Shown here: positions 1 through 64,000 of the stretch, one piece after another
How positions within the stretch are numbered: the stretch's first letter is position 1
How the letters are laid out: each line of letters begins with the position of its first letter
DNA from: Candidatus Bathyarchaeota archaeon
Lineage (GTDB): Archaea > Thermoproteota > Bathyarchaeia > Bathyarchaeales > Bathycorpusculaceae
Assembly: GCA_963768425.1 (NCBI GenBank)
Contig: CAVYHV010000017.1
Span: forward strand, 225,552-289,551
Direction of reading: 5' to 3'
Length of the DNA stretch: 64,000 nt
Position numbers and translations under genes: made by a program
The notes under the pieces: model-generated
Told to the model about the DNA's origin: nothing
The model's database searches: none
What the model saw: the letters and a program-made list of their open reading frames with translations, nothing else

Positions 1-639
1 GCAGGCAAAACCCGACGCATCTACAAGCTCGTCGACGGTTGGTTCCGGAACTGCTTGCCAAATCAGATTAGTTGCGGTGTCTCGAAAAATGCCTGTTAGC
101 GCGCCTTTCTCAGTGTCTTTGTCGATAGTTCCGCCTACAGGAACATCCGTTTGCTCCGTAATACCAGCCAAAGTTATGGCTCTACTGTTTGAGGCGCAGA
201 TCATTGCGGATTCACGGTACAGGATGACGGGGTTCTCCGGTGCAGCTCGGTTTAGGTCTTGTAAATTTGGCAAGCGTTTTTCTTTGAATCGGGTTTCATT
301 CCAGCCGCGACCAATAATCCATTTTCCAGCATTTGTTTGTTTGGCTTTCTCTCCCAACAGGCGCTGCAGTTCACCTATTGAATCCGCCTGTGTCAGGTCG
401 AGCCAGAGCAGACATCGGCCAAAGTCCGCCACGTGAACGTGAGTGTCAATAAAGCCAGGAACAACCGCTTTCCCGTTGAGGTCTATGAGTTTGGTGTGTT
501 TATCAATCAGTTGCTTTACCTCTTTGTCGCTTCCTACCTTGGCTATGTGGTTCCCTCTTACTGCCACTGCTTGAGCAAGAGGTTGATGAGGGTTCATGGT
601 TCTGACTTTTGCATTGAGGAATACTAAATCTGCTGACAA
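1..639 (-). CDS. Amidohydrolase family 3 (YtcJ-like) metal-dependent hydrolase, 5' part; runs off the window
   Basis: Not in the ORF track. Manual translation from TTG at 639 gives LSADLVFLNAKVRTMNPHQPLAQAVAVRGNHIAKVGSD...IDLNGKAVVPGFIDTHVH...WIIGRGWNE, with the PGFID-x-HxH motif, open to position 1. Confidence 0.88.
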   Translation of the reverse strand, partial: MSADLVFLNAKVRTMNPHQPLAQAVAVRGNHIAKVGSDKEVKQLIDKHTKLIDLNGKAVVPGFIDTHVHVADFGRCLLWLDLTQADSIGELQRLLGEKAKQTNAGKWIIGRGWNETRFKEKRLPNLQDLNRAAPENPVILYRESAMICASNSRAITLAGITEQTDVPVGGTIDKDTEKGALTGIFRDTATNLIWQAVPEPTVDELVDASGFAC

Positions 640-889
640 ACTTCACATTACCTTTTAGTGTCTATGACTCTCGCTATTGTGCAATTGGCATAAAACCCTT
701 TTGCACCTGCCCTCATGCGGCGGTTTTTCTAAGCAGGCATACAAATGGAAGCTTCAACTTCTGCAAGCATCAAGGTCGCTTGGTTGAAATTTTCGAGTGA
801 AAACCACTTCCATCAATAGTATCACATTGTCTGTGGTTTTACTAAATATTGTAGGAAAAAAATAGTTTTCTAAGTAAGATTACAACTAT

Positions 890-1069
890 TCAAGTTGTGG
901 GTACTATTTTCAAGAATGAATGCTCACTGTAGCCGCAGTTTCTGCATTGCAATAATGACCAGAACGGAGGTATGCCCTGAGCCCAGAACACATCGGATGA
1001 ACCACATTTTGGACAGAACTTAACTGGAAATTTGCTCTTCTTATCTTGTCTCGTTGATTTATCCGTCAA
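890..1069 (-). CDS. Small CPxCG-type zinc-ribbon protein (59 aa)
   Basis: Manual translation: MTDKSTRQDKKSKFPVKFCPKCGSSDVFWAQGIPPFWSLLQCRNCGYS..., two CxxC knuckles; below the ORF-track size cutoff. Confidence 0.7.
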   Translation of the reverse strand: MTDKSTRQDKKSKFPVKFCPKCGSSDVFWAQGIPPFWSLLQCRNCGYSEHSFLKIVPTT

Positions 1070-1191
1070 AAAGCATCACGGTATCCAATTAATGTAAATA
1101 TCATCTTGTTTGTTAGTTTGAGTGTGTTAATAATTTTTTATTCCTGAAAATCTTTTTTAGCCATACAACTACTAATAATTGGTTTGAACTG

Positions 1192-1956
1192 ATGAAAATA
1201 GTTGAGCTCAATGAGGATCTGGAGAAGAACTTTGGGAAATACACGCACAGGGATCCTCTTGACTGTTATTTTTTCATTCATGATTACAATCAACATAAAG
1301 CACTAAGTGAGTTCCACTTAGTCATAAACGAAAGAGAAGAAATTCTGGGTATATCCCTGAACTATATGAGCCACGTTATGCAACTGAGAGGAACAGAAGC
1401 AGCTATTCGTCTAATGCTGGAGGAACTTAACATCGGGAACGCCTTCCTTCAAATACCCGTAGAGTACGAAAAAGTTGCTCTGTGCAAACATCCTTCATTC
1501 AGCTCCAAAGTGACTATAACACTAATGTCCATCAAGAAAGGACAAGAAAACATAAAAATATCAACAACACCTGAAAAACTATCTGTTGAAGACTCAACGG
1601 AAATATTTAACCTACTAAACCAGACAAATCTTGCGTCATGGCATAGGGCTGCTGAAGAGGTAAGGTCACGTTTCGAAGACTCCTTATGGGTTGGTGTAAG
1701 AGAAAGCGGGAAACTCGTTTCGGCTGGTGCAGTTAGGTTGAACGATTACGGAAGTTTAATCGGTCCCATTGTCACACTTGAATCATATAGAAACCGAGGT
1801 TATGCAACATCTGTTGTTTCAGACTTGGTCAGAGAAGCATTGAAAATATCATCAACACCCGCTATATCGGTCAAGAGCGACAACTTACCAGCTATCCGCA
1901 TTTATTCATCAGTTGGTTTTGAACCTTACAAATCATATCTTTTCCTAGGCGCATAA
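1192..1956 (+). CDS. GNAT family N-acetyltransferase (FR47-like C-terminal domain)
   Basis: Motif A (VTLESYRNRGYA) and NLPAIRIYSSVGF. Confidence 0.85.
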   Translation: MKIVELNEDLEKNFGKYTHRDPLDCYFFIHDYNQHKALSEFHLVINEREEILGISLNYMSHVMQLRGTEAAIRLMLEELNIGNAFLQIPVEYEKVALCKHPSFSSKVTITLMSIKKGQENIKISTTPEKLSVEDSTEIFNLLNQTNLASWHRAAEEVRSRFEDSLWVGVRESGKLVSAGAVRLNDYGSLIGPIVTLESYRNRGYATSVVSDLVREALKISSTPAISVKSDNLPAIRIYSSVGFEPYKSYLFLGA

Positions 1957-2264
1957 CCATCTTTTCACATGTTCTCTTCCGTATTCTCTCCGGAAAAGCT
2001 ATGGCTCTGTTTTCCTGCACGGACAGTAAAAGCTGTGGTTTGATTGTTTGTGTTTGTAAACTGTTTTGTCGCCAACTGCACTAACAACCCAAACAAGGTA
2101 CCCGCAATTCTTACATTTCATAGTTAGTATTCATCCTTAGAATTTGTTATAAGTCCAATGGGAAAAACCAAGTTGCTCCGAGTGAGATAGATATCAACGA
2201 CGAGGGAAGACGTCCCCACGACATAACGAAAAGCTTTTAATAAGTCGTAAGACACAATAAATAT

Positions 2265-2534
2265 GTGTATGTGAAGAGACGTAGCAGGCTTGAAATTTAC
2301 TTAGAAATTTTGGGTATTTTAAATCAAACAAGCCCAATAAAGCTAACGCACATCATGTGTAAAGTTAGTATTAATTGCGGCATCCTAAAAGAATACATAA
2401 ACTCCATGTTAAAACAAGGCTTAATTGAAGAGCGTACCGCTGGTAAGCGGCAATTTTATGCGATTACACAAAAAGGCATTGAAGTTCTTGAGAATTTCCA
2501 AGAGCTTAAACAAATTCTACCAATCATTCAATAA
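2265..2534 (+). CDS. Archaeal winged-helix transcriptional regulator (HTH_45-like)
   Basis: KRRSRLEIYLEIL...THIM...YAITQKG pattern. Confidence 0.85.
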   Translation: MYVKRRSRLEIYLEILGILNQTSPIKLTHIMCKVSINCGILKEYINSMLKQGLIEERTAGKRQFYAITQKGIEVLENFQELKQILPIIQ

Positions 2535-2596
2535 ACTCAGCAATCCACAATCTTATATAACTTGGTTCGTGTTTCTTCCGTCAAGGTCTAATCAGC

Positions 2597-3007
2597 TTGG
2601 ACATGAGGCTACAAGTTTTCGAGTATTATACGAATGACGATAATGGGCGAAAAAGTTTTCGCCTCGCTGTTGTTAACTCTATTAAGTCTAAGAGTTATCC
2701 TCAGAATTTCGTTTGTATGCTCCCTTCACAGTTCGGGAAAGGAAAAGTAGATAGTGCTTTCCTTAAATTATTCAAAGAAAAAAGTTTGGAACAAGCTAAA
2801 GCTTTGTTGAAAACTGCTTTGGAGCGGGAGGATGATCCTGAAGTCAAAGCTGAAATTGAGAGAAGACTCAAACTGCTTGAGCCTAAGGGAGTTAACCAGA
2901 TAAAGTGTAGCAGGTGCGGGAAACTTTTTCAATCCAGAGGAGTAAGAAAGTTCAAGAAGAGTTTTTGTGAAGAATGCATGAAGAAAAGGTTTGGAAGCCA
3001 AGAATAG
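2597..3007 (+). CDS. Hypothetical protein with C-terminal zinc ribbon
   Basis: CSRCGK...FCEEC; 136-aa open frame. Confidence 0.7.
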   Translation: MDMRLQVFEYYTNDDNGRKSFRLAVVNSIKSKSYPQNFVCMLPSQFGKGKVDSAFLKLFKEKSLEQAKALLKTALEREDDPEVKAEIERRLKLLEPKGVNQIKCSRCGKLFQSRGVRKFKKSFCEECMKKRFGSQE

Positions 3008-3011
3008 AGTT

Positions 3012-3221
3012 CTAAGCCTCGGAAATAACCATATAGTCTTTGTTTTTTTCCACTGAGAATTTGTTGTTAAGAAATAGCTTCACTGCTTGAAGGTCATAAT
3101 CGCCTTTAATCTTCAGCTGGTAGATATCTGGTAAGCTATGTTCAATACTGACAACAACAGGGCTAACAAGCTGATGAGCACCTAACTCTCTTAGAAGAGC
3201 AACCGACTGTTCTCTATTCAC
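3012..3221 (-). CDS. Small hypothetical protein
   Basis: 69-aa ORF with protein-like composition, convergent with the previous gene; purine-rich GGGGAAG upstream. Confidence 0.55.
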   Translation of the reverse strand: MNREQSVALLRELGAHQLVSPVVVSIEHSLPDIYQLKIKGDYDLQAVKLFLNNKFSVEKNKDYMVISEA

Positions 3222-3847
3222 TTGCTTCCCCTAACTCGCTTAATGGACGTACAAAGCTAATAACACTTTGCTGAAGAATTGTGTATATAAACTCGAAGTT
3301 TTTATTCAAATTTGCGCTGTAAAACGCCTGACCTCAAACCAAAAAATCTATGCTGGAACGGCTTTATCGCCCCTATTTACTTATTCCATCCCTCTAGTTT
3401 CCAGCAACTAACTCGGAGTTTCCAGAAGAATCCATGAGACGAAGCCCAGAACCAAAACAAAATCACCAAATCATTTCACAACAAACACCTAACTTGATTT
3501 GTAAATCCAAAAACGTAAACAGTTAAAGCAGATCCAAAATGGGTTATAGCACAGAAAAACAGTTCAAGATTAAAGAAAGGATTCTGCTTTAACTTCATCT
3601 TGGGTAATGTACGACTTTCTTAGAAAGAAAACAAGTTGCTGTACAAGAAAGGGTTTTGAATGGACAAAGAAAAAAACGCCCTGAATCATCCATTGGGAAC
3701 TTAGCCCGTTACAGGATTATTCAACTTTTCTATGCGAGAGGTTGATGGAACTTGAACTGGTTAATTGTTTCTTTCTATTGGGATATTTACCCGTAACTCG
3801 CAAATCTTAAATATATGTAAATACTTTAGTGTTTACTCGACCCTGAA

Positions 3848-4330
3848 ATGTCACCAACCTGCACTCTAACCTCTCCACTTAGCCAAAAACAAAAAACCGT
3901 CTGGTCACTGATAAGCAGAGGCTCATCTATCGCTGCCATCGCAGACAAGCTAAACACCACCAGACAATTTGTAAACCAAACTAAACTAGTCGCAGAAGCC
4001 AAACTATCCACAACCCTCCTAAACGTAGCCCAAGCCAACGACCTCCAAATCACAAAACTATACCCAAAAGAAGGCATACTGCTAGGCTATCATCCATCTC
4101 TAAAACGCAAAGCCATTGTAACCTACAGCACTAACCACGGCTTAAAAGTGTGGTACTGGCACGACAACCCCGAAGAAGTAACCAACCAACAATTCCTAAA
4201 ACAAACCCAAACCTACCTGCTTGACCTCGCCAAAGAAAAGGGCATAGAAATCCCCAACGCAGCAACAATTCACCCAGCAAGGCTGGCGCACTTCGTTTTT
4301 TGTAAACTTGCACCGGAGATAGAAACATGA
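3848..4330 (+). CDS. Hypothetical protein with N-terminal HTH-like segment
   Basis: LSQKQKTVWSLISRGSSIAAIADKLNTTRQFV resembles an HTH; overlaps the next gene by ATGA. Confidence 0.7.
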   Translation: MSPTCTLTSPLSQKQKTVWSLISRGSSIAAIADKLNTTRQFVNQTKLVAEAKLSTTLLNVAQANDLQITKLYPKEGILLGYHPSLKRKAIVTYSTNHGLKVWYWHDNPEEVTNQQFLKQTQTYLLDLAKEKGIEIPNAATIHPARLAHFVFCKLAPEIET

Positions 4331-5148
4331 ACCCACTATACTACTTGAGAGAGCGTATTCGAGGCTGGCTTCCCCAAGAGCCTCAACAACCCGAAAAAAG
4401 AGTCAATATAAATCTTGTAAACCCTACTCCAAAAGCGCCAATGGTCTTCCGTGTTAGCGGTCTGCTGTTATCCGCAGTTGGAGTCTTCCTACTAGCTATG
4501 GTTGGTTTTAACGCCTTAGTATTCGTTTCGGGCTACAACCTCAGTAACATTGTGAATTTGCTTCCAATATCGTTCGTTGCAAGCATTGCTTTGATGGTGG
4601 CTGGTATGACATTGAGTGCCCATTCAGAACAATTTAATGGCAGATTTCTGAGAAGACCTTGCCTGACTGCCGGATTAATATTGCTAACTATTAGCATTTC
4701 CGCCATCCTCTCTGAATATTTATTGTCAACGCGAATGGGACCATATCAATATGGTTTACTCGTTGAGCCTTACGCAACATTTTTTTGGTTTTTGGCTTTT
4801 GCAGGGGGGCTCATACTGTTTCTAGGTCTTTCGAAATGGTCAGCATTACCCAGCTTAGCTAAAAAGTCATTTTGTGTCTTGGCTTTCGGCGCAGCCACCA
4901 GCCTAACGTTAGCTCTTATTCTCCAGTTTAAACCTACTCCTCCAGCTGTTCCTCTGTCTTTAATTTCTGTGTGGAGTAGTCCCTATCTGCTGTTTAGCTC
5001 TATTCTGAGCCCTGTTGGACTTATATGCTTAGTTTTGGGGTGGGCTGGTCTGTTTTCAATTAGCATGAAAAAGCGACCGTTCTTGCTTCCAAGCCTATTC
5101 ACCTTAATGTTAGCTATTGGAATATTCTTGTCAGTAGTTCTTATTTAG
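4327..5148 (+). CDS. Multi-pass membrane protein of unknown function
   Basis: About 7 hydrophobic segments; N-terminal RIRGWLPQEP; translationally coupled to 3848..4330. Confidence 0.7.
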   Translation: MNPLYYLRERIRGWLPQEPQQPEKRVNINLVNPTPKAPMVFRVSGLLLSAVGVFLLAMVGFNALVFVSGYNLSNIVNLLPISFVASIALMVAGMTLSAHSEQFNGRFLRRPCLTAGLILLTISISAILSEYLLSTRMGPYQYGLLVEPYATFFWFLAFAGGLILFLGLSKWSALPSLAKKSFCVLAFGAATSLTLALILQFKPTPPAVPLSLISVWSSPYLLFSSILSPVGLICLVLGWAGLFSISMKKRPFLLPSLFTLMLAIGIFLSVVLI

Positions 5149-5379
5149 ACTTTGAGCTTTCTTCGAATTCGAAATAACTAGACAGAGATTGAAAACTAAG
5201 CCGACGAGTAAGCATCTAAAAACAGATAACACGAATAAGTAGACCTTTTCTGCGGCTACGAGTACCCACACTTGTGATTAAAAGTTGTCTGAGCGGAAAC
5301 AATAGGCAAAAGCACATAAGAAAAAGTTAAATCTGCATTGATATAAAGAGCATAAATAAGGAAATATAGGAACCAATTA

Positions 5380-5796
5380 ATGCCGAAGAAAAAAATCATA
5401 GCGGTTGTTTTAGTAGTGGCAATCGTCGTCATAGCCATTGTTGGATATGAATTTTTTATAGTTAATTCCCTTTCTGGTTATACCAAAGTCTCTCTTACAT
5501 ATGCTCAGACCTATTCTATAAAATTTGGAAGCACTGTTTATTATATAACGTATAATGATGTTCAAAATGGATTTGTCTCATCAATGCCTGTTTTTCAAGT
5601 AACGGCGCAGACGCTCATTAATAACTCAAGCCAAAGTTTCGGAGCAAATCAAGGAGAGAGACCCAGTTTCTCAGGGCTTCAAATGGTGGTGGGCAATGTA
5701 AATTCTAACCAAATGATTCTATATGTCAAGTCTACAATCTCAAGCTCTAAGCCAATAATTTCTACGCCAAACTTACCAACAGATTGGTGGAAATGA
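5380..5796 (+). CDS. Membrane-anchored/secreted hypothetical protein
   Basis: KKK followed by a hydrophobic N-terminal anchor and a beta-rich soluble part. Confidence 0.65.
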   Translation: MPKKKIIAVVLVVAIVVIAIVGYEFFIVNSLSGYTKVSLTYAQTYSIKFGSTVYYITYNDVQNGFVSSMPVFQVTAQTLINNSSQSFGANQGERPSFSGLQMVVGNVNSNQMILYVKSTISSSKPIISTPNLPTDWWK

Positions 5797-5883
5797 TAGT
5801 TGTCATGTTAGGCATCGAAAAACCATCAACTTGAGGTACCCAGTACCGCTCTTAAAGGTACCTGTGTACCTAAGCTTTACTTC

Positions 5884-5932
5884 AGAAACTTTGACTAAAA
5901 TCAGTCAAGAATCCTTTACGAACAGCCTTTTA
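5884..5932 (+). promoter_or_regulatory. Upstream element copy 1: TTGACT-N6-AGTCAA palindrome followed by a BRE/TATA-like stretch
   Basis: agaaacTTTGACTaaaatcAGTCAAgaatcctttacgaacagcctttta; near-identical to 6707-6755. Confidence 0.6.
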
Positions 5933-5959
5933 TCTTTTTGAGTACGCTTAGAGTTACTA

Positions 5960-6166
5960 TTGAATAGAAGGGACAAACGTTTTGCCTTAATTAGTTTAGC
6001 GTTAGCAATCATAGCAGTTGTTGTAGTTGCTATTTTTGTTCCCCCAAATACTGAAATGTCAGCATCTAACCATTTTGCGTCTCAGATTAACACAGAATTG
6101 TCATCATCCAATGTCGGGGATTTGGCTGGAAGTAACGTTATTTACTTTTACTACAATAGTGCTTGA
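5960..6166 (+). CDS. Short membrane-anchored ORF, possibly a truncated gene
   Basis: Signal/TM N-terminus and an early stop at 68 aa; preceded by the shared upstream element. Confidence 0.4.
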   Translation: MNRRDKRFALISLALAIIAVVVVAIFVPPNTEMSASNHFASQINTELSSSNVGDLAGSNVIYFYYNSA

Positions 6167-6423
6167 TATGAGCATACATAGCAAAAGTAGATTTGGCATT
6201 TAGAACAGTGTTTACCAGCTCCACCTACACTCTTACCGCAACTGTCACAAGGTCTTGATAAATCAACCATAGAATACGGTAAGTTCTCAAACGGTTTTTA
6301 AAGCAAGTGATGAAACTACTTTGTAGCACAGTAGAGACCATTTTGAAAGTGATTATTCAAACAACAAACGAAATTTTTTGGGGATAATAAGTCTTAAATC
6401 TGCACAGGTGGAAGCAATAATTT

Positions 6424-6645
6424 ATGAATAAAATAAACATGAAAACACGTTTGTATCTGACACTTATCGGTGTAAATCTAAACTTTTTGGCATTATTTTT
6501 CTTCATAATAGGCTTGCTGAAACTTTATGGAGAAAGCTCTGATTCACTAATAGCGGAAATTTTCACCGTACTTATTGGCAGTCTCATGATTTTTGTTGGG
6601 TTAAAAAGCTTTAATCGAAATAACCCCAAAAAGACTGTTAGGTAG
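6424..6645 (+). CDS. Small two-TM membrane protein
   Basis: Two hydrophobic helices and a basic tail. Confidence 0.55.
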   Translation: MNKINMKTRLYLTLIGVNLNFLALFFFIIGLLKLYGESSDSLIAEIFTVLIGSLMIFVGLKSFNRNNPKKTVR

Positions 6646-6706
6646 GCTATTTGACGGTAAAAAATCTTAAATCTGTAAAGCGTAGAAATAGCCTAATTCT
6701 TAGGCA

Positions 6707-6755
6707 AGAAACATTGACTTGAGCCAGTCAAAAATCTTTTACGGGAAGCCTTTTA
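6707..6755 (+). promoter_or_regulatory. Upstream element copy 2: TTGACT-N6-AGTCAA palindrome followed by a BRE/TATA-like stretch
   Basis: agaaacATTGACTtgagccAGTCAAaaatcttttacgggaagcctttta, ending about 25 nt before the ATG at 6781. Confidence 0.6.
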
Positions 6756-6780
6756 ACGTAAACAGGTTCCAAGAGTAAGT

Positions 6781-7704
6781 ATGGGAAGCACAAGCAAGAG
6801 TTTGGCTTTAATTCTGATTATAATCATATTTGTATCAAGCCCTAGTCTTATTGCGATTAAACCTGTCTGTGCTCAGTCAAACTCTACGCCATCTGTTCCA
6901 GAATTCACTGTGAATTACGTGGATGACTCATATTATTCATCGCCGACCTACACTCCAAACCCTTTTACAGGCAATACACCATCTGGCGACGTTAATTTTT
7001 ATGAAAACAAATCTCTAGTACTAACAATCCAAAATCAAGCATTTGAGAGCTCTAATTCTTTTATAAGTTTACATTATAGTGTTCAGTGGAAAGGTCACTT
7101 TGAGACGACATGGAATCTTTTCAATGTTGATATTAACCCTGATGCATTGTCTGACGTTACCGTTTTTCCTATAGGTTTTAGCGGAGACAACGGTACTTTT
7201 GGTTCTCCAGCCACAGTGCCTGATGTTCCCAATGGTGGAAAAATAGATTTTCAAGTGGAAGCAGCAATAGGATCTTGGTATACAGTTCCCTATTATCCCC
7301 ATGGATATGATAGCAATGGTAATCCTATAGGAATGCCTTTTGGAACGACTCCGGTTTTTAATGGGACAACAAGCGGTTGGAGCAACATAGCAACTATAAG
7401 CATACCAGATGGTTCAGTAACTTCATACCCAAATACAGGAACTCCACCAATATCTACTCAAGAAACTCCCATTCCAAACCCCACTCCCACACCTACAGTG
7501 TCGCCTTCAACTACTAGTGCAACTTCTGAATCTAGCCCTGCCGTCCCAGAGTTTCCTACTTGGATAATTCTGGCACTTTTTGCAGCAGTACTGCTATCAA
7601 CTGTATTTGCCAGAAAGAGAATAACCAAAACATCGTCCTTCAAACAGAAACACTGGTTGAGCCTGTTTTGCATAACACATAATAGTTTGCAGAGCCGATT
7701 TTAG
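6781..7704 (+). CDS. Secreted surface protein with Pro/Thr linker and PEF-CTERM-like sorting signal
   Basis: Signal peptide, PTPTP linker, VPEF + TM helix + RKR near the C-terminus. Confidence 0.75.
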   Translation: MGSTSKSLALILIIIIFVSSPSLIAIKPVCAQSNSTPSVPEFTVNYVDDSYYSSPTYTPNPFTGNTPSGDVNFYENKSLVLTIQNQAFESSNSFISLHYSVQWKGHFETTWNLFNVDINPDALSDVTVFPIGFSGDNGTFGSPATVPDVPNGGKIDFQVEAAIGSWYTVPYYPHGYDSNGNPIGMPFGTTPVFNGTTSGWSNIATISIPDGSVTSYPNTGTPPISTQETPIPNPTPTPTVSPSTTSATSESSPAVPEFPTWIILALFAAVLLSTVFARKRITKTSSFKQKHWLSLFCITHNSLQSRF

Positions 7705-7725
7705 CATCAAAGTCGGGGAAACAGC

Positions 7726-9192
7726 GTGAAAGCTCACGTAGTACTTGCTAATCCACCTTATCCTGAAGATGTGCCGCAAGCCGTCTTCATTCCGCTAGGC
7801 ATCAGCTACCTTGTCGCTGTCCTCGAGCAGAACGGGTACGAAGTAGACGTCGTTGATTGCCAAGTAGCTAAACTCAGCCAAAAGGACCTGGAATACAAGT
7901 TCCGAAGCCTCAAACCCGACATAGTCGGGGCAACAGCCGCAACCGTAACTTACTATCCAGCGTTGCAGGTCCTCAAAGCAGCCAAAGCCGCCGTGCCCAA
8001 CTGCTTAACCCTCATCGGTGGCCCCCACGTTACCGTTCTGGACGAGCGCACCTTCACCGACAGCCCAGACGTAGACATCGTCGTGCGGGGCGAAGGAGAA
8101 CAAACCATGCTCGATCTCGCACGCTTAGCATCAGAGGGCAACCTGAAAAGTCTTGGCGAAGTTTTAGGCATCACATTCAAGAGAAACGGACAAGTCATCC
8201 GCACAGCCGACCGACCCTTCCTTGAAGACATCGATACGCTTCCTTACCCGGCGCACAAGCACTTTGACGTAACCAGATACAGAATCAACGGCAAGCTCTA
8301 CATGCCCATAATAACCAGCCGCGGATGCCCGTTTAACTGTGCTTTCTGCTTAGCATCAAAGATGTGTGGAAAAGGCTTCAGGGCACGAAAACCCAAAAAA
8401 GTGGTGGATGAACTCGAGTGGCTCAGAGATACTTTTGGGGCAGGAGCCTTCGCCTTCTATGATGATACATTCACTTCTGACGTTCCGCGGGCAATCGCTA
8501 TCTGCGACGAAATGAAAGCAAGAGGGTTCGACATGCCGTGGGACTGCCGAACAAGAGTTGATAAAGTCTCTAAACCTCTGCTGGACAAGCTTCAGAGCAC
8601 AAACTGCCAGCTCATCCATTTCGGGGTCGAATCAGGCAACCAACAACTGCTCAACACTATGCGGAAGGGCACAACAGTTGAGCAAAACGCAAATGCAATT
8701 AAACTGGCGAAGGAAGCAGACATTTTGGTCGCGATATCGCTTGTGATTGGATACCCAGGCGAAACCCCGGAGATGCTTAAGCAAACCGTGGATTTCATCC
8801 GCAAAACTAAGCCTGACTATGTCTACATGTGTGAGGCCGTTCCCTATCCAGGCACCCAGCTTTATGATTACGTGAAGGAGTTGGGATTGGAGTTTTCAGA
8901 GAACTGGAATCTTTACCATGAACAGATGCAGGTTTTCAAGAACACGTTGCTGCCGCTGGAGAAGCTAGAGCAGACCAAAAAGCGGGTTTACGACGGCGTC
9001 TTCACGCCAACATATTATTTGCGGATGAGGCGAAGAGGAGACTTCCACAGCCAAATCATGGCTCGCATGGCCCTAAACCATCTCGTTTGGAAGTACAAGG
9101 CTACAAGATGGGGATTTAGGCAACTGGGCAAGGTCAGACACGTCAAACAGAGTCCAGGCGGGCACAGTACCCCAAGCAAAGATCAAGAATAA
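7726..9192 (+). CDS. Cobalamin-binding (class B) radical SAM enzyme
   Basis: PLGISYL...GGPH B12-binding domain; SRGCPFNCAFC; GVESG. Confidence 0.92.
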   Translation: MKAHVVLANPPYPEDVPQAVFIPLGISYLVAVLEQNGYEVDVVDCQVAKLSQKDLEYKFRSLKPDIVGATAATVTYYPALQVLKAAKAAVPNCLTLIGGPHVTVLDERTFTDSPDVDIVVRGEGEQTMLDLARLASEGNLKSLGEVLGITFKRNGQVIRTADRPFLEDIDTLPYPAHKHFDVTRYRINGKLYMPIITSRGCPFNCAFCLASKMCGKGFRARKPKKVVDELEWLRDTFGAGAFAFYDDTFTSDVPRAIAICDEMKARGFDMPWDCRTRVDKVSKPLLDKLQSTNCQLIHFGVESGNQQLLNTMRKGTTVEQNANAIKLAKEADILVAISLVIGYPGETPEMLKQTVDFIRKTKPDYVYMCEAVPYPGTQLYDYVKELGLEFSENWNLYHEQMQVFKNTLLPLEKLEQTKKRVYDGVFTPTYYLRMRRRGDFHSQIMARMALNHLVWKYKATRWGFRQLGKVRHVKQSPGGHSTPSKDQE

Positions 9193-9198
9193 AAAAGC

Positions 9199-11841
9199 TT
9201 AAGACGGCTTAACAGCCGACGGTTTTTCAGTTTTCTTTTTGTTTGCGTAGCTAGCCGTGAATAGCGCGATGATGGCAACCGTGGCGATACCGACAACTCC
9301 TAGGACTAAGTCATGTCCAACTGCAACGTTGTTTGATGAAGTGGCGCTTGAAGGTTGCTCAGTGATGCCTTCGGTGAAGCAGTAAATGTTCCAGTCGTTG
9401 CATCCGATGTAAAGCATTCCGTTGGCAATTGCTGGCGATGACCAGCTGCTTGATGGACTGTAGCCTGTTGCGATTTTTTCACCGTTTTTGGTTGTGTCTA
9501 AGATGAGGATGTGGCGTTCGCTGGTTGCCATGTAGATTTTGCCATCAGCGTAGGATGGAGAAACGTATAGTTCGTCGCCTGTGTAGGCGCTCCAGAGTTC
9601 ATGTCCGTTGGCTGCGTTGAGGCAGGCGATGTTGAATATGTCGAGTATGTAGAGGTTGCCGTTTTCGTAAATTGGGGAGGAAACGATGAATTCGGTGGCT
9701 CTGGTGTTGATGAAATCCCATACGAGCTCGCCGGTTTCAGCGTTAACGGCGTAGTATGCTCCGAAGTCTGAGGCTGCAAAAACCATGCCTGCTGCAACGC
9801 ACGGGGATCCAAGCATCTCTGTGCCGCCGAGGAACGAGTGCATATAGGGAATAGTGAAGTTCCACGCCATGTTCCCAGTGGTAGCGTCCAGTTTGTATAG
9901 CATGCCTGCTGAGGGCAGCTGAGAAGTGAAGTAGACTGCGCCGTCTGAGTAGGCTGGAGAACACTCGATGGGTCCACCCGCAGGGGTTTTCCATACCACC
10001 GCACCTGTGTTTGCGTTAAGAGCATAAAGGTTCCCGTCCAAAGAGCCAATGAACACTATACCGCCAGATACCACTGGCGACGATGTAAGCATCAGGTTCG
10101 CGTAGGTGAAGTGTAAGTTGCTGCCGACCGAGGTTTGCCAGTTCAATGCGCCAGTTTGAGCGTTGAGGCAGTAGAGGTAGCCATCGTCACTCTCAATGTA
10201 GAGCATCCCATCTGCAACTGCAGGAGAATCTTCAATTGAGCCGCCTGTGGCGTATTTCCAGACGAGTTTGCCGCTGTATGCGTCGAGGGCATAGACGTTT
10301 TTGTCCTGCGAACCAGCGTAGACTATCCCGTTCACGACAGCAGGCGAAGAGATAACTGAACCATCAGTGGTGAATTTCCAAGCTATCGTAAGGTTTGATG
10401 GACCTTGAGCGGCAGTGGAAGAGTGAGCTGGGTCAGCACGGAACATAGTCCAGTTACTTGCGGCTGAACTTATAATCGGCGTCAAAGCTGGAGTCGGCGT
10501 TGGCGTAGCTGCCGGGGTTGGGGTGTTTGAGGGAGTGGGTGCTTGGGCTGAGCCACCTATCGCCCATAGTTCATTATTCGTCGAGTACTCTGTACCCGAT
10601 GTTGTGTCCACAGCCGCCGTTACGTTCCCTGGAATAATGTACAAGTTCCCATATGCTACAATCGCGGATTCGCGAGGAGCTAGCGCTTCAATAGGAAGCG
10701 TCCATATGGTTTGTCCGTTGTAAGCGTTAATACAAGCGTACTGAGAAATCTGCGCAGGTCCGTTGTACGCTGCGTATTGGCCTGTCGTTACATATATTTT
10801 TCCGTCTGCAACAGTTGGCATTCCCGGCCACAGAAAGTCGTTGTCTGGGCTCTTATACTTCCAGATGAGTGCACCAGTTTTTTCATTTAGGGCGTAGAGG
10901 TAGCCGTCTTTGTTCATTTCGTAAACTGTGCCGTAAGCGATTGCTGGCCCCGTAGTGAAGTACCCGTCAGGATCTGAAGGAGGTGTGTAAGTCCATACGA
11001 TTTTTCCAGTAAGCGCGTCGAAACAGTACATCGTGTTGTCATCTGTTCCGCCTCGGAAGAAGAGACCGTCCGAGTAGGCGCCGTCAAAAATCATGGGTCC
11101 TTTCGTGAGTGTATCCCAGATGATTTTTCCCGTCGTCGCGTTGAGCCCCAACTGCTGGTTTTCAAATGAACCCGCAAAGACCATGCCGTCACCGTAGGTT
11201 GTTCCGATGCCTGCTTGTCCTCCGCCTGGAATGTAGGTTGTCCAAGCCACGGTCGGCGGTTTCGAGGGGTCAGCAAAGTTCCAAGCGACGATGTATGAGT
11301 TGGCTTTTACGTAGAACATTTTAGTTTCTGGGCTGTACACGTTGGAGGTGAAGATTCCTGTATCAGCGCAAAATGATGTGCTGGTCCACAGGATTTTGCC
11401 GGTGGATGGGTCAAGGCAGCTGCCTTCCGTAACCAAGTGGGAAGAATCTATTTCATAGGCTATTGGCCAAGTCTTATTCAAAGGAATTACGGTGCTCCAA
11501 GCAATCTGGCCAGCCTGATTTACAGCAACCATTGAAGTGTTCGTGCCCACGAATATGAGCCCATCGAAGGCTGCTAGGTCGGGTTGGATTCCTGGCACGT
11601 TAGTTTTCCAAAGTATGCTTGGCATGTTAGGTGCCGGTCCTGCTGAGAAGCGGGTAAATGATTCATCTCCCTGGAATTGGGGCCAATCATACTGATTCAA
11701 GTTTGTTGAAGTTGTGCCACTAGTCGACTGAGCCCTTGCATTCAGTTGGAGGGTTGATATTGAGGCGAAAAACGAGGAAACAAGAAGCAGACTTAGAATG
11801 GATATGACTAGGATTTTTTTGCGGATCAATAGCACCTCCAA
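9199..11841 (-). CDS. PQQ-like/BamB-type beta-propeller repeat surface protein (two propellers, C-terminal TM anchor)
   Basis: Signal peptide; WPQFQGD and WTMFRAD closure motifs; repeated YALxAxTGxxxW; PT linker; C-terminal TM + KKK. Confidence 0.88.
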   Translation of the reverse strand: MEVLLIRKKILVISILSLLLVSSFFASISTLQLNARAQSTSGTTSTNLNQYDWPQFQGDESFTRFSAGPAPNMPSILWKTNVPGIQPDLAAFDGLIFVGTNTSMVAVNQAGQIAWSTVIPLNKTWPIAYEIDSSHLVTEGSCLDPSTGKILWTSTSFCADTGIFTSNVYSPETKMFYVKANSYIVAWNFADPSKPPTVAWTTYIPGGGQAGIGTTYGDGMVFAGSFENQQLGLNATTGKIIWDTLTKGPMIFDGAYSDGLFFRGGTDDNTMYCFDALTGKIVWTYTPPSDPDGYFTTGPAIAYGTVYEMNKDGYLYALNEKTGALIWKYKSPDNDFLWPGMPTVADGKIYVTTGQYAAYNGPAQISQYACINAYNGQTIWTLPIEALAPRESAIVAYGNLYIIPGNVTAAVDTTSGTEYSTNNELWAIGGSAQAPTPSNTPTPAATPTPTPALTPIISSAASNWTMFRADPAHSSTAAQGPSNLTIAWKFTTDGSVISSPAVVNGIVYAGSQDKNVYALDAYSGKLVWKYATGGSIEDSPAVADGMLYIESDDGYLYCLNAQTGALNWQTSVGSNLHFTYANLMLTSSPVVSGGIVFIGSLDGNLYALNANTGAVVWKTPAGGPIECSPAYSDGAVYFTSQLPSAGMLYKLDATTGNMAWNFTIPYMHSFLGGTEMLGSPCVAAGMVFAASDFGAYYAVNAETGELVWDFINTRATEFIVSSPIYENGNLYILDIFNIACLNAANGHELWSAYTGDELYVSPSYADGKIYMATSERHILILDTTKNGEKIATGYSPSSSWSSPAIANGMLYIGCNDWNIYCFTEGITEQPSSATSSNNVAVGHDLVLGVVGIATVAIIALFTASYANKKKTEKPSAVKPS

Positions 11842-12055
11842 TTGTTAATTACTTGCGCATCTCTGATTAAGAGGTTAACGCTTTGGCACACGTCTCTTTA
11901 TGTTTGGTTTCACTATAAACTTTACGGAAACACCTTTGCTTGCATCTTTCCGCTGCAAAATTGCAGAAAAATGCTGTTTCAGCGAAAAATGCAAACTTGA
12001 GAGGTTACCGCACAATCTTTTTTAAGTTGAAACGAAACCTTAACTTAAATAATGA

Positions 12056-13153
12056 ATGGGCGAGAGGGTGGATTTTGGCTTGACGAATAAGGGTCCTTTA
12101 CTTATGACTTCTTGGAGGGCAACTGGCGCATGTAACGCCCGCTGCAGATACTGCAACGTTGACGCCACAGGCGCCAAAGCCCCCAGGGAACTCACAACTC
12201 AAGAAGCCTTCCACCTTGTGGATGAAGTGACAAAATTCGGCGTTCGCTGGTTCGGCATCAAAGGCGGCGAACCACTCACACGCCCAGACATCTTTGAAAT
12301 CACCAAATACGCCAAAAGCAAAGGCCTCAACGTCTGTCTCCTCACCAACGGCGCCTTCGTCGACGGCTCTATCTACGACAATCTGGTCAGAGACCAAATC
12401 TGGACCAGCGTCAGCATTGACGGACCAGAAGAAATCAACGATCAACTCCGAGGCAAAGGCAGCTACCGCAAGGCGTTAGCCGCCATCGATAAACTTAGCA
12501 AGGGCAAAATCCTCAACGGCTTAGCCTGCGCCATAACCACCATAAATTACCAGCATCTCGACCACGTTTGCGAGTTGGCTGAGAAGTATCACGCGAACTT
12601 TGTCTGGTTCAACCACCTTGTCCCCAGCGGAAGAGCCAAGGAAATGGAGGACCTTACCCCCTCGCCCGAACAGTACGAGTGGGTACTTAACCATATTTGG
12701 GACCTCACCGAAAAATATGAGGGCAAATTCGAAATCCACGTCCACTGCCCCCACTTCGCCCGAGTCGTCAAAATGCGCGGCATCCCAAACTTCGATGAAT
12801 GGTACGAACATAAGTTCCACGGCAAATGCACCTACTTCGCTTTCGGCGGCTACGTGTCCGTCACGGAGAACGGCGACCTCATCCCATGCTTCTACACCGA
12901 TCTCACACCAACCGAACACCAGCGGCTAGGCAACATCCGAAACAAATCGTTGCAGGACGCCTGGAAAGAAGTTAAAGCCTCACCGTTCTACAGCAGCTTC
13001 CAAGACCGCAACCTACTCAAGGGCAAATGCGGAGTATGCGAGTACCGTGACCTCTGCGGAGGATGCAGAAACCGCGCGTACGCTTATACAGGCGACATGT
13101 ATGCTGAAGACCCCGCTTGCGCTTATATCCCTGAAAGCCTCCGTAAGAAGTAG
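12056..13153 (+). CDS. Radical SAM/SPASM-domain protein (NirJ/AhbD/PqqE superfamily)
   Basis: CNARCRYC, GGEPL; SPASM motif CGVCEYRDLCGGCRNRA...DPAC. Confidence 0.92.
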   Translation: MGERVDFGLTNKGPLLMTSWRATGACNARCRYCNVDATGAKAPRELTTQEAFHLVDEVTKFGVRWFGIKGGEPLTRPDIFEITKYAKSKGLNVCLLTNGAFVDGSIYDNLVRDQIWTSVSIDGPEEINDQLRGKGSYRKALAAIDKLSKGKILNGLACAITTINYQHLDHVCELAEKYHANFVWFNHLVPSGRAKEMEDLTPSPEQYEWVLNHIWDLTEKYEGKFEIHVHCPHFARVVKMRGIPNFDEWYEHKFHGKCTYFAFGGYVSVTENGDLIPCFYTDLTPTEHQRLGNIRNKSLQDAWKEVKASPFYSSFQDRNLLKGKCGVCEYRDLCGGCRNRAYAYTGDMYAEDPACAYIPESLRKK

Positions 13154-13222
13154 CCCCGACTTTTCCCACATTTAAAAGAAAACCTCTTTATTCCATAAGA
13201 CCCGAGTTAAATAGGAGCAGAA

Positions 13223-15499
13223 ATGAAAGCAGCAGCCTTTATTTTGACTGTGCTGTTTTTGGTTTGTGCCGTTTTGGGAAGCGCCGCTTCTGCAAGCCAA
13301 CAAAGTCCCATTGCTTGGCCGATGTTTCATGGCGACCTCACCCATTCAGGCAGTTCCAACTCGGCGGCTCCGACGACGAATGCGACTTTGTGGAAATTCA
13401 ATACGGGCGGGCAGGTGGATTCGCCAACGGTTGTCGGCGGAGTAGTTTACGTGGGTTCGTTTGACCATAAAATCTACGCTTTCAACGCGTCAGATGGCTC
13501 AACCATTTGGAGTTACAAAACGGGCGGAGTAGTGATTTCCCGTCCCGCTGTCGTCAACGGCGTCGTCTACGTGGGTTCAGAAGACCACAACCTCTATGCC
13601 CTAAACGCCGCAACAGGCGCAAAACTTTGGAATTACACAACTGGATACTACGTTGACTGCGATCCAGCTGTCGCCAACGGGATAGTTTACTTTGGGTCTG
13701 AAGACCACAACGTCTACGCCCTAAGCGCTGTTACAGGAACATACTTATGGAACTACACAACTGGAAACAAAATTATGTTGTCCTCACCAGCGGTGAGCAA
13801 CGGAATAGTTTACATAGGATCAGAAGATGACAAAATCTACGCCTTGAACGCCTATAACGGCAACTACATATGGAGTTATGCGACAGGCAACCAAGTCGTT
13901 TCTTCACCATCTTTAAGCGGCGGGGCAGTTTACATAGGTTCAGATGACGGCACAGTCTATGCTTTGGACGCGGTTAGCGGCAAACCGATTTGGAAATTTT
14001 CATCTGGTGCGGCAGTCTACTCATCACCTTACGTAAGTAATGGGATAGTTTACGTGGGTTCAACAAACAGCAAAGTGTATGCGCTGAACGCTTTAAACGG
14101 AAAGATTGTTTGGGATTTTATAACGGGCGGTGCAGTTGCTTCTTCCCCAACATGCGTCGGAGGAACTGTTTACGTTGGGTCGGAAGATAGCAGGGTTTAC
14201 GCTTTGAACGCTGCAAACGGAGGATTGCTTTGGAACTACACGACTGGCGACATTGTGATTTCACATCCAGCTTTGGCGCAAGATCTGATTTATGTTGGCG
14301 GATGGGATGGCAAACTTTACGCTTTAAACGCTGCGGACGGCAAACTCGTTTGGAGCTTTGCAACTGGAGGGGAGATCGATTCGTCCCCGACTGTCTCCGG
14401 GGGTTTAGTGTATGTAGGTTCGCATGATGGCTCAGTATACGCTTTGAATGCTTCCACGGGAATGGTTGGTTACAACTTGGAAATGCACAACAACGTTGTC
14501 TGGAGCTACACGACCCAAGGCATGATTCTGTTTTCATCTCCAGCGGTGGCCGACGGCATGGTTTTCGTGGGTTCCTACGATGATAACGTTTATGCATTAA
14601 ACGCTACGACAGGTGCTTTCATTTGGAGCTTCAAAACTGGCGACCCCGTGGTTTCTTCGCCCGCCGTAGAAAAAGGCGTGGTCTACTTTGGCTCAGAAGA
14701 TCACAAAGTCTATGCATTAAATGCTTCTAACGGCTCGTTGGTTTGGCAGTTCGCTACCCTCGGTCAGATAACCGTGTCTTCAGCTGCAATCAACGATGGC
14801 AAAGTTTACATCGGCTCTAACGATGGAAACGTCTACTGTTTGGATGCTTCAAATGGAGCTATAGTCTGGAAATATGCAACTGAGGGATACGTGGTTTCTT
14901 CCCCTGCGATCGCGAATGGTGTGCTTTACGTTGGTTCATACGACAATGAAATTTACGCCCTAAATGCATCAAGCGGGAAGCTTATTTGGAAATACGCCAC
15001 AGGAGGCAGCATTGCATCGTCGCCTGCAATAGCAAACGGCTTAGTCATTGTAGGGTCAGGGGACAACAAGGTTTACGCGCTGGATGCATCCGACGGCAAA
15101 CTCGTCTGGACCTATACAACTGGCGGGCAAGTTGCCTCTTCCCCAGCGGTGTCAAATGGAGTGGTCTACGTTGGCTCCTATGACGGCAATATTTACGCTC
15201 TTAACGCCAAGACAGGCGCATACATTTGGAGCTTTGCAACAGGGGAAATGGTGGTTTCGTCACCCGCCATAGCCGACAACGCGGTTTACGTCGGCTCATA
15301 TAATAACATGCTCTACGCGTTCGGTTCATCATCAACCGGTGCACCAACCAAATCGGAGACCTTGCAGCCAACAATTGTTTTGTTAGTTTTTGTGATAATA
15401 GTGATAATTCTCGCTTTAATCCTGCTGCAGGTAATCGGTCCTTTTAGAAAGAAGAAAAAGCGGCTTATTTTTCGACGAGTTCAGCTTTGGCTATGTTGA
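13223..15499 (+). CDS. PQQ-like beta-propeller repeat surface protein (16 blades, C-terminal TM anchor)
   Basis: 16 copies of an ~40-aa unit WxYxTGxxVxSSPAVxxGxVYVGSxDxxVYALNAxxG; signal peptide; TM + RKKKKR. Confidence 0.9.
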   Translation: MKAAAFILTVLFLVCAVLGSAASASQQSPIAWPMFHGDLTHSGSSNSAAPTTNATLWKFNTGGQVDSPTVVGGVVYVGSFDHKIYAFNASDGSTIWSYKTGGVVISRPAVVNGVVYVGSEDHNLYALNAATGAKLWNYTTGYYVDCDPAVANGIVYFGSEDHNVYALSAVTGTYLWNYTTGNKIMLSSPAVSNGIVYIGSEDDKIYALNAYNGNYIWSYATGNQVVSSPSLSGGAVYIGSDDGTVYALDAVSGKPIWKFSSGAAVYSSPYVSNGIVYVGSTNSKVYALNALNGKIVWDFITGGAVASSPTCVGGTVYVGSEDSRVYALNAANGGLLWNYTTGDIVISHPALAQDLIYVGGWDGKLYALNAADGKLVWSFATGGEIDSSPTVSGGLVYVGSHDGSVYALNASTGMVGYNLEMHNNVVWSYTTQGMILFSSPAVADGMVFVGSYDDNVYALNATTGAFIWSFKTGDPVVSSPAVEKGVVYFGSEDHKVYALNASNGSLVWQFATLGQITVSSAAINDGKVYIGSNDGNVYCLDASNGAIVWKYATEGYVVSSPAIANGVLYVGSYDNEIYALNASSGKLIWKYATGGSIASSPAIANGLVIVGSGDNKVYALDASDGKLVWTYTTGGQVASSPAVSNGVVYVGSYDGNIYALNAKTGAYIWSFATGEMVVSSPAIADNAVYVGSYNNMLYAFGSSSTGAPTKSETLQPTIVLLVFVIIVIILALILLQVIGPFRKKKKRLIFRRVQLWLC

Positions 15500-16235
15500 G
15501 AACCGCGAATCCTTTCCTGTGGATCACGTTGCTCTTAAGCACTTTGAGGCGTTTCTTGAACAGCGGAGCGTCGTTGACAAGCGTGTGAAACTCGATGTTG
15601 CTTATGGCAGTGCCCGTTTCCTTGCTCTTGTTTCGAATTGCCTGCAAGAATTCAGCGTCGACTTTTCGGCCCAACCATTCTTCGCCCAGAAAGTCAGTGT
15701 CCACGACAATGATTGTTGCTTCGTAGCCTTTTTGTGTGAAATCCGCCAGGTTCTGGTCTTCCCCCTTTCCTTTCAGCGGGAAAATCATTTTGACCTTTAG
15801 CTCTTCGCATATTGGAGTAAGCATAGACATGTGGACGGCGGCTTGGTCTTCTTCAGCGCCCCAAGCGATTCCTTCGACAGGAGGGTTTAGCTTGCTGATT
15901 GTTGCTTTGAATTGGTCCACAAACCCTGCCATGGAGATTTCGGGTTGAACAAGTGGAAGACCCATTGCCTTTGCCTGCAACGCGATAATTTCAGGGTTGA
16001 CTTCGTGTGGGACATCCTTGTAAGGCTTCATCTTTGACAGCTTCATTAGAACCGAACCCGCTAGGCTCTTGATCCTATTTGGTTTGGGTCGTTCGGCTTC
16101 TTTGAATACGAAGTTAATCAGCGAAGTAACGTCGTTTCCTTCTGAGATAGCGCCTTGACATGCAAGGTAGCTGTCTTTACCCCCAGTCCACATTGAGGCA
16201 ACTCTCAAAATCTTCCCCGAAGAAGCGTCACCCAC
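15465..16235 (-). CDS. Diphthine--ammonia ligase (Dph6/ATP_bind_4)-like PP-loop protein, divergent
   Basis: WTGGKDS PP-loop; HEVNPEIIALQAKAMGLPL; WLGR; EFHTLVNDAPLFKKRL. Confidence 0.8.
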   Translation of the reverse strand: MGDASSGKILRVASMWTGGKDSYLACQGAISEGNDVTSLINFVFKEAERPKPNRIKSLAGSVLMKLSKMKPYKDVPHEVNPEIIALQAKAMGLPLVQPEISMAGFVDQFKATISKLNPPVEGIAWGAEEDQAAVHMSMLTPICEELKVKMIFPLKGKGEDQNLADFTQKGYEATIIVVDTDFLGEEWLGRKVDAEFLQAIRNKSKETGTAISNIEFHTLVNDAPLFKKRLKVLKSNVIHRKGFAVLNIAKAELVEK

Positions 16236-16315
16236 ACCTTATAAAAATGTAACGGTTAACGTTAATCATAAGTTGAAAGCTTTAGCTAAACCTCATCGCG
16301 CCTGTATCAATCAAC

Positions 16316-16353
16316 TGTATATGCAAAGTGTATATGCAAAATGTATATGCATT
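16316..16353. repeat. 3x 13-bp tandem repeat TGTATATGCAAA(G/A)
   Basis: tgtatatgcaaag tgtatatgcaaaa tgtatatgcatt, in a divergent intergenic region. Confidence 0.8.
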
Positions 16354-16648
16354 GACCCGACCGGGTAGGCTTGTACACACAAGAGGTGACCCCCTACCTA
16401 CCGGACCTAAGCGCCTAGTTTTTTTAAGGTGACTGGGTCATTTCGTTTTGACCAAAGTATGTGCAGGTTTTAGAATTTAATAGTCTTTGGTCAAAGTGTC
16501 GTTGGAAAGCAGGTTAAGGTGCTCAGTTTTCTTTCTTTAACCTAACCCGCGCGTTTAGCAAAAGGTTAAAATCCAGAAAATAATATGCTTAAGAACTATA
16601 TTCCAGTCAGAACGAAAATCATTCTATTAACGCAGCCAAACGTGTATC

Positions 16649-18056
16649 GTGATGAAAACAACTAAAACAAAGATAGCCCTCGTGAACACCCCGCTCCTTG
16701 AAGGAGCCGGCGACCACCCGCTTTTCCCACCTCTTGGCTTAGCATACATGGCGGCTGTGCTGGAACAAAACGGCTTTGAAATAAAAGTTTTCGACTGCCC
16801 CATCTATGGGATAGACCATGAGAAGCTTAAGGCGGAGTTAAGCGTTTTCCAGCCGACCATAGTGGGAGTAGGCGCCATGACGCAAACGTTTGAGTCAGCT
16901 CTAAAGACCGCGTACGCTGCGAAGGAAGCTTGTCCCGACGCCAAAGTAGTGATGGGCGGACCACATGCGACGTTTCAAGACAAAGAAATCCTCTCTCAAG
17001 AAAAAGTAGTCGACATAATCGTGAGAGGCGAAGGCGAAGAAACCCTTCTGGAACTCGCGAAGCAACCTGAACTGCAAAACATCAGCGAGATTAAGGGCGT
17101 AACTTTCCGAAAGGACAACCAGATTGTCCAAACGCCAACCCGACCCTTCATCCAAAACCTAGATGCTCTGCCACGCCCTGCATACAAGCAGATTCCGATC
17201 GAAAAATACCGAATCAACGGAAAAAGGATTCTTCCAGTAATTTCAAGCAGAGGATGCCCATTCCAATGCTCCTTCTGCGTTGCGTCCGAAATGTTCGGTC
17301 GAACGTTCCGCGCAAGAAGCCCAAACAATGTGCTTGACGAGATTGAATGGCTCAAAAACGAGTTTGGAGCGGAAGGAATACAGTTCCAAGATGACACGTT
17401 GACTTTCGACAAGAAAAGAGCCATCGACATCTGCGACGGAATGATTGCAAGAAAAATCAATCTGAAGTGGGGCTGCGGAACCAGAGCGGACGTGACCACC
17501 AAAGAGCTCTTAGCCAAGATGCATAAGGCTGGCTGCGAGGAAATCTGCTTCGGCGTCGAATCGGGATGCCAAAGAATCCGCGACTCTTTGAAGAAGAAGG
17601 TTACGACGGAGCAGTGCGTAAACGCCATCAAATGGGCTAAGGAAGCAGGCATATTCGTTACTGTATCCATTATCTTGGGTTACCCAGGGGAGACAAAGGA
17701 GACGCTCAAGGAAAGCTTGGATTTTGTCCGAAAAGTGGAGCCCGACAGCGTTTGGCTAAACATCCCAACACCTTACCCAGGAACGGAACTACGTGCCCTG
17801 GTGCAGAGTCACGGCTGGAAGATGACGGACGACTGGAACCGATACAACACGATGAACCCCATTTTTGAAGACCCCGACCTGCCATCAGAAGTAGTAACCA
17901 AGGCTAGGCAGGACTTTTACAATCAATTCTATTCAGTAAAGTACTTCATGCGTCAAGCAGTGAAAGGATACCTGCAAAGGCAGCGTATACAGTAAGATCA
18001 TGGCTCGAACCGCAGCAAACTACATTCTTATGAGAACCAAAAGAAGCAAAGTCTAA
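16649..18056 (+). CDS. Cobalamin-binding (class B) radical SAM enzyme; 1-bp insertion near 17975 alters the C-terminus
   Basis: PPLGLAYM, GGPH, SRGCPFQCSFC, GVESG. The shifted frame KGSVYSKIMARTAANY...* (stop 18054-56) matches HSQIMAR in the paralog at 7726. Confidence 0.9.
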
Positions 18057-18186
18057 GGCGCTTGGTAACCAATAGCTTGCCGAATCAAATTGTGCTTTTT
18101 TCGGAGACCTACGGTGCACAAGCACTTTTTACATAACATTTATTATGTTATCGAACCGTTTTAAAGGTAAAATCGAGGGGACTTGG

Positions 18187-19489
18187 ATGTCAAAAGCCGC
18201 TGCGCTTAAAAGTAGCACGTCGGAAGTTTACGATTCACGGGAAAACTGGCCACCTTACACTTACAGAGATTACCCAGGCATTAAACCTGAAATGTACCAC
18301 GCCTTCATGGATTTCCTTAATACTGAGAATAAATCAGGCAGATTGATGGAGTTGCAACCGTGGATCTCTGTCTGCGACTCAAGATGCGCATTTTGTTATT
18401 TTCCAACCACAGCCACGAGCAAGGTGAAGATAGAGCCATATCTTGAACTGCTCAAGAAAGAACTAGAAATGTATGCTAAGACCAAATATGTGAAGACCAG
18501 CGTTTTTGACGAAATAGTTTTAGGTGGCGGAACACCAAGCGTTTTGGCTGCTGAGCAGATGATTGACCTCATCGACTTCTGCAAGGCGAACTTCAACATA
18601 AACAAGGAATATTTCATCAAAGTAACTGGTTCATCAAAGACTCTTGCGCTTCCAAAAATCGAAAAACTCGCCAAATACGGTGTCTACCAAATGGATATGG
18701 GTGCGCAAACATTCGACGACAAACTCCGCAAAATGCTTTGTTTACCCGATTCTGCGGCGGACGTTGAAAAAGCTATTCGGTATGCACGTAAACTGGGCTT
18801 ATGCGTGTGTGCAGATTTAATGTATAATCTTCCGGGACAAACCATGGAAAGTTGGATAGATACCCTGAAGAAAACAATTGAGCTTGATGTGGAAGTTGAT
18901 GCTTACTCGTTGCATGTAGACCCCGGCACGACACTTGAAAAAATGATTAAAACAGGCGTTTCGCCGCCCACAGGAGATGCCGAATATGAGAAGCAAATGT
19001 ATCTAACAGCCTATCAGATGCTTACAGGCGCTGGGTACAAGGCAGTGGGGCACGACCGATACAGCAGAGTAGAGTGGCACATGCGGGAAAACTGCCTGAA
19101 CGGTTGGCCGTGGGGCGGAATTTTGACGACAGGCGCGGGCTGCTTCATGGGATACTTGCAAAAGTTTAGTTACTCTAACATCGAAAACATAAACGATTAC
19201 ATGGCAACGGTCAAAGAGGGAAAACTGCCAATAAGTAGAGTTATCCGAATCCACAAACGAGGACATGATGAGGCGAACGATGACTCGGCTGTACTTACGG
19301 TTACCAGTCAGCAAGAAAGAGTTTATGGAAAAATTCGGAACAACACCTGAAAAAGTCTTCCCGAAACAGCTTCAAAAACTCAAAGACAAGGGACTCATAG
19401 AAATCAACGACAAAGAAATCAGGATAACGAAGTTGGGTGAAATCTGGAAAGGCAACATAGCTTGGGAATTCGCACCTAACCAAACCTGA
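18187..19489 (+). CDS. HemN/HemW-like (class C) radical SAM protein; split by a 1-bp insertion near 19240
   Basis: CDSRCAFC, LGGGTPS, GAQTFDD, DLMYNLPGQT. ORF 19265..19489 is a HemN_C-type tail (KLKDKGLIE...ITKLG). Confidence 0.85.
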
Positions 19490-19848
19490 TTTTCACTTGC
19501 ACTTTCGCGTTTATCTTTTTCAATCAAATTGTTTTTCAAGCTCTCAGCCAAAAAACAATTGAAACAACCCTGCGGTACGGGACCTAGTTTGATAACATCG
19601 TCGATTCAGGTGCGAAATGGTCTACACCTATTTTTACGTGGTTCTTTTTTTTTCTGAATGGGCATTGGAAATCTCTTGAGCTTAATTTCGGCTACAAGCC
19701 AAAAAGCAATCAGACCCAAGTACTTTTGATAACAACTTACCCCACAATGGGAAGCCAGTATTTGTGACAAAAACCACCCAAAACTGAAGCCAGAACTGAG
19801 GGTTCCAAAAATTTCGGAAATTAAAAAAGAAAGGGAAATAGGGATTTT

Positions 19849-20517
19849 TTATTGATGCCTTACTGGCTGAAGTCCATACCACGACATTACTTTAGCAAGA
19901 ATCGGGATGATTGCTCCTAAAGCAATGTTCGGAATGAATTGCAACACGAAGCCATACAAGCCAGGTACGAGATACGTTGTGGATGCCCACATCTGATGAT
20001 TCATTGTCCGCGCTGGTGAGAGTGAAATAGTGTAGTTGAAGTACGCTTGAATTGAAGCGGTGATGACAGCTGCTGTCATTCCTGCCCCGAGTAACCGCTT
20101 GAAGTTCATGGAGCCGTTAGACAAAGAGCCCGCCATGTAACCGATGATTACAGCCATGACGAGATAAGACAGCATACTCAAGTCGCCGTAGAAGTTGTTA
20201 GCGAAAGAGCTATAGACCGCATAAGATCCGTTAGAATAGCCTGCTTCAGCTAAATAATACATGCCTCCTGTAATGAAGCCAGCCGCGCCGCCTGCCCATT
20301 TGTTCCACAGTAAACCCAATATCATTGGGATACCGAGAATGATCATTTGCGCAAAGCCCTGAGTGAGAATAATGCCGATCGTACTGGATTTTCCGATTAC
20401 GTGTGAAGCTCCGTTGGGGTTAATGTATATTGCCAGAAAATAGATCAAGAATACAAGGATTAGCGGTATCATGATGCCGGTGAATATGTCAGCTAGTTTG
20501 AATCTTGGTGTTTCCAA
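19849..20517 (-). CDS. Membrane protein, ECF S-component-like
   Basis: About 6 TM, 222 aa; IPMILGLLWNKWAGGAAGFITG resembles the S-component AxxxA/G helix region. Confidence 0.55.
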   Translation of the reverse strand: METPRFKLADIFTGIMIPLILVFLIYFLAIYINPNGASHVIGKSSTIGIILTQGFAQMIILGIPMILGLLWNKWAGGAAGFITGGMYYLAEAGYSNGSYAVYSSFANNFYGDLSMLSYLVMAVIIGYMAGSLSNGSMNFKRLLGAGMTAAVITASIQAYFNYTISLSPARTMNHQMWASTTYLVPGLYGFVLQFIPNIALGAIIPILAKVMSWYGLQPVRHQ

Positions 20518-20696
20518 TTTTTATCCCTTGACTTATTTACGTTGTGGCATGTTTATAAGCTTAATGCTTGGAAGGTTGGCATGTTAAAAAGCAAAGGTTA
20601 CAACGCGGGAAACAGGCGCTAAAACGGCAACCTGTCAAGTGGCAACATAGGTTTTGGGGTTGAAGAAAATAAAAGAAAAGATTAAGGAAATGGGGT

Positions 20697-22091
20697 TTAT
20701 TGTTGCTGTCTTAGCATTGCTTTTGATCGGAGAACAGCGCCTTTAAGGTCTATTCTTGATGGGCAAACGTAGCTGCAGTGTCCGCATCCAGTGCAATAAT
20801 CCGCATTTAACTTACTCATGGCGTCGAAATTCATCTTGTCAAAGGCCTGCTTAATTAATATTGGGCTTAATCCGTGGCAACAAACTCTCATACACGCGCC
20901 ACATCTCATGCATTGGTATTCTTTGACTTTATCAGGGGTAAATGCTTTGGCTTTAGGCAGTTTAGGCTCTTTAGATTCGGTTGAAGGCTTCCGTCGACCA
21001 ACTTTGTCAAGTGCAGGCACTGTTAAGTTCATTATGACTAGCGCTACGAAAGAGGCTCCGAAGAACTGCATGTACGTAATCATAAGCACTGTTAATATCG
21101 CAGTTCCCACTCCGAAGATTATCTGTCCCATGTATGTTAACGGGGTTGTTGCAGGATCTGTTGCCATAAAGAACGCCAAGAACACTGAACTGCCGATGAA
21201 CATTAAGAACAGAAACCGCACAAGGTAACCTGCACCACCTGAGTCACCATAAACAGCAGAGAAAATCACTGAAAGCACAGCGACAGCGACAAAGTAGCTA
21301 ATGGTAATTCTCCATTTAACGTATCTGCGTGCGACAACAAAGAAGCCTATGCCGACTATGAGAACTGCAATTGTCGATGCTCCACCAGGCCATCCGTGAA
21401 ACTTGTCTAAAAACATTTGCTGAATCAGGCTGTTTATATTTACCGTTGCGAGCTTCGTGATGTTCGAATTAGAGAAACAACTCCACATATATGAGCCGAA
21501 TCCAGGATATCCTGGACCGCCTCCATTGCCGTTTACTACGTTGGTTAACCCTAATGGACCTGCAAGCGAGGGAACTTTCAGTAGACCGCTTTTCATGTGA
21601 TCAATTGCCAATAGCAACGCGTTGATGAATGGTATCATTACAACGATTTTTGCAGCTGCAGCGGGATTAACGTATTTTCTGCCAGTGGTACCGACTAGTT
21701 TCTTGAAGACAATCAAGCCTACTGCGGACATCGCAGCGACAAAGATGAAGCATTGAGGTGCCTCAAGAGGGAACAGCTCAAAACCCACTGTAGTCATACT
21801 TGGGACACCGAGTACATAGCAGTCAGTGACAATTAAACCGAAAACAGCGGCAGACATCAGGTTGAGCGGACTATCCTCAGCAACTGAATGCAGAAAAGCA
21901 TCAAGCCCAACAGCGATACCGACAGCGATTATTGCGTTAATGGCTAATGTGAGACCAAGATTCCATTTCGACGGTGTCGTCTCTTGTGACCAAATAACGG
22001 CCGTTATAACGGTGAGTATTAGCAACGCGAAAAAGGTGTAAGTCATTAGCTTATCTTTAGTCATCCATGAATATTCTTTAGGTTTAGACAT
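20697..22091 (-). CDS. rnfD: RnfD/NqrB-family membrane subunit fused to an RnfC-like 2x[4Fe-4S] domain
   Basis: YVNPAAA, GWPGGAS, FFMATDPATTP, FGVGTAIL (RnfD-like); C-terminal CMRCGACMRVC...GLSP and CTGCGHCSYVCPSRIDL (RnfC-like). Confidence 0.8.
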   Translation of the reverse strand: MSKPKEYSWMTKDKLMTYTFFALLILTVITAVIWSQETTPSKWNLGLTLAINAIIAVGIAVGLDAFLHSVAEDSPLNLMSAAVFGLIVTDCYVLGVPSMTTVGFELFPLEAPQCFIFVAAMSAVGLIVFKKLVGTTGRKYVNPAAAAKIVVMIPFINALLLAIDHMKSGLLKVPSLAGPLGLTNVVNGNGGGPGYPGFGSYMWSCFSNSNITKLATVNINSLIQQMFLDKFHGWPGGASTIAVLIVGIGFFVVARRYVKWRITISYFVAVAVLSVIFSAVYGDSGGAGYLVRFLFLMFIGSSVFLAFFMATDPATTPLTYMGQIIFGVGTAILTVLMITYMQFFGASFVALVIMNLTVPALDKVGRRKPSTESKEPKLPKAKAFTPDKVKEYQCMRCGACMRVCCHGLSPILIKQAFDKMNFDAMSKLNADYCTGCGHCSYVCPSRIDLKGAVLRSKAMLRQQQ

Positions 22092-22360
22092 TATTCAACT
22101 TCTTCTCCTTTTAATTTCTAAGTTCAATTTAGCGCTGGTTAGTTTAATAAGACTTTCTAAACATATGATGAAAGCTTGATACTTTTAATGGATTATACGC
22201 TCATCCATAAGGGGAATGAGAATTATTGCGCAAAATTGTGTGTGAACATTATTTCCGTTTGAAATACGTTTAGGAGTGAATGACCTAAAAGAAACGGCGC
22301 ACTCTGTAAAGGAGCTAACACGGATAAACTTTTACTCTCGTTTTACGTAGAGGCTTAACT

Positions 22361-22927
22361 ATGAATAAAGCGGGTAAAGAGGAGTTAGAGGGCATTACTT
22401 TAGACGTTTACTTGCAAGTTTTAAAGATAGGCAAACCCGTCGGACCAAGAGAAGTCATGAAAGCCGCCAACCTCAGCAGCCCAAGCGTGGCGTATAGACA
22501 CCTACAAAAACTCGAAGACTTTGGCTACCTGCAAAAAAACACGTACGGAGAATATATTACAAAAGATAAAGCACACATTTCCGGGTACATTTGGATTAGC
22601 AATCGCTTGATTCCAAAGATGTGGCGGTACTCAATCGTTTTCCTAGCCATTCTCGCCGCTGAAGCAGTGATCTTAGCTGTGCATTACGCCGTTGAAACTT
22701 ACGAATTCAAAGTTTTCTTTCTACTAATAATTCTCATAACTGTGCTAGCTTTCAGCGTTTTCACTATTGAAGGATTTCTTCAAGTTAGACGAACCCACTA
22801 CAGCAAACATGAAAAAACCAGCCCTAAGAACAACTCTGACCCGATAAACGGGAATATGCCCCAAACAATGCATCAGCCAAGTTGCTTTCTGCAATCTATT
22901 TCATTCGAAACAAACATTGTGTTCTAG
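22361..22927 (+). CDS. Membrane-anchored winged-helix protein
   Basis: GPREVMKAANLSSPSVAYRHLQKL HTH followed by two TM helices. Confidence 0.75.
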   Translation: MNKAGKEELEGITLDVYLQVLKIGKPVGPREVMKAANLSSPSVAYRHLQKLEDFGYLQKNTYGEYITKDKAHISGYIWISNRLIPKMWRYSIVFLAILAAEAVILAVHYAVETYEFKVFFLLIILITVLAFSVFTIEGFLQVRRTHYSKHEKTSPKNNSDPINGNMPQTMHQPSCFLQSISFETNIVF

Positions 22928-22974
22928 GAGCAAGTTTTATATCGCATCGGCGAATTTAATTTGACTGTTGGGAT

Positions 22975-24057
22975 TTGATGGCTTCAAACAAGTCACCACT
23001 ATTCATGGTGGTTTGGCGCTGTACAAGGAACTGTGTCGGCAATTGCATGTACTGTAGCTACACAAAGGATTATGCAGCTGAAACGGAACTGGATACTAAA
23101 GGCGCCAAGAAAATGGTTGACGAAATTCACGATTTTGGTTCGCCCTGGTTCGGAATCAGCGGTGGAGAACCTTTGGTTCGAAACGACGTTTTCGACGTTA
23201 TTGCCTACGCCGAAGAAAAATACGACATGAAAGTCAGCCTTATAACAAGCGGTTTCGCGTGGGATGAAGAACGATTTGACAAACTCAGAAAGTACAATGT
23301 CCACACCGCAATCAGCCTGGATGGAAACAGGGAATCAAACGAAATAATTCGACGAAAAGGCAGCTATGACAAAGCATTACATGCCATGAAAAAGTTATCT
23401 GAAGTTGGATTACTCGATTGCATTGTTACAACCATGACCAAATACAACATTAAACACATGGCGCATCCAGCTGCACTCGCAGAGGAATACAAAGCGCGCA
23501 TGGTAGTTTATCACAATCTAGTTCCCGTTGGGAGAGCAGGAAGTAACATGCCTGACTTAGCACCTACCCCACAACAATACGAGGAAGCTTTTGACGAAAT
23601 TTATGATATTCAACGGAAACTGTATGGCAAAGTTAAGGTCAATGTTTATTCGCCTTTCTATGCAAGGATTGTGCGCCAGAAAAACCCAGTGGACTTCTGG
23701 GACTGGTACCATGAAGGCTACCTTGGCAGATGCACCATCGGCGGTAACTACATTGGCATAACCGAAAACGGCGACTACCGAAGCTGCGGATTCCACGAAG
23801 GCTACCGTTTAGGCAACGTCAAAGACAAGAAATTAACCAAGGTTTGGGATGATCTACAGCACAGTGAATTGCATCTTAAACTGCGGGACAAAAGCAACAT
23901 CAAAGGCCGATGCGGAGTTTGCGAGTACCGAGAAATCTGCGGCGGATGTAGAACTAGAGCCGAATACTACACGGGCGACCTATTTGAGTCAGATCCAGCC
24001 TGCAGTTATATTCCGAAAGTTCTGCGAGAAGATCCCAACTACTTAAAAAAGCAGTAA
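22975..24057 (+). CDS. Radical SAM/SPASM-domain protein, paralog of 12056..13153
   Basis: CVGNCMYC, WFGISGGEPL; CGVCEYREICGGCRTRA...DPAC. Confidence 0.92.
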   Translation: MMASNKSPLFMVVWRCTRNCVGNCMYCSYTKDYAAETELDTKGAKKMVDEIHDFGSPWFGISGGEPLVRNDVFDVIAYAEEKYDMKVSLITSGFAWDEERFDKLRKYNVHTAISLDGNRESNEIIRRKGSYDKALHAMKKLSEVGLLDCIVTTMTKYNIKHMAHPAALAEEYKARMVVYHNLVPVGRAGSNMPDLAPTPQQYEEAFDEIYDIQRKLYGKVKVNVYSPFYARIVRQKNPVDFWDWYHEGYLGRCTIGGNYIGITENGDYRSCGFHEGYRLGNVKDKKLTKVWDDLQHSELHLKLRDKSNIKGRCGVCEYREICGGCRTRAEYYTGDLFESDPACSYIPKVLREDPNYLKKQ

Positions 24058-24241
24058 ATTTCTTTCTTCAGTTCCCTTTTTGAATCGAGAAAACAAGAAA
24101 GGGCAGCATTTTCGATTAATTACTTTCGGCAGTTTGGCACTTATTATTAGAATATTAACAAGATGCTTTCCGACTACTTTTCAAGAAAAACAGAAAATCA
24201 ACTTATAGAAACGGGACTGCCCGTTGCCTTAGACATTTTTG

Positions 24242-26653
24242 CTATTGTGTTTGGTTGTAGTTATTTAGTATTTTGAAAATAACGTATCGGTCATTTGAGT
24301 AGATTTGCTGGAGAAATTTCAAATGGACTATGTTAGGGTCAAGCTGATTTTTGTCGTAAACTATGAATTCAATGTTGTTCTGGGCTATGTAGTCTTTGTA
24401 GCTACTAGTGTATATTGTGAAGGGGTCAGATTTGAAGCTAAATAGGCTTTCAAGATTGCTGGGCGACAACGCTGTAAAGTTGCTTTTTGAAAGACAGAGA
24501 ATTTGGTATTGCCGGTTAACAATCTGGTCAGTGTTGATTTCACTGAATTGATACTGGTACCTTATTGCATCAATTTGCCCCCCGCCCAGTGCCCCAATGT
24601 TCCCCCAGTCTGGTGGATCGGTGAAGTTGAATGCACAGGCGACTTGGTCTTTGTCGTCATAAACTCCGACGTAGATGTCGGAAGTTGAATTTGGCAAATT
24701 AACTACTGCCCAGAGATTCCCGTCGGTCGTTTTTGAAGTTACATTCCAAGGGCTTACCCAATTCATAATCTGCGGAATTTGAGCCTTGTCGAAATCGAGA
24801 CCAAAGTAGTTGGTAAAGTAGAGCGTTACATTTGAAATATCACCGTTCAAAGGAGTTAAAGCCCAAGAAATGTCGGCCGGGTAAGAATAGTTTTGAACAA
24901 GCATTGTCTCCGTTAAGGCTACATATTCGTTGGAAAACCGAATCTCTAATTGTGTGGGATTAATTTGCTGGTCAAAGTAAATGTCCCGTGTCAAATTGGT
25001 GAAGGGAAAATTGTAATTCTTGCCGTTTTGGGTGAAAGAAATAAAATCCCCTGCGGTGGAGGAAGACAAGACTTGATACCAAATTCCGTTGATGGAAATG
25101 TAGCTTTCGAAGAAAGTATTTCCATAGGCTTCGTAAGCTCGAAACAGGTTCTGAGGGTCCTGAATATCGTATGATAGACTCAAAACTGACCATGCGACGT
25201 CATTTGTCTCCACAGTTGCTGAAGTTTGAGCAATAACATTTTTGCCAGAAAACGCGGAAAACCAAAAACCAGGGATTTCAGTATCAACGACCGTCGCGTT
25301 ATTCGGGTAGTTCTGCTGGAGCCAAATGCCTGCATCAAGTGCTTTCACATCTGTTGTCGAGTAGAAAACGCTCGCCTGTATTATTTTGCCGTAAACCGTG
25401 TCGGAACGAAAAACGAGCACCAAACACATCAACACTATTAAAGAAACCGTTAGAATCTTTAGCCAGTTCCCGCGAACAGAACCAAGAATCGGCTTGCTAA
25501 AGGTCCTTACAAACTTCGCTGAAAAGCCGTTGCCAGCTTTTTGCCCCTTGACTCCAACTACATCAGATTGAGGAATGCCCTGATAAATAGAGAGGCTTTT
25601 GCTGTTCTTCGAGTAGAATATGACAAATTTTTCTTGAATGAAAACTACAGAAACAGCAGCGAAAATAGCCATCGCAGGAGTAAGATAATAAACGAACCAT
25701 TGAAATGGCATGAAAAATCCGAAAAGGTAGGACTCAGCGAAAAAAAGTGGAACAAAGAAACTGATCATCAATATTGCATAGGAAAAAAGTTTTTTTTCTT
25801 TTCTCAGGAGAAAGAAGGAAATGACAATGCCGCCTATGGCAAAAAAGAAAATGAAGCCGAAATTAACCATAAACGCCTTAAAGCTGACAGAGGGAATCTG
25901 GAAAGCGTAGGTTTTTACGGCAAAAAACACGTATTCAATGACAAGCCCAATGTAACCGAACACAGCTTTAAAATAATAGAGAAAAGCTATTCCGCCGCCC
26001 ACAATCAAGGCTAATACAACTTTAAGGGAGGCCCCTCTTGAGTTTATCAGCATATAAATTAGAATTGGAGGCAACATAAATGCCGCGAGGAAAGCGGCAA
26101 GCTGATGGGACAAAACTAGTGCGAAAGCCGCAAGAAAAGTAACCACAAGGTAACCGAACTCCCCTGTGGCTTTAGTTAAGTAAAGAAGCATAAAAAGAAT
26201 AAAGGCTATGCCAAGTACTGTGGTGTAGCCGCCAAACTGATTAGCTTCAAAAACAGGAAAACACATCAAAAGTAAAACGGCTCCTACAGCTCCGACTTTC
26301 TTACCAAAAAACTTGCTACCAATCAGATAAACAGCCATGAAAAGTAGCCAATCAGCCACTGCTGCAAGAGCTTTAACCAAGAAAATCATCTGCCCGATGC
26401 CAGCTGCACCAGTGAAAGAAATAAGCATGGAAAGCAGAAGCTCGTAAAGCGGAGGCGTCCAACCTAAGTTTTCTAAGGGTATTCTACCTGTATTTAGAAA
26501 AATCTGTGCTTTCACAAGATGAACAGCAGGGTCATTTCCGAGTACTACCCCGTTCATTGATACAACAGTGTAGAAGATGAGTAAAACAAGCACAGAGAAA
26601 ATTGTTATGAAGGCAACTTCAAGCTGTTTCTCATTTGCCATTTTACCCATCAA
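24242..26653 (-). CDS. Large polytopic membrane protein, GT-C glycosyltransferase-like, with extracellular C-terminal domain
   Basis: GNDPAVH in the first loop, W/YxP motif, about 11-12 TM, soluble domain with many N-glycosylation sequons. Confidence 0.65.
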   Translation of the reverse strand: MMGKMANEKQLEVAFITIFSVLVLLIFYTVVSMNGVVLGNDPAVHLVKAQIFLNTGRIPLENLGWTPPLYELLLSMLISFTGAAGIGQMIFLVKALAAVADWLLFMAVYLIGSKFFGKKVGAVGAVLLLMCFPVFEANQFGGYTTVLGIAFILFMLLYLTKATGEFGYLVVTFLAAFALVLSHQLAAFLAAFMLPPILIYMLINSRGASLKVVLALIVGGGIAFLYYFKAVFGYIGLVIEYVFFAVKTYAFQIPSVSFKAFMVNFGFIFFFAIGGIVISFFLLRKEKKLFSYAILMISFFVPLFFAESYLFGFFMPFQWFVYYLTPAMAIFAAVSVVFIQEKFVIFYSKNSKSLSIYQGIPQSDVVGVKGQKAGNGFSAKFVRTFSKPILGSVRGNWLKILTVSLIVLMCLVLVFRSDTVYGKIIQASVFYSTTDVKALDAGIWLQQNYPNNATVVDTEIPGFWFSAFSGKNVIAQTSATVETNDVAWSVLSLSYDIQDPQNLFRAYEAYGNTFFESYISINGIWYQVLSSSTAGDFISFTQNGKNYNFPFTNLTRDIYFDQQINPTQLEIRFSNEYVALTETMLVQNYSYPADISWALTPLNGDISNVTLYFTNYFGLDFDKAQIPQIMNWVSPWNVTSKTTDGNLWAVVNLPNSTSDIYVGVYDDKDQVACAFNFTDPPDWGNIGALGGGQIDAIRYQYQFSEINTDQIVNRQYQILCLSKSNFTALSPSNLESLFSFKSDPFTIYTSSYKDYIAQNNIEFIVYDKNQLDPNIVHLKFLQQIYSNDRYVIFKILNNYNQTQ

Positions 26654-26661
26654 GAAGCCAG

Positions 26662-28971
26662 TTATCCTCCATTCTGATTGACGTTCGTCCTGACTTTAAA
26701 GATGGCAACTTCATTGTTAATAAATACCAAGCTAAATTCTGGGTCGTCAGCAAATTTTGTGTTCACCCCAAAATCACGGTTTGCAATGTAAGAAACCGAG
26801 TTTGCTTGCAACTCCGCTTTATAATCAAATGTAGTTAAGGGCAAACTCACATCTGGTTTTTGCGCGTTTTGAGCGTCAGAAATTAATGTTTGGTTCAAGC
26901 TATTTGTGTTTAATATCTCATTTTCCGTAACTGGGTAAATGCCTACAAAAATTTGTATTTCTGCAGAGGACTTGCCTTGTAAGTTGTAAGAAAGCTGGGT
27001 TATGCAGGGATTTTGTGAGTTAAACGCCTTCACTTGTGGCTGATTTTCCTCAAAAACAAGTTGGCCGACCTCTTTCAGACCAGTATCTAACATTGCTACA
27101 GTGTTATTGGACGGCTGCAAGAATTGACCTTGGGCATTTATTATGAAATTGATCCAGTCTAAAGAAACGTTCTGATTGATGCTCTGAAGTACTATAGTCA
27201 TGTTTGCGAATGCCACCCCTTGAGAGACAGTTAAAATTTCGGAGTAACTGAAGTCATTGTTTGCTTTGTCTACGATAATGGATGGGCTGTTGCTTTGTGC
27301 ACCATCTAGCTGCATATTGACTACCGGCATTTGCGTTACGTCAGTGGACTGCCTGGATCCAACGCTCTGTGAGAGCAAAGTAATCTCACTGTTGTTGAAC
27401 TGGAAGAAAGGAACGGGAAAAGGTGTCCAGCTAAGGTCGGCGAGAAATTCAGGGTTATGTCTTCCGATGTACCCGCCGTCTTCTCGGACCTGAATGTAGC
27501 CGTTATCGATCATGTAATCAGTATCAAGCAGATTAGAAGCAAAAGTTGCTGGCGCTAACTCACTGTCAACCGTTAAGTATTGCGGTTGAACCGCGCTCAA
27601 GGTAGGCCGTTGTGCAAAACCGCCAAGCCACCATCCGTAAAGAGCGTCAGAAACAAAAACTGACCCGGGTGCAGTGTTTTGCTCAGCCCAGTGAATTGCT
27701 TGGTATCCGGGTTTGTCCATAGTTTGGTAGAAGCTTTGAATAGTCACGCCTTGCCAAGGAGTGAGAAAGATAGGAAGGGTAACGAGAAAGATAAGTATGA
27801 AGCCTAACGTGAAGATGGAGTAAACTCTCTTGTGGGTTATGACAGCGGAGATTCTGGTAGCCCACTTGTCTGCGGTCCTCGTTGTTTTCTGCATTTGGCG
27901 TGTCAGGTTGTGGTAAGGGACTGTTAGGTGTGCAAAATAGGTTGAACCGTGATCAATCATCATGGCGAAAAGTATGATAACGGGTAAAACCAGGAAATAG
28001 AGAAAACGATTGTAATCGACTAAAAGCCCGAACAAGTAGCCTTGTGTCAGGATCAGCGGAACGAAAAGCCACATTATTACCAGGAAAGTTGGAAGCGAAA
28101 TGAATCGGCGTTTATATTTTTTAGATAATAGAAGCAGTGGGAGAAGGCAGGCGAAGAGCGCTAAGACTTCATCCATAGGAAGCACTCTTGTCGCAATTAT
28201 CGCTTGATCAATAGCGCTAACAGCGGAAAACGACGAGTTAGCGCTCAAGTAAGCAGGAACCGCCTTTACAAGAAACGGTGAAACAAGAATTGCGCCTCCT
28301 ACCAGTGGAAGTAACCAACTTAGAACGTTTTTTCGTGTTGTTCCGAACGTTCTAGGCGCTACAAGCGCAAAAAACACAGTGGCGGCTGTTATTCCTAAGA
28401 AAACGGCAGCGCTTAACGAATGAGTCAAGAATATGGATCCGACCAAGATTGAACCCGAAACAAGAAAAGGACTCATCGAAAACCTTTCTCTTCGAAGAAA
28501 CAGGTAAAAAGTCAAAGGAATTAAAAGCAGTGTTATCACGTTGGGGTAGCCCGCCCACATCAACATTTCGATATCAAAACGTGAAACTGCGACTAAAAAC
28601 GCAACAATAAAAGCTGCTGACTCAGACCATACTGTTCTAGTTATCAAAAAAGCGGCTAAAACAATAAGGGAAGAAAATAGTGCAACAATTAGAGCCTGTG
28701 CCACATAGTCTGTTAAGCCCGTCATGAGCATTACGGCTGAAGCAAAAATGTGGTACCCCGGAAAGGTTAAGGATTGGCCTCCACCCATCTGGAAGTAGTC
28801 GTAGAGGAAATTGGTATTGCCTGAACCCGTTATAGAGTTGATGACGCTTGCGTGTAACCCTATGTCAGCGCCAGGCGGGAACCCTTGCCAAAACATTAGA
28901 ACGATACGGTAAATAAAAGAGAAAACGAAAATCAAAAGCAGCAGAACATATTTCTTGTTTGCATTGAACAC
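26662..28971 (-). CDS. GT-C glycosyltransferase-like membrane protein, paralog of 24242..26653
   Basis: GADIGLH, FPGYH, THSLS, RFLYF, AIHWAEQN; same architecture as the adjacent gene. Confidence 0.65.
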   Translation of the reverse strand: MFNANKKYVLLLLIFVFSFIYRIVLMFWQGFPPGADIGLHASVINSITGSGNTNFLYDYFQMGGGQSLTFPGYHIFASAVMLMTGLTDYVAQALIVALFSSLIVLAAFLITRTVWSESAAFIVAFLVAVSRFDIEMLMWAGYPNVITLLLIPLTFYLFLRRERFSMSPFLVSGSILVGSIFLTHSLSAAVFLGITAATVFFALVAPRTFGTTRKNVLSWLLPLVGGAILVSPFLVKAVPAYLSANSSFSAVSAIDQAIIATRVLPMDEVLALFACLLPLLLLSKKYKRRFISLPTFLVIMWLFVPLILTQGYLFGLLVDYNRFLYFLVLPVIILFAMMIDHGSTYFAHLTVPYHNLTRQMQKTTRTADKWATRISAVITHKRVYSIFTLGFILIFLVTLPIFLTPWQGVTIQSFYQTMDKPGYQAIHWAEQNTAPGSVFVSDALYGWWLGGFAQRPTLSAVQPQYLTVDSELAPATFASNLLDTDYMIDNGYIQVREDGGYIGRHNPEFLADLSWTPFPVPFFQFNNSEITLLSQSVGSRQSTDVTQMPVVNMQLDGAQSNSPSIIVDKANNDFSYSEILTVSQGVAFANMTIVLQSINQNVSLDWINFIINAQGQFLQPSNNTVAMLDTGLKEVGQLVFEENQPQVKAFNSQNPCITQLSYNLQGKSSAEIQIFVGIYPVTENEILNTNSLNQTLISDAQNAQKPDVSLPLTTFDYKAELQANSVSYIANRDFGVNTKFADDPEFSLVFINNEVAIFKVRTNVNQNGG

Positions 28972-29089
28972 TTGCGCCCCTCCCTTTCCGTGAAATTCTT
29001 TTGTGTTTGATGAAATTGTTAGTCAAAGCTTAAATATGAAAATCGAGTATAAAAAGCCCAGAGTAATAAAAAAGGAAAAAGGTGTTTAA

Positions 29090-29518
29090 ATGTCGTGGCT
29101 TAAATCTATGATGGAAAAAGAGCCTCCAGAACCAGAGAATCCAATCGGCATAGTCGTTATAGGCAATATTGAACCGGACATGCATGACACAGCAAAAGAA
29201 GCAGTTAGGCGATCACTAAAACGCGCTGGATTCAAAACAATCGACGTAGGAAAAAGCGTTGCTCCACAAGTTTTCGTTGACAAGGCAAAAGAGAACAATG
29301 CGAACTTGATTGCTATTTCAGTGAACACTGTTCCAGCAAAGAACAATCTTGCAAAACTTGATGAAGCATTGAAGGCAGCTGGCCTCAAAGGAAAAATCGC
29401 CATAATAATGGGCGGTGCTGCAGTCAAGAAAGAAGACGCTGACGCTATGGGTGCACTCTTCGGCAAAAACAAAGAAGAAGCTCCTGAACTTGCAAAGAAA
29501 GCAATAGGCAAAAAATAG
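29090..29518 (+). CDS. Corrinoid (B12-binding) protein, stand-alone Rossmann domain
   Basis: EPDMHDTAK (variant of DxHxxG), AGFKTIDVG, IIMGGAAV. Confidence 0.88.
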   Translation: MSWLKSMMEKEPPEPENPIGIVVIGNIEPDMHDTAKEAVRRSLKRAGFKTIDVGKSVAPQVFVDKAKENNANLIAISVNTVPAKNNLAKLDEALKAAGLKGKIAIIMGGAAVKKEDADAMGALFGKNKEEAPELAKKAIGKK

Positions 29519-29536
29519 TCCTTCAGATGAGGAAAA

Positions 29537-30448
29537 ATGTCCTTTAAATTCAACACGAAACAAAATATTTACACGGTTGGAAAAGCTAAAGTAGGCGGTC
29601 AGCCAGGAGAACTACCGACTTTTCTGATTGGTTCCATCTTTTGGCTCGGCCAGAAAATGGTTCAAGACGCAAACAAGGGTATTTTTGATGCAAAGGCAGC
29701 AGAAGACATAATCAACACTATGCAGACGCAAAGCGACATTACTGGTGTACAGTTCGCTTTTGACATTGTAGGAACTACTGATATGGCCTTTGAAAAATAC
29801 ATCGATTTCGTTGCAAAACACAGCGACGCACCTCTTATGCTCGATGCTATGAGCCCAAAGACACGTATGACGGCAGCTACTATCGCAAAGAAGATGGGCC
29901 TTGCAGACCGGTGTCTCTACAACTCAGTCTACAAAGGTGTGACTGATGCGGAACTGGCGAATTTGAAAGAAAGCGGCGTCAAAATGTCTATAGTGCTTGC
30001 TGATGACCCTAAAGATACCACAATGGAAGGTAAAATGAAGGTCATCCAGGAAGCATTAGCGTTGGCAGAAAAAGGCGGAATCACTAAGCCTTTGATTGAC
30101 ACGGCTATTCCCGCCTTCGCTCCAGACATGGGTACTGCGGTTAGAACAATACCGATCATGAAAGAGAAGTACGGTCACCCAGTAGGCTTAGGCAGCGGAA
30201 ACGTTGTCACAACCATGGGTTGGGTTAAAGCAAACGTCGCGAAAGAATTCCGCCCCGGGTGCAGAACCTCAACCAACTCTATCATGCAGACAGTAGGCGC
30301 TAACTGGCTTATGATTGGACCCGCAGAGCAAGCAGAATGGATTTTCCCCGCCGTTGCAATAACTGACACATACATTGCTTCAGCCGCAGGCGACCTTGGA
30401 ACTAGACCAATAGACGAGACTCATCCAATCTACAAAATGTTCATGTAG
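29537..30448 (+). CDS. mtrH: Tetrahydromethanopterin S-methyltransferase subunit H-like (MtrH/MtxH/MtgA family)
   Basis: VGGQPGELPTFLIGSIF, YNSV, KPLIDTA, KYGHPVG, HPIYKMF. Confidence 0.9.
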   Translation: MSFKFNTKQNIYTVGKAKVGGQPGELPTFLIGSIFWLGQKMVQDANKGIFDAKAAEDIINTMQTQSDITGVQFAFDIVGTTDMAFEKYIDFVAKHSDAPLMLDAMSPKTRMTAATIAKKMGLADRCLYNSVYKGVTDAELANLKESGVKMSIVLADDPKDTTMEGKMKVIQEALALAEKGGITKPLIDTAIPAFAPDMGTAVRTIPIMKEKYGHPVGLGSGNVVTTMGWVKANVAKEFRPGCRTSTNSIMQTVGANWLMIGPAEQAEWIFPAVAITDTYIASAAGDLGTRPIDETHPIYKMFM

Positions 30449-30500
30449 AAAAAACCCCTTCCTTTATTTTTTATTTGTTAAATTTTTTGAAGGCGAAAAT

Positions 30501-30893
30501 CTGAAGCCTCTCACATGGTTTGAAATTATTGTTGCCTTCACAGTCTTAACGTTAGCAGTAACTTATCTTATTCCCGGCGACTCGTTGTTTGCCGTTTTGC
30601 GTTATGTTTTCGGTTTTGTATTTGTTGTTTTTCTGCCAGGCTACTGTCTAATCAACAGTCTCTTCAGGGGTAAAAACAGGATTGACCCGGTTGAGCAGGC
30701 TGTTTTGTCGGTGGCTTTGAGTTTTGGTTTAGATGGTTTGGCAGGTTTGTTTTTGGGCCTTTCTCCTATAGGCATTAACTTTACTTCGATAACGGTATCG
30801 CTTACCGTGATTGTGCTGGTTTTCGCTGCTGTTGCGCTTCTGAGAATGTTAAGAGAGCCTAATGTGCAGAGCCCTGAGCAAGTAAGCTCCTGA
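30501..30893 (+). CDS. DUF1616-like membrane protein
   Basis: LRYVFGFVFVVFLPGY...E...LSVALS. The frame is open upstream of 30585 with an extra TM helix, so a CTG start at 30501 is plausible. Confidence 0.7.
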   Translation: MKPLTWFEIIVAFTVLTLAVTYLIPGDSLFAVLRYVFGFVFVVFLPGYCLINSLFRGKNRIDPVEQAVLSVALSFGLDGLAGLFLGLSPIGINFTSITVSLTVIVLVFAAVALLRMLREPNVQSPEQVSS

Positions 30894-32234
30894 AGTTTTC
30901 ACCGCTGACTTCCCGTATGTCCCGCCTTTACGCATCATGTGGAAAACGTATCCTGGGCGGAGGTAGAATTGCTGGTAAGCCTTGTAGCGGATCTCCGCAA
31001 GTTTCTCCATGGTCAGCCACGGAGTTTCAAAAGTTGGTCCCGCCGTGTCGTATTTATCGAAGTCTGTGACTCTCAGCCACCCGTTATTCTTAACTTGCTC
31101 GTACATGGGTGTTCCAGGATACGGAGTGGCAACGTAGAACCCCACGTCAGCAAGGTTAAGTTCCTTGACAAAGCGGATCGTTTCTTTTGCTGTCTGTTCA
31201 GTTTCACCTGGAAAACCTAAAACAACGTTCCCAATAGTCATTAATCCAACTTCATTGGCTGTTTTGAAGGCTAAGCGTGTCTGGTCAAGCTTGATTTTCT
31301 TGTTCATCTTACCCAATATGGCTTCTGAACCTGACTCAACGCCCATCCAAACAGCGATGCAGCCAGCATTATGCATAGTTTTGAGCATTTCTCGGTCAAC
31401 CATATCGACGCGTGTGCCGCAGTCCCAGGTCATGTTAAGTTTTCTGGTGTGGAGTTCCTCGCATATTTTGAGGACCCGATCCCGGTTAACTGAGAAGGCG
31501 TCGTCGTAGAAGGTGACTTGGTCTACTCCGTATTTGTCGTGCACGAACTGCATTTCGTCAACAACGTTTTTGGGGCTTCTGAAACGATATCCTCTGCCGA
31601 ACATGCGCACTGTGCTGCAGAAGTCGCACCAGTATACGCAGCCTCGGCTTGTGATAAGCGGAAACAGGATCTTCCCCATTCTTTTGAGCGAGTCAAGCGG
31701 GAGTAAATGATGAGCGGGAAAAGGAAGCGAATCCAAATCCTCCAAAAAAGGCCTATCCTCAGTACGCACTATTGTACCATCTTTTGCTCGAAAAGTTACT
31801 CCTAGCACGCCAGCGAGGCTGTCTCCGCTTTGCAATTTGTTAAGCAATTCGATGAATGTTATTTCGCCTTCTCTACGCACGACAACGTCAAGGCTCGGGT
31901 ATTCGTGCAACGCATTTTCATCCCAGAAGGTTCCGTGGCTTCCGCCGAGCATAGTGATGGCTTGCGGGTGAGCTTCCTTGGCTATGTTTATGAGTTGCAT
32001 GGCTGATTTGTAGAGAAGTGTGGTGGCTGTTACACCAATGACGTCCGATTTTAACTGGCCAATTTTCTGCTTGAAAAGATCGTATGTTAGCCTTTCAGCT
32101 TGGCAATCGATGATGTTGACTTCATGCCCAGCCTTTTCAGCTACAGCGCCTAGGTAAGCAAGGCCCAGCGGGATAAATGGCGGGTGCGAGTGCACATGTA
32201 GCGGGTAAGGGGGATTAACCAAGGTAATCTTCAA
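30849..32234 (-). CDS. Cobalamin-binding (class B) radical SAM enzyme
   Basis: LKITLVNPP, IPLGLAYL, GGSH, SRGCVYWCDFC, GVESG; likely TTG start at 32234. Confidence 0.92.
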   Translation of the reverse strand: MKITLVNPPYPLHVHSHPPFIPLGLAYLGAVAEKAGHEVNIIDCQAERLTYDLFKQKIGQLKSDVIGVTATTLLYKSAMQLINIAKEAHPQAITMLGGSHGTFWDENALHEYPSLDVVVRREGEITFIELLNKLQSGDSLAGVLGVTFRAKDGTIVRTEDRPFLEDLDSLPFPAHHLLPLDSLKRMGKILFPLITSRGCVYWCDFCSTVRMFGRGYRFRSPKNVVDEMQFVHDKYGVDQVTFYDDAFSVNRDRVLKICEELHTRKLNMTWDCGTRVDMVDREMLKTMHNAGCIAVWMGVESGSEAILGKMNKKIKLDQTRLAFKTANEVGLMTIGNVVLGFPGETEQTAKETIRFVKELNLADVGFYVATPYPGTPMYEQVKNNGWLRVTDFDKYDTAGPTFETPWLTMEKLAEIRYKAYQQFYLRPGYVFHMMRKGGTYGKSAVKTSGAYLLRALHIRLS

Positions 32235-32564
32235 TCTAGATACGCTCTTTAAGTGACTGCTTTGTACGTTAAGAAGAATTATATAGTTTTCTAGATAAAG
32301 CACAAAAACAATAAACAAACAGGTTAAGGAGTTTTCGAGGCATCACACTAATTTTATTGGCTTACTCTTGCTTTTTGTGTCTTTTTTTTACAATAACTAG
32401 AACAATCTAAGGCAGATAATACCTCGTTTGACTTGTTTGATTTTTTAATGTCCACTGCCAACAAGAAAGTTATCAAATGTTGTTTGTTGGTACAGCCATA
32501 ATCTAAGATTGCGTTGACACTGATTAATTAAAAAGTAAAAAAGAAGAACAATAATAGGTTTCTT

Positions 32565-32590
32565 TTGTTGTTGTTGATGTTGTTGTTGAT
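32565..32590. repeat. (TTG)n microsatellite in an AT-rich intergenic region
   Basis: ttgttgttgttgatgttgttgttgat. Confidence 0.7.
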
Positions 32591-32758
32591 ATTCTAGTTT
32601 TGGGTTGCGAAAAACTGCCAAGGGTAGGAAAGCATAACCCTGTTAAATGGTAGAAGAAGCGCGTTTGTTCCGGTTTGTTATTCATTTTCAAAAACAAGAA
32701 TAGACTTGAGAAAAACCATCAAAAAAGAAATTAGCAAAGTAATGAAGAGGTTGGGATG

Positions 32759-33664
32759 CTATGCTTTCAGCATCTTTTCCCATCGGTTGAAGAGCTCTAA
32801 GACTTCGTCGCCGCCGTGACCCTTAAGGAACTCACGTGTTTCTTTGTCTGCGACTGCGTTCTTTTGGAACTCTTGTATCCACTGGGCTTTTTCAGCGAGG
32901 AAGATTATGCCGTCTATGCCTGTTCTTGCTGCGCGTGTAGCTACCGTCATGATTTGCTTTGTCGGTGCAACTGTGTCCCAAGTTTCGTTTGGACCTCTGA
33001 CATAGAAGTTCACGTAGACTGGTTTTTTGAGGAAGCTTTTGTAGCCTCTTGCGATTGTTTCCCAGTACCATGGGGTCGGATATGCCTTGCTGAACATTGG
33101 GATTACAAAGTAATCAGCGTACTGTGCCATCGCTTCGAAGTCGTAGCCAAACCGCATCTTGCCCAGCAACGGATCAGGCAGGCAGTTCACGAAAAGCGGC
33201 TTGTTTTTGACGACGTCGCGAACTTCGCTAAGGAATTCGGTGACGGTTTTGGCTCGCCAATCAACCCAGTTTAATCCGCTTTGGCGCCATTGTTCAACGC
33301 AGCGTGGGCAGGTGCAGAAGTCGCGTTCAGCAAAGTGTTGGCTGCTGATGCTTATGCCAGGGGTTTTTTTCGCTGATTCAGCGATAATTTTGAGGTTGTA
33401 TTCTCTGGCTTCTGGGTTAGTCATGCATACGACGTCCCAGCGGAGGTTGTATTTTTTGTTGGTGCGCAGAGCTGGTCCGTCTTTGCTGATTGAGACCCAG
33501 TCTGGGCGTTTTGCTGCCATAAAGTTGTCGCCGAAGCAGGCGATGTTAGTGTACATTTCAGGGTTGGGTTTTCCAACGATCCCAGATTCGGACTTCAAAC
33601 GGTAAAAGTTGTAGTCAACGCCTTCAACGGGCTCTGGTTGATAGAGAAATACGCCAAATTTCAC
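32759..33664 (-). CDS. Hypothetical Cys-rich protein, glycoside-hydrolase-like TIM barrel
   Basis: VCMTNPEAREY and FCTCPRC motifs typical of GHL/DUF187-like barrels; paralog of 35070..35954. Confidence 0.7.
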   Translation of the reverse strand: MKFGVFLYQPEPVEGVDYNFYRLKSESGIVGKPNPEMYTNIACFGDNFMAAKRPDWVSISKDGPALRTNKKYNLRWDVVCMTNPEAREYNLKIIAESAKKTPGISISSQHFAERDFCTCPRCVEQWRQSGLNWVDWRAKTVTEFLSEVRDVVKNKPLFVNCLPDPLLGKMRFGYDFEAMAQYADYFVIPMFSKAYPTPWYWETIARGYKSFLKKPVYVNFYVRGPNETWDTVAPTKQIMTVATRAARTGIDGIIFLAEKAQWIQEFQKNAVADKETREFLKGHGGDEVLELFNRWEKMLKA

Positions 33665-33732
33665 TTTTGATACACCATCGTAACAATTGTTTTACCAACG
33701 AATAAAAGTGCAAGTTATTTAAGTCTTTTCAG

Positions 33733-34773
33733 TTAAGCCTCAGAAACAGCTTTCCTCACAATTCTGATTAGAACTTGTTTTAGTATAGGGGGCAAATCAA
33801 CTTCCTCATAACTTGGCACTTTAGAGCAAGACCCTGCGGTGCTGGTTAGGTTACCGAAGCATTTGCTTAACGTTTCAGCATCGCCAAGCTCAGCTGGCAG
33901 CAGGTTCTTCTTAACATCGTCATCTATCTTTGCCGCCGCCAACAAAAAAGATAGGGCTACGGGGCTGTTCTTTAGAATTTCAGCCAAGCCTTCGGTGTCA
34001 ACCTGTAATCCTTCGACTTTAGATACTTCAGTCGCAAGCTTCTCAAGTGGAAGATGTCTCTCTTTCAACCTATCCAATACTGTTCGGCAACCCCAAATTG
34101 GCTCTTGTTTGATCAGGGCTTCCGTTACGGCTTTCCTAGTGCAGTACCCGACAACTTTGCCAAGCTTTGACGCTGGACCACCATAACTGATAACTTTGCC
34201 TTGGCAAGGCGACGCAATGGCGACGCTGTCGGTTATTGAACCAGTAGCTGAGTCCCCTGTATACAGGCTTCGGACATCAAAATCTCTTAGCGCCGCTGAT
34301 TTGGCTTCCGTAGCAGTAACAACTGACGCTACCATGCAGCTCTGCGTTGGGTTAGCGTCGATTAGCACGATGACGTTTATGGTGCCCTTTGAGATTTCTT
34401 GGACATTCATTTCTTCGCCTGAGGATTCTCCATGTGAACAGCCTGCTGTTGCGGCTACACTTACGGAAAAATCAGCTGTTTTCTTTTGGACTAAGCTGTA
34501 GTTTTTGATTTTGGCAGCTGTCACCATGCCGACGTAATCTTTAGTTAACCCGAGCTTAGCGGCAGATGAAGTGATAAGTTCCAGCGGGTCAAGGTGCAAG
34601 GAACGGTCATTATACCCTTCCGGCACCCCTACATTGAGGACAGCGTTTGCTTGTCTGTTCCCGCCATTAAATATGGCTGAACTAACTACACTTAAAGGAT
34701 TATCACAAATTACGGCTAGTACGTTTTCTTTTATTACAAGTTTGATGCCGTCTGCAAGATCTGCCTGTTCCAT
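33733..34773 (-). CDS. cbiZ: Adenosylcobinamide amidohydrolase
   Basis: SSAIFNGG, GMVTAA, ATAG, GTINVIV, TATEAK, ATGSITDSV. Confidence 0.88.
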   Translation of the reverse strand: MEQADLADGIKLVIKENVLAVICDNPLSVVSSAIFNGGNRQANAVLNVGVPEGYNDRSLHLDPLELITSSAAKLGLTKDYVGMVTAAKIKNYSLVQKKTADFSVSVAATAGCSHGESSGEEMNVQEISKGTINVIVLIDANPTQSCMVASVVTATEAKSAALRDFDVRSLYTGDSATGSITDSVAIASPCQGKVISYGGPASKLGKVVGYCTRKAVTEALIKQEPIWGCRTVLDRLKERHLPLEKLATEVSKVEGLQVDTEGLAEILKNSPVALSFLLAAAKIDDDVKKNLLPAELGDAETLSKCFGNLTSTAGSCSKVPSYEEVDLPPILKQVLIRIVRKAVSEA

Positions 34774-34798
34774 GCCAGCCTATCGCCTTAACCACTTG

Positions 34799-35008
34799 TT
34801 AGGGTTTGCTAATAGTAATGGCTTTTGCTGGACACAAATTTACACAGACACCACATAAAGTACACTCGACAACATCAACAATCTGCGGTTTCCTGTTTTT
34901 GCCCTCTTCAAAAACGCCTTGGGGGCAAACGCCGACGCAAATGAGTCCTGCGCAGGATGTGCATTTAGAGGCATCTATAAGAATAACGGATTTCTGCAGT
35001 TTGCCCAT
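34799..35008 (-). CDS. 2x[4Fe-4S] ferredoxin
   Basis: CTSCAGLICVGVCP and CTLCGVCVNLCP. Confidence 0.88.
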   Translation of the reverse strand: MGKLQKSVILIDASKCTSCAGLICVGVCPQGVFEEGKNRKPQIVDVVECTLCGVCVNLCPAKAITISKP

Positions 35009-35069
35009 CGGAATCAAGATTTAAGAAAGCACCAAGAATATATTGTTTGCGCGCATCAAATAGGAGAGT

Positions 35070-35954
35070 ATGCAGATAGGTTTGGTTACTTACAAGCCCG
35101 AAAAAGTCGAGGGCTACGACCTTCATGTTTACTACTCGAAGTGGACGGACGGACAAGCTTTCCCTGCCGCAAAAGGCATGCAGAACGATGTCACAGTTCT
35201 TTGTGACGCCAAAGCATTAAGGGAAGATCCAAGTCTCGTCGCAATGTCAAACACTGGACCGGCGCTACGCAAGAACAGGCGGTCAAATTTGGCCTTTGAT
35301 TTTGTCTGCCCAACACACCCAGCTTATCGAGTCAAAGCTTTAAACTACATAGAAGGCCTAAGCCAAGAAAACATTTTGGGCGTTACTCTGAACCTTTATC
35401 ATTTTCCCGACCAAGAGTATTGTGTTTGTCCACGATGCGTGGAAAAATGGAAGCAAAGCGGTTTAAGCTGGACACAGTGGAGGGCTCAAACGGTTACTGA
35501 ACTTTTGCAGGAAGCCAAAGAACTTGTAAAAGGAACTTTTGCTGTGGAAATTTACCCTGACCCCGTGCTTGCTAAAGAACGCTACGGCTTGGACCTTGCT
35601 GCAATAGGGGATTTGGTCGACTACTTCCACGTGCCGCTTTCCTCACGAGATTACTTAACTAACTACTGGACCATCATGTTGGCAAGGGATTTTGCAGCGT
35701 CTTTGAAAAAACCCGTTGTTGTGGAGTTAAGCGCTGAAATGCCCACTGACGAAAAACTTGAAGCACTGTTGAAAACGGTGGCTTACATTTCCAGGCACGA
35801 GTTGGATGCGGTGCTGTTGCTGGTGCATGATTCTGAGAACGCCAGGCAAGTCTGCAGGTATGCGGTAAACAACAGTGACCTTAGAGATTGGCTGGAAAAA
35901 TACGATTTTGGGGAAATGAACCGAATCATCGACGGCTGGGCTAAACTGTACTGA
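35070..35954 (+). CDS. Hypothetical Cys-rich protein, glycoside-hydrolase-like TIM barrel
   Basis: VCPTHPAYR, YCVCPRC, QSGLSWTQWRAQTVTE; paralog of 32759..33664. Confidence 0.7.
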   Translation: MQIGLVTYKPEKVEGYDLHVYYSKWTDGQAFPAAKGMQNDVTVLCDAKALREDPSLVAMSNTGPALRKNRRSNLAFDFVCPTHPAYRVKALNYIEGLSQENILGVTLNLYHFPDQEYCVCPRCVEKWKQSGLSWTQWRAQTVTELLQEAKELVKGTFAVEIYPDPVLAKERYGLDLAAIGDLVDYFHVPLSSRDYLTNYWTIMLARDFAASLKKPVVVELSAEMPTDEKLEALLKTVAYISRHELDAVLLLVHDSENARQVCRYAVNNSDLRDWLEKYDFGEMNRIIDGWAKLY

Positions 35955-36693
35955 GTTTGCTTCGATATTCTTTCAGCCGCTGCATGTCGAGGTCTCGGGT
36001 CAAAATCGAATCTTTTGGCGCGTCGGTTACTTCTCCAAGTATGCCCCAGGGAGCAATGATTGCGCTTCTTCCGCCCCTCATGTTTGAACAAACATTGCCC
36101 ACCTTAAGCAGGAACAAACCGAAGTTGCGTGCAATTCCCTCCGTCAACGGGTGACCTTTGACAACTGGATGAGTGCCCATTGCTGCCACTGGAAGAGAAA
36201 TGATTTCTGCACCCATAGATGCAACACGCTTAACAAGGTCAGGGTCAAACGAATCAGCACAAACCAGCAGCCCGATCTTGCCGATCTCCGTATTAACCAC
36301 AACTGGTTGGCTGCCTCTGGCGACACCGGCGTTAATTTCAGCTCTTATAGGGTTTATCTTCTTATATTTAGCTAAGAGAGAACCGTTTTTCCACAGGGTG
36401 CTTGTGTTGTAGTATTGTCCCCTGTCTTCTTCGAGTACTGTGCCACCTAGAAAGTAGATATTGCCAATCTGCTTTGATTCTTGTTGCAAGAAGTTGAGGG
36501 TTTCTCTGCAGGTTTCTTGAGAGATTTTTTTCGCGTTCGTAAAGTCTGCCATGCAATTGGGGACAGTAAAATATTCAGGGAGCGCAATTATTGCTGGTTT
36601 TTTCTTTGCGGCTGAATCAACGGCGACCTTGGCTGCGTCTATGTTTGCTTTGAATGTGCTACGGATTTCCATATGAAGTATGCTTACTTTCAC
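35941..36693 (-). CDS. Carbon-nitrogen hydrolase (nitrilase superfamily)
   Basis: Catalytic triad LPEY / YKK / VCAD; GRSAIIAPWG. Confidence 0.9.
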   Translation of the reverse strand: MKVSILHMEIRSTFKANIDAAKVAVDSAAKKKPAIIALPEYFTVPNCMADFTNAKKISQETCRETLNFLQQESKQIGNIYFLGGTVLEEDRGQYYNTSTLWKNGSLLAKYKKINPIRAEINAGVARGSQPVVVNTEIGKIGLLVCADSFDPDLVKRVASMGAEIISLPVAAMGTHPVVKGHPLTEGIARNFGLFLLKVGNVCSNMRGGRSAIIAPWGILGEVTDAPKDSILTRDLDMQRLKEYRSKLSTV

Positions 36694-36913
36694 GTTCTAT
36701 CCTCTGTCCTCTTAAGCTGGATTATGACTGACAATTTTTGACTTTTAAATGTGATGTATTGCTACGCATAGGTTTTTCCATTCCTGTTAGATGGCGTCTG
36801 TTCAGTATTTTGTTCACTTTCAGCACATATGTTTACTATTTCTCGTCTTTTGTATGCAGACGGTAAACTTAAATACTTGTAAAATGAAAAGCAATATATT
36901 GCGAGGAAAAGAA

Positions 36914-37894
36914 ATGACGCTAGACCCTTCAGAATATAACAAGCTCTTACCACAAATCAGAACATTAGTAAACAAATGTGTCAAGAAAAACATGGCTGAC
37001 GGCTTCTTGTTTTCAGCTGGAACCGACACTCAGATAATTGCTTACGAAGCGGTAAAATACAAACCTGATATTCCATGCCTAACCTTAGCGTTCAAACACG
37101 GAAGCCCAAAAGACACCGAATACGTCAAGCGCATGGTAGAACTCTTGCACTTAAAACAGGAGACCTATCAGTTCGGCAAAGAAGACGTTATGAAATACTA
37201 CCCCAAAGTCGTCGAAGCGCTCAAAAAATTTGACCCCATGGAAATCAGAAACAGCCTTCCAGTCTACATCGGCTTAACAATATTCAAACCCAAAGGAATC
37301 AAATCCGTATTCACAGGTGATGCATTAGACGAGCTTTTCGGGTACCCATGGCAATTCCACCTATCAGAAGCTGAATTCGCAAAGAAGCAACAGGAAATGT
37401 GGGCAGAAATGGGTTTCTCCTCGTTCCCAATGGCGGAATCTCTTGGAATGCAAATCAAGGCACCATATCGAGACCCAGAATTCATGGATTGGGCAATGAA
37501 GCTACCTATCAAATACAAGATCAACATGTACAACGGAGTAAAATATAGCAAATGGATATTGCGCAAAGCCTACGAAGACGTCATACCTATGGATGTCATC
37601 TGGAGACCCAAAGCTCCTCTTGAACAGGGAACAGGAACAGAAACACTGAGAACATACTTCAACGACATGATCCCCGACAAGGAATTCGCGGACAAAAAGG
37701 CAGCAATCAAAGCGGCAGATGACGTTGAAATCCAAGACAAAGAACAGCTACTCTACTACGAAGTCTTCCGCAAAAAGTTCGGCAAACCAAAAGACGTCTT
37801 CCCTGACAACGGCGGCATTCAATGTCCAAAATGCAAGAGCCACATTAAGACAAAGATTCAGTTCTGCAAAGTTTGCGGAGCTTACCCCATCTAA
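36914..37894 (+). CDS. Asparagine synthase-like PP-loop protein with no glutaminase domain and a C-terminal zinc ribbon
   Basis: FSAGTDT, FDPMEIRNS, TGDALDELFGY, KWILRKAYE, WRPKAPLEQGTG; CPKC...CKVCGAYP. Confidence 0.85.
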   Translation: MTLDPSEYNKLLPQIRTLVNKCVKKNMADGFLFSAGTDTQIIAYEAVKYKPDIPCLTLAFKHGSPKDTEYVKRMVELLHLKQETYQFGKEDVMKYYPKVVEALKKFDPMEIRNSLPVYIGLTIFKPKGIKSVFTGDALDELFGYPWQFHLSEAEFAKKQQEMWAEMGFSSFPMAESLGMQIKAPYRDPEFMDWAMKLPIKYKINMYNGVKYSKWILRKAYEDVIPMDVIWRPKAPLEQGTGTETLRTYFNDMIPDKEFADKKAAIKAADDVEIQDKEQLLYYEVFRKKFGKPKDVFPDNGGIQCPKCKSHIKTKIQFCKVCGAYPI

Positions 37895-38050
37895 ATTTTT
37901 CTTTATTCTTTCAAGCCCAAAAGGCACGATTTTTTCAAACACTCAGCCGTCTTGGTTTCAATTTTCCGATTTTGGATTCATAACAATCAAATAATACGAT
38001 AGAGTAGTTTAACTAGAGAGCTCACTCACATAGTCAGGTGCCAATCAGGA

Positions 38051-40882
38051 TTGGTTACTAAAAATCTTGACAAGATTTTCAGCCCACAAAGCGTCGCAAT
38101 AATTGGAGCCAGCGATGTTGAAGGCTCAGTAGGGTACTTGATAGTCAAGAATTTTACCCAATTGGGATATGCCGGAAAATACTACTTCGTGAACATCCGT
38201 AAACCCGAGATTTTTGGCATAAAAACTTACAAATCAGTCGACCAAATTTCCGAACCCGTCGACTTAGCTATAATCGCGACGCCCGCCAAAACCGTTCAGG
38301 AAGTTATGGAACAATGCGGGAAGGCACAGGTGAAGGGCGCTATTATCGTTTCCGCGGGCTTCAAGGAGACAGGCGCCGAAGGAAGGGAGTTGGAGCGAGC
38401 TATTGGGGAAGTTGCAAAAAAATATGACATCCGAATTGTCGGCCCCAACTGCATCGGAGTAATCCGCCCAAGAATAAATCTGAACGCTTCCTTTCTGGAT
38501 AAGATGCCTAAGCCAGGCAACATTGCATTTATTTCCCAAAGCGGTGCGCTAGGCTCAGCGATTCTAGACTGGGCAAACCATGAAAACATCGGCTTAAGCA
38601 ACTTTGTCTCTGTCGGATCCATGGTTGACGTTGACTTCGGAGATTTGATCGACTATTTTGGTTCTGACCCCAAAACCAAAAGCATCATAATGTACATTGA
38701 AGGGATAACTGACGCTCGAAAATTCATGAGCGCCGCAAGACACTTTTCAAGAACTAAACCCATAATTGTAGTAAAATCAGGCAAATACATTGAAAGCGCA
38801 AGTGCAGCTGCATCTCACACGGGCTCAATAGCAGGGGAAGACGACATCTACGATGCTGCATTCAAACGCGCAGGCATTGTTCGCGTCCAAGAAATAAACG
38901 ACTTGTTTAACGCCGCTCAGGTTTTGGGAACACAACCTTTACCAAAGGGCCGAAATCTTGCCATAATAACAAACGCGGGCGGCGCTGGAGTAATGGCCAC
39001 CGACGCTTTGATTGCTCAAGGCGGTAAACTGGCGAAGCTGAGCGACAAAACGATTGAGGCTCTTAACAGTGTGCTGCCTCCTTTCTGGAGCAAAGGAAAC
39101 CCCATCGACGTTGTCGGGGACGCAATAGCGGATTATTACAAAGCTGCAGTTGGAGTGTGCCTTGACGATGAAACAGTCGACGGGATTTTAATTATTTTTA
39201 CGCAGCAAGCTGGCTCAGAACCAGTCGAGATAGCGAAAAGCATAGTTGACCTCATAAACAGCAGACCATACAAAAACAAAACCATCTTGACGTCTTTCAT
39301 GGGTTTTGACGCGGTGATGCATGCCAACAAAATCTTCAGCGCCAACAACATACCAACTTACCAAACGCCTGACCAAGCCACTAAAACTTACATGTACATG
39401 TATAATTATCAACGCAATCTTGAGCTTCTATATGAAACGCCTGAAGAGCTACCTCTTGACGCTTCACCACCTAAACGGCCCGTCATGGCAATAATCAGAA
39501 ATGCAGCCTTCAACAACCGAGAAATATTAACCGATGAAGAAGCCGAAAGCATACTCAAGTACTACAATTTCCCAATCCTAAAAAACTTGGTTGCCCACAA
39601 CGCCGACGAAGCCGTTTCACACGCACAGGAACTTGGGTTCCCCGCTGTTCTAAAGATTCTTTCACCTCAAATCGCCAGCAAAAAAGCTGCAGGCGGAGTC
39701 GTCTTGAACGTGAACTCGACGGGAGAGGTTCGGGAAGCCTACCAAAGCCTTATTCAAAGGGCTACCGCGTCCAAACCTAACGCGCAGATAACCGGCGTTA
39801 TTATTCAGCATATGATTGAGGAAAAAGGGTACGAACTCATAATCGGAGGCAAAACCGACCCCGTCTTCGGACCCGTAATCCTATTCGGCATGGCGGGACC
39901 AGGCATGGACCTCTTTAAAGACTACTCCATCGGGCTGCCCCCGCTTAACATTACCCTTGTCCGCCGCATGATGGAAGAAACCAAGGTTTACAAGCTACTG
40001 AAAGGCTACCGAAACACGCCCCCAGTCGACATCAAAAAAGTCATAGAAACCCTCCTTCTCTTCTCCAAGCTACTTGTAGATTTTCCTCAGATAAAAGAAA
40101 TCAGCATCAACCCGCTACTAGTAAGCGAGAAAGGAGCCTACATCCTAGATGCCCGCATCGCCATCAACAAAGATGAAGTCTGCAAAAAATTTGATCCGCA
40201 CGAGCGCATGGTGATTAGTCCGTACCCAAAAAAATACGAGACAATTTGGTCTCTTAAAGGCGGGGAAGAGGTGCTGCTTAGACCCATAAAACCTGAAGAT
40301 GAACCGTTGTGGCTGGACATGTTCCAAGGGTTCTCTGAGGAATCAATACGTTACAGGTTCTTTGAGATACTAAGAGACACACCGCATGAAGTGGTGGTAC
40401 GCTACTGTAATGTAGACTACGACCGTGAAATAGCCATAGTTGCTGAACTTGTGAAAAGCCCACAAAGAAAAATCCTCGGCGTTGCCCGTGTAAGCATAGA
40501 GTCCGACGGGAAAAACGGCGAAGTCGCATTCATCGTACGCGACCAATTCCAATGTTTAGGGTTAGGCACCAAACTGGTGGATTACGTGCTTGACATAGCC
40601 AAAGAGAAAGGGTTAGAAGAGATTTACGCTATTGTGCTTCCTGACAATGCAAGGGCAATGGATCTCATGAAGAAAATGGGGTTCATCTTCGAATACCTCG
40701 GCGACGGAACAGCCAGAGGAACATTGAACCTAAAAAACGAAGAGTTCGACAACATTTGCAGTTCTCAACTGAATAGCCAGGAAAAAATCGAAACCACACA
40801 AACTCAAGAGCCACAGGAGCAGGCAAACAAGAAAAAAAGTAAAGCAGCCGCAATTAACCATACTCAAAGTATCCCCGTCTGA
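38051..40882 (+). CDS. Acetate--CoA ligase (ADP-forming) family / GNAT fusion (Pat-like)
   Basis: CoA-binding GAS, GPNC, SQSGA, SHTG; ATP-grasp DPVFGP; C-terminal GNAT (LRPIKPEDE, QCLGLGTKL). Confidence 0.9.
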   Translation: MVTKNLDKIFSPQSVAIIGASDVEGSVGYLIVKNFTQLGYAGKYYFVNIRKPEIFGIKTYKSVDQISEPVDLAIIATPAKTVQEVMEQCGKAQVKGAIIVSAGFKETGAEGRELERAIGEVAKKYDIRIVGPNCIGVIRPRINLNASFLDKMPKPGNIAFISQSGALGSAILDWANHENIGLSNFVSVGSMVDVDFGDLIDYFGSDPKTKSIIMYIEGITDARKFMSAARHFSRTKPIIVVKSGKYIESASAAASHTGSIAGEDDIYDAAFKRAGIVRVQEINDLFNAAQVLGTQPLPKGRNLAIITNAGGAGVMATDALIAQGGKLAKLSDKTIEALNSVLPPFWSKGNPIDVVGDAIADYYKAAVGVCLDDETVDGILIIFTQQAGSEPVEIAKSIVDLINSRPYKNKTILTSFMGFDAVMHANKIFSANNIPTYQTPDQATKTYMYMYNYQRNLELLYETPEELPLDASPPKRPVMAIIRNAAFNNREILTDEEAESILKYYNFPILKNLVAHNADEAVSHAQELGFPAVLKILSPQIASKKAAGGVVLNVNSTGEVREAYQSLIQRATASKPNAQITGVIIQHMIEEKGYELIIGGKTDPVFGPVILFGMAGPGMDLFKDYSIGLPPLNITLVRRMMEETKVYKLLKGYRNTPPVDIKKVIETLLLFSKLLVDFPQIKEISINPLLVSEKGAYILDARIAINKDEVCKKFDPHERMVISPYPKKYETIWSLKGGEEVLLRPIKPEDEPLWLDMFQGFSEESIRYRFFEILRDTPHEVVVRYCNVDYDREIAIVAELVKSPQRKILGVARVSIESDGKNGEVAFIVRDQFQCLGLGTKLVDYVLDIAKEKGLEEIYAIVLPDNARAMDLMKKMGFIFEYLGDGTARGTLNLKNEEFDNICSSQLNSQEKIETTQTQEPQEQANKKKSKAAAINHTQSIPV

Positions 40883-40932
40883 TTCGAAACAAAAGAAAAA
40901 GGTTTTAGAAACAAAAGAGAGCTAAGAAGAAA

Positions 40933-42891
40933 TTATTTGGCGAGCTGCTTTCGCAGTTCGTTGTATGTTGCTTTTATGTCTTCGATCGATCCTTCGTCTT
41001 CGATTGTCGATGTGTCGCCTAGAGGTGCACCAGTTAGAACGGCTTTGAGTAGTCTGCGCATAATCTTGCCGCTTCGGGTTTTCGGCATCTTGTTAACGAA
41101 TACGATTGCGTCTGGTGTAGCAATGGGTCCGATTGTGGTTCTGATTTGCTTTATGAGTTCAGTGCGAAGTTCGTCAGATGGATTGAAGCCGCTGCGCAGA
41201 ACGACGAATGCTACTGGAACTTCTCCTTTGACAGCATCTTCTTTTCCCATGACTGCTGCTTCTGAAACTGCTGGATGAGCAACTAATGCGCTTTCGAGCT
41301 CGACGGTGCCGATTCTGTGTCCTGCTACTTTGAGGACTTCGTCAGATCTGCCTAAGAGCCAGAAGTACCCGTCTGGGTCGCGGACTGCGTAGTCGCCTGA
41401 GAAGTATATTCCGGGCCATCGTCCATAGTATGTTTGCTTGAAGCGGTCAGGGTCTTTCCAGATTGTCTGCAGCATACCTGGCCAAGGTGACTTGAGTACC
41501 AGCACTCCTTTGGTGCCTTGCTGCACTGGCTGTCCTTTCTCGTCGTAGATGTCTGCGTTGACTGACGGCATTGGAAGGGTTGCGCTGCCTGGTTTTAGAG
41601 GTGTTAGTTCGATGCCAGAGGCTGGCGAAATCATGAATCCGCCTGTTTCAGTTTGCCACCAGGTGTCGATTATGGGGAGTTTTTCTTTGCCGATGACGCG
41701 GTAGTACCATTTCCATGCTTCGGGGTTTATAGGTTCGCCAACTGAGCCAAGGATGCGCAGAGTGCTTAGATCATGTTTTAGAACGAGGTCTTCGCCGAAC
41801 TTCATGAACATTCGCACAGCTGTCGGTGTGCCATAGAGGATGGTTATGCCATGTCTTTCGATCATTTCCCACCAGCGGTCTTGCCCTGGGTAATCAGGTG
41901 TGCCTTCGAATAGGAACGCGGTTATTCCCAAGCTTAACGGTGCGTAGACGTTGTATGTGTGTCCTGTGATCCAGCCGATGTCTGCGACACACCAGTAAAT
42001 GTCTTCGTCATTCGGGTTAAAAGCCCATTTTAATGTCCAGTAAGCCCAAACCAGGTATCCGCCTATGCCGTGCTGGACACCCTTTGGTTTGCCTGTGGTT
42101 CCCGAGGTGTACAGAATGAACAATGGATCAGTAGATTTCATGCTTTCTGGTTCCACGTAGGCGTTTGCGCCTGCGTTTGCGAGAGCATCATGGTACCATA
42201 TGTCTCTGCCTTCCTTCATCTGGACAGGTTGACATGTACGTTTTACAACGATGATTTTTTCGATGTTGGGCATAATTGGCGTAGCGCGGTCGGCGTTGTC
42301 TTTGATACCGACTGGTTTTCCTCTTCGGAAGGAGCCGTCTGCTGTGATTAGGATTTTTGCTCCGCAGTCGTTGACTCTATCTGCCAATGCTTCAGCGCTG
42401 AATCCTGAAAAGACTACGGTATGGACTCCGCCAATTCGGGCTGTTGCCAGCAGCGCCATTGGCAGCTCTGGGATGACAGGGAGAAAGACAGCGACGCGGT
42501 CGCCTTTTTTGACGCCGAGGTTTTTGAGTGCCTTTGCAAGCTTGTTTACTTCTCTGTAAAGTTGATAGTAAGTGTAAGTTTTTACCTCGCCCATTTCGCC
42601 TTCCCAAATGTAGGCAAGTTTGTTCTTGCGGTTGCTTTTTATGTGCCTGTCCAAAGCGTTATAGCAAATGTTTAGTTCCCCATCTGGGAACCACTTGTAA
42701 AACGGCGGGTTCGAATCATCAAGCGTTTTACTGAAGGGCTTAAACCAATCAATGGCTTTAGCTTTCTCCGCCCAGTATTCTTGTGGATTCTTCATCGCTC
42801 TTTCTGATTCTTGTTTTCTTTTTTCTCCATTGGAAAATTTTGCGATACTTGGACTATACCTTTCATCGAAGGGTAAATTAGATTCTGACAT
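40933..42891 (-). CDS. acs: Acetyl-CoA synthetase (AMP-forming)
   Basis: YTSGTTGKPKG, DTWWQTETGG, PKTRSGKIMRR. Confidence 0.96.
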   Translation of the reverse strand: MSESNLPFDERYSPSIAKFSNGEKRKQESERAMKNPQEYWAEKAKAIDWFKPFSKTLDDSNPPFYKWFPDGELNICYNALDRHIKSNRKNKLAYIWEGEMGEVKTYTYYQLYREVNKLAKALKNLGVKKGDRVAVFLPVIPELPMALLATARIGGVHTVVFSGFSAEALADRVNDCGAKILITADGSFRRGKPVGIKDNADRATPIMPNIEKIIVVKRTCQPVQMKEGRDIWYHDALANAGANAYVEPESMKSTDPLFILYTSGTTGKPKGVQHGIGGYLVWAYWTLKWAFNPNDEDIYWCVADIGWITGHTYNVYAPLSLGITAFLFEGTPDYPGQDRWWEMIERHGITILYGTPTAVRMFMKFGEDLVLKHDLSTLRILGSVGEPINPEAWKWYYRVIGKEKLPIIDTWWQTETGGFMISPASGIELTPLKPGSATLPMPSVNADIYDEKGQPVQQGTKGVLVLKSPWPGMLQTIWKDPDRFKQTYYGRWPGIYFSGDYAVRDPDGYFWLLGRSDEVLKVAGHRIGTVELESALVAHPAVSEAAVMGKEDAVKGEVPVAFVVLRSGFNPSDELRTELIKQIRTTIGPIATPDAIVFVNKMPKTRSGKIMRRLLKAVLTGAPLGDTSTIEDEGSIEDIKATYNELRKQLAK

Positions 42892-42984
42892 CTCGCTCAA
42901 CCTGAATTGTTTGGAATGGTAAGCCTCAGAGAATATAAGTTTTTCAGTTGTTTTATTGAAAAACAAAAAAAGAAGTTGGGTTTT

Positions 42985-43585
42985 TTAGGGGGTTGGGAAA
43001 ATTGGCAGGATGGTTTTTTGGTGCGATTCGTTCAGGACCTCGGCCACTCCAAGGTAAACTGCGCTTAGACCGCATATGACGCCTTCAATACCTACGAATG
43101 TGTTGAATGTTATGGTTCCAGTTTGACCAAAGTTGTTAGTTAATTCTCTTATTGCTAGCATGAATGAATAGTATAGTTAAGCTTCCGAATACGAATTGCA
43201 AAGCGCGATTAGCTTTTAGTGTGCCAAAGAACATTGCGAACGTGAAGATACCCCACATTATGAAGTATGCTGCTAATGAAGATGCGGACGGCGCAAAGCT
43301 AGCGAATTCAGGAAACTTGGGCAAAAGCAGAATCATCACGAGACTCCACCAGAACAAGCCATAAGACAGAAAAGCCACTGTGCCGAAGGTGTTACCTTTT
43401 TTGAACTCCATTGCGCCAACTACAATTTGTGCTATTCCCCCGTAGGCGATGCCCATAGCTAAAACCACGGTGTCTAACGGAATAGCACCCGCGTTAACTA
43501 AGTTAAGAAGAACTGTTGTTATGCCGAAGCCCAGAAGCCCAAGCGGGGCGGGGTTTGCGAGTTTAGTTAAGTGTTCGTTGCTCAT
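42985..43585 (-). CDS. satP: Acetate/succinate permease (SatP/GPR1/FUN34/YaaH); 1-bp insertion near 43165
   Basis: [12 protein letters not shown] signature. The shifted frame continues FMLAIRE...[22 protein letters not shown]...ILPIFPTP*. Confidence 0.9.
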
Positions 43586-43800
43586 TTGAAATCCTCAAAT
43601 TAAGGTATTACCCCTTGCATTTGTTTCTTTATTATAAAAGCTTTTTGAAATTAATGACAAGGTCTGGTGCGAGAACATGCTCGAATGAATGGTTTGCTGT
43701 TTCTTGTGCGAAAAATACCTGCGAAAAGGTGAAAAATTGAGGCGAAGACTAATATCTCTGCGAGGGCGATTAACGTATAAAATCTGAAGAGAAAGGTAAC

Positions 43801-44007
43801 ATGGTATATTGTCCTGAATGCGGCGGCGAAATGCATTACGAGATAGGGACTAAGCACTATATCTGTAAAAGCTGCGGGTTATCAGTTACGCAGCAAGAAC
43901 TTAACGATCTAAGGGATAAGAACAGACCTGCTGAAGAAACGGAAGAAGAACAAAAACAAAACCGCAGAAAAGAATATCTCAATTGGTATCTTAGCAAGAA
44001 AAAATAA
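43801..44007 (+). CDS. Small CPxCG zinc-ribbon protein
   Basis: CPECGG...CKSCG...EYLNWYLSKK. Confidence 0.8.
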   Translation: MVYCPECGGEMHYEIGTKHYICKSCGLSVTQQELNDLRDKNRPAEETEEEQKQNRRKEYLNWYLSKKK

Positions 44008-44059
44008 AGCCGCACAACTTTAAGAGATTTACACGTTTCGTTAGCAAACACTATAAAAT

Positions 44060-44911
44060 GTGCTTTTTCAATTATTTTGCTGTCGAGTGAAGACTATGAC
44101 TGTGGAACTGGAGATAATTTGCGTTGGCAACGAGTTACTTATCGGCAAAGTAATTAACACAAACGCTTATTGGCTTGGCAAGCAGGCAACAAATCTTGGA
44201 GTTAACGTAAAACGGATAACGGTGGTGCAAGATATTGTTGATGAAATAGCCAAAGCTGTTCGCGAAGTCATGGAGAGAAAACCCCAGTTTATAATTACTA
44301 CAGGCGGATTAGGCCCAACTTTTGACGACAAAACTTTGCAAGGCGTAGCTAAAGCGTTTGACCGAAAATTGGAAGTCAACGAGAAAGCCTTAGCAATAGT
44401 CAAAACGAAATACGTTGAATACGTCAAAAAAAGAAACCTGCCTCAAAGCGAGATGACACCTGCCCGAGTTAAAATGGCGACTCTGCCAGAAAAAACCGAG
44501 CCAATCAACAATCCAGTCGGCACCGCGCCTGGCGTGCGTTTGGATTCGGATGGAACGGTTTTGTTTGCGTTGCCTGGTGTGCCGTCAGAGATGGAAGCGA
44601 TTTTTACCCAGACCATAGCGCCGCTGCTCAAAGAAGCCGTGGGCGACAGGGTATTTTGTGAAAAAAGCATGTTTCTAGAAGATATCATGGAGTCGCAGTT
44701 GGCGCCTCTAATTGATAAAGTGATGAGTGCCAATGAAGGGGTTTACATTAAGTCGCATCCAATGGGTGCCGAGAATAAGCCGCACATCGAAATCCACTTG
44801 ACCGCCGCGGCAAAACAGGAAGAAAAACCCATGGAAATGCTGACGAAAGCGATGGGTCAGCTTGCCGGTTTGGTTGAAGAGAACGGCGGAAAAGCCGTCT
44901 TTGAAAAATAG
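44060..44911 (+). CDS. CinA N-terminal-like molybdopterin-binding domain protein
   Basis: GNELLIG, NTNA, TGGLGPTFDD, NPVGTAPG, LPGVPSEM. Confidence 0.88.
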   Translation: MLFQLFCCRVKTMTVELEIICVGNELLIGKVINTNAYWLGKQATNLGVNVKRITVVQDIVDEIAKAVREVMERKPQFIITTGGLGPTFDDKTLQGVAKAFDRKLEVNEKALAIVKTKYVEYVKKRNLPQSEMTPARVKMATLPEKTEPINNPVGTAPGVRLDSDGTVLFALPGVPSEMEAIFTQTIAPLLKEAVGDRVFCEKSMFLEDIMESQLAPLIDKVMSANEGVYIKSHPMGAENKPHIEIHLTAAAKQEEKPMEMLTKAMGQLAGLVEENGGKAVFEK

Positions 44912-44942
44912 TTTCGACAAAATGAAAAGTGTGGTTTCTGGT

Positions 44943-46122
44943 TTACGCTTTTTTGGCGTTTTCCAGTTCTTTTTTGAGGACGTCGACTTTGTCGGTTTTT
45001 TCCCATGTGAAGTCTGGTTCTTCTCTTCCGAAGTGCCCGAAACACGCGGTTTTCTTGTAGATGGGTCTTAGCAGATTCAGTTGTTCGATGATTGCTTTAG
45101 GCCTCATGTCGAAGTACTTTTTGCACTAACTCGAGAATCTTTGCGTCAGGCAGCTTCCCTGTTTCGTAGGTGTTTACCAGCACTGAGATTGGTTGGGCGA
45201 CGCCGATGGCGTATGAGATTTGGATTTCGCATTGGTCAGCTAACCCTGCTGCAACGATGTTTTTCGCTATGTACCTTGCCATGTAGCAGCCTGAACGGTC
45301 AACTTTCGAGGGGTCTTTGCCGCTGAAGCATCCGCCTCCGTGGCTTCCAACTCCGCCGTAGGTGTCGACGATGATTTTTCTTCCCGTTAAACCTGAATCA
45401 GCCAAGGTTCCGCCGATGACGAATCTTCCTGTGCCGTTGATTACGTAGTTTGCGTCTTCAGCCAGCATATCGGCGGGAATAACGTTCTTGATGACTTTTT
45501 CAATGATTTCCTTCTTGAGAGTCGCATCGTCAAGTGCGCCGTTGTTTTGTGCGGCGATAACTACGGTTTTTACGCATTTCGGTTTGCCATTCACGTATTC
45601 CACGGTGACTTGAGATTTGCAGTCTGGACGGAGACATGGAATAAGCTTTGTCTTTCTGCATTCCGCTAAACGCTTAACGAGTTTATGCGCCAGCATAATG
45701 GGCAGGGGCATAAGCTCTTTTGTCTCGTTTGTTGCGTAGCCGAAAACCATGCCTTGGTCGCCTGCGCCTTGCTCATGACCTTTAGATTCGTCGACGCCTC
45801 GGGCGATGTCGGGAGACTGCGCCGTCAAAGAAACCAAGATGCCGCAGGTTTCCCAGTCTAAGCCGTCTTTGGCGTTGTCAAACCCGATTTCTTTTAGGGT
45901 TTGGCGGACGATTTTTGGGATGTCAACGTAGGTGCAAGTGGTGATTTGACCTGTAATCATTACGGTGCCTTGCATAACGAGGGTTTCGCAGTCAACTCTT
46001 GCCTTGGGGTCATTCGTGAATATTGCGTCTAGGACGCTGTCGGATATTTGGTCTGACACCTTGTCTGGGTGGCCTTCGCCAACAGACTCTGAAGTGAATA
46101 AATATTTTCCGTTTATTCTCAT
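44943..46122 (-). CDS. metK: S-adenosylmethionine synthetase, bacterial/eukaryotic type; extra A in a homopolymer near 45120
   Basis: [28 protein letters not shown]. The shifted frame continues [10 protein letters not shown]...[12 protein letters not shown]...WEKTD. Confidence 0.93.
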
Positions 46123-46282
46123 GGGAATCTTGTTCCATCCAAGTTGTTGTTGGAACATAAGATACTTGCCGTTTTTCTTAAAAATCTTTCTACACGATAA
46201 CCATCTTGGAAACGAACTTGGACATGTGTCTGTGCAAAAAACATTTTTAACCCCAACTCCGCACAACAACAAGAGGTATAAG

Positions 46283-46660
46283 ATGAAAGAAACAGTGTTC
46301 AGTGCAAAAGCTCCAAAACCCGTAGGGCCATACAGCCAAGGAGTGAAGGCGGGTAATTTGTTTTTTGTTTCGGGGCAGCTGGCGATCGACCCAAACGAAG
46401 ACAAGATAGTTGCTGGAGACATCGCGTCGCAGACAAAACAGGTTATGGAGAACATAAAAGCTATTTTGGAAGCCGCAGACTACGCCATGAAAGATGTTGT
46501 TTCAACAACCGTTTATCTTTCGTCCATGACGCTTTTCAGCCAATTTAACGCTGAATACGCAAAGTATTTTGAAGGCGATTTTCCCGCCCGCGCAACGGTT
46601 GCCTGCGAATTGAAAGCAGGCGCGCTTGTTGAGGTTTCAGCTGTAGCTTGCCGAAGCTAG
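46283..46660 (+). CDS. ridA: RidA/YjgF/UK114 family imine deaminase
   Basis: [29 protein letters not shown]. Confidence 0.9.
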
Positions 46661-46712
46661 CTGTCTAAGCTTTGACAAATTATAAAAACCTAAGACACGA
46701 TATGTTAGGGTA

Positions 46713-47348
46713 GTGCAAGAAATGCCTGAGTCGTTAAAGAAATTCATACAGGAAATTGCTGGAAAAAAGGCTCCGGGGCCATCCACAACCTTCACTGTCT
46801 TCCATGTTTTCTACGCGTTGGAGCTAATGGCGCAGAAGCCTCTGGGTAGAAACACGTTAGCCAAGAAACTGTGCGTTGGCGACGGAGCTGTTCGCACGAT
46901 AATAAGCAGGCTCAGAAACGCCGGCCTAATTGAAACAAGTAAAGGCGGCTGCAACCTAACAGAAAAAGGCTTAGAGACGTGGCGGCGGTTTGAAGAGGTT
47001 TTTCCTAAACGGGTTGAAATCCCCAAGTCTGAGCTGAGCCAATCCGAGTTTAATTTTGCTTTTTTGGTTAAAGGCAGCGGAGACAAGATCAAGTCGGGAA
47101 TCGATCAGCGGGACGCCGCTATTATTGGTGGTGCCCGAAAAGCTTTGGTTACCATTTTCAAGGATGGCCACCTGCAGATTCATTCGGTTAGCGACTGTAT
47201 AGAGAAAGCTTATCCGAAAGCGGCGGCGTGGATTTTGGAGCATTTGACGCCTCAAGACAACGACGTCATAATCATAGCTGGAGCCGATTCGGAACTGAAA
47301 GCGAAGAGGGGAGCGTTCGCTGCAGGCTGGACCCTGCTTCCCGCCTGA
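46713..47348 (+). CDS. Archaeal wHTH protein, DUF4443-like
   Basis: GRNTLAKKLCVGDGAVRT; GIDQRDAAI. Confidence 0.7.
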   Translation: MQEMPESLKKFIQEIAGKKAPGPSTTFTVFHVFYALELMAQKPLGRNTLAKKLCVGDGAVRTIISRLRNAGLIETSKGGCNLTEKGLETWRRFEEVFPKRVEIPKSELSQSEFNFAFLVKGSGDKIKSGIDQRDAAIIGGARKALVTIFKDGHLQIHSVSDCIEKAYPKAAAWILEHLTPQDNDVIIIAGADSELKAKRGAFAAGWTLLPA

Positions 47349-47350
47349 TC

Positions 47351-48112
47351 TTATGTAGTGTATTTTTCGCCTTCGTTAAGTATCCTCTCGAGCGTCGTGT
47401 TAATGTTGGTCATGCCCTCGTTTGTCTTGGAGGAAACAGGCATCAGAAGAAAAGTCAAGCCGAGCCTGCTAATTGCCTGCATCATGTTGCGGCTGAAGAG
47501 GCGTTTTGTCCCCTCCAGCTTCTCCTCAATCGCGTCTTCCAGCGCCCGTGGGTTCGCTGACCAGGAAGCAATCGACTGCACATCCTTCTTAGGAAGCAAA
47601 TCAGTTTTCGAGAGCACATGCAGCTGTGGATGGAAGAATCGGTTGTAAACTGCGGCGGCGAGAAACATGTTTGAAACATAATTCATCGGGTTAATCGAGA
47701 ACACCGCGTCAAAGAGGTAAATCAACGCTTTCGGTTCCCGAGTTAACTCATCAACAATGTACGGTCCACTTGCGCGGAAAGCAAACAGCTCCATCTGGCC
47801 AGGAGTATCCACCAACACGATGTCAGCATGTACCTCTTCGATGTCGCGGTTCAGGTTCTGGATTTCGTCCGCGATCAAATCCGCCGCCATAATCAACGCC
47901 CCGTTGGGTCCTAACCCATATTTCTCCATCAAATCGCCTACATCTACATAGTTTCGCACATCCACGTCAGGTTGATAAGGAAGCTTCAGCGCTCCAGGAT
48001 CCAAGTTGACCACAGCCACATCCTGCTTTGACATTTTTAGCCATTCACTAAAAGCCGCTGTAAACAAGGATTTGCCAGAGCCGGCAGTTCCAATAATAAA
48101 CGCAAGAGGCAC
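47351..48112 (-). CDS. GPN-loop GTPase
   Basis: GTAGSGKS, NLDPG, GLGPNG, DTPGQME. Confidence 0.93.
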   Translation of the reverse strand: MPLAFIIGTAGSGKSLFTAAFSEWLKMSKQDVAVVNLDPGALKLPYQPDVDVRNYVDVGDLMEKYGLGPNGALIMAADLIADEIQNLNRDIEEVHADIVLVDTPGQMELFAFRASGPYIVDELTREPKALIYLFDAVFSINPMNYVSNMFLAAAVYNRFFHPQLHVLSKTDLLPKKDVQSIASWSANPRALEDAIEEKLEGTKRLFSRNMMQAISRLGLTFLLMPVSSKTNEGMTNINTTLERILNEGEKYTT

Positions 48113-48270
48113 CTTTCAAATCTCCGTCCACGAGTGAAGCAACTCTAAAAGTAATAACCTTTCCCTAAACGGCAGATGCGCTGTTCTTGAGTTTGGCGCA
48201 CCGCAATTTTTTGTTCTTTATGTTTTGAGTTGCTTTTTTGAAACAGGATCCAAATCAGACCCAGCATCCG

Positions 48271-48350
48271 TCCTTAAAAGTCCATTACCGTCCTTTGGCG
48301 TCCTTTACCGTCAATTACCGTTCTTTACCGTCCCCTACCGTCCTTTAACG
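48271..48350. repeat. 8x degenerate 10-bp tandem repeat, consensus TCCTTTACCG
   Basis: tccttaaaag tccattaccg tcctttggcg tcctttaccg tcaattaccg ttctttaccg tcccctaccg tcctttaacg. Confidence 0.85.
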
Positions 48351-49388
48351 ATAGCGGAGAAGGTGGTTGGCGAGCTGAAGACCCAACTACTCGACTCTGA
48401 GAAAAGGACCCTAGAAAAGAAGCCGACCGAGAACACGGAGGCGTACACCTGCTTCCTGCGAGGTAGGGAGCTGTACAACGAGGAGACTGAGACCTCGCTT
48501 AGGCAGGCCCTCAGCCTCTTCGAGAAGGCCATCGCGCTGGATCCCAAGTTCGCGAAGGCCTACGTGGGAGTCGCAGACTGCCACCAATCGCTTGTTGGAA
48601 GCGGATACGAGCCCGATGACATCGGACTCCCAATTATGAACACCTCGCTGGAGCGCGCCATTGAACTCGACCCGAACCTTCCGGAGGCCCACGCATCACT
48701 CTGCGGGATGTTCTTCAACGCGGACGACTCCGTGCGGTCGGAGGCGGAGGCGAGGAGGACTTTGGAGCTCAACCCCAGTCTCCCAGACCCCCACAATATC
48801 CTAAGCGAGCTAGCTGCGCTCAGAGGGGACCAAGGAGAAATGGTCAAACAAATGGAGGCAGCGTACCGACTCGACCCCATCAGGCCCCACCTCATCTGGC
48901 TTCTCGGGATGGTGTACCTCTATACTGGGAAGGAGGAGGAGGCGCTTGAGCTCTGGAAGAAGACAGAGCAGTTGGCGCCGGCGCCCGGGTACAGAGGCAT
49001 GGTTGAGTACTACCTGGCCAAGAGGGAGCTCAACAAGGCTAAGGAGTTCCACGCGAAAGCCGAGAAGCTTGAACCCACCCGTCCCTGGCTCATCTGGACA
49101 AGCGGAGTCATCGCGGCCATAGAAGGCGACAGGGAGAAGGCGCTGCTCGCGTTCAAGAAGATTGAGGACGCCAAGATGGGCCCGATGGGCTTCAACTTCA
49201 TCGGGTACGTCCATTATGCCCTCGGAGACCTGAACTCATTCTTCGCGTACATGGATAAGGCCCTCGAAGCCCATGCACTAGTTACCCTAATACTGATGTA
49301 CTCGCCGCTCTTCGCTCAGGCAAGAGCCGACCCACGATATCCGGAACTGGTCGAGAGAATCCGGAAGCAGTGTGGCCTAACGAAATAG
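48351..49388 (+). CDS. TPR-repeat protein, 5'-truncated (C-terminal half of an adenylate cyclase/TolB-like-TPR protein)
   Basis: IAEKV...KPTENTEAY...LRGR...FEKAIALDPKFAKAY...RADPRY. The ORF's first ~42 codons run through intergenic DNA and the tandem repeat. Confidence 0.75.
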   Translation: MAEKVVGELKTQLLDSEKRTLEKKPTENTEAYTCFLRGRELYNEETETSLRQALSLFEKAIALDPKFAKAYVGVADCHQSLVGSGYEPDDIGLPIMNTSLERAIELDPNLPEAHASLCGMFFNADDSVRSEAEARRTLELNPSLPDPHNILSELAALRGDQGEMVKQMEAAYRLDPIRPHLIWLLGMVYLYTGKEEEALELWKKTEQLAPAPGYRGMVEYYLAKRELNKAKEFHAKAEKLEPTRPWLIWTSGVIAAIEGDREKALLAFKKIEDAKMGPMGFNFIGYVHYALGDLNSFFAYMDKALEAHALVTLILMYSPLFAQARADPRYPELVERIRKQCGLTK

Positions 49389-49660
49389 CAGACACTGGGA
49401 TTCAACCAAAACTATCAAGCTGCTCACATCCAACGACAACTATCTATTGCTAGGAAGACTGCAGGCAATATGGTCTTGGCATGAATAGCAATCGGGCATT
49501 GGAGAAAATCACAGCAGGATGATGTGTTCTGCAAAGGCTTATCGCGGAACGTGTCACTTGGCTTTCTGGTATGCTCTAGCGAATTTCGTTCGTTCGCCGT
49601 AAGATAGCAAGCTGTGTTGACCAATGTAAACAATACAGCGACTTTGCCCTTCAAACTAGC

Positions 49661-49786
49661 ATGAGAACTCTGACCTTGGCGGCTGTTGTTCTAGCATTGG
49701 TAGCGCTGTTCGTTCCATTTGCAAAGGACATTTGGACGTGGCTGTGGCAATTCCTGCAATGGCTTTGCGCAGGTGCAAAGGTCTAG
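49661..49786 (+). CDS. Small Trp-rich membrane peptide (41 aa)
   Basis: MRTLTLAAVVLALVALFVPFAKDIWTWLWQFLQWLCAGAKV*. Confidence 0.4.
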   Translation: MRTLTLAAVVLALVALFVPFAKDIWTWLWQFLQWLCAGAKV

Positions 49787-49932
49787 GTTACTTCTGGCGC
49801 ATATGACTGATTGTCGTCAGATAGGTCTTGGTGGCGCGCCGTCGTAAACCTTCAGTGTGTGTGCGCACCAGCTGACCCACAAACAAAATTCATATCTGAT
49901 GAATACGAAATGAAAGTGATGACAACCTCATT

Positions 49933-50616
49933 GTGGAGTGTGGATTCAATATGGGTGAAATGGTCAAGGTAGGTTCTCAGAATGTGCAAATCAGCGGCTA
50001 CCTCAGCATGCCGAAGACTTCTCAAGGACCTGGAGTAATTGTGCTGCACGCGTGGTGGGGCCTAAACGAGTTTTTCAAAAGATTCTGCGACAGACTCGCG
50101 GGTGAAGGTTTCGCAGTTTTCGCCCCGGACCTATACGAAGGAAAGGTCGCCCGCACCAGAGAAGAAGCCAAGGAGCTTATGACTCAACGGGATTCCAAGT
50201 ATCTTGAAACATCGGTCATAGCATCGTCCGACTACTTAGTGTCCCATCATGCGGTCAAGGGGCGGAGGGTGGGCGCTGTTGGATTCTCGATGGGCGCGAA
50301 TTGGGCCCTGTGGCTTAGCTCAAAGAGACCTGACCTACGTGCAGTCGTCGTCTTCTACGGGACGGGAGAAGAGGACTTTTCGAAGTCGAGTGCATCGTTC
50401 CTAGGGCATTTTGCTGAAGAGGATGAATTTGAGCCCAAGGAAGGCGTACTAAAGCTCGAAAAGCTGATCAGGTCTGCTGGGAAGGAGGTTGAATTCTATT
50501 ACTACCCTAAGGTGAGGCACTGGTTCCTCGAAGAGGACCGACCGGAATTTGACGGTAAGGCTGCTAGCCTCGCTTGGAAGAGGACAGTTCAGTTCCTGGA
50601 CTCAAAGTTGAAGTAA
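49933..50616 (+). CDS. Dienelactone hydrolase family protein
   Basis: HAWWGLN, APDLY, GFSMG nucleophile elbow, HWF. Confidence 0.9.
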   Translation: MECGFNMGEMVKVGSQNVQISGYLSMPKTSQGPGVIVLHAWWGLNEFFKRFCDRLAGEGFAVFAPDLYEGKVARTREEAKELMTQRDSKYLETSVIASSDYLVSHHAVKGRRVGAVGFSMGANWALWLSSKRPDLRAVVVFYGTGEEDFSKSSASFLGHFAEEDEFEPKEGVLKLEKLIRSAGKEVEFYYYPKVRHWFLEEDRPEFDGKAASLAWKRTVQFLDSKLK

Positions 50617-50824
50617 GGTATTCTCTTCATCCTGATTACAACGAGGCTTGATTTGAACCGTCGTCCGTCGTCGTCAAAAAAGTGTGTGTGTGCGGGTCAG
50701 CTGGTGCGGGCAACTAGATTTGAACGTCTTACATTGCAAGCGCACAAATCTCTTCTGCTTCGATGAGAGGTCGCTACGCCAATTAAGACAAGAATTCCTT
50801 TGTGACGAAGACCAACAGTTGCAG

Positions 50825-52451
50825 TTAGGTTCGGATGTTCTGCAGTAAGAGTCTGATTTGATTGTTCGCTAGCTTTGATGCAACAACGAGTACCGCGAAT
50901 GCAAATATGAAGCCAAGAACCGCTAGTTGTGGCAGAATCGTGCCGTATACCATAACCGAGATTATGATCGGCGCGGCGGTTAACATTGTTGAAACGATCG
51001 CGAGGAACATTCCCATGAGGGAACCCCAGACACTGACGTAGCGGCTGCGTATCATTTCACGAAAGTCAGGAAACCTAGCCGCGAAGCACATTCCAACCGC
51101 TGACTCCTCGAGCACAACTGTTACTCCCAGTGCAAGAACAAGCCAGAAGTAAGTCGCAAGGGATCTTAGCAGAAGGCTCAGCACCGCCAGCATGCCCACG
51201 CCAAACAATATGCCTAAGAGTATTGCAAACATCATTTTCGCCCTCAGAAGCCTACTTGATTTTATCGGCGCGGCGTAAAGATTCCACACCGTATCCCTCC
51301 TGGCCTATGCTAGTCATTGAGAGGAATCCAACGAAAATCGCTATGGGGAGTAAGTAAAGGGGGATGATGACCAACAATCCAGGCGCATCGGGCATCGATT
51401 CGCCCCCCAGGGGGAAGAATGAGATGCCCATTGATATAGCTAGGACAAATGGAATCGCCAAGAACCTAGCCATCTCCCTCCTCCTCGCGAGCGAACGTAG
51501 GTCCTTCCGAAGAATTGCCGATTCAGCGGCTCCAATCAAAGGTAGCCGGAAATCGATGCCATGAGCGTGATGGGTCTGCGGAGAGAGCTTTATGGAGACA
51601 GGAATTGGAACCCAGAACTTCGCGCGCAATCTTGAGGCCGCCGCGAATAACGCGAGCGTGAAGAGTGCTGAGAGGCTTGCAAATTCAAGAAATGTGAATA
51701 TGTTGCCCTGGGAGACGCCGAGGACTGCAACTGAAGGCCACACTATGGGAACGAACCATGCAATCCTCACCGTTTGAACCACGCTCTGGAGAAGGTAGCC
51801 GATTATTTGTCCGCTGAAGAGCAACTGAACGAAGACAAGCATGATAATCGTCAAGGCGAGGCGGAAGAATATTCCAGAGCGTCCGCTCTTTTTGTAGAAA
51901 CTTGATGAGATACGGTTGGTTATTGTGTCCAGCACTTCAACGACGCAGGATCCAATTGCTAGGGCGATAGTCGCCATCAGAGCTGCAGCAAGCCAAGCTG
52001 GAGCCATCCCGAGGATTAGTGCCGGTCCAAGCAGCAACCCCAGAAAGAGGCTGAGCATGAATGAGTAAATGTAGGATTCAGACAATGTAGAGGCCGCAAC
52101 GTACTCTGTGGGTGAGATCGGAAGCCAGTTCACGATGTCGGTATTCATCGATTGAATTGGTTGGCTAATTTCGTAAAGAACTCCGAAAAGGATCACGGCG
52201 GAGGCGATACCCACGGGTACTCCTGCCAAAGCGCTTGCTTCCATACTGGTAATGGCACGTAGAAAGAATGGAGGGCCCTTCGAGAGCAGTAAATAGCCGG
52301 CTAGGCCGAGACCAACAAGCAGCACTAAATCCACTGCGAGGATAATGCGTGGTTCTCCGAAAATTCGGGCCAAGGTTTTGCTTCGTTGAGTTCCCCGAAT
52401 TTGTGAGCGCGTCAATACGACGGCAAGCTTGTACACCGTCTTTATTCTCAT
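50825..52451 (-). CDS. ABC-2 type exporter permease; split by an indel near 51290
   Basis: ORFs 51252..52451 and 50825..51289 join at SIGQEGYG/WNLYAAPI; polytopic; coupled to the ABC ATPase. Confidence 0.8.
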
Positions 52452-53296
52452 CGGGTGAGTGCCTCGACGATATCGTGTGTATCAGAGGTTCCTGTTAGCT
52501 TCAGGAAAACTTCTTCAAGCGTTGAGCCAGATGTACCTCCTTTGGCTCTCAGTTCCTCCGAAGTTCCTTCGGCCAAGACTTTCCCGTCATACATGATTAC
52601 AATTCGATCGCAAATAGCATCGGCTATTTCGAGAACATGTGTACTGAAGACGGTTGGAATGCCATCATCCCTCAGCTTATGGATCAAGTCCTTTACTATG
52701 CGTGCGCTGCGTGGGTCCAAGGCATTGAGGGGTTCATCCAGAACCAGAATTTGTGGGCGATGGAGTAGGCCTGCTATAATTGCCAGTTTCTGTTTCATAC
52801 CCTGTGAATAACCATGAATCAGCTCGTTTTCTCGGCCCTCCAAGTCTAAGGCCTTCATGAACTCCGAGATGCGCTCTTGCTTCATTGTGGCCTCAAGTTC
52901 GTGGACATCCGCAACGAAGTCAAGGTACTCTATCCCCGTCAGAAACTCGTACAGCCTAGGGCTTTCGGGTACGAAGCCAACAATTTGCTTGACCGCGATT
53001 GGGTCTTCGGCAACATTCACTCCTTGAACTAAGATGCTGCCAGCGTCAGGTTTCATTATTCCTACGATGATTTTCATTAAAGTAGATTTACCGGAGCCAT
53101 TTGGGCCCAACAATCCAAGAACTTGGCCGCTATCGACGTCGAAGCTGACACCTTTGACTGCCCTTATCGTGCCGAAATTCTTGGCTACGCTGTCAACCTG
53201 AAGTGCTTTCACTGATACCCCACCTATCATCCGCAACCCTATTGGGCTATTTATTCGGGTGAAACCGAAAGAGCTTAGAAAAACATCGCGTTTCAA
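52448..53296 (-). CDS. ABC transporter ATP-binding protein
   Basis: GPNGSGKST, YSQGMKQK, LDEP; the true start is probably about 53210-53230. Confidence 0.93.
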   Translation of the reverse strand: MKRDVFLSSFGFTRINSPIGLRMIGGVSVKALQVDSVAKNFGTIRAVKGVSFDVDSGQVLGLLGPNGSGKSTLMKIIVGIMKPDAGSILVQGVNVAEDPIAVKQIVGFVPESPRLYEFLTGIEYLDFVADVHELEATMKQERISEFMKALDLEGRENELIHGYSQGMKQKLAIIAGLLHRPQILVLDEPLNALDPRSARIVKDLIHKLRDDGIPTVFSTHVLEIADAICDRIVIMYDGKVLAEGTSEELRAKGGTSGSTLEEVFLKLTGTSDTHDIVEALTR

Positions 53297-53311
53297 CCTC
53301 CTGACCCAACG

Positions 53312-53488
53312 TTGAGCACCACAGCGGCGCAGAATTCGGAAACCAAACCATTATGCAACATACCGTTATGCGGCAGGGAAGCTGATTGGCAGGTCGAAAT
53401 GTTCGGGAAAATCGAGTATTATTGTGAGAGGCACCGGCCAGGCGTCCCCGAGAAATTCATGAACCGCCTCAACATTCAAAGTTCCTAA
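53312..53488 (+). CDS. Small putative zinc-finger protein (58 aa)
   Basis: Manual translation: ...LCNIPLCGREA...YYCERHRP..., C-x4-C...C-x2-H. Confidence 0.55.
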   Translation: MSTTAAQNSETKPLCNIPLCGREADWQVEMFGKIEYYCERHRPGVPEKFMNRLNIQSS

Positions 53489-53500
53489 TCCTTTTCCTAG

Positions 53501-54655
53501 TCAAAGCTTTTCGAGAAACGTATCGACCTCGCGGTCTGTGTTGTAAAAGTGGGGTGAAACCCTTAGCGCGTTCACTCTTGGCGCGACGACAACGTGCTCT
53601 TGTAGAAGCTTCTTCGAAACCTGGGCCGCATCTTCGACTTCGAATGTAACGATTCCACTCCTGCGGCCTGCTTCCAACGGGGAGGTGATCTTCTTTCCCT
53701 TACTTTCCAGCCCATCAACGAGCCGTTTGTTCAAGTGTTCCACGAGGGGCCCACGTTCTTGTGGGGTATACTTGAGGGTGAATTCCAACGCGGCCTTCGC
53801 GCCGATGACAGCTATGACTGCCCATGTTCCCCATTCGAATCGGGTGGCATCTTCCGCTGGGGTGACGCTACTAATATCGAAGGGACGTTCGAAAGTTTCT
53901 TGTTTGGAACGAACCCTGGCCACGACGGAGTCGGAGATCCCGTGCCATCCAACTATCCCAGGGAGAAGCCGCTGCAGGGCTTCGCGGCTGACGAAGAGAA
54001 ACGCTGTTCCATGTGGACCCATCAGCCACTTGTACGTTCCGCATGTTAGCACATCGACGCCCAGCTTGCGGACATCTACTGGTATGACTCCAACCGCGTG
54101 AAACGCGTCCACCAGCATTAGGGCGTTGTGAGAATGCGCAATCTGAGTGACAGCCCGTATGTCTTCTTTGCAGCCGTTTATCCAAGAGACATAATCAAGC
54201 GAGACTGCGACCGTTTTATCATCGATCGCTTTCTCAAAGTCTGAGGTGGGAACTTGACGGTTCTTCGCCTTCAGGACTCTCACCTCAGAAATCAAGCCCT
54301 TCTGCTTCAAGGCGTGCCAAAGGTACACGTTGGTGGGGAAATTCAATTCGCTCACAACAACGTTCTGCCCAGGCTTCAGGGGAAGGGCGTTGGCGATTGC
54401 TGCTAAGCCTGATGAAACGTTCGGAATGCAGGCGACTTCATCCAAAGTGCCATTGATGAGGCGGCCGAATAGTTCGCGTGTTTTCACGATCTCTAGAAGC
54501 CAAGCTTCCCATTTTTCCCCATAATCTCTCCACTCGTCCAGAAACGACCGCATGGCGGCATGTACGCTCACGGGTGGGGGGCCGGCTCCCGCATTATCAA
54601 GGTACACGTTGCCGGCGAGCAACGGAATCTGCCGCCTAACCTCTTCCACATTCAA
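53501..54655 (-). CDS. Class V PLP-dependent aminotransferase / cysteine desulfurase-like enzyme
   Basis: YLDNAG, VDAFH, GTYKWLMGP, LRVSPHFYN. Confidence 0.9.
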   Translation of the reverse strand: MNVEEVRRQIPLLAGNVYLDNAGAGPPPVSVHAAMRSFLDEWRDYGEKWEAWLLEIVKTRELFGRLINGTLDEVACIPNVSSGLAAIANALPLKPGQNVVVSELNFPTNVYLWHALKQKGLISEVRVLKAKNRQVPTSDFEKAIDDKTVAVSLDYVSWINGCKEDIRAVTQIAHSHNALMLVDAFHAVGVIPVDVRKLGVDVLTCGTYKWLMGPHGTAFLFVSREALQRLLPGIVGWHGISDSVVARVRSKQETFERPFDISSVTPAEDATRFEWGTWAVIAVIGAKAALEFTLKYTPQERGPLVEHLNKRLVDGLESKGKKITSPLEAGRRSGIVTFEVEDAAQVSKKLLQEHVVVAPRVNALRVSPHFYNTDREVDTFLEKL

Positions 54656-54746
54656 GCTTAGGCCATCCCGCGTTCCAGGCGGAAGTAGGGCCGGGTATTA
54701 GAGCTTGCAGTAGGGAAGAGGCTGATGTAACCAGCTTCAGTCCGAG

Positions 54747-56039
54747 TCAGTCTGTGTTCTTTGTTTCTTCTTCTGTCTTCTTCTTGTTGTGACGGGAAGC
54801 GTGCGTAGTGGTTGCAGCGCTAGTTTGGGGCTCTGGAGTAGGTTCTGATTGTGTGACTTTGGGATTCGGAGAATTGCCGTCGCGGCCGCGGCCTGCAACG
54901 GCGAAGGCGATGATTGCGGCAGCCACGAGTATTGCGATTATTCCGGCAGCTATTGTTAGGTAGAGGACTGTGGAGTCCGTGCGCCATGAAGCAATAGCCG
55001 TCATAGGCCGATTCATTTGTACGGTGGTCGTTTGGCTGTTGGATTGAACGTCACCCTGCCAACCATTGAAAACTATGCTGACGCCATAAGACGTGCTGAT
55101 GGGTGTTGAAACGGACATTTGGGCCGTGCTACCTGCGTCGTACCAACCTTGCCCGTAGGGAACACCTTGGTCGCTCTGTACGGTGAGGTAGTACTGTTGC
55201 TTGTATTCTGCAGTCACGCTGTGGGGCGCATCCATATTGACTGATAACGAAGAACCGGATTGGTTGCCTTGCCCGTCAACGCTCCATCCTTGGAATACGA
55301 TTCTACTTGAACTGTCTCCGACGGGCTGGCTTGCGCTATTTACCATCGCGGTGTCGCCTGTGTTGTACCATCCTTCACCCTGAGGCACTGGTGCACCTTG
55401 TGGTTGACTTTGTACGCTGAGATAGTACTGCAACTGGTAGACGGCGACGACCTTCATCGCTCCATTCACCGTCACTGTCCCGCTGCTTCCGACACCGGAA
55501 TAATCACCGCCCCAATGAGAGAAGACATACCGCGTATTCGCGGAGGGCTGAATAGTGGTTTGAGTAACTGAGAATGACGCTGAACTTCCCTGGTTGTATG
55601 TCCCGCCTCCAGTCACTGTTGCAAGATTTGCTGGATCAGTTGTGACCGTCAATGTGTACTGGGACGGGGTGTTATAGTAGCTGTAATAGTACGGGTAGCC
55701 ATAGTCATAGCACCCGTAATTGCCATAGTAGTAATCATAGTACAAGCAGTTGTAGCTGTAATTGCCGTAGTAATAATCATAGTACGGGTAGCTGTAGCCG
55801 TAATAGTACGGGTAGTAGTAGCTGTATCCGTAGTAATACGGGTACCAGGAATAGCCGTTACAATGATGATGATGTGAGCCGCAATTAGGAGTATAAGCCG
55901 CTACTTGAGCTGTCTGCCCTGACAATAGAACACCAGCAGCAGCCAACACGAGAACTGCAACTGCGAATTTAGGTAAATAACTCGCTCGCATTCTAATCGC
56001 ATAAGAAAAGTGGGCTGTACCTATTTGGGGTTTACTCAT
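54747..56039 (-). CDS. Surface protein with His/Tyr-rich N-terminal region, InlB-B-like repeats and C-terminal TM
   Basis: Signal peptide; HHHH followed by a Tyr-rich tract; repeats QYYL(S/T)VQS...GWY; TM helix. Confidence 0.8.
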   Translation of the reverse strand: MSKPQIGTAHFSYAIRMRASYLPKFAVAVLVLAAAGVLLSGQTAQVAAYTPNCGSHHHHCNGYSWYPYYYGYSYYYPYYYGYSYPYYDYYYGNYSYNCLYYDYYYGNYGCYDYGYPYYYSYYNTPSQYTLTVTTDPANLATVTGGGTYNQGSSASFSVTQTTIQPSANTRYVFSHWGGDYSGVGSSGTVTVNGAMKVVAVYQLQYYLSVQSQPQGAPVPQGEGWYNTGDTAMVNSASQPVGDSSSRIVFQGWSVDGQGNQSGSSLSVNMDAPHSVTAEYKQQYYLTVQSDQGVPYGQGWYDAGSTAQMSVSTPISTSYGVSIVFNGWQGDVQSNSQTTTVQMNRPMTAIASWRTDSTVLYLTIAAGIIAILVAAAIIAFAVAGRGRDGNSPNPKVTQSEPTPEPQTSAATTTHASRHNKKKTEEETKNTD

Positions 56040-56179
56040 TTGCAGCCTAACTACGACGTGTAGTACGCGTAGCGAAAAACAGCTAAACCCCCCTGACCCG
56101 GAGAATCACTAGGCCCTAGGGGGGCCTCCGAGCGTGCGCGCCGAAGCAGCGTCGGTCGATATTTCAACTCCTTTTAAGT

Positions 56180-56443
56180 ATGGGTGGGGGCCTCCTTGTT
56201 TTGGTGTTTTGCTTGGTTGTCAAGGCATACGTGTTGGTTCAAGCCCAGTTGGGGCGGTCTCGGTATGTTGCTAAAGCGGTTGCTAGGGTTCGGGGTGTGA
56301 AGATGGTTCATGCGGTAACCGGCATATACGATGTTATCGCATACCTCGAAATGCGTGACATGAATACGCTCTCCGAATTAGTGATAAAGCAGATTCAATC
56401 CGTGAAGGGCGTTGAGCGTACTCACACGGCCATAGTCGTGTGA
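56180..56443 (+). CDS. Lrp/AsnC ligand-binding (RAM) domain protein
   Basis: KAYVLV, VTGIYDVI, IQSVKGVERTHT. Confidence 0.85.
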   Translation: MGGGLLVLVFCLVVKAYVLVQAQLGRSRYVAKAVARVRGVKMVHAVTGIYDVIAYLEMRDMNTLSELVIKQIQSVKGVERTHTAIVV

Positions 56444-56444
56444 G

Positions 56445-57254
56445 TTAATCACTTTCTTCGGCCTCCTCGTATTCTCCGTTATTGTTCCAGTTAGGCGAGG
56501 AATACTTCCGAGCGTATAATCTCCTAAACCATCTCTTTTCATCAGCTCGCAGCCCACCTACTTCTAGTTTTACGCCTAGAATTTCTTGAGCAGATTCAGT
56601 GAGTTTTGACTGAACCTCTTCTACGCTTACCCTCCTTCCTACGGCTGCCTCCAGAGTGGTTACCGGATGCCATCGGCTGCGCACATAATGGGTCGTATGA
56701 TTCTGCCTGCTCGGGGCAAGAACCGATTCCAAAGTGTCGACATTGGTGGAAACCAAAAGTGAGCCATGCCAAAGTGCAAAACCGTGCCCAGAAGCAGCAG
56801 CGCCTCCCGAGATTTTTCTCTCTCCGAGCATAATTGAATTGGGCGCAAGAAAACTGCCTTTCAACCCGAAACTACGTAGGGCATCGAGGACAATGGCGGA
56901 TGCAGTTTCATTAATCCTGGGCTGCTGGTGTCTCTCTCCTTGTTGAATAACGAGTGTGAGGTTGAGGTTTCCTTCATCTTGATAAACGGCGCCTCCGCCT
57001 GTAAATCGGCGAGCGATGTGGATGCCGTTTTGCTGGCAGAGGGAAGTATCAACTTCTGTTGATGCCTTTTGAAAACGGCCGAGAATGACGCTTTGCGGGT
57101 TAACCCATAGTCGTATCGTTGGTCTGAAGGCGGGAAAAAGCGTGCTGCGTGCCAATGCTTCCTCGATGGCTAAGTTCTGGAACACCGAGCCGTAGCTCTG
57201 TTCCAGCAGCCTCCAACGATCTGAAACCGTTGGTCCACCTACCAGGGACGGCAT
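56445..57254 (-). CDS. lplA: Lipoate--protein ligase family
   Basis: NLAIEEAL, RRFTGGGAVYQD, KISGGA, HGSLL. Confidence 0.88.
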   Translation of the reverse strand: MPSLVGGPTVSDRWRLLEQSYGSVFQNLAIEEALARSTLFPAFRPTIRLWVNPQSVILGRFQKASTEVDTSLCQQNGIHIARRFTGGGAVYQDEGNLNLTLVIQQGERHQQPRINETASAIVLDALRSFGLKGSFLAPNSIMLGERKISGGAAASGHGFALWHGSLLVSTNVDTLESVLAPSRQNHTTHYVRSRWHPVTTLEAAVGRRVSVEEVQSKLTESAQEILGVKLEVGGLRADEKRWFRRLYARKYSSPNWNNNGEYEEAEESD

Positions 57255-58018
57255 CGCGTTAGGATCCTTCTTGGAATGAAAGGGTCCAGCTTTCGGTTCC
57301 TTAGGATTTTTCCTAGCTTCGGAATCAACCCTACTGCGTCGGTACCGAGCTTGCACTCAACGGACTGCGCGGTCAATGTTTCCGATTCTATAGTTACCGT
57401 GTCCCTCTCAATCCTCGACTTTTTCACGGCATTTTCGGCTTCCTGGCGAAAACAGTCGGCAATTTGAATGCGGTCTAGGCCTGTTACAATCAAGGATGAA
57501 AACCGTTCGATCTGGGAGTCTGCAAGCCAACCCTCAACTGTTTGTGTGTCCGGCTCTAGTCTCGTGAGTCGAATCGTTGTTCGGCTGCCGGGGACGAGGC
57601 AATATTGGTGTATGATCTCGTTACTTCGTAGGGGTTTTCCATCTCCGAGTTGTGCCCGGAGGGCGGCGAGACCTATTTTGACGTTCATGAGCCTTGGTGT
57701 TTCAATACCGATATCAATCTCGAGGCAATTATCGGCTTCTCCGCTGACGATTCCTTGGTAAGTTCCTTGCGCCTCTAGATTGGCGGCGTTTGTGTGTGCT
57801 TGGCCAAGGTCACGAGCCAACAGCTCCGTGAGAATGTCGGAATCTTCGCCTTCCACGTCCAACCTTGCCCAACCCTTCCGCGAGAATCCATCAAGTCTGA
57901 TGGTAGCCCCTAGTTCACCCTTCACAGCGCGGACAGCTTTCTCCAATTCCGCCTGGAAATCTTTCGTAGTGAATTGGCCTGGTCTTTGCAGGATTATGAG
58001 TTTCATTGGGCACAGCAT
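57239..58018 (-). CDS. DUF2110-like archaeal protein
   Basis: GEDSDI...CKLGTDAVGLIPKLG; located directly downstream of tfe. Confidence 0.7.
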   Translation of the reverse strand: MLCPMKLIILQRPGQFTTKDFQAELEKAVRAVKGELGATIRLDGFSRKGWARLDVEGEDSDILTELLARDLGQAHTNAANLEAQGTYQGIVSGEADNCLEIDIGIETPRLMNVKIGLAALRAQLGDGKPLRSNEIIHQYCLVPGSRTTIRLTRLEPDTQTVEGWLADSQIERFSSLIVTGLDRIQIADCFRQEAENAVKKSRIERDTVTIESETLTAQSVECKLGTDAVGLIPKLGKILRNRKLDPFIPRRILTRCRPW

Positions 58019-58021
58019 TTC

Positions 58022-58561
58022 TTATCTGCTGAGTTCAGCCTCCAGCCTTCCAATCTTGGATTCTAAGACGGAAACCATATCCGCATTCTCAGAGCTCTCC
58101 AACTGGTTCCCGCACTTTGTGCACTTGAAGGAAGTCTCCATCGCATCTTCAAAGGTGACGCGGACGTCGGTGTCGGTCTTACATATGAAGAAGGTGTGAG
58201 CTCGTTCGAAGTCAAGCCTTTGCTTCAACTTGTCCAGCGCCCGTTTCTTCCGGCTTCGGATGAACGCGTCTAATTGGTCGGGTTGAAGCCTCCAGTAGAA
58301 AATGAACCAACCAGTTTTCTCATCTCTCACGCGTGTGCATGAAACTAGGCCGTGGTCATAAAGCTTGTAGAGAATCTTTCTAACCGTGTTCAGCCTAACT
58401 TCTTTGTTGAAACGGGTCTTACAGTCGTTTGTAATTATTTCATCAGTTCCCTCGCCGACTGCCTTTAAGCTGTTGACAACGGTAACAGCTTCCTCGCCTC
58501 CGAAGAGGTTTGCGACCTTAATGAGTTCCTCATCCAAGACTGACAATGGCATAACCGCCAA
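58022..58561 (-). CDS. tfe: Transcription factor E (TFIIE-alpha homolog)
   Basis: LNTVRKILYKL, RDEKTGWFIFYW, FEDAME..FKCTKCG. Confidence 0.93.
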   Translation of the reverse strand: MAVMPLSVLDEELIKVANLFGGEEAVTVVNSLKAVGEGTDEIITNDCKTRFNKEVRLNTVRKILYKLYDHGLVSCTRVRDEKTGWFIFYWRLQPDQLDAFIRSRKKRALDKLKQRLDFERAHTFFICKTDTDVRVTFEDAMETSFKCTKCGNQLESSENADMVSVLESKIGRLEAELSR

Positions 58562-58621
58562 GTGAATGTTTATGTTTTTAGCGTTTTACTTCGCATTAAC
58601 TCTTTGTCGGGCGTTTGACTC

Positions 58622-58864
58622 GTGGGCAACTTTTTATACGAACCTACCTCGTCTAGCCTTCGCGAGCCGTCTAAGATGAAGGAAACGGTTGCCACCTTGG
58701 GCTTCATTCTGTTTTTCGTAGGCTCAATGATGGATATCGCGGGCTCAACCTCGGTAACGCAGGGTGGAACCCCCGCAGCGCTTTATTTTAGAGTAGGCAT
58801 AATCGAACTATTCGGGTCACTTATTTTTCTGGCCGGAATCTACCTCATTATAAAGACTCGGTAA
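58622..58864 (+). CDS. Small two-TM membrane protein
   Basis: Two hydrophobic helices; likely start at MKETVA. Confidence 0.5.
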   Translation: MGNFLYEPTSSSLREPSKMKETVATLGFILFFVGSMMDIAGSTSVTQGGTPAALYFRVGIIELFGSLIFLAGIYLIIKTR

Positions 58865-58875
58865 GCCGGGTCGAA

Positions 58876-59430
58876 ATGGCCAAGAAGAGGTCTCGGCGGA
58901 AATCCCGCGTGATGGTCCTCCGACTTGGACATAGAATTCCAAGAGACGCCCGGGTGACCACCCACGTGTGTTTGACCGCCCGCGCCCTAGGCGCGGATGG
59001 CATCTACATTTCCGATGTTCATGATAGGGAGCTTGTTGAAGGAGTAAACAGAGTCATCGAACGTTTCGGAGGGCGCTTCATCATCGAGGCTGGGAAGCCA
59101 TGGCGGTCAACCGTAAACGAGTGGAGGCGCACGGGCGGGAAGATTATCCATTTGACCGCTTACGGTATGCCGCTACCTAAAGTCGTGGCGAAGATCAGGC
59201 GTTCTAATGCGGACAAATTGGTCATAGTTGGGGCAGAAAAAGTACCTGGCGAAATTTACGGTTTAGCAGACTGGAACGTCGCCGTGACCAATCAGCCGAT
59301 TAGCGAAGTCAGTGCGTTGGGCATCTTCCTGGACTGGCTGTTTGGCCACCGTCGGCTTGAGGATCGGTACGCAGACGCAAAAATTCAGATAATTCCCACT
59401 GCCCATGGAAAAACCGTCGTTGGGAATTAG
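58876..59430 (+). CDS. trm56: tRNA (cytidine(56)-2'-O)-methyltransferase
   Basis: LRLGHR, RVTTHVCLTARALGA, VGAEKVP, NQPISEV. Confidence 0.93.
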   Translation: MAKKRSRRKSRVMVLRLGHRIPRDARVTTHVCLTARALGADGIYISDVHDRELVEGVNRVIERFGGRFIIEAGKPWRSTVNEWRRTGGKIIHLTAYGMPLPKVVAKIRRSNADKLVIVGAEKVPGEIYGLADWNVAVTNQPISEVSALGIFLDWLFGHRRLEDRYADAKIQIIPTAHGKTVVGN

Positions 59431-59954
59431 GCAGTATCCGTAGGCTTCTGCTTTCCCTTCACCCTAATTATGTCCCCCAGTGTTACCTCCGCAGGGGCAG
59501 CCATCTTCGGGGCAGGGGTCACTTTGCGTGGAACCAACAGCTTGATCCTAAGCTCATGCTCCAACTCTCTACACAATCTTGAGTCAGGCGCGATTTTGCC
59601 GGTCTCGATCTTTTGTATTACAGACAGTCTTTCCTTAACTCGTTTGGCAAGTTCCTCTTGGGACAATCCCATCTTCATGCGATGGCTCCTTACCAGGCTT
59701 GAGTAGTCCTCTGCAACCTCCGACTCCTCCATTCCCCTTGGCAATTCGGGGGCTCTTCGATGATTAGTCTTGGGCATTCGAAGCGTGCTGGGTGCGTATG
59801 GCCGTGTGGGAACTGGTCGCTCTTCCTGGTATGGTTTGCCTAGGTGCTGGCAACTTGAGCAGACAAGCATCTTTGCCCCTTCAACACGTACCCTGAAAGC
59901 AGGGCCAACGATTACCCTGCCGCAAATATCGCAATTCAAGATGCTCGCTACCAC
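59427..59954 (-). CDS. mbf1: Archaeal multiprotein bridging factor 1
   Basis: CDICG...VEGAKMLVCSSC zinc ribbon, HTH, TLGD. Confidence 0.92.
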   Translation of the reverse strand: MVASILNCDICGRVIVGPAFRVRVEGAKMLVCSSCQHLGKPYQEERPVPTRPYAPSTLRMPKTNHRRAPELPRGMEESEVAEDYSSLVRSHRMKMGLSQEELAKRVKERLSVIQKIETGKIAPDSRLCRELEHELRIKLLVPRKVTPAPKMAAPAEVTLGDIIRVKGKQKPTDTA

Positions 59955-60015
59955 CGCCGGATGTGCGAACTGGAAATTTAAATTGGCTTATTCATGTAAC
60001 TTCAAACCAGAGAAC

Positions 60016-60534
60016 ATGGACCGTCCGACCTTAGCTGAGCTTCGCAAATTGGTGGGTGTAGCGAACTACCAGTTCGGAGCGGGAGTAGGCCACGCCCTGT
60101 TCAATAATCAGGTTCGCATCGAACGTTCGAGGCGGACTGGGAGGATTCGGCACATCTATCGAGATGGGCATTTAATCGCAACCCTGCGCCCTGTGGACGG
60201 CTACCTCGCCTTGACCCCCAATGGCGCACACATCGTGTTGTCAAGAATCAAGAACCTAAGGAACCTAGTCGTAGTTCAAACGGACGTCTCCGACGTTGTT
60301 AGAGGTGGTGGGGATGTCTTTGCAAAACATGTTGCGCGTAGTGATTCGAGCATTAGACCCGCGGAGGAGGTCATCGTCACTGACGAGCAAGGAGCGTTGG
60401 TCGGGGTCGGAAGCGCTGTGCTGAGTGGGCATGAGATGATGTATCTACGGAGGGGAGTTGCTGTGAAGCTGCGGAAAGGGGTTGACGAATCTTCGGCGGG
60501 CCAGGCGACTGATGGTTCTGAGAAGATTGACTAG
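60016..60534 (+). CDS. PUA-domain RNA-binding protein (archaeosine TGT C-terminal-like)
   Basis: YQFG, SRRTGRIR, VFAKHV, IRPAEEV, GVAVKLR. Confidence 0.85.
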   Translation: MDRPTLAELRKLVGVANYQFGAGVGHALFNNQVRIERSRRTGRIRHIYRDGHLIATLRPVDGYLALTPNGAHIVLSRIKNLRNLVVVQTDVSDVVRGGGDVFAKHVARSDSSIRPAEEVIVTDEQGALVGVGSAVLSGHEMMYLRRGVAVKLRKGVDESSAGQATDGSEKID

Positions 60535-63391
60535 CTTCGCTTATGGGTCTTGTACCGGACAATAAGGGCAACTGCAATCAAGAAAATTATCGCGAATACA
60601 AATCCCGCAACGTTCGTGAAATTGTAAGCTCCCTGCGTTAACCTCCATGTGGCAGTCACTGCCTTAGCGGAATCCATCCTCACCTCAAAAACTTGAGAAT
60701 TTGAGGTAACTGACCCAATCCAGCCTTGGAATTGGTGCCCCTCTGTCTCGCTGGGTATCACGCCCACCACTGCAGTTGAATTTGCATTATACCAACCGGT
60801 TCCTGTGGCATAGCCATAGGCAGAGGTCACATTCAGGAAATATTGCAAGTTGTAATGGAAGCTCTTTTCGCCGCCGGCTGAGAAGGTCCACGAGGTCTGC
60901 GGCAATGTGTACCGCGTTCCCGGTTCCACCGGTATAATCGAGGATAGGGATATCGTGTGGTTTTCGCCCCGTTGAAACTCGAGGATAATGATCCGTGTCT
61001 GGTTCAGTGTGCTTGTGCCGATGATCTGTCCATCGCGAGTCAAACTGACTGTAAACGGCGCTCCGACTGAATCGATCTCTATTCTGACCGAGTATAGTTT
61101 TACGGCGTCGCGAGTCGAATTTAATGCGTTGACTTTTCCCCAACCCCAAAGCGGTGACCCGGTTTGCCGGTCTATCCGGCCGGTGAACTGGTCTTGCCTA
61201 GCGTCTTCGGTAAGGATGGTCCTGATTTCGTTCGGAGAAAGAAAATGGTTCATTTGAAGCATTAGCGCTATTACTCCTGCTACGTGTGGTGCTGAGAAGC
61301 TTGTTCCCCCCCGACTTGGTGATAGTTGTCGGGATCTGAGTTCCTCTCTGGTGCATTGCTTGCTCTGGCCGTCGCTATATTCGCCCCTGGTGCGACAATC
61401 TCTGGTTTCGTTCGGCCATCTCTTGTGGGGCCCATGCTGCTATAATAGGTAATGTTTCCCACTCCTGACGAGTCAGTCACGGTCCACCAGATACCATGAA
61501 GCCCGCGGTTTGTTGTGTACTGTATGCAAGTATCGCATCCAGATCGCCAAAAGTACTTCGTCATGTAGTCGCCGACAGTTATCACTCCTCTTGCGGTGCC
61601 TGGAATGTCAATCGTATCGGTCGGGTCAAGTTTGTAGAGACCGGCCATGGTGGCGTTAAGGTTGTAGGCAAATTCCCCCGGTTCAGTCCAAGCATCCCAC
61701 TTGCCATCAGTGACGGTCACCGCTGTTAGGCTAAAGAACCAACGGAGCGGGTTCGTCGAGTTTATGCTGATCCACCATTCCTTGCCACTGGCACGCTTGT
61801 CTGAGAGAATTGTGACATTTCCGTCCACTGTGTTCACTCCGGAGTCTGGGGTCGGGCCGGTGACTGTAGCACCGTTAGGGGTCGTGACCGAAATTGCGAG
61901 CGCATCATTTACCGAGTACCATAAGTCCACGAATTGGTCGCGACCTTTGGCATCGAACCATGGGACAGTCACTGCTTGGCCGGGCGACAGTTTGCCACTA
62001 ACGTGGGAATTAACGTCCCTGTGATTCCCCGCGGAGACCACTATGGGTACGCCTTGTGAGGCAAGGTCGGTCAAAGCAAGTTCCATAGACTCTGTTCCGT
62101 CATGGGATCCCAGCTGGTCTCCATAGCTATGATCGATTACGAACGGCATTCCCAGTTCTCGAGCTCTATCTACGACATATTTGATTCCATCGAGGAAGCT
62201 CTCGTCGTATCCATCTTTGATTTTTACCACGATTAATGATGCGCCTGGTGCGACTCCAGTGTAGGGCGGGTTCGCTTGTACACGTGAAATGAAAGCTGGC
62301 TTGTCCACGCTATCAGCTCTTACCCGAACCCAGTATAGTGTTGAGGAGCCATCAACCGTTTGAGTTGCCCAGACTCTTGGCGGTGTGAAGAAAATAGTTC
62401 CACTTCGGGTGAAGACTATCGTCTGGTTGGATTGGACCGCGAGGGGAAGCCAGGTTTGGTTTCCTTCCGAGTACTCCCATTTCAAGCCCCCATATTCACC
62501 GGGGGATTGGACGTTGAAGAATATTTGGCTGAACTTACGGTCGGCCCCGAAGTAAGCATAGTTGGATGTGTCTGCCAAAGGAACGAATGGGTCTGCAGAA
62601 TTCTGGCACTGTTGTGTCTCATTATGCCATTGGGTTCCATCATAGCGTAGGCAACTCTCAAAGAGTGTAGCGGATTGGCCTGTGCTTGCTGCCACGGCTG
62701 CAACGGCCGTTCCGTGTCCCGGGTCAAATCCGTTGTTCCCGCCATCAGTTTCCTCGCATGTTGATGTCTGAATTTCTAATCTAGTGCATTCGTTTCCATA
62801 GTCGAATCCTTGAGGATGGTTGCCTTCAACGGACTGGTCCCATATGGAAAGTATCTTGGTTGTTCCGTTCGGGAAGAAGAAATCTCTATGGTGGTAGTCA
62901 ATTCCCGTATCAACTATTCCAACGACAACTCCTGTTCCATTCACTGAATTACCGTTTGCATCCTGCATCGTCTGCCAAACTTTGTCTGCCCCTATTTCTG
63001 GGACGCTCACATCCAATTGTGCGCTAAGCCTCTTCGGGGAAGAGATACGGCTAACAAAATCGAGCGATGCAATCTGGGGAATAACGCTTGGCGGTAGATG
63101 CATAGCTGCTACGTGGCCCGTGAATGTTTCCAGCGTTCCTAGGGCGGAAAGTTGTTGTAGTTGTCTTGATGACGGCACCTCGGAGAAGACTACCAGAACG
63201 CTCACTTGCGCCTGGTTTTTAGTTGTGGTCTTGGATAGGAAATTGCGTAGGGCGGGGTCCGCCTTCCAGTGCAGCGTAACCTGAGGGTCAAAGAAAAAAG
63301 TGGCCCCAACCGCTTGGACCAACGGTGAAATTGTTGCGAGGGTCAGCACGGTGACCAAAAGAAGTTTTTGCATACTTCGCCGCGAACTCAA
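60531..63391 (-). CDS. Membrane-anchored S8 subtilase (Csp-like); split by an indel in the G-run at about 61306-61312
   Basis: Asp (VDTGID), His (GHGTAVA), and Ser (GTSFSAPHVAG) read across the frameshift; GRTKPEIVAPG; WGWGKVN; C-terminal TM. Confidence 0.88.
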
Positions 63392-63641
63392 CTAGTAATA
63401 GCATCCTTCTATGAAGGCGGAGTCGCCATGATTCTGACACGTCGCAATTTCCGTGCCGTACTGGACGCCGTGTATATAAGCATCTTCACGAACGCGCGGA
63501 TGTCGCTCAGGGAATTTTTGGCGTTGTAAGGATATTTTTTCGCACACTAGGCTTTAACACAATTCGCTTCGAATACGCTTCTCAATCTACATCTTCAGAC
63601 GGGACTCCCCCAAATAGCCGCCAACCGGGAGAATTGTACGA

Positions 63642-63897
63642 TTGGAGCAAGTAATTCTCGTGGGGGTCCTCATTAATAATAGAAGACATGGTCCAAGTAG
63701 CGCGGAAAGGTGCGTATGTCGACCTTTCAAAAGAATCTGTGGAGAGAATTGAACGGTCACGTACAGTTTTAGAACGTTTAGCTCGAGAGGGGAAGACGAT
63801 TTACGGCGTTACGACTGGTTTCGGGGCCTTGAGTACTACAAGAATCACTTTGGTGTAGGCGTCGCAACTTCAAACAAACCTCCTAAGAAGCTCAAGT
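63642..63897 (+). pseudogene. hutH: Histidine ammonia-lyase N-terminal remnant
   Basis: LIIEDMVQVARKG...IERSR...IYGVTTGFGAL...*ASQLQTNLLRS; internal TAG, 5' frameshift, and homology lost before the ASG/MIO motif. Confidence 0.7.
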
Positions 63898-64000
63898 GAT
63901 ACGCGATACTCTTATTGTGTTGCGCTACGCAAGCTTTAGCGATGAGAAAAATTGGCGTATAAAGCGCTAAAAGCAACTCGTGGTGTCCCGAGCGGCCGTA

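Follow-up and report, generated by a model that had tools for sequence, protein, structure and literature searches.

The window, the whole 64,000-nt stretch of DNA analysed here, holds within positions 7726–37894 every gene that a first-pass annotation had named there. Six of them encode radical SAM proteins, each with one CxxxCxxC motif: three B12-binding enzymes that are predicted to be Gmm-like (B12a, 7726–9192, + strand; B12b, 16649–17995, +; B12c, 30849–32318, −), two AhbD-like radical SAM/SPASM proteins (SPASMa, 12056–13153, +; SPASMb, 22975–24057, +) and one HemN/HutW-like protein (18145–19489, +) read in two frames (18145–19350 and 19265–19489). The last gene is frameshifted near 19240–19350, probably through an assembly error; its orthologues are intact, with 427–448 residues. 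None of the six radical SAM proteins scores above any named NCBIfam cut-off. Scores below cut-off were obtained for AhbD (220, cut-off 500), BchE (265, 481), BzaD (139, 450), HutW (158, 400) and, for the Dph6-like protein described below, Dph6 (94, 197), and the curated cut-offs for AhbC, NirJ, PqqE, HpnJ and HemN/HemW are likewise not reached.

Two PQQ_2 beta-propeller proteins are present, a BamB-type double propeller with N- and C-terminal hydrophobic segments (9199–11841, −) and a second one at 13223–15499 (+); the gene at 9199 is divergent from the SPASM gene, an arrangement also seen in G003, G014, G001, G151 and G195. Two GT-C-like membrane glycosyltransferases follow, A (24242–26653, −) and B (26662–28971, −), the latter divergent from mtgC. 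For the GT-C call, Pfam gives no match on the window proteins and no STT3 match in 23 family members; the call draws on DUF6798, PMT_2 or DUF6541 matches in some members and on the family profile, which matches AglB (E = 6.8e-8) over only about 150 positions. Two further proteins have no family: a 222-residue membrane protein (19849–20517, −) that usually adjoins an RnfD-like gene, and a membrane-anchored protein (22361–22927, +) that is probably of HTH type. No tRNA or tmRNA gene was found in the 64-kb window. RNA contigs from four runs in two studies, at 95–99% identity, cover the 222-residue protein gene, rnfD, SPASMb, mtgC–mtgA and the AsnB-like gene, and speak to presence only; the low cover over the GT-C genes carries no meaning.

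The 30-kb extent first assigned to the locus is too small, as the locus forms the right-hand part of an island of about 75 kb. The island starts about 37 kb before the window, and its roughly 45 kb upstream of the locus hold doubled genes for cobamide assembly together with Tes, a prenyltransferase and a Gms-like enzyme. The genes are clustered much more than chance would give: 76 kb, or 2.6% of the genome, holds 9 of the genome's 17 B12 radical SAM genes. The paralogue pairs that had been pointed out exist, but they partly reflect a genome-wide expansion, with the propellers matching ten contigs.

An O-demethylase at the core

The locus had been put forward as a candidate for an undescribed system. 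Judged by its gene products, its core is the published Bathyarchaeia O-demethylase MtgABC, described from Ca. Baizosediminiarchaeum ligniniphilus (Yu et al. 2023, PMC10989822, in the portion of that text available). The corrinoid protein (29090–29518, +), cap-less and with a DMH motif, corresponds to MtgC: its N terminus is identical to the published primer reading MSWLKSMM, its mass is 15.1 kDa (about 15 kDa published, from 1.2 mg/ml = 79 uM), and it adjoins an MtrH-family gene. That neighbour (29537–30448, +) corresponds by family and position to MtgA, a methyl-corrinoid:H4MPT methyltransferase. A small DUF1616 protein (30585–30893, +) stands at the site of the published cluster's 'membrane protein', and the published order mtgC–mtgA–membrane–mtgB_1–mtgB_2 also occurs in G040, G169, G207 and G115.

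Both Cys-rich barrels correspond to MtgB-family methyltransferases. The one at 32759–33664 (−), a Cys4 TIM barrel with a GH153/Cwp19-like fold, is assigned as the orthologue of MtgB_2, the O-demethylase MT1, an identity that rests on primer-encoded termini matching its clade (primer and orthologues MKFGMFIY, window MKFGVFLY). It has 301 residues, compared with about 300 published, and gives only weak DUF4015/DUF4838 matches in a profile search, as expected of an MT1 without homology to known ones; identity between barrel paralogues is 45.6–45.8%, compared with 44.85% published. The putative second member (35070–35954, +), 33% identical to the first, falls outside published groups 1 and 2 in a separate clade (support 99) and may be published group 3. 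The residues C80, C117, C119 and C122 are invariant in the barrels and likely form a metal site. Activity comes from a relative, whose MtgB_2 demethylates guaiacol and vanillin; the available part of that report covers five genes and does not mention a fold (PMC10989822).

After the primer, size and clade matches we rejected the view of the two barrels as glycosidases or novel B12-salvage enzymes, a reading that may hold for single-copy homologues outside the order. A one-barrel scan of named genomes found 2 loci, and a wider profile search 39 proteins at E ≤ 1e-30. Distant MtgB homologues sit in B12-uptake clusters: single-copy barrels lie between btuF and btuC at six loci (G050, G042, G070, G090, L056, L057), and the homologues at all three f35 loci have unrelated contexts. 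No MtgB match was found in four MtgC-bearing genomes of family f1 (G006, G017, G112, G142), nor beside mtgA in G008, so the island persists without the first catabolic step. Loss of MtgB in one Bathy-6 subclade is also described in the accessible text of PMC11697101.

B12 radical SAM enzymes and lipid genes

By relatedness and neighbourhood, the three B12 radical SAM proteins are most likely Gmm2-type lipid methylases. Each exceeds the 400 residues used as the lower size bound for Gmm and Gmm2, and they match a Gms-adjacent protein at E values of 1e-98 to 1e-111 (B12a at 37%), this protein being a proxy for the T. guaymasensis Gmm to which the threshold of E ≤ 1e-65 refers. The tree does not fix their point of attachment (p-AU 0.47). 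The closest relatives elsewhere have a Gms-like neighbour at 3 of 7 loci and cobamide genes at none of the 7; in the MtgC-negative genomes G033, G059 and G088 the closest relative adjoins a Gms-like gene. A Grs-like label for the G033 neighbour, drawn from an N-terminal motif, was not confirmed by NCBIfam. Published gmm genes likewise lie beside gms, in a gms–gmm–grs cluster (PMC11214058, PMC11186832).

Multiple gmm2 copies in Bathyarchaeota were reported by Garcia et al., and the multi-copy Gmm-like genes are stated as a gap in PMC11214058. Here the paralogues are old orthogroups that span both families, and the tree rules out recent tandem duplication (a quick method; 64 of 66 rows with at least 380 residues, frameshifted copies left out). 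Tes, single-copy in G000, passes its profile cut-off (465.6, cut-off 450). Counting against the lipid link, residue 10 of both window SPASM proteins aligns to residues 111–116 of the Gms-like protein, so that they lack the Gms N-terminal extension of about 100 residues, which is present in the upstream protein at C17:199248.

Cobamide genes

The CbiZ adenosylcobinamide amidohydrolase paralogue was recovered by profile match (33733–34773, −), next to a 2[4Fe-4S]-type ferredoxin (34799–35017, −), as were the two PP-loop proteins and the nitrilase-family amidase with its E-K-C triad motifs (35941–36693, −). One PP-loop protein is a DUF71/Dph6-like ATPase (15465–16235, −) of degenerate DUF71-B12 type (TGGKDS; IEFH). 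Compared with the DUF71-B12 motif ENGE(F/Y)H (versus EGGE-x-E), it reads NIEFH, with the His kept and the rest degenerate, and an upstream paralogue reads EGGEYH; no orthologue stands at the same place in the relatives' loci examined. The other is an AsnB-like amide ligase (36791–37894, +) that retains only the AsnB C-terminal part, without the glutaminase domain, and ends in a Cys4 ribbon.

Although 21 of the 41 genomes from the two families have cbiD, cobyric acid synthase (CbiP) was found in none of the 41, which exposes a gap of its own. The AsnB-like ligase as a CbiP stand-in is kept only as a lead. Strict replacement was rejected, with the ligase present in 1 of 11 cbiP-positive genomes and there adjoining cbiP. 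Seven of ten other fetched AsnB-like loci lack a B12 or DUF71 neighbour, and in four more genomes (G041, G132, G138, G176) the gene lies within about 3 kb of cobS. In both families the second CobS has a D-to-N change in HxDGxxDxxD and lacks the M-x-D motif; the island CbiB reads ENLxDFxLSP, versus ExxxDG in single-copy genes.

An RnfD-FeS protein and its possible role in corrinoid activation

At 20697–22091 (−) an orphan RnfD-like membrane protein is fused to an RnfC-type 2[4Fe-4S] domain, a candidate low-potential electron module; its predicted structure, with a mean pLDDT of 54.7, was set aside. It occurs in 32 of 34 MtgC-positive and 0 of 28 MtgC-negative genomes, whereas RACo, the usual corrinoid activator, occurs in 2 of 34 and 14 of 28, respectively; this contrast is new here. 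It singles out the RnfD-FeS protein as a possible activating enzyme for MtgABC, the gap stated in the available parts of PMC10989822 and PMC10477458. The RACo/RamA domain PF14574 was not found in G000 (91% complete), and RnfA/E and ApbE were each found in 0 of 5 genomes, with control searches positive in 4 and 8 of 14. PduS was considered as a precedent for an RnfC-type corrin reductase, which is weakened by its reassignment in the accessible text of PMC11275729. Such activators are not required in every case, as Moorella shows, which counts against assigning the protein this role.

Co-inheritance across genomes

Among 201 genomes of the class, 30 have MtgC, and these 30 are also the ones with a strong GT-C pair; the variant CobS is present in 27 of the 29 MtgC genomes other than G000. 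The SPASM clade is found in 34 of 34 MtgC-positive and 0 of 28 MtgC-negative genomes, and the island B12 clade in 34 of 34 and 6 of 28. These counts come from two related lineages and are not independent. Conserved genes around mtgA–mtgC in Bathy-6, with 7–20 B12 radical SAM genes per genome and radical SAM/PQQ expansions, were noted before in the part of PMC11697101 available. In two families the genes stay linked and are inherited together instead of being scattered among related genomes, which supports a functional island.

A probable methyl and cobamide island

The gene set is real and conserved, but the single pathway that had been proposed, multiply methylating and amidating one product, is not supported: MtgABC is catabolic and removes methyl groups, CbiZ and the DUF71 protein are assigned to the salvage of B12, and gene order is reshuffled or broken into separate blocks in G001, G008, G151 and G229. 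Of the products then suggested, tetraether lipids and a corrinoid match two modules, but not one product. We think it probable that the genes form a jointly inherited 'methyl and cobamide' island in a single lineage of Bathyarchaeia, with modules for catabolism, for cobamide supply and upkeep, and for the envelope.

For the catabolic module, orthology comes from our analysis and activity from the relative: MtgB barrels would transfer the methyl group of guaiacol- or vanillin-type aromatics to cob(I)amide on MtgC, and MtgA would pass it to H4MPT for acetogenesis. The families of the second module are recognizable and suggest its roles. CbiZ, the DUF71 ATPases, the AsnB-like ligase and the upstream CbiB, CobD, CobY, CobS and CobT may recover and complete the cofactor, and the nitrilase might provide the ligase with ammonia; the RnfD-FeS protein would deliver electrons of low potential, their likeliest use being the re-reduction of cob(II)amide on both MtgC and the B12 radical SAM enzymes. 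In the envelope module, the latter would act as Gmm-related methylases of tetraether lipids, in company with Tes, a DGGGP-synthase-like prenyltransferase, the Gms-like enzyme and GT2, GT4 and GT-C glycosyltransferases. The modules would share a need for cobamide, SAM (MetK is adjacent) and reductant.

It is possible, if rather doubtful, that the lineage replaced two standard B12 functions, with RnfD-FeS (or RnfC or FrhB) in place of RACo and the AsnB-like ligase, nitrilase and DUF71 paralogues in place of cobyric acid synthase, MtgB having come from a glycosidase-fold protein of B12-uptake clusters. The RnfD-FeS module would then activate MtgC reductively without ATP, perhaps driven by an ion gradient, and the ligase, nitrilase and DUF71 proteins would, with variant CbiB and CobS, finish a cobamide peculiar to these archaea.

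We consider it unlikely that the greater part of the island serves to make a single lineage-specific cobamide for MtgC. In that scheme the AhbD-like, HemN-like and B12 radical SAM enzymes would alter the ring or the lower ligand, the PP-loop ligases would add amide groups, and variant CbiB, CobD, CobY and CobS would attach an unusual nucleotide loop. The altered CobS and CbiB motifs, the missing CbiP and the barrels between btuF and btuC fit such a product, but Tes, the prenyltransferase, Gms-like and glycosyltransferase genes share the island, the closest B12 relatives elsewhere keep company with Gms-like genes at 3 of 7 loci and with cobamide genes at none, and the island is kept without cbiD in G000, G003 and G207. 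That unrelated functions entered an ancestor, or were kept in it, as one block and are co-distributed by shared descent only is quite unlikely. The carriers are two related lineages, the blocks are split in four genomes, the housekeeping genes MetK, GPN GTPase and CinA travel along, and propellers and B12 radical SAM genes are expanded genome-wide; yet the families retain their gene content in a shuffled order, at 45–65% identity, and MtgC, the GT-C pair and variant CobS are missing together in eight f1 and four f7 genomes.

A mainly catabolic island, with radical SAM enzymes and propellers that work on lignin or on aromatic compounds derived from it, was proposed in the available text of PMC11697101 and is in our judgement highly unlikely. 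Physical linkage to mtgABC favours it, but close relatives lie beside lipid genes in MtgC-negative genomes, and no catalytic quinoprotein model other than generic BamB, for one propeller, passes its cut-off. Moreover, B12 radical SAM enzymes consume SAM and are normally biosynthetic. Decoration of a surface glycan with C-methyl and amidated sugars by the radical SAM enzymes, ligases and GT-Cs is very improbable: distant GT-C homologues do lie in GT2/GT4/epimerase clusters (3 of 3 loci fetched) and B12c has its best PDB sequence match in AprD4, which acts on sugars (E = 2.8e-31), but that match is far weaker than those to Gms-adjacent relatives (E about 1e-110), and in other places the PP-loop proteins have DUF71 or cobS genes as partners.

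Bathyarchaeia are abundant and demethylate lignin anaerobically. The island yields a small candidate set for two published gaps, the MtgABC activating enzyme and the multi-copy Gmm-like genes. It also corrects an annotation trap: barrels resembling glycosidases or B12 helpers make up the O-demethylase family that marks this lineage. For MtgB it supplies a fold and a probable metal site open to mutation.

Comparison with known systems

The locus and MtgABC of Ca. B. ligniniphilus have in common a neighbourhood with orthologues of MtgC, MtgA, the membrane protein and MtgB_2, and the lack of a detected RACo-type activator. The locus differs in that its MtgB_1 orthologue is encoded at another place on the contig (C17:54471), a B12 radical SAM gene stands between mtgA and mtgB, and a third-clade barrel is present. 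The MtgB fold resembles the GH153 PgaB, Cwp19 and GH42 barrels (Z 20.8, rmsd 3.3 Å, 267 aligned), but at 10–17% identity, and an MtgB orthologue is reported as a methyltransferase. Conserved flanking genes, B12 radical SAM expansion and MtgB loss recall the Bathy-6 mtgA–mtgC neighbourhood, for which the available portion of PMC11697101 gives no mechanism.

As in archaeal cobinamide salvage with DUF71-B12 (PMC3541065), the extended island holds CbiZ, CbiB, CobD, CobY, CobS and CobT, and where Dph6 has Glu its DUF71 proteins carry His; unlike that pathway, it has doubled, motif-altered CobS and CbiB, four DUF71 paralogues, no detected CbiP, and the extra AsnB-like ligase and nitrilase. Compared with Rnf/Nqr (RnfD, RnfC) and PduS/MNdh, the RnfD-FeS protein has the RnfD-family membrane domain and an RnfC-type FeS domain, and relatives have a full RnfC or an FrhB fusion. 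Unlike the case of Rnf, neither RnfA/E nor ApbE was found in five of five genomes, and the island protein lacks the flavinylation motif and has invariant Cys205 and His232 instead. Finally, the upstream SPASM protein, with its extension before an AhbD-like core, resembles the gms–gmm–grs cluster, and the island B12 radical SAM proteins, of 448–489 residues, multi-copy and related to Gms-adjacent genes, resemble the Gmm2 clade (PMC11214058, PMC11186832); unlike that cluster, the genes of the island are linked with Tes, MtgABC and genes for cobamides.

Conserved island around MtgABC

The island is real, conserved and built around a known catabolic system, and it offers testable candidates for gaps stated in print. 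All the genes listed for 7726..37894 are present, with families confirmed by Pfam and NCBIfam; none of the window's radical SAMs reaches a named NCBIfam cut-off. The names of homologues assign the genome to Bathyarchaeia. The first-pass annotation treated the locus as a 30-kb unit; its genes are real but its boundaries are not, as the island extends into the 37 kb before the window. That stretch carries six further B12-binding radical SAMs (B12 radical SAMs), three further DUF71 proteins, CobT, two CobS, two CobY, CobD, CbiB, an epimerase, GT2/GT4 genes, a UbiA prenyltransferase and Tes. Nine of the 17 B12-radical-SAM genes of the source genome lie within 76 kb.

The proposal of an undescribed system stood as regards conservation but not as regards the core, which, by its sequence, is the already known MtgABC. 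Yu et al. (PMC10989822) report the order mtgC, mtgA, membrane gene, mtgB_1, mtgB_2, and showed that MtgB_2 transfers methyl groups of guaiacol and vanillin to Co(I)-MtgC. Read by eye, the primers used for cloning encode MKFGMFIY...DKWESILD (MtgB_2) and MSWLKSMM (MtgC); the window's barrel at 32759 starts MKFGVFLY and its corrinoid protein (29090) MSWLKSMM, and the barrel orthologues of the other family start MKFGMFIY. Protein lengths, 45% paralogue identity, 15-kDa mass and gene order in four genomes also agree with the published system. PMC11697101 had already described the neighbourhood as conserved, and it reports that one subclade has lost MtgB and that genomes carry 7-20 B12 radical SAMs each.

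The barrel is predicted to be a TIM barrel (pLDDT 95.9), with PgaB (Z 20.8) and Cwp19 (Z 20.6) as nearest folds and four invariant cysteines; the copy at 35070 forms a third MtgB clade. An initial reading as a B12 helper, made because single-copy homologues lie between btuF and btuC, was superseded by the match to published MtgB. In B12-uptake clusters of other lineages (L056:7808-13234, L051:8492-13537), the barrel is accompanied between btuF and btuC by one to three additional radical SAM genes, activase-like and SPASM-like. Two loci of another family (L048:9469-10964, L050:9209-10706) have a single MtgB-like gene divergent from an ORF that, by its motif, would be a PduO-like adenosyltransferase, a further B12 link. 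In stand-alone MtgC paralogues the axial His is missing, DIMTT/DIMDT replacing DMHDT (L098:7760-8200, L099:7382-7822, L100:7901-8359).

Linkage and co-inheritance

Of 36 relatives that gave a match, 10 were chosen for their long contigs and the 40 kb around mtrH fetched. The linkage recurs in all nine same-genus relatives fetched and in G040, a genome of another family with the same gene set in reshuffled order. Both GT-C genes, the corrinoid gene, cbiZ and the AsnB-like gene lie near mtrH in all nine, both barrels and the nitrilase in eight, and the B12 radical SAM at 30849 in seven. Longer fetches gave a single island in six genomes (G003, G014, G040, G207, G195, G166) and split blocks in four (G001, G008, G151, G229). 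A quick tree of 64 sequences places both families within the B12 radical SAM orthogroups, so the paralogues are ancient and have been retained separately.

MtgC occurs in 30 of 201 genomes of the class, drawn evenly and each at least 85% complete: the source genome, 23 of 31 in its family and 6 of 10 in a second. A strong GT-C pair (24242, 26662 in the window) is found in exactly these 30, and six others have weaker homologues; every one of the 30 also has the AsnB-like ligase, as do 23 more. Adding G001, G003, G008 and G014 gave 34 MtgC-positive genomes, compared with 28 hand-picked negatives (24 of the order, four outside). The SPASM clade is found in 34 positives versus 0 negatives, the B12 clade in 34 versus 6, the RnfD family in 32 versus 0 (the two lacking it are 90% and 92% complete) and RACo in 2 versus 14; because the positives form two related lineages, these counts describe a pattern and are no test.

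Single frameshifts break the HemN-like gene, SatP, MetK, Tes, both CobS and two B12 radical SAMs (window 18145-19489, 43136-43585, 45097-46455; source contig C17, 187500-218200); orthologues are intact, and these are probably assembly errors. MetK (45097-46455) is bacterial-type (TIGR01034 score 487, cut-off 309) and lies inside or next to the island in eight of nine other genus neighbourhoods; in G001 it is at a split block. An ADP-forming acetate-CoA ligase with a GNAT domain, an AMP-forming ACS and an acetate transporter (38051-43585) adjoin the island in the source genome, inserted where relatives carry an HtpX-like gene. The housekeeping part of the window includes a kynureninase/SufS-like aminotransferase and a lipoate-protein ligase (53501-58018).

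Putative electron supply and cobamides

RnfA/E and ApbE partners for the RnfD-like protein (20697..22091) were found in none of five genomes examined. It lacks the flavin-threonine motif; C205 and H232 are invariant. Relatives carry an RnfD-FeS fusion (L034:10184-12340), a further fusion to FrhB (L030:1660-3831) or RnfD paired with a separate, full RnfC (L029:7247-9693), which suggests swappable electron donors. We infer that the protein may supply low-potential electrons to MtgC, the radical SAMs or both. Yu et al. (PMC10989822) and PMC10477458 give the activating enzyme of MtgABC as absent or unidentified, the latter adding that Moorella does without one; PMC9534799 records isolated rnfC/rnfD genes in Bathyarchaeota but assigns them no role.

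None of the 31 genomes of the source family and none of the 10 of the second yielded CbiP, against 11 of 201 overall; cbiD is in 19 and 2 of them, and the source genome yielded neither. In G040, G014 and G229 the clusters for de novo synthesis have a CbiA-like gene and no CbiP-like gene, as judged from ORF starts. The AsnB-like ligase (36791) and nitrilase (35941) are candidates, with mixed support, for this gap. Compared with the single-copy genes, motifs of the island's CbiB and CobS are altered in a conserved way, suggesting an altered substrate; the second, motif-altered CobS is in 22 genomes of the source family and five of the other. DUF71-B12 proteins are a described salvage family of putative role (PMC3541065). 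A literature search, with most subscription papers out of reach, returned no account of the MtgB fold, no mention of the CbiP gap and no paper tying the RnfD-like gene to MtgC.

Possible relation to tetraether-lipid enzymes

PMC12694404 links BDGT to one genus, bioRxiv 2025.10.20.683597 and PMC11186832 describe related lipid chemistry, and PMC13459092 does so without mentioning BDGT. The window's three B12 radical SAMs (7726, 16649, 30849) form a group neighbouring the closest B12 relative, at 37-42% identity, which sits next to a Gms-like gene in three of seven loci from MtgC-negative genomes. Because the tree does not fix the joint with this relative, that they would methylate lipids is our best inference and not a result. 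Garcia et al. (PMC11214058) report multiple gmm2 copies in Bathyarchaeota and define Gms as a homologue of AhbD that carries an extra 100 aa and clusters with grs and gmm. The upstream SPASM has this 100-aa extension and matches a Gms-like protein at 47% over its length, whereas both SPASMs of the window (12056, 22975) are without it.

Follow-up and report, generated by a model that had tools for sequence, protein, structure and literature searches.

Within the window, by which is meant the whole stretch of 64,000 nucleotides of Bathyarchaeota DNA analysed here, an uninterrupted open reading frame on the minus strand encodes a 464-aa protein in which a membrane domain of the RnfD type is followed by a linker and by a ferredoxin domain of the RnfC type. 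The gene and its parts are the following:

20697..22091, minus strand: RnfD-like membrane domain and RnfC-type 2[4Fe-4S] ferredoxin domain in one chain of 464 aa (profiles, PDB matches, model)
20988..22091, minus strand: membrane body, residues 1-368, with ten hydrophobic segments and the RnfD/NqrB fold (PF03116, model)
20913..20987, minus strand: Lys/Pro-rich linker, about residues 365-393 (sequence)
20697..20912, minus strand: RnfC-type ferredoxin domain with eight cluster cysteines and an invariant extra cysteine, Cys405 (profiles, alignment)

Several searches agree on this domain make-up. A Pfam scan placed PF03116 (NQR2_RnfD_RnfE) on residues 12-368 (E 1.5e-33, 116.9 bits) and a Fer4 or dicluster ferredoxin match on residues 389-446, the C-terminus of the protein being matched by Fer4 alone. 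The top NCBIfam models were rnfD on residues 41-366 and rnfC on residues 388-464, each far under its cut-off; the rnfD model TIGR01946, with a score of 70.8, did not reach its curated cut-off of 207. Sequence searches of the PDB returned RnfD/NqrB chains only for the body and RnfC chains only for the tail. The motif CxxCxxCxxxC is present twice, C-terminal to the Lys/Pro linker, and by analogy with Rnf structures its eight cysteines are predicted to bind two clusters. These results bear out the original prediction that an RnfD body, a Lys/Pro linker, and an RnfC-type Fe-S domain are encoded in one reading frame.

That prediction also allowed for a fusion that would vanish upon re-sequencing, a concern countered by two observations. 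Firstly, both cysteine motifs are present in 119 of the 120 best homologues, a set that comprises all hits with no motif filter, and among homologues the protein is strongly conserved. Secondly, a contig from an RNA library (metatranscriptome) covers 20697-22080 unbroken at about 96% identity, a match which attests to presence in the RNA library rather than to strand or level, and in which DNA carry-over may have a part. On these two grounds, an assembly artefact is rejected as the origin of the fusion.

An AlphaFold2 model of the protein, built from a 56-row alignment, reached a pLDDT of 71, with weak values (about 40-60) for the linker and ferredoxin. It was most similar to RnfD 8ahx_D (Z 25.3, rmsd 3.7, 295 residues aligned), followed by NqrB of Na+-NQR (7xk3_B, Z 23.9), which has the same fold, and by 7zc6_D (Z 22.9); ammonium and urea transporters were matched at Z 12-14.

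Flavin sites and the remainder of the Rnf complex

The positions that correspond to the two flavin sites of RnfD are listed below; they were mapped onto C. tetanomorphum RnfD numbering by pairwise alignment, with residue roles taken from the report of that structure (PMC9588780).

21552..21572, minus strand: degenerate flavinylation site P174-S-L-A-G178-P-L, with Gly where the FMN-carrying Thr stands (multiple alignment)
21597..21599, minus strand: His165, invariant in the clade and not conserved in canonical RnfD (alignment)
21390..21398, minus strand: His232-Gly-Trp234, within the loop lying over FMN in the RnfD of C. tetanomorphum; the equivalent of Glu185 is Gly237
21666..21668, minus strand: Asn142, equivalent to Asn124 of C. 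tetanomorphum RnfD, riboflavin site (alignment)
21156..21158, minus strand: Asp312, equivalent to Asp248 of C. tetanomorphum RnfD, riboflavin site (alignment)

In the multiple alignment, P174-S-L-A-G178-P-L falls on the canonical V-[ST]-x-A-T-P-L. Thr precedes the proline in 40 of the 49 canonical-type RnfD/NqrB sequences (8 annotated RnfD/NqrB and 41 representative matches of ordinary length, assumed to be canonical with operons unchecked), and among the 120 best homologues the residue at that position is Gly, Ala, and Thr in 114, 4, and 2, respectively. The pairwise HMMER alignment with 8ahx_D sets the Thr about 18 residues downstream, in G194-Y-P-G-F-G, and this alternative register is likewise without a Thr. 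A flavinylation motif within the linker is also rejected: in a broader set of 176 rows, which was filtered by motif and is redundant in part, a loose motif scan matched only 4, each time within a variable stretch. The absence of the FMN-attachment threonine, as originally read from the sequence, thus stands for the window protein and for most of its homologues; it does not extend to the whole family, as 10 of the 176 rows keep a Thr at the flavinylation position, mostly in one nested subclade reading T-L-A-T. A search for ApbE in G175, a genome within this Thr-bearing subclade, returned no match.

In C. tetanomorphum Rnf, riboflavin is reported to be flanked by Asn124 and Asp248 of RnfD and to lie 11.7 A from an RnfC cluster and 7.7 A from FMN, and loop 175-187 of RnfD reaches the FMN ring (PMC9588780). 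Asn142 and Asp312 of the window protein are kept in 120/120 best homologues, as is F308, the equivalent of the gate residue Phe244; by analogy, the riboflavin site appears to be retained, with binding itself a prediction. The FMN side is remodelled: Thr153 is replaced by Gly178, Glu185 by Gly237 (119/120), Gly237 by Ser/Ala301, and Arg130 by Lys148. In addition, new invariant residues are found, namely H165, H232, and W234 in 120/120 best homologues and C205 in 119/120, and of these H232 and W234 map onto the loop equivalent to C. tetanomorphum 175-187. The equivalents of His165, His232, and Trp234 are invariant in 45/45 relatives of an outer clade (described below), in which the flavinylation motif is absent and Glu occupies the riboflavin Asp position. 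An HGWxGG motif is present in 0 of the 49 canonical-type sequences; the metagenome scan, having been seeded with the HGW motif, is uninformative on its frequency. It may be that His165, His232, and Trp234 help to hold a replacement acceptor.

The same residues could be read otherwise, with His165 and His232 binding a heme or a metal ion in place of FMN to give a flavo-heme or flavo-metal conduit, or with an Amt/urea-transporter-like body that has become a redox-gated channel. The invariance of both histidines in the Bathyarchaeia-type and outer-clade sets, the near-invariance of Cys205, the kinship of the fold with ammonium and urea transporters, and the presence of hemA and siroheme-synthesis genes beside four outer loci are all consistent with such a proposal; the retention of the gate residue F308 and the failure to find siroheme decarboxylase (PF17805) in the window's genome argue against it, and we consider it quite improbable. 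Heme in particular is rejected as the replacement cofactor on the strength of the siroheme decarboxylase result, for the window's genome.

No rnfA/B/C/E/G genes had been seen in the window, and the search was widened to the window's genome, which is 91% complete. Profile searches there did not find PF02508 (RnfA/E), PF04205 (FMN_bind, RnfG-type), or PF02424 (ApbE), and tblastn with the full RnfC of a relative gave only ferredoxin-domain matches. PF03116 occurs in 35 of 301 genomes of the class, restricted to two families, and PF02508, PF04205, and PF02424 were found in 0 of the 34 other carrier genomes, positive controls being detected; the genomes without RnfA/E, RnfG, and ApbE include G090, a carrier assembled as one contig. 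A complete rnf operon elsewhere, in the window's own genome or in the 34 carriers, was likewise not found. These negatives agree with the accessible part of an earlier report, in which no Rnf complex was found in Bathy-6 (PMC7886697). Isolated RnfD hits have been noted in 3 of 19 Bathyarchaeia genomes, stray RnfD and RnfC hits being left unexplained in the accessible text (PMC9534799).

One of the competing explanations holds that the protein is an ordinary divergent RnfD of a complete Rnf, the other genes of which were missed, or a decaying remnant of one. The incompleteness of the genome and an automatic annotation that reads RnfD lend this some colour. Against missed genes stands the result of 0/34 carriers, one-contig G090 included, and against decay stand the strong conservation of the protein and its presence in the RNA library; the explanation is highly improbable in either form.

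With the Rnf complexes of C. tetanomorphum (7zc6), A. vinelandii (8ahx), and A. woodii (9eri), the window protein has in common the RnfD fold, the riboflavin-site Asn/Asp, the gate Phe, and the RnfC-type 2[4Fe-4S] domain. It differs from them in its fusion in D-then-ferredoxin order, in the absence of the NAD/FMN domains of RnfC and of the FMN-Thr, in having RnfA/E, RnfG, and ApbE not found, in its new His/Trp motif, and in belonging to a separate clade. Judged by the Thr, the partner subunits, and ApbE, the 464-aa protein is not a member of Rnf.

A separate clade with varied cytoplasmic modules

In a quick membrane-domain tree of 92 rows, the Thr-less proteins form one separate long-branch clade with support of 100. 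A HMMER scan of 1.84 billion representatives drew sharp limits around the family, with 48 hits, a large part of them fragments, at E up to 1e-30, and led on to an outer clade. Together with the kept riboflavin site and the absence of RnfA/E, RnfG, and ApbE from all 34 carriers, the separate clade supports the original description of a minimal, repurposed membrane redox module.

Relatives at the same locus take three forms: (a) the RnfD-ferredoxin fusion, as in the window; (b) the same fusion extended by FrhB domains, found in 10 of the 120 best hits; and (c) a bare RnfD with a full-length RnfC encoded separately behind it, found in 8 of 34 carriers. One genome, G038, holds bare, ferredoxin, and FrhB forms together. 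In a tree of the ferredoxin domain (70 aa), all 14 FrhB-linked domains form one clade (0.989), and the membrane domains of the FrhB form are scattered in the membrane-domain tree, a combination that points to cassette exchange. Exchange would be the simplest reading of the FrhB pattern, which could also reflect convergence at a shared interface. A bare RnfD with full RnfC was considered as the ancestral Bathyarchaeia form and rejected, since in the quick 92-row tree its rows nest among fused forms; the RnfC of form (c) in Bathyarchaeia groups apart from that of the outer clade, and looks to have been re-acquired. A paralogue on contig 14, taken at one point for a ferredoxin-FrhB protein, is actually a stand-alone 89-aa ferredoxin.

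The outer clade has named members that include Thorarchaeota, Promethearchaeia, Thermoplasmata, and a Bacillota bacterium. Among 79 metagenome loci, many of them short and probably from related organisms, an RnfC N-terminal region is present in 48, typically in the next gene downstream, and in 12 the membrane domain is fused to a molybdopterin FdhF-type domain, most of these being followed by NuoE/F/G-like genes. In the 9 loci of the formate dehydrogenase (FDH) type where the NuoG-like subunit is present, this subunit ends in an RnfC-like ferredoxin. No RnfA/E match was found in the 79 loci, and across the 48 RnfD-RnfC loci no conserved acceptor gene is apparent. The gene after the operon encodes an FMN_bind protein in L157, L159, L167, L186, and L180, and in L169 an FMN_bind gene lies directly after an RnfD-ferredoxin fusion; such neighbours thus occur in 6 of the 79 loci, or in 7 with L158, in which the FMN_bind gene is about 4 kb upstream, with the caveat that these loci are of bacterial type and may not be independent. 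The corresponding count among the Bathyarchaeia carriers is 0 of 34.

A second close comparison is with the bacterial two-subunit Nqr/Rnf-like systems, which likewise combine a Thr-less RnfD-like domain with a fused cytoplasmic redox domain, and for which one-way electron export has been proposed (PMC8238504; PMC10979944). As described there, these systems carry an NAD-binding PF00175 domain and an RnfG-like partner flavinylated by ApbE (PMC8238504; PMC10979944). In the family of the 464-aa protein, by contrast, what is fused is either a ferredoxin of the RnfC type or a ferredoxin-FrhB unit, and the Bathyarchaeia carriers are without FMN_bind and ApbE. Having no PF00175 domain and no FMN_bind partner, the 464-aa protein is not Nqr/Rnf-like as defined; by analogy, it probably works as those systems do, minus flavinylation. 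NqrB, for its part, has covalent FMN, N-terminal quinone-binding helices, and a place in a six-subunit pump, whereas the window protein is short at its N-terminus and is fused to a ferredoxin.

A literature search, with most subscription papers falling outside it, found no description of the RnfD-ferredoxin fusion or of the Thr-less clade. The present analysis adds the His/Trp signature, the pattern read as cassette exchange, and the outer clade linked to RnfC, FDH, and FMN_bind.

The gene neighbourhood in Bathyarchaeia

The genes that surround the fusion in the window are the following:

13223..15499, plus strand: PQQ_2-type beta-propeller protein with an N-terminal hydrophobic leader, frequent in the cluster
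16649..17995, plus strand: B12-binding radical SAM enzyme of the cluster, with a one-base discrepancy near 17976
18145..19350, plus strand: HemN-like radical SAM enzyme, co-inherited; an assembly error of one base at 19240 has probably truncated its C-terminus
19849..20517, minus strand: 222-aa membrane protein, predicted to fold like an ECF S-component; in 29 of 35 carriers it is the next gene downstream, in the same orientation
22361..22927, plus strand: divergent protein of the helix-turn-helix type, hydrophobic in two C-terminal stretches
22975..24057, plus strand: radical SAM/SPASM enzyme of the conserved cluster
24242..28971, minus strand: two paralogous large multi-pass membrane proteins, without a Pfam family, co-inherited
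29090..30448, plus strand: corrinoid protein and MtrH/MtgA-like methyltransferase, both belonging to the cluster

Across 43 rows, made up of the window and 42 loci, the SPASM radical SAM gene is found in 37, the B12 radical SAM gene in 31, the 222-aa and HemN-like genes in 29 each, the large membrane proteins in 28, PQQ_2 propellers in 27, and the MtrH-like gene in 25. At the level of whole genomes, the 222-aa gene is present in 35/35 carriers and, as weak paralogues, in 2 further genomes; the HemN-like gene is present in 38 of 301 genomes, all 35 carriers included, and the large membrane protein in 38 of 301, with 34 of the 35 carriers included. A search of the PDB with the sequence of the large membrane protein gave no match; the pair at 24242..28971 may be GT-C-like. 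A scan for promoters of the bacterial type yielded matches below chance and is uninformative. Conserved genes around MtgA-MtgC in Bathy-6 have been noted previously, Rnf going unmentioned in the accessible portion of that report (PMC11697101).

This linkage suggests a further interpretation, namely that the two large membrane proteins act with the radical-SAM/B12 enzymes to synthesize a product that is linked to lipid or placed on the cell surface, and that the RnfD-ferredoxin protein reduces a membrane-bound intermediate, which the S-like protein would present to it in the former FMN pocket. Inheritance as a block, with the HemN-like gene in every carrier and the large membrane protein in all but one, argues for it, as does the retention of seven gene families near the fusion in 25-37 of the 43 rows. 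Outside Bathyarchaeia, however, the clade occurs without the radical-SAM/B12 cluster, an S-like match being found in 1 of the 79 metagenome loci and that one of Bathyarchaeia type; moreover, both product and substrate are putative, and the GT-C character of the membrane proteins is presumed. The interpretation is fairly unlikely.

The 222-aa neighbour deserves separate attention. Its model (pLDDT 77) has ECF S-components as top matches (Z 10-11, rmsd 3-5.5), moderate values for a helical bundle; nine of the ten best are titled as ECF transporter or S-component chains, including RibU 5kbw (Z 10.8), and the tenth is BtuM. An Atlas lead for this protein as an S-component also scores high. The fold, on these moderate matches, may be that of EetB and RibU, from which the protein differs in having no sequence-profile match to known S-components, no ECF T or A genes in the surrounding cluster, and paralogues in clusters of the arsenic-resistance type; about 59 kb off, within the same contig, is one CbiQ-type gene that scores above its cut-off. 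At 21 loci, the paralogues have as neighbours ArsR (16), a small ferredoxin (16), Acr3-like (13), ArsC-like (7), and ArsM-like (5) genes, where we take the Ars names as labels put on SBF, LMWPc, and methyltransferase matches. Such a setting would suit a metalloid, or yet another ligand, just as well as a flavin. Lumazine synthase was not found in the window's genome, nor in 52 relatives, some carrying the module and some not, so that flavin would have to be scavenged; genomes without the RnfD-ferredoxin module are likewise without lumazine synthase.

Matches to PQQ_2 number 4-47 in 34 carriers and 0-6 in 18 cluster-less genomes of the same family (13 with none), a difference that serves as a lead only, given that the cluster-less genomes are smaller, that kin are non-independent, and that G014 has 12 matches without the module. 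The PQQ/humic precedent in Methanosarcina is disputed (PMC10945356).

Path and direction of electron flow

The reading favoured here, which we hold to be evenly balanced between right and wrong, is that the RnfD-RnfC contact has been joined in one chain to form an outward electron conduit that does not pump and that delivers to a non-covalent cofactor. A cytoplasmic carrier, which in the window's genome would be a separate ferredoxin or dehydrogenase because no donor domain is fused, would reduce the two predicted [4Fe-4S] clusters, and the electrons would then pass to a predicted non-covalent riboflavin within the membrane. The fusion would in this way keep the step of Rnf from RnfC cluster to riboflavin and drop that from riboflavin to FMN, and since the wire would end at riboflavin, something must enter the empty pocket. 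The acceptor, probably free flavin or a similar small cofactor, would enter the vacated FMN pocket from outside, handled by the S-component-like neighbour through a proposed contact. At bacterial-type loci, a flavinylated FMN_bind neighbour would be the obvious candidate for the pocket, as proposed for the Nqr/Rnf-like complexes. In Bathyarchaeia, the S-component-like gene may stand in for the missing FMN_bind and ApbE, an arrangement that recalls EetB of Listeria, which resembles an S-component and exports flavin in the service of extracellular electron transfer (PMC9973259).

A further precedent for this outward conduit is that bacterial Nqr/Rnf-like complexes also lose the Thr, with one-way electron export proposed for them (PMC8238504, PMC10979944). 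In NqrB, riboflavin can reportedly hand electrons straight to a membrane acceptor (PMC12174285). The replacement of the riboflavin Asp by Glu in the outer clade speaks against the conduit, as do the small number of loci with an FMN_bind neighbour, the want of a conserved acceptor gene in the 48 RnfD-RnfC loci, the moderate match of the S-like fold, the arsenic-type setting of its paralogues, the absence of lumazine synthase from genomes without the module as well, and the weak modelling of ferredoxin and linker. Its weakest step is the direction of flow: outward transfer is suggested by the modules, which are of donor type, and by the FMN-binding proteins that neighbour bacterial-type relatives, and the step is weak because forward Rnf runs from RnfD to RnfC and because every input module is reversible.

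Reversal of the path would give an inward conduit, in which electrons pass from the membrane through riboflavin and the ferredoxin domain to NAD+, to F420, or to the radical-SAM and corrinoid proteins nearby. Rnf, when it runs forward, transfers electrons from RnfD to RnfC (PMC12174285, PMC9588780). Further points in favour of inward flow are that the bare-ferredoxin form is without a donor site of its own, that a RACo activator was not found in the window's genome, and that the gene is co-inherited with radical SAM genes, tightly so in the case of the HemN-like gene. Opposed to it, neither an external low-potential donor nor the ion-coupling RnfAE/G was found, and radical-SAM clusters and Co(I) require about -450 mV or lower, potentials below the NAD level expected for the clusters of RnfC; without RnfAE/G, we know of no route to low-potential electrons. 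Inward flow is, on balance, distinctly unlikely. The original suggestion that the module feeds low-potential electrons to its radical SAM or corrinoid neighbours is accordingly possible but unsupported: outside Bathyarchaeia the clade is without that cluster, and is coupled instead to RnfC or formate-dehydrogenase modules and, at some loci, to an FMN-binding protein.

A broader version of the outward conduit may be sketched, and is unlikely as a whole. RnfD* and an RnfC-type ferredoxin would form a widespread two-part respiratory wire with plug-in inputs for NADH, F420H2, or formate; in Bathy-6-type archaea, which would have given up covalent flavinylation entirely, a diffusible or His-held cofactor, brought in by the S-component-like protein, with the radical-SAM cluster possibly making or attaching it, would carry electrons to the many surface beta-propeller proteins or to humic matter. 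Were this true, the wire would be the missing terminal electron outlet of Bathy-6-type archaea, and the FrhB form would directly link F420H2 to the cell exterior. In the accessible text of a Bathy-6 genome study, the terminal acceptor and the terminal electron-transfer machinery are given as unidentified (PMC11697101), and the single-chain 464-aa protein offers a concrete, expressible candidate for this role.

The clade is also of use in the study of Rnf itself. Whether RnfD carries an ion channel is disputed (PMC12174285, PMC9588780), a dispute on which the Thr-less clade bears. A conserved clade that retains only the RnfD-ferredoxin contact, with donor modules that appear exchangeable, represents a natural dissection of Rnf, and lets the roles of riboflavin and RnfD be tested apart from FMN, RnfG, and RnfAE. 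Rnf and Nqr have been treated as six-subunit pumps; an 'RnfD' annotation in Bathyarchaeia, Asgard archaea, or Thermoplasmata does not imply Rnf-based energy conservation. The carrier archaea, as a minor observation, come from sediment and peat.

Relatives of the Thr-less RnfD

Two arrangements are seen among relatives of the central protein that share its Thr-less RnfD (rnfD*), which lacks the FMN-attachment threonine. Firstly, 48 loci within L111-L181, on contigs of Asgard, Thermoplasmata and bacterial type, carry two-gene rnfD*-rnfC operons without rnfA, rnfE or rnfG. Some of these (L130, L132, L154, L160) contain a tandem pair of rnfC genes, and in L128, L130, L132 and L154 hemA and siroheme-synthesis genes are divergent from the operon, with a radical SAM gene farther along in three of these four. 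Secondly, in L152, L153, L156-L159, L161, L164-L167, L186 and protein P0163, Thr-less RnfD is fused to a molybdopterin formate-dehydrogenase-type domain and followed by NuoE/F/G-like genes; in four of the loci the gene for an FMN-binding protein, multi-domain in three, comes after these. This operon apparently encodes a membrane-anchored formate dehydrogenase with an extracellular outlet, possibly bifurcating, and apparently not previously described.

The same genome encodes a stand-alone ferredoxin that is 56% identical to the fused domain of the central protein; its gene is flanked by rps19e and a polyprenyl synthase gene, and it has the homologues P0171 and P0175:

L001:7865-8134 (-), contig C14, stand-alone ferredoxin, 89 aa

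The S-component-like protein and flavin supply

Paralogues of the 222-aa S-component-like protein reside in arsenic-resistance-type clusters (L084-L086, L093-L110) together with genes for ArsR, an Acr3-like transporter, small ferredoxins and a DUF169 protein. Some of these clusters also carry ArsC-like and ArsM-like genes; the Ars labels are our presumed names for SBF, LMWPc and methyltransferase matches. The paralogues may be an arsenic-handling membrane protein of a new kind. In L092, L027 and L028, cobamide-completion-type (CbiB-like) genes adjoin those for the S-component-like protein and B12 radical SAM enzymes, and L092 additionally contains what we take to be CobS-like and CobT-like genes; the ligand of the S-component-like protein could be linked to cobamides. 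Lumazine synthase was not found in the window's own genome or in 52 relatives, and these Bathyarchaeia therefore appear to be riboflavin auxotrophs.

Cluster genes in the window

Relative to contigs of other runs, the window has a surplus base at 17976 and another at 19240. The first probably shortens the product of the B12 radical SAM gene to 448 aa from about 465, and the second that of the HemN-like gene to 401 aa from about 433. Parts of the Bathyarchaeia cluster also occur, at high identity, on contigs whose titles name bacterial bins (L009, L017, L033, L044); these contigs are probably mis-binned. Two further features lie in the cluster:

24242-28971, two paralogous membrane proteins, 770-800 aa
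29090-30448, corrinoid protein and MtrH/MtgA-like methyltransferase

The membrane proteins, for which no Pfam match and no PDB match by sequence was found, occur in 38 of 301 genomes and are co-inherited with the RnfD-ferredoxin module. The corrinoid protein is short (142 aa), its sole domain being B12-binding.
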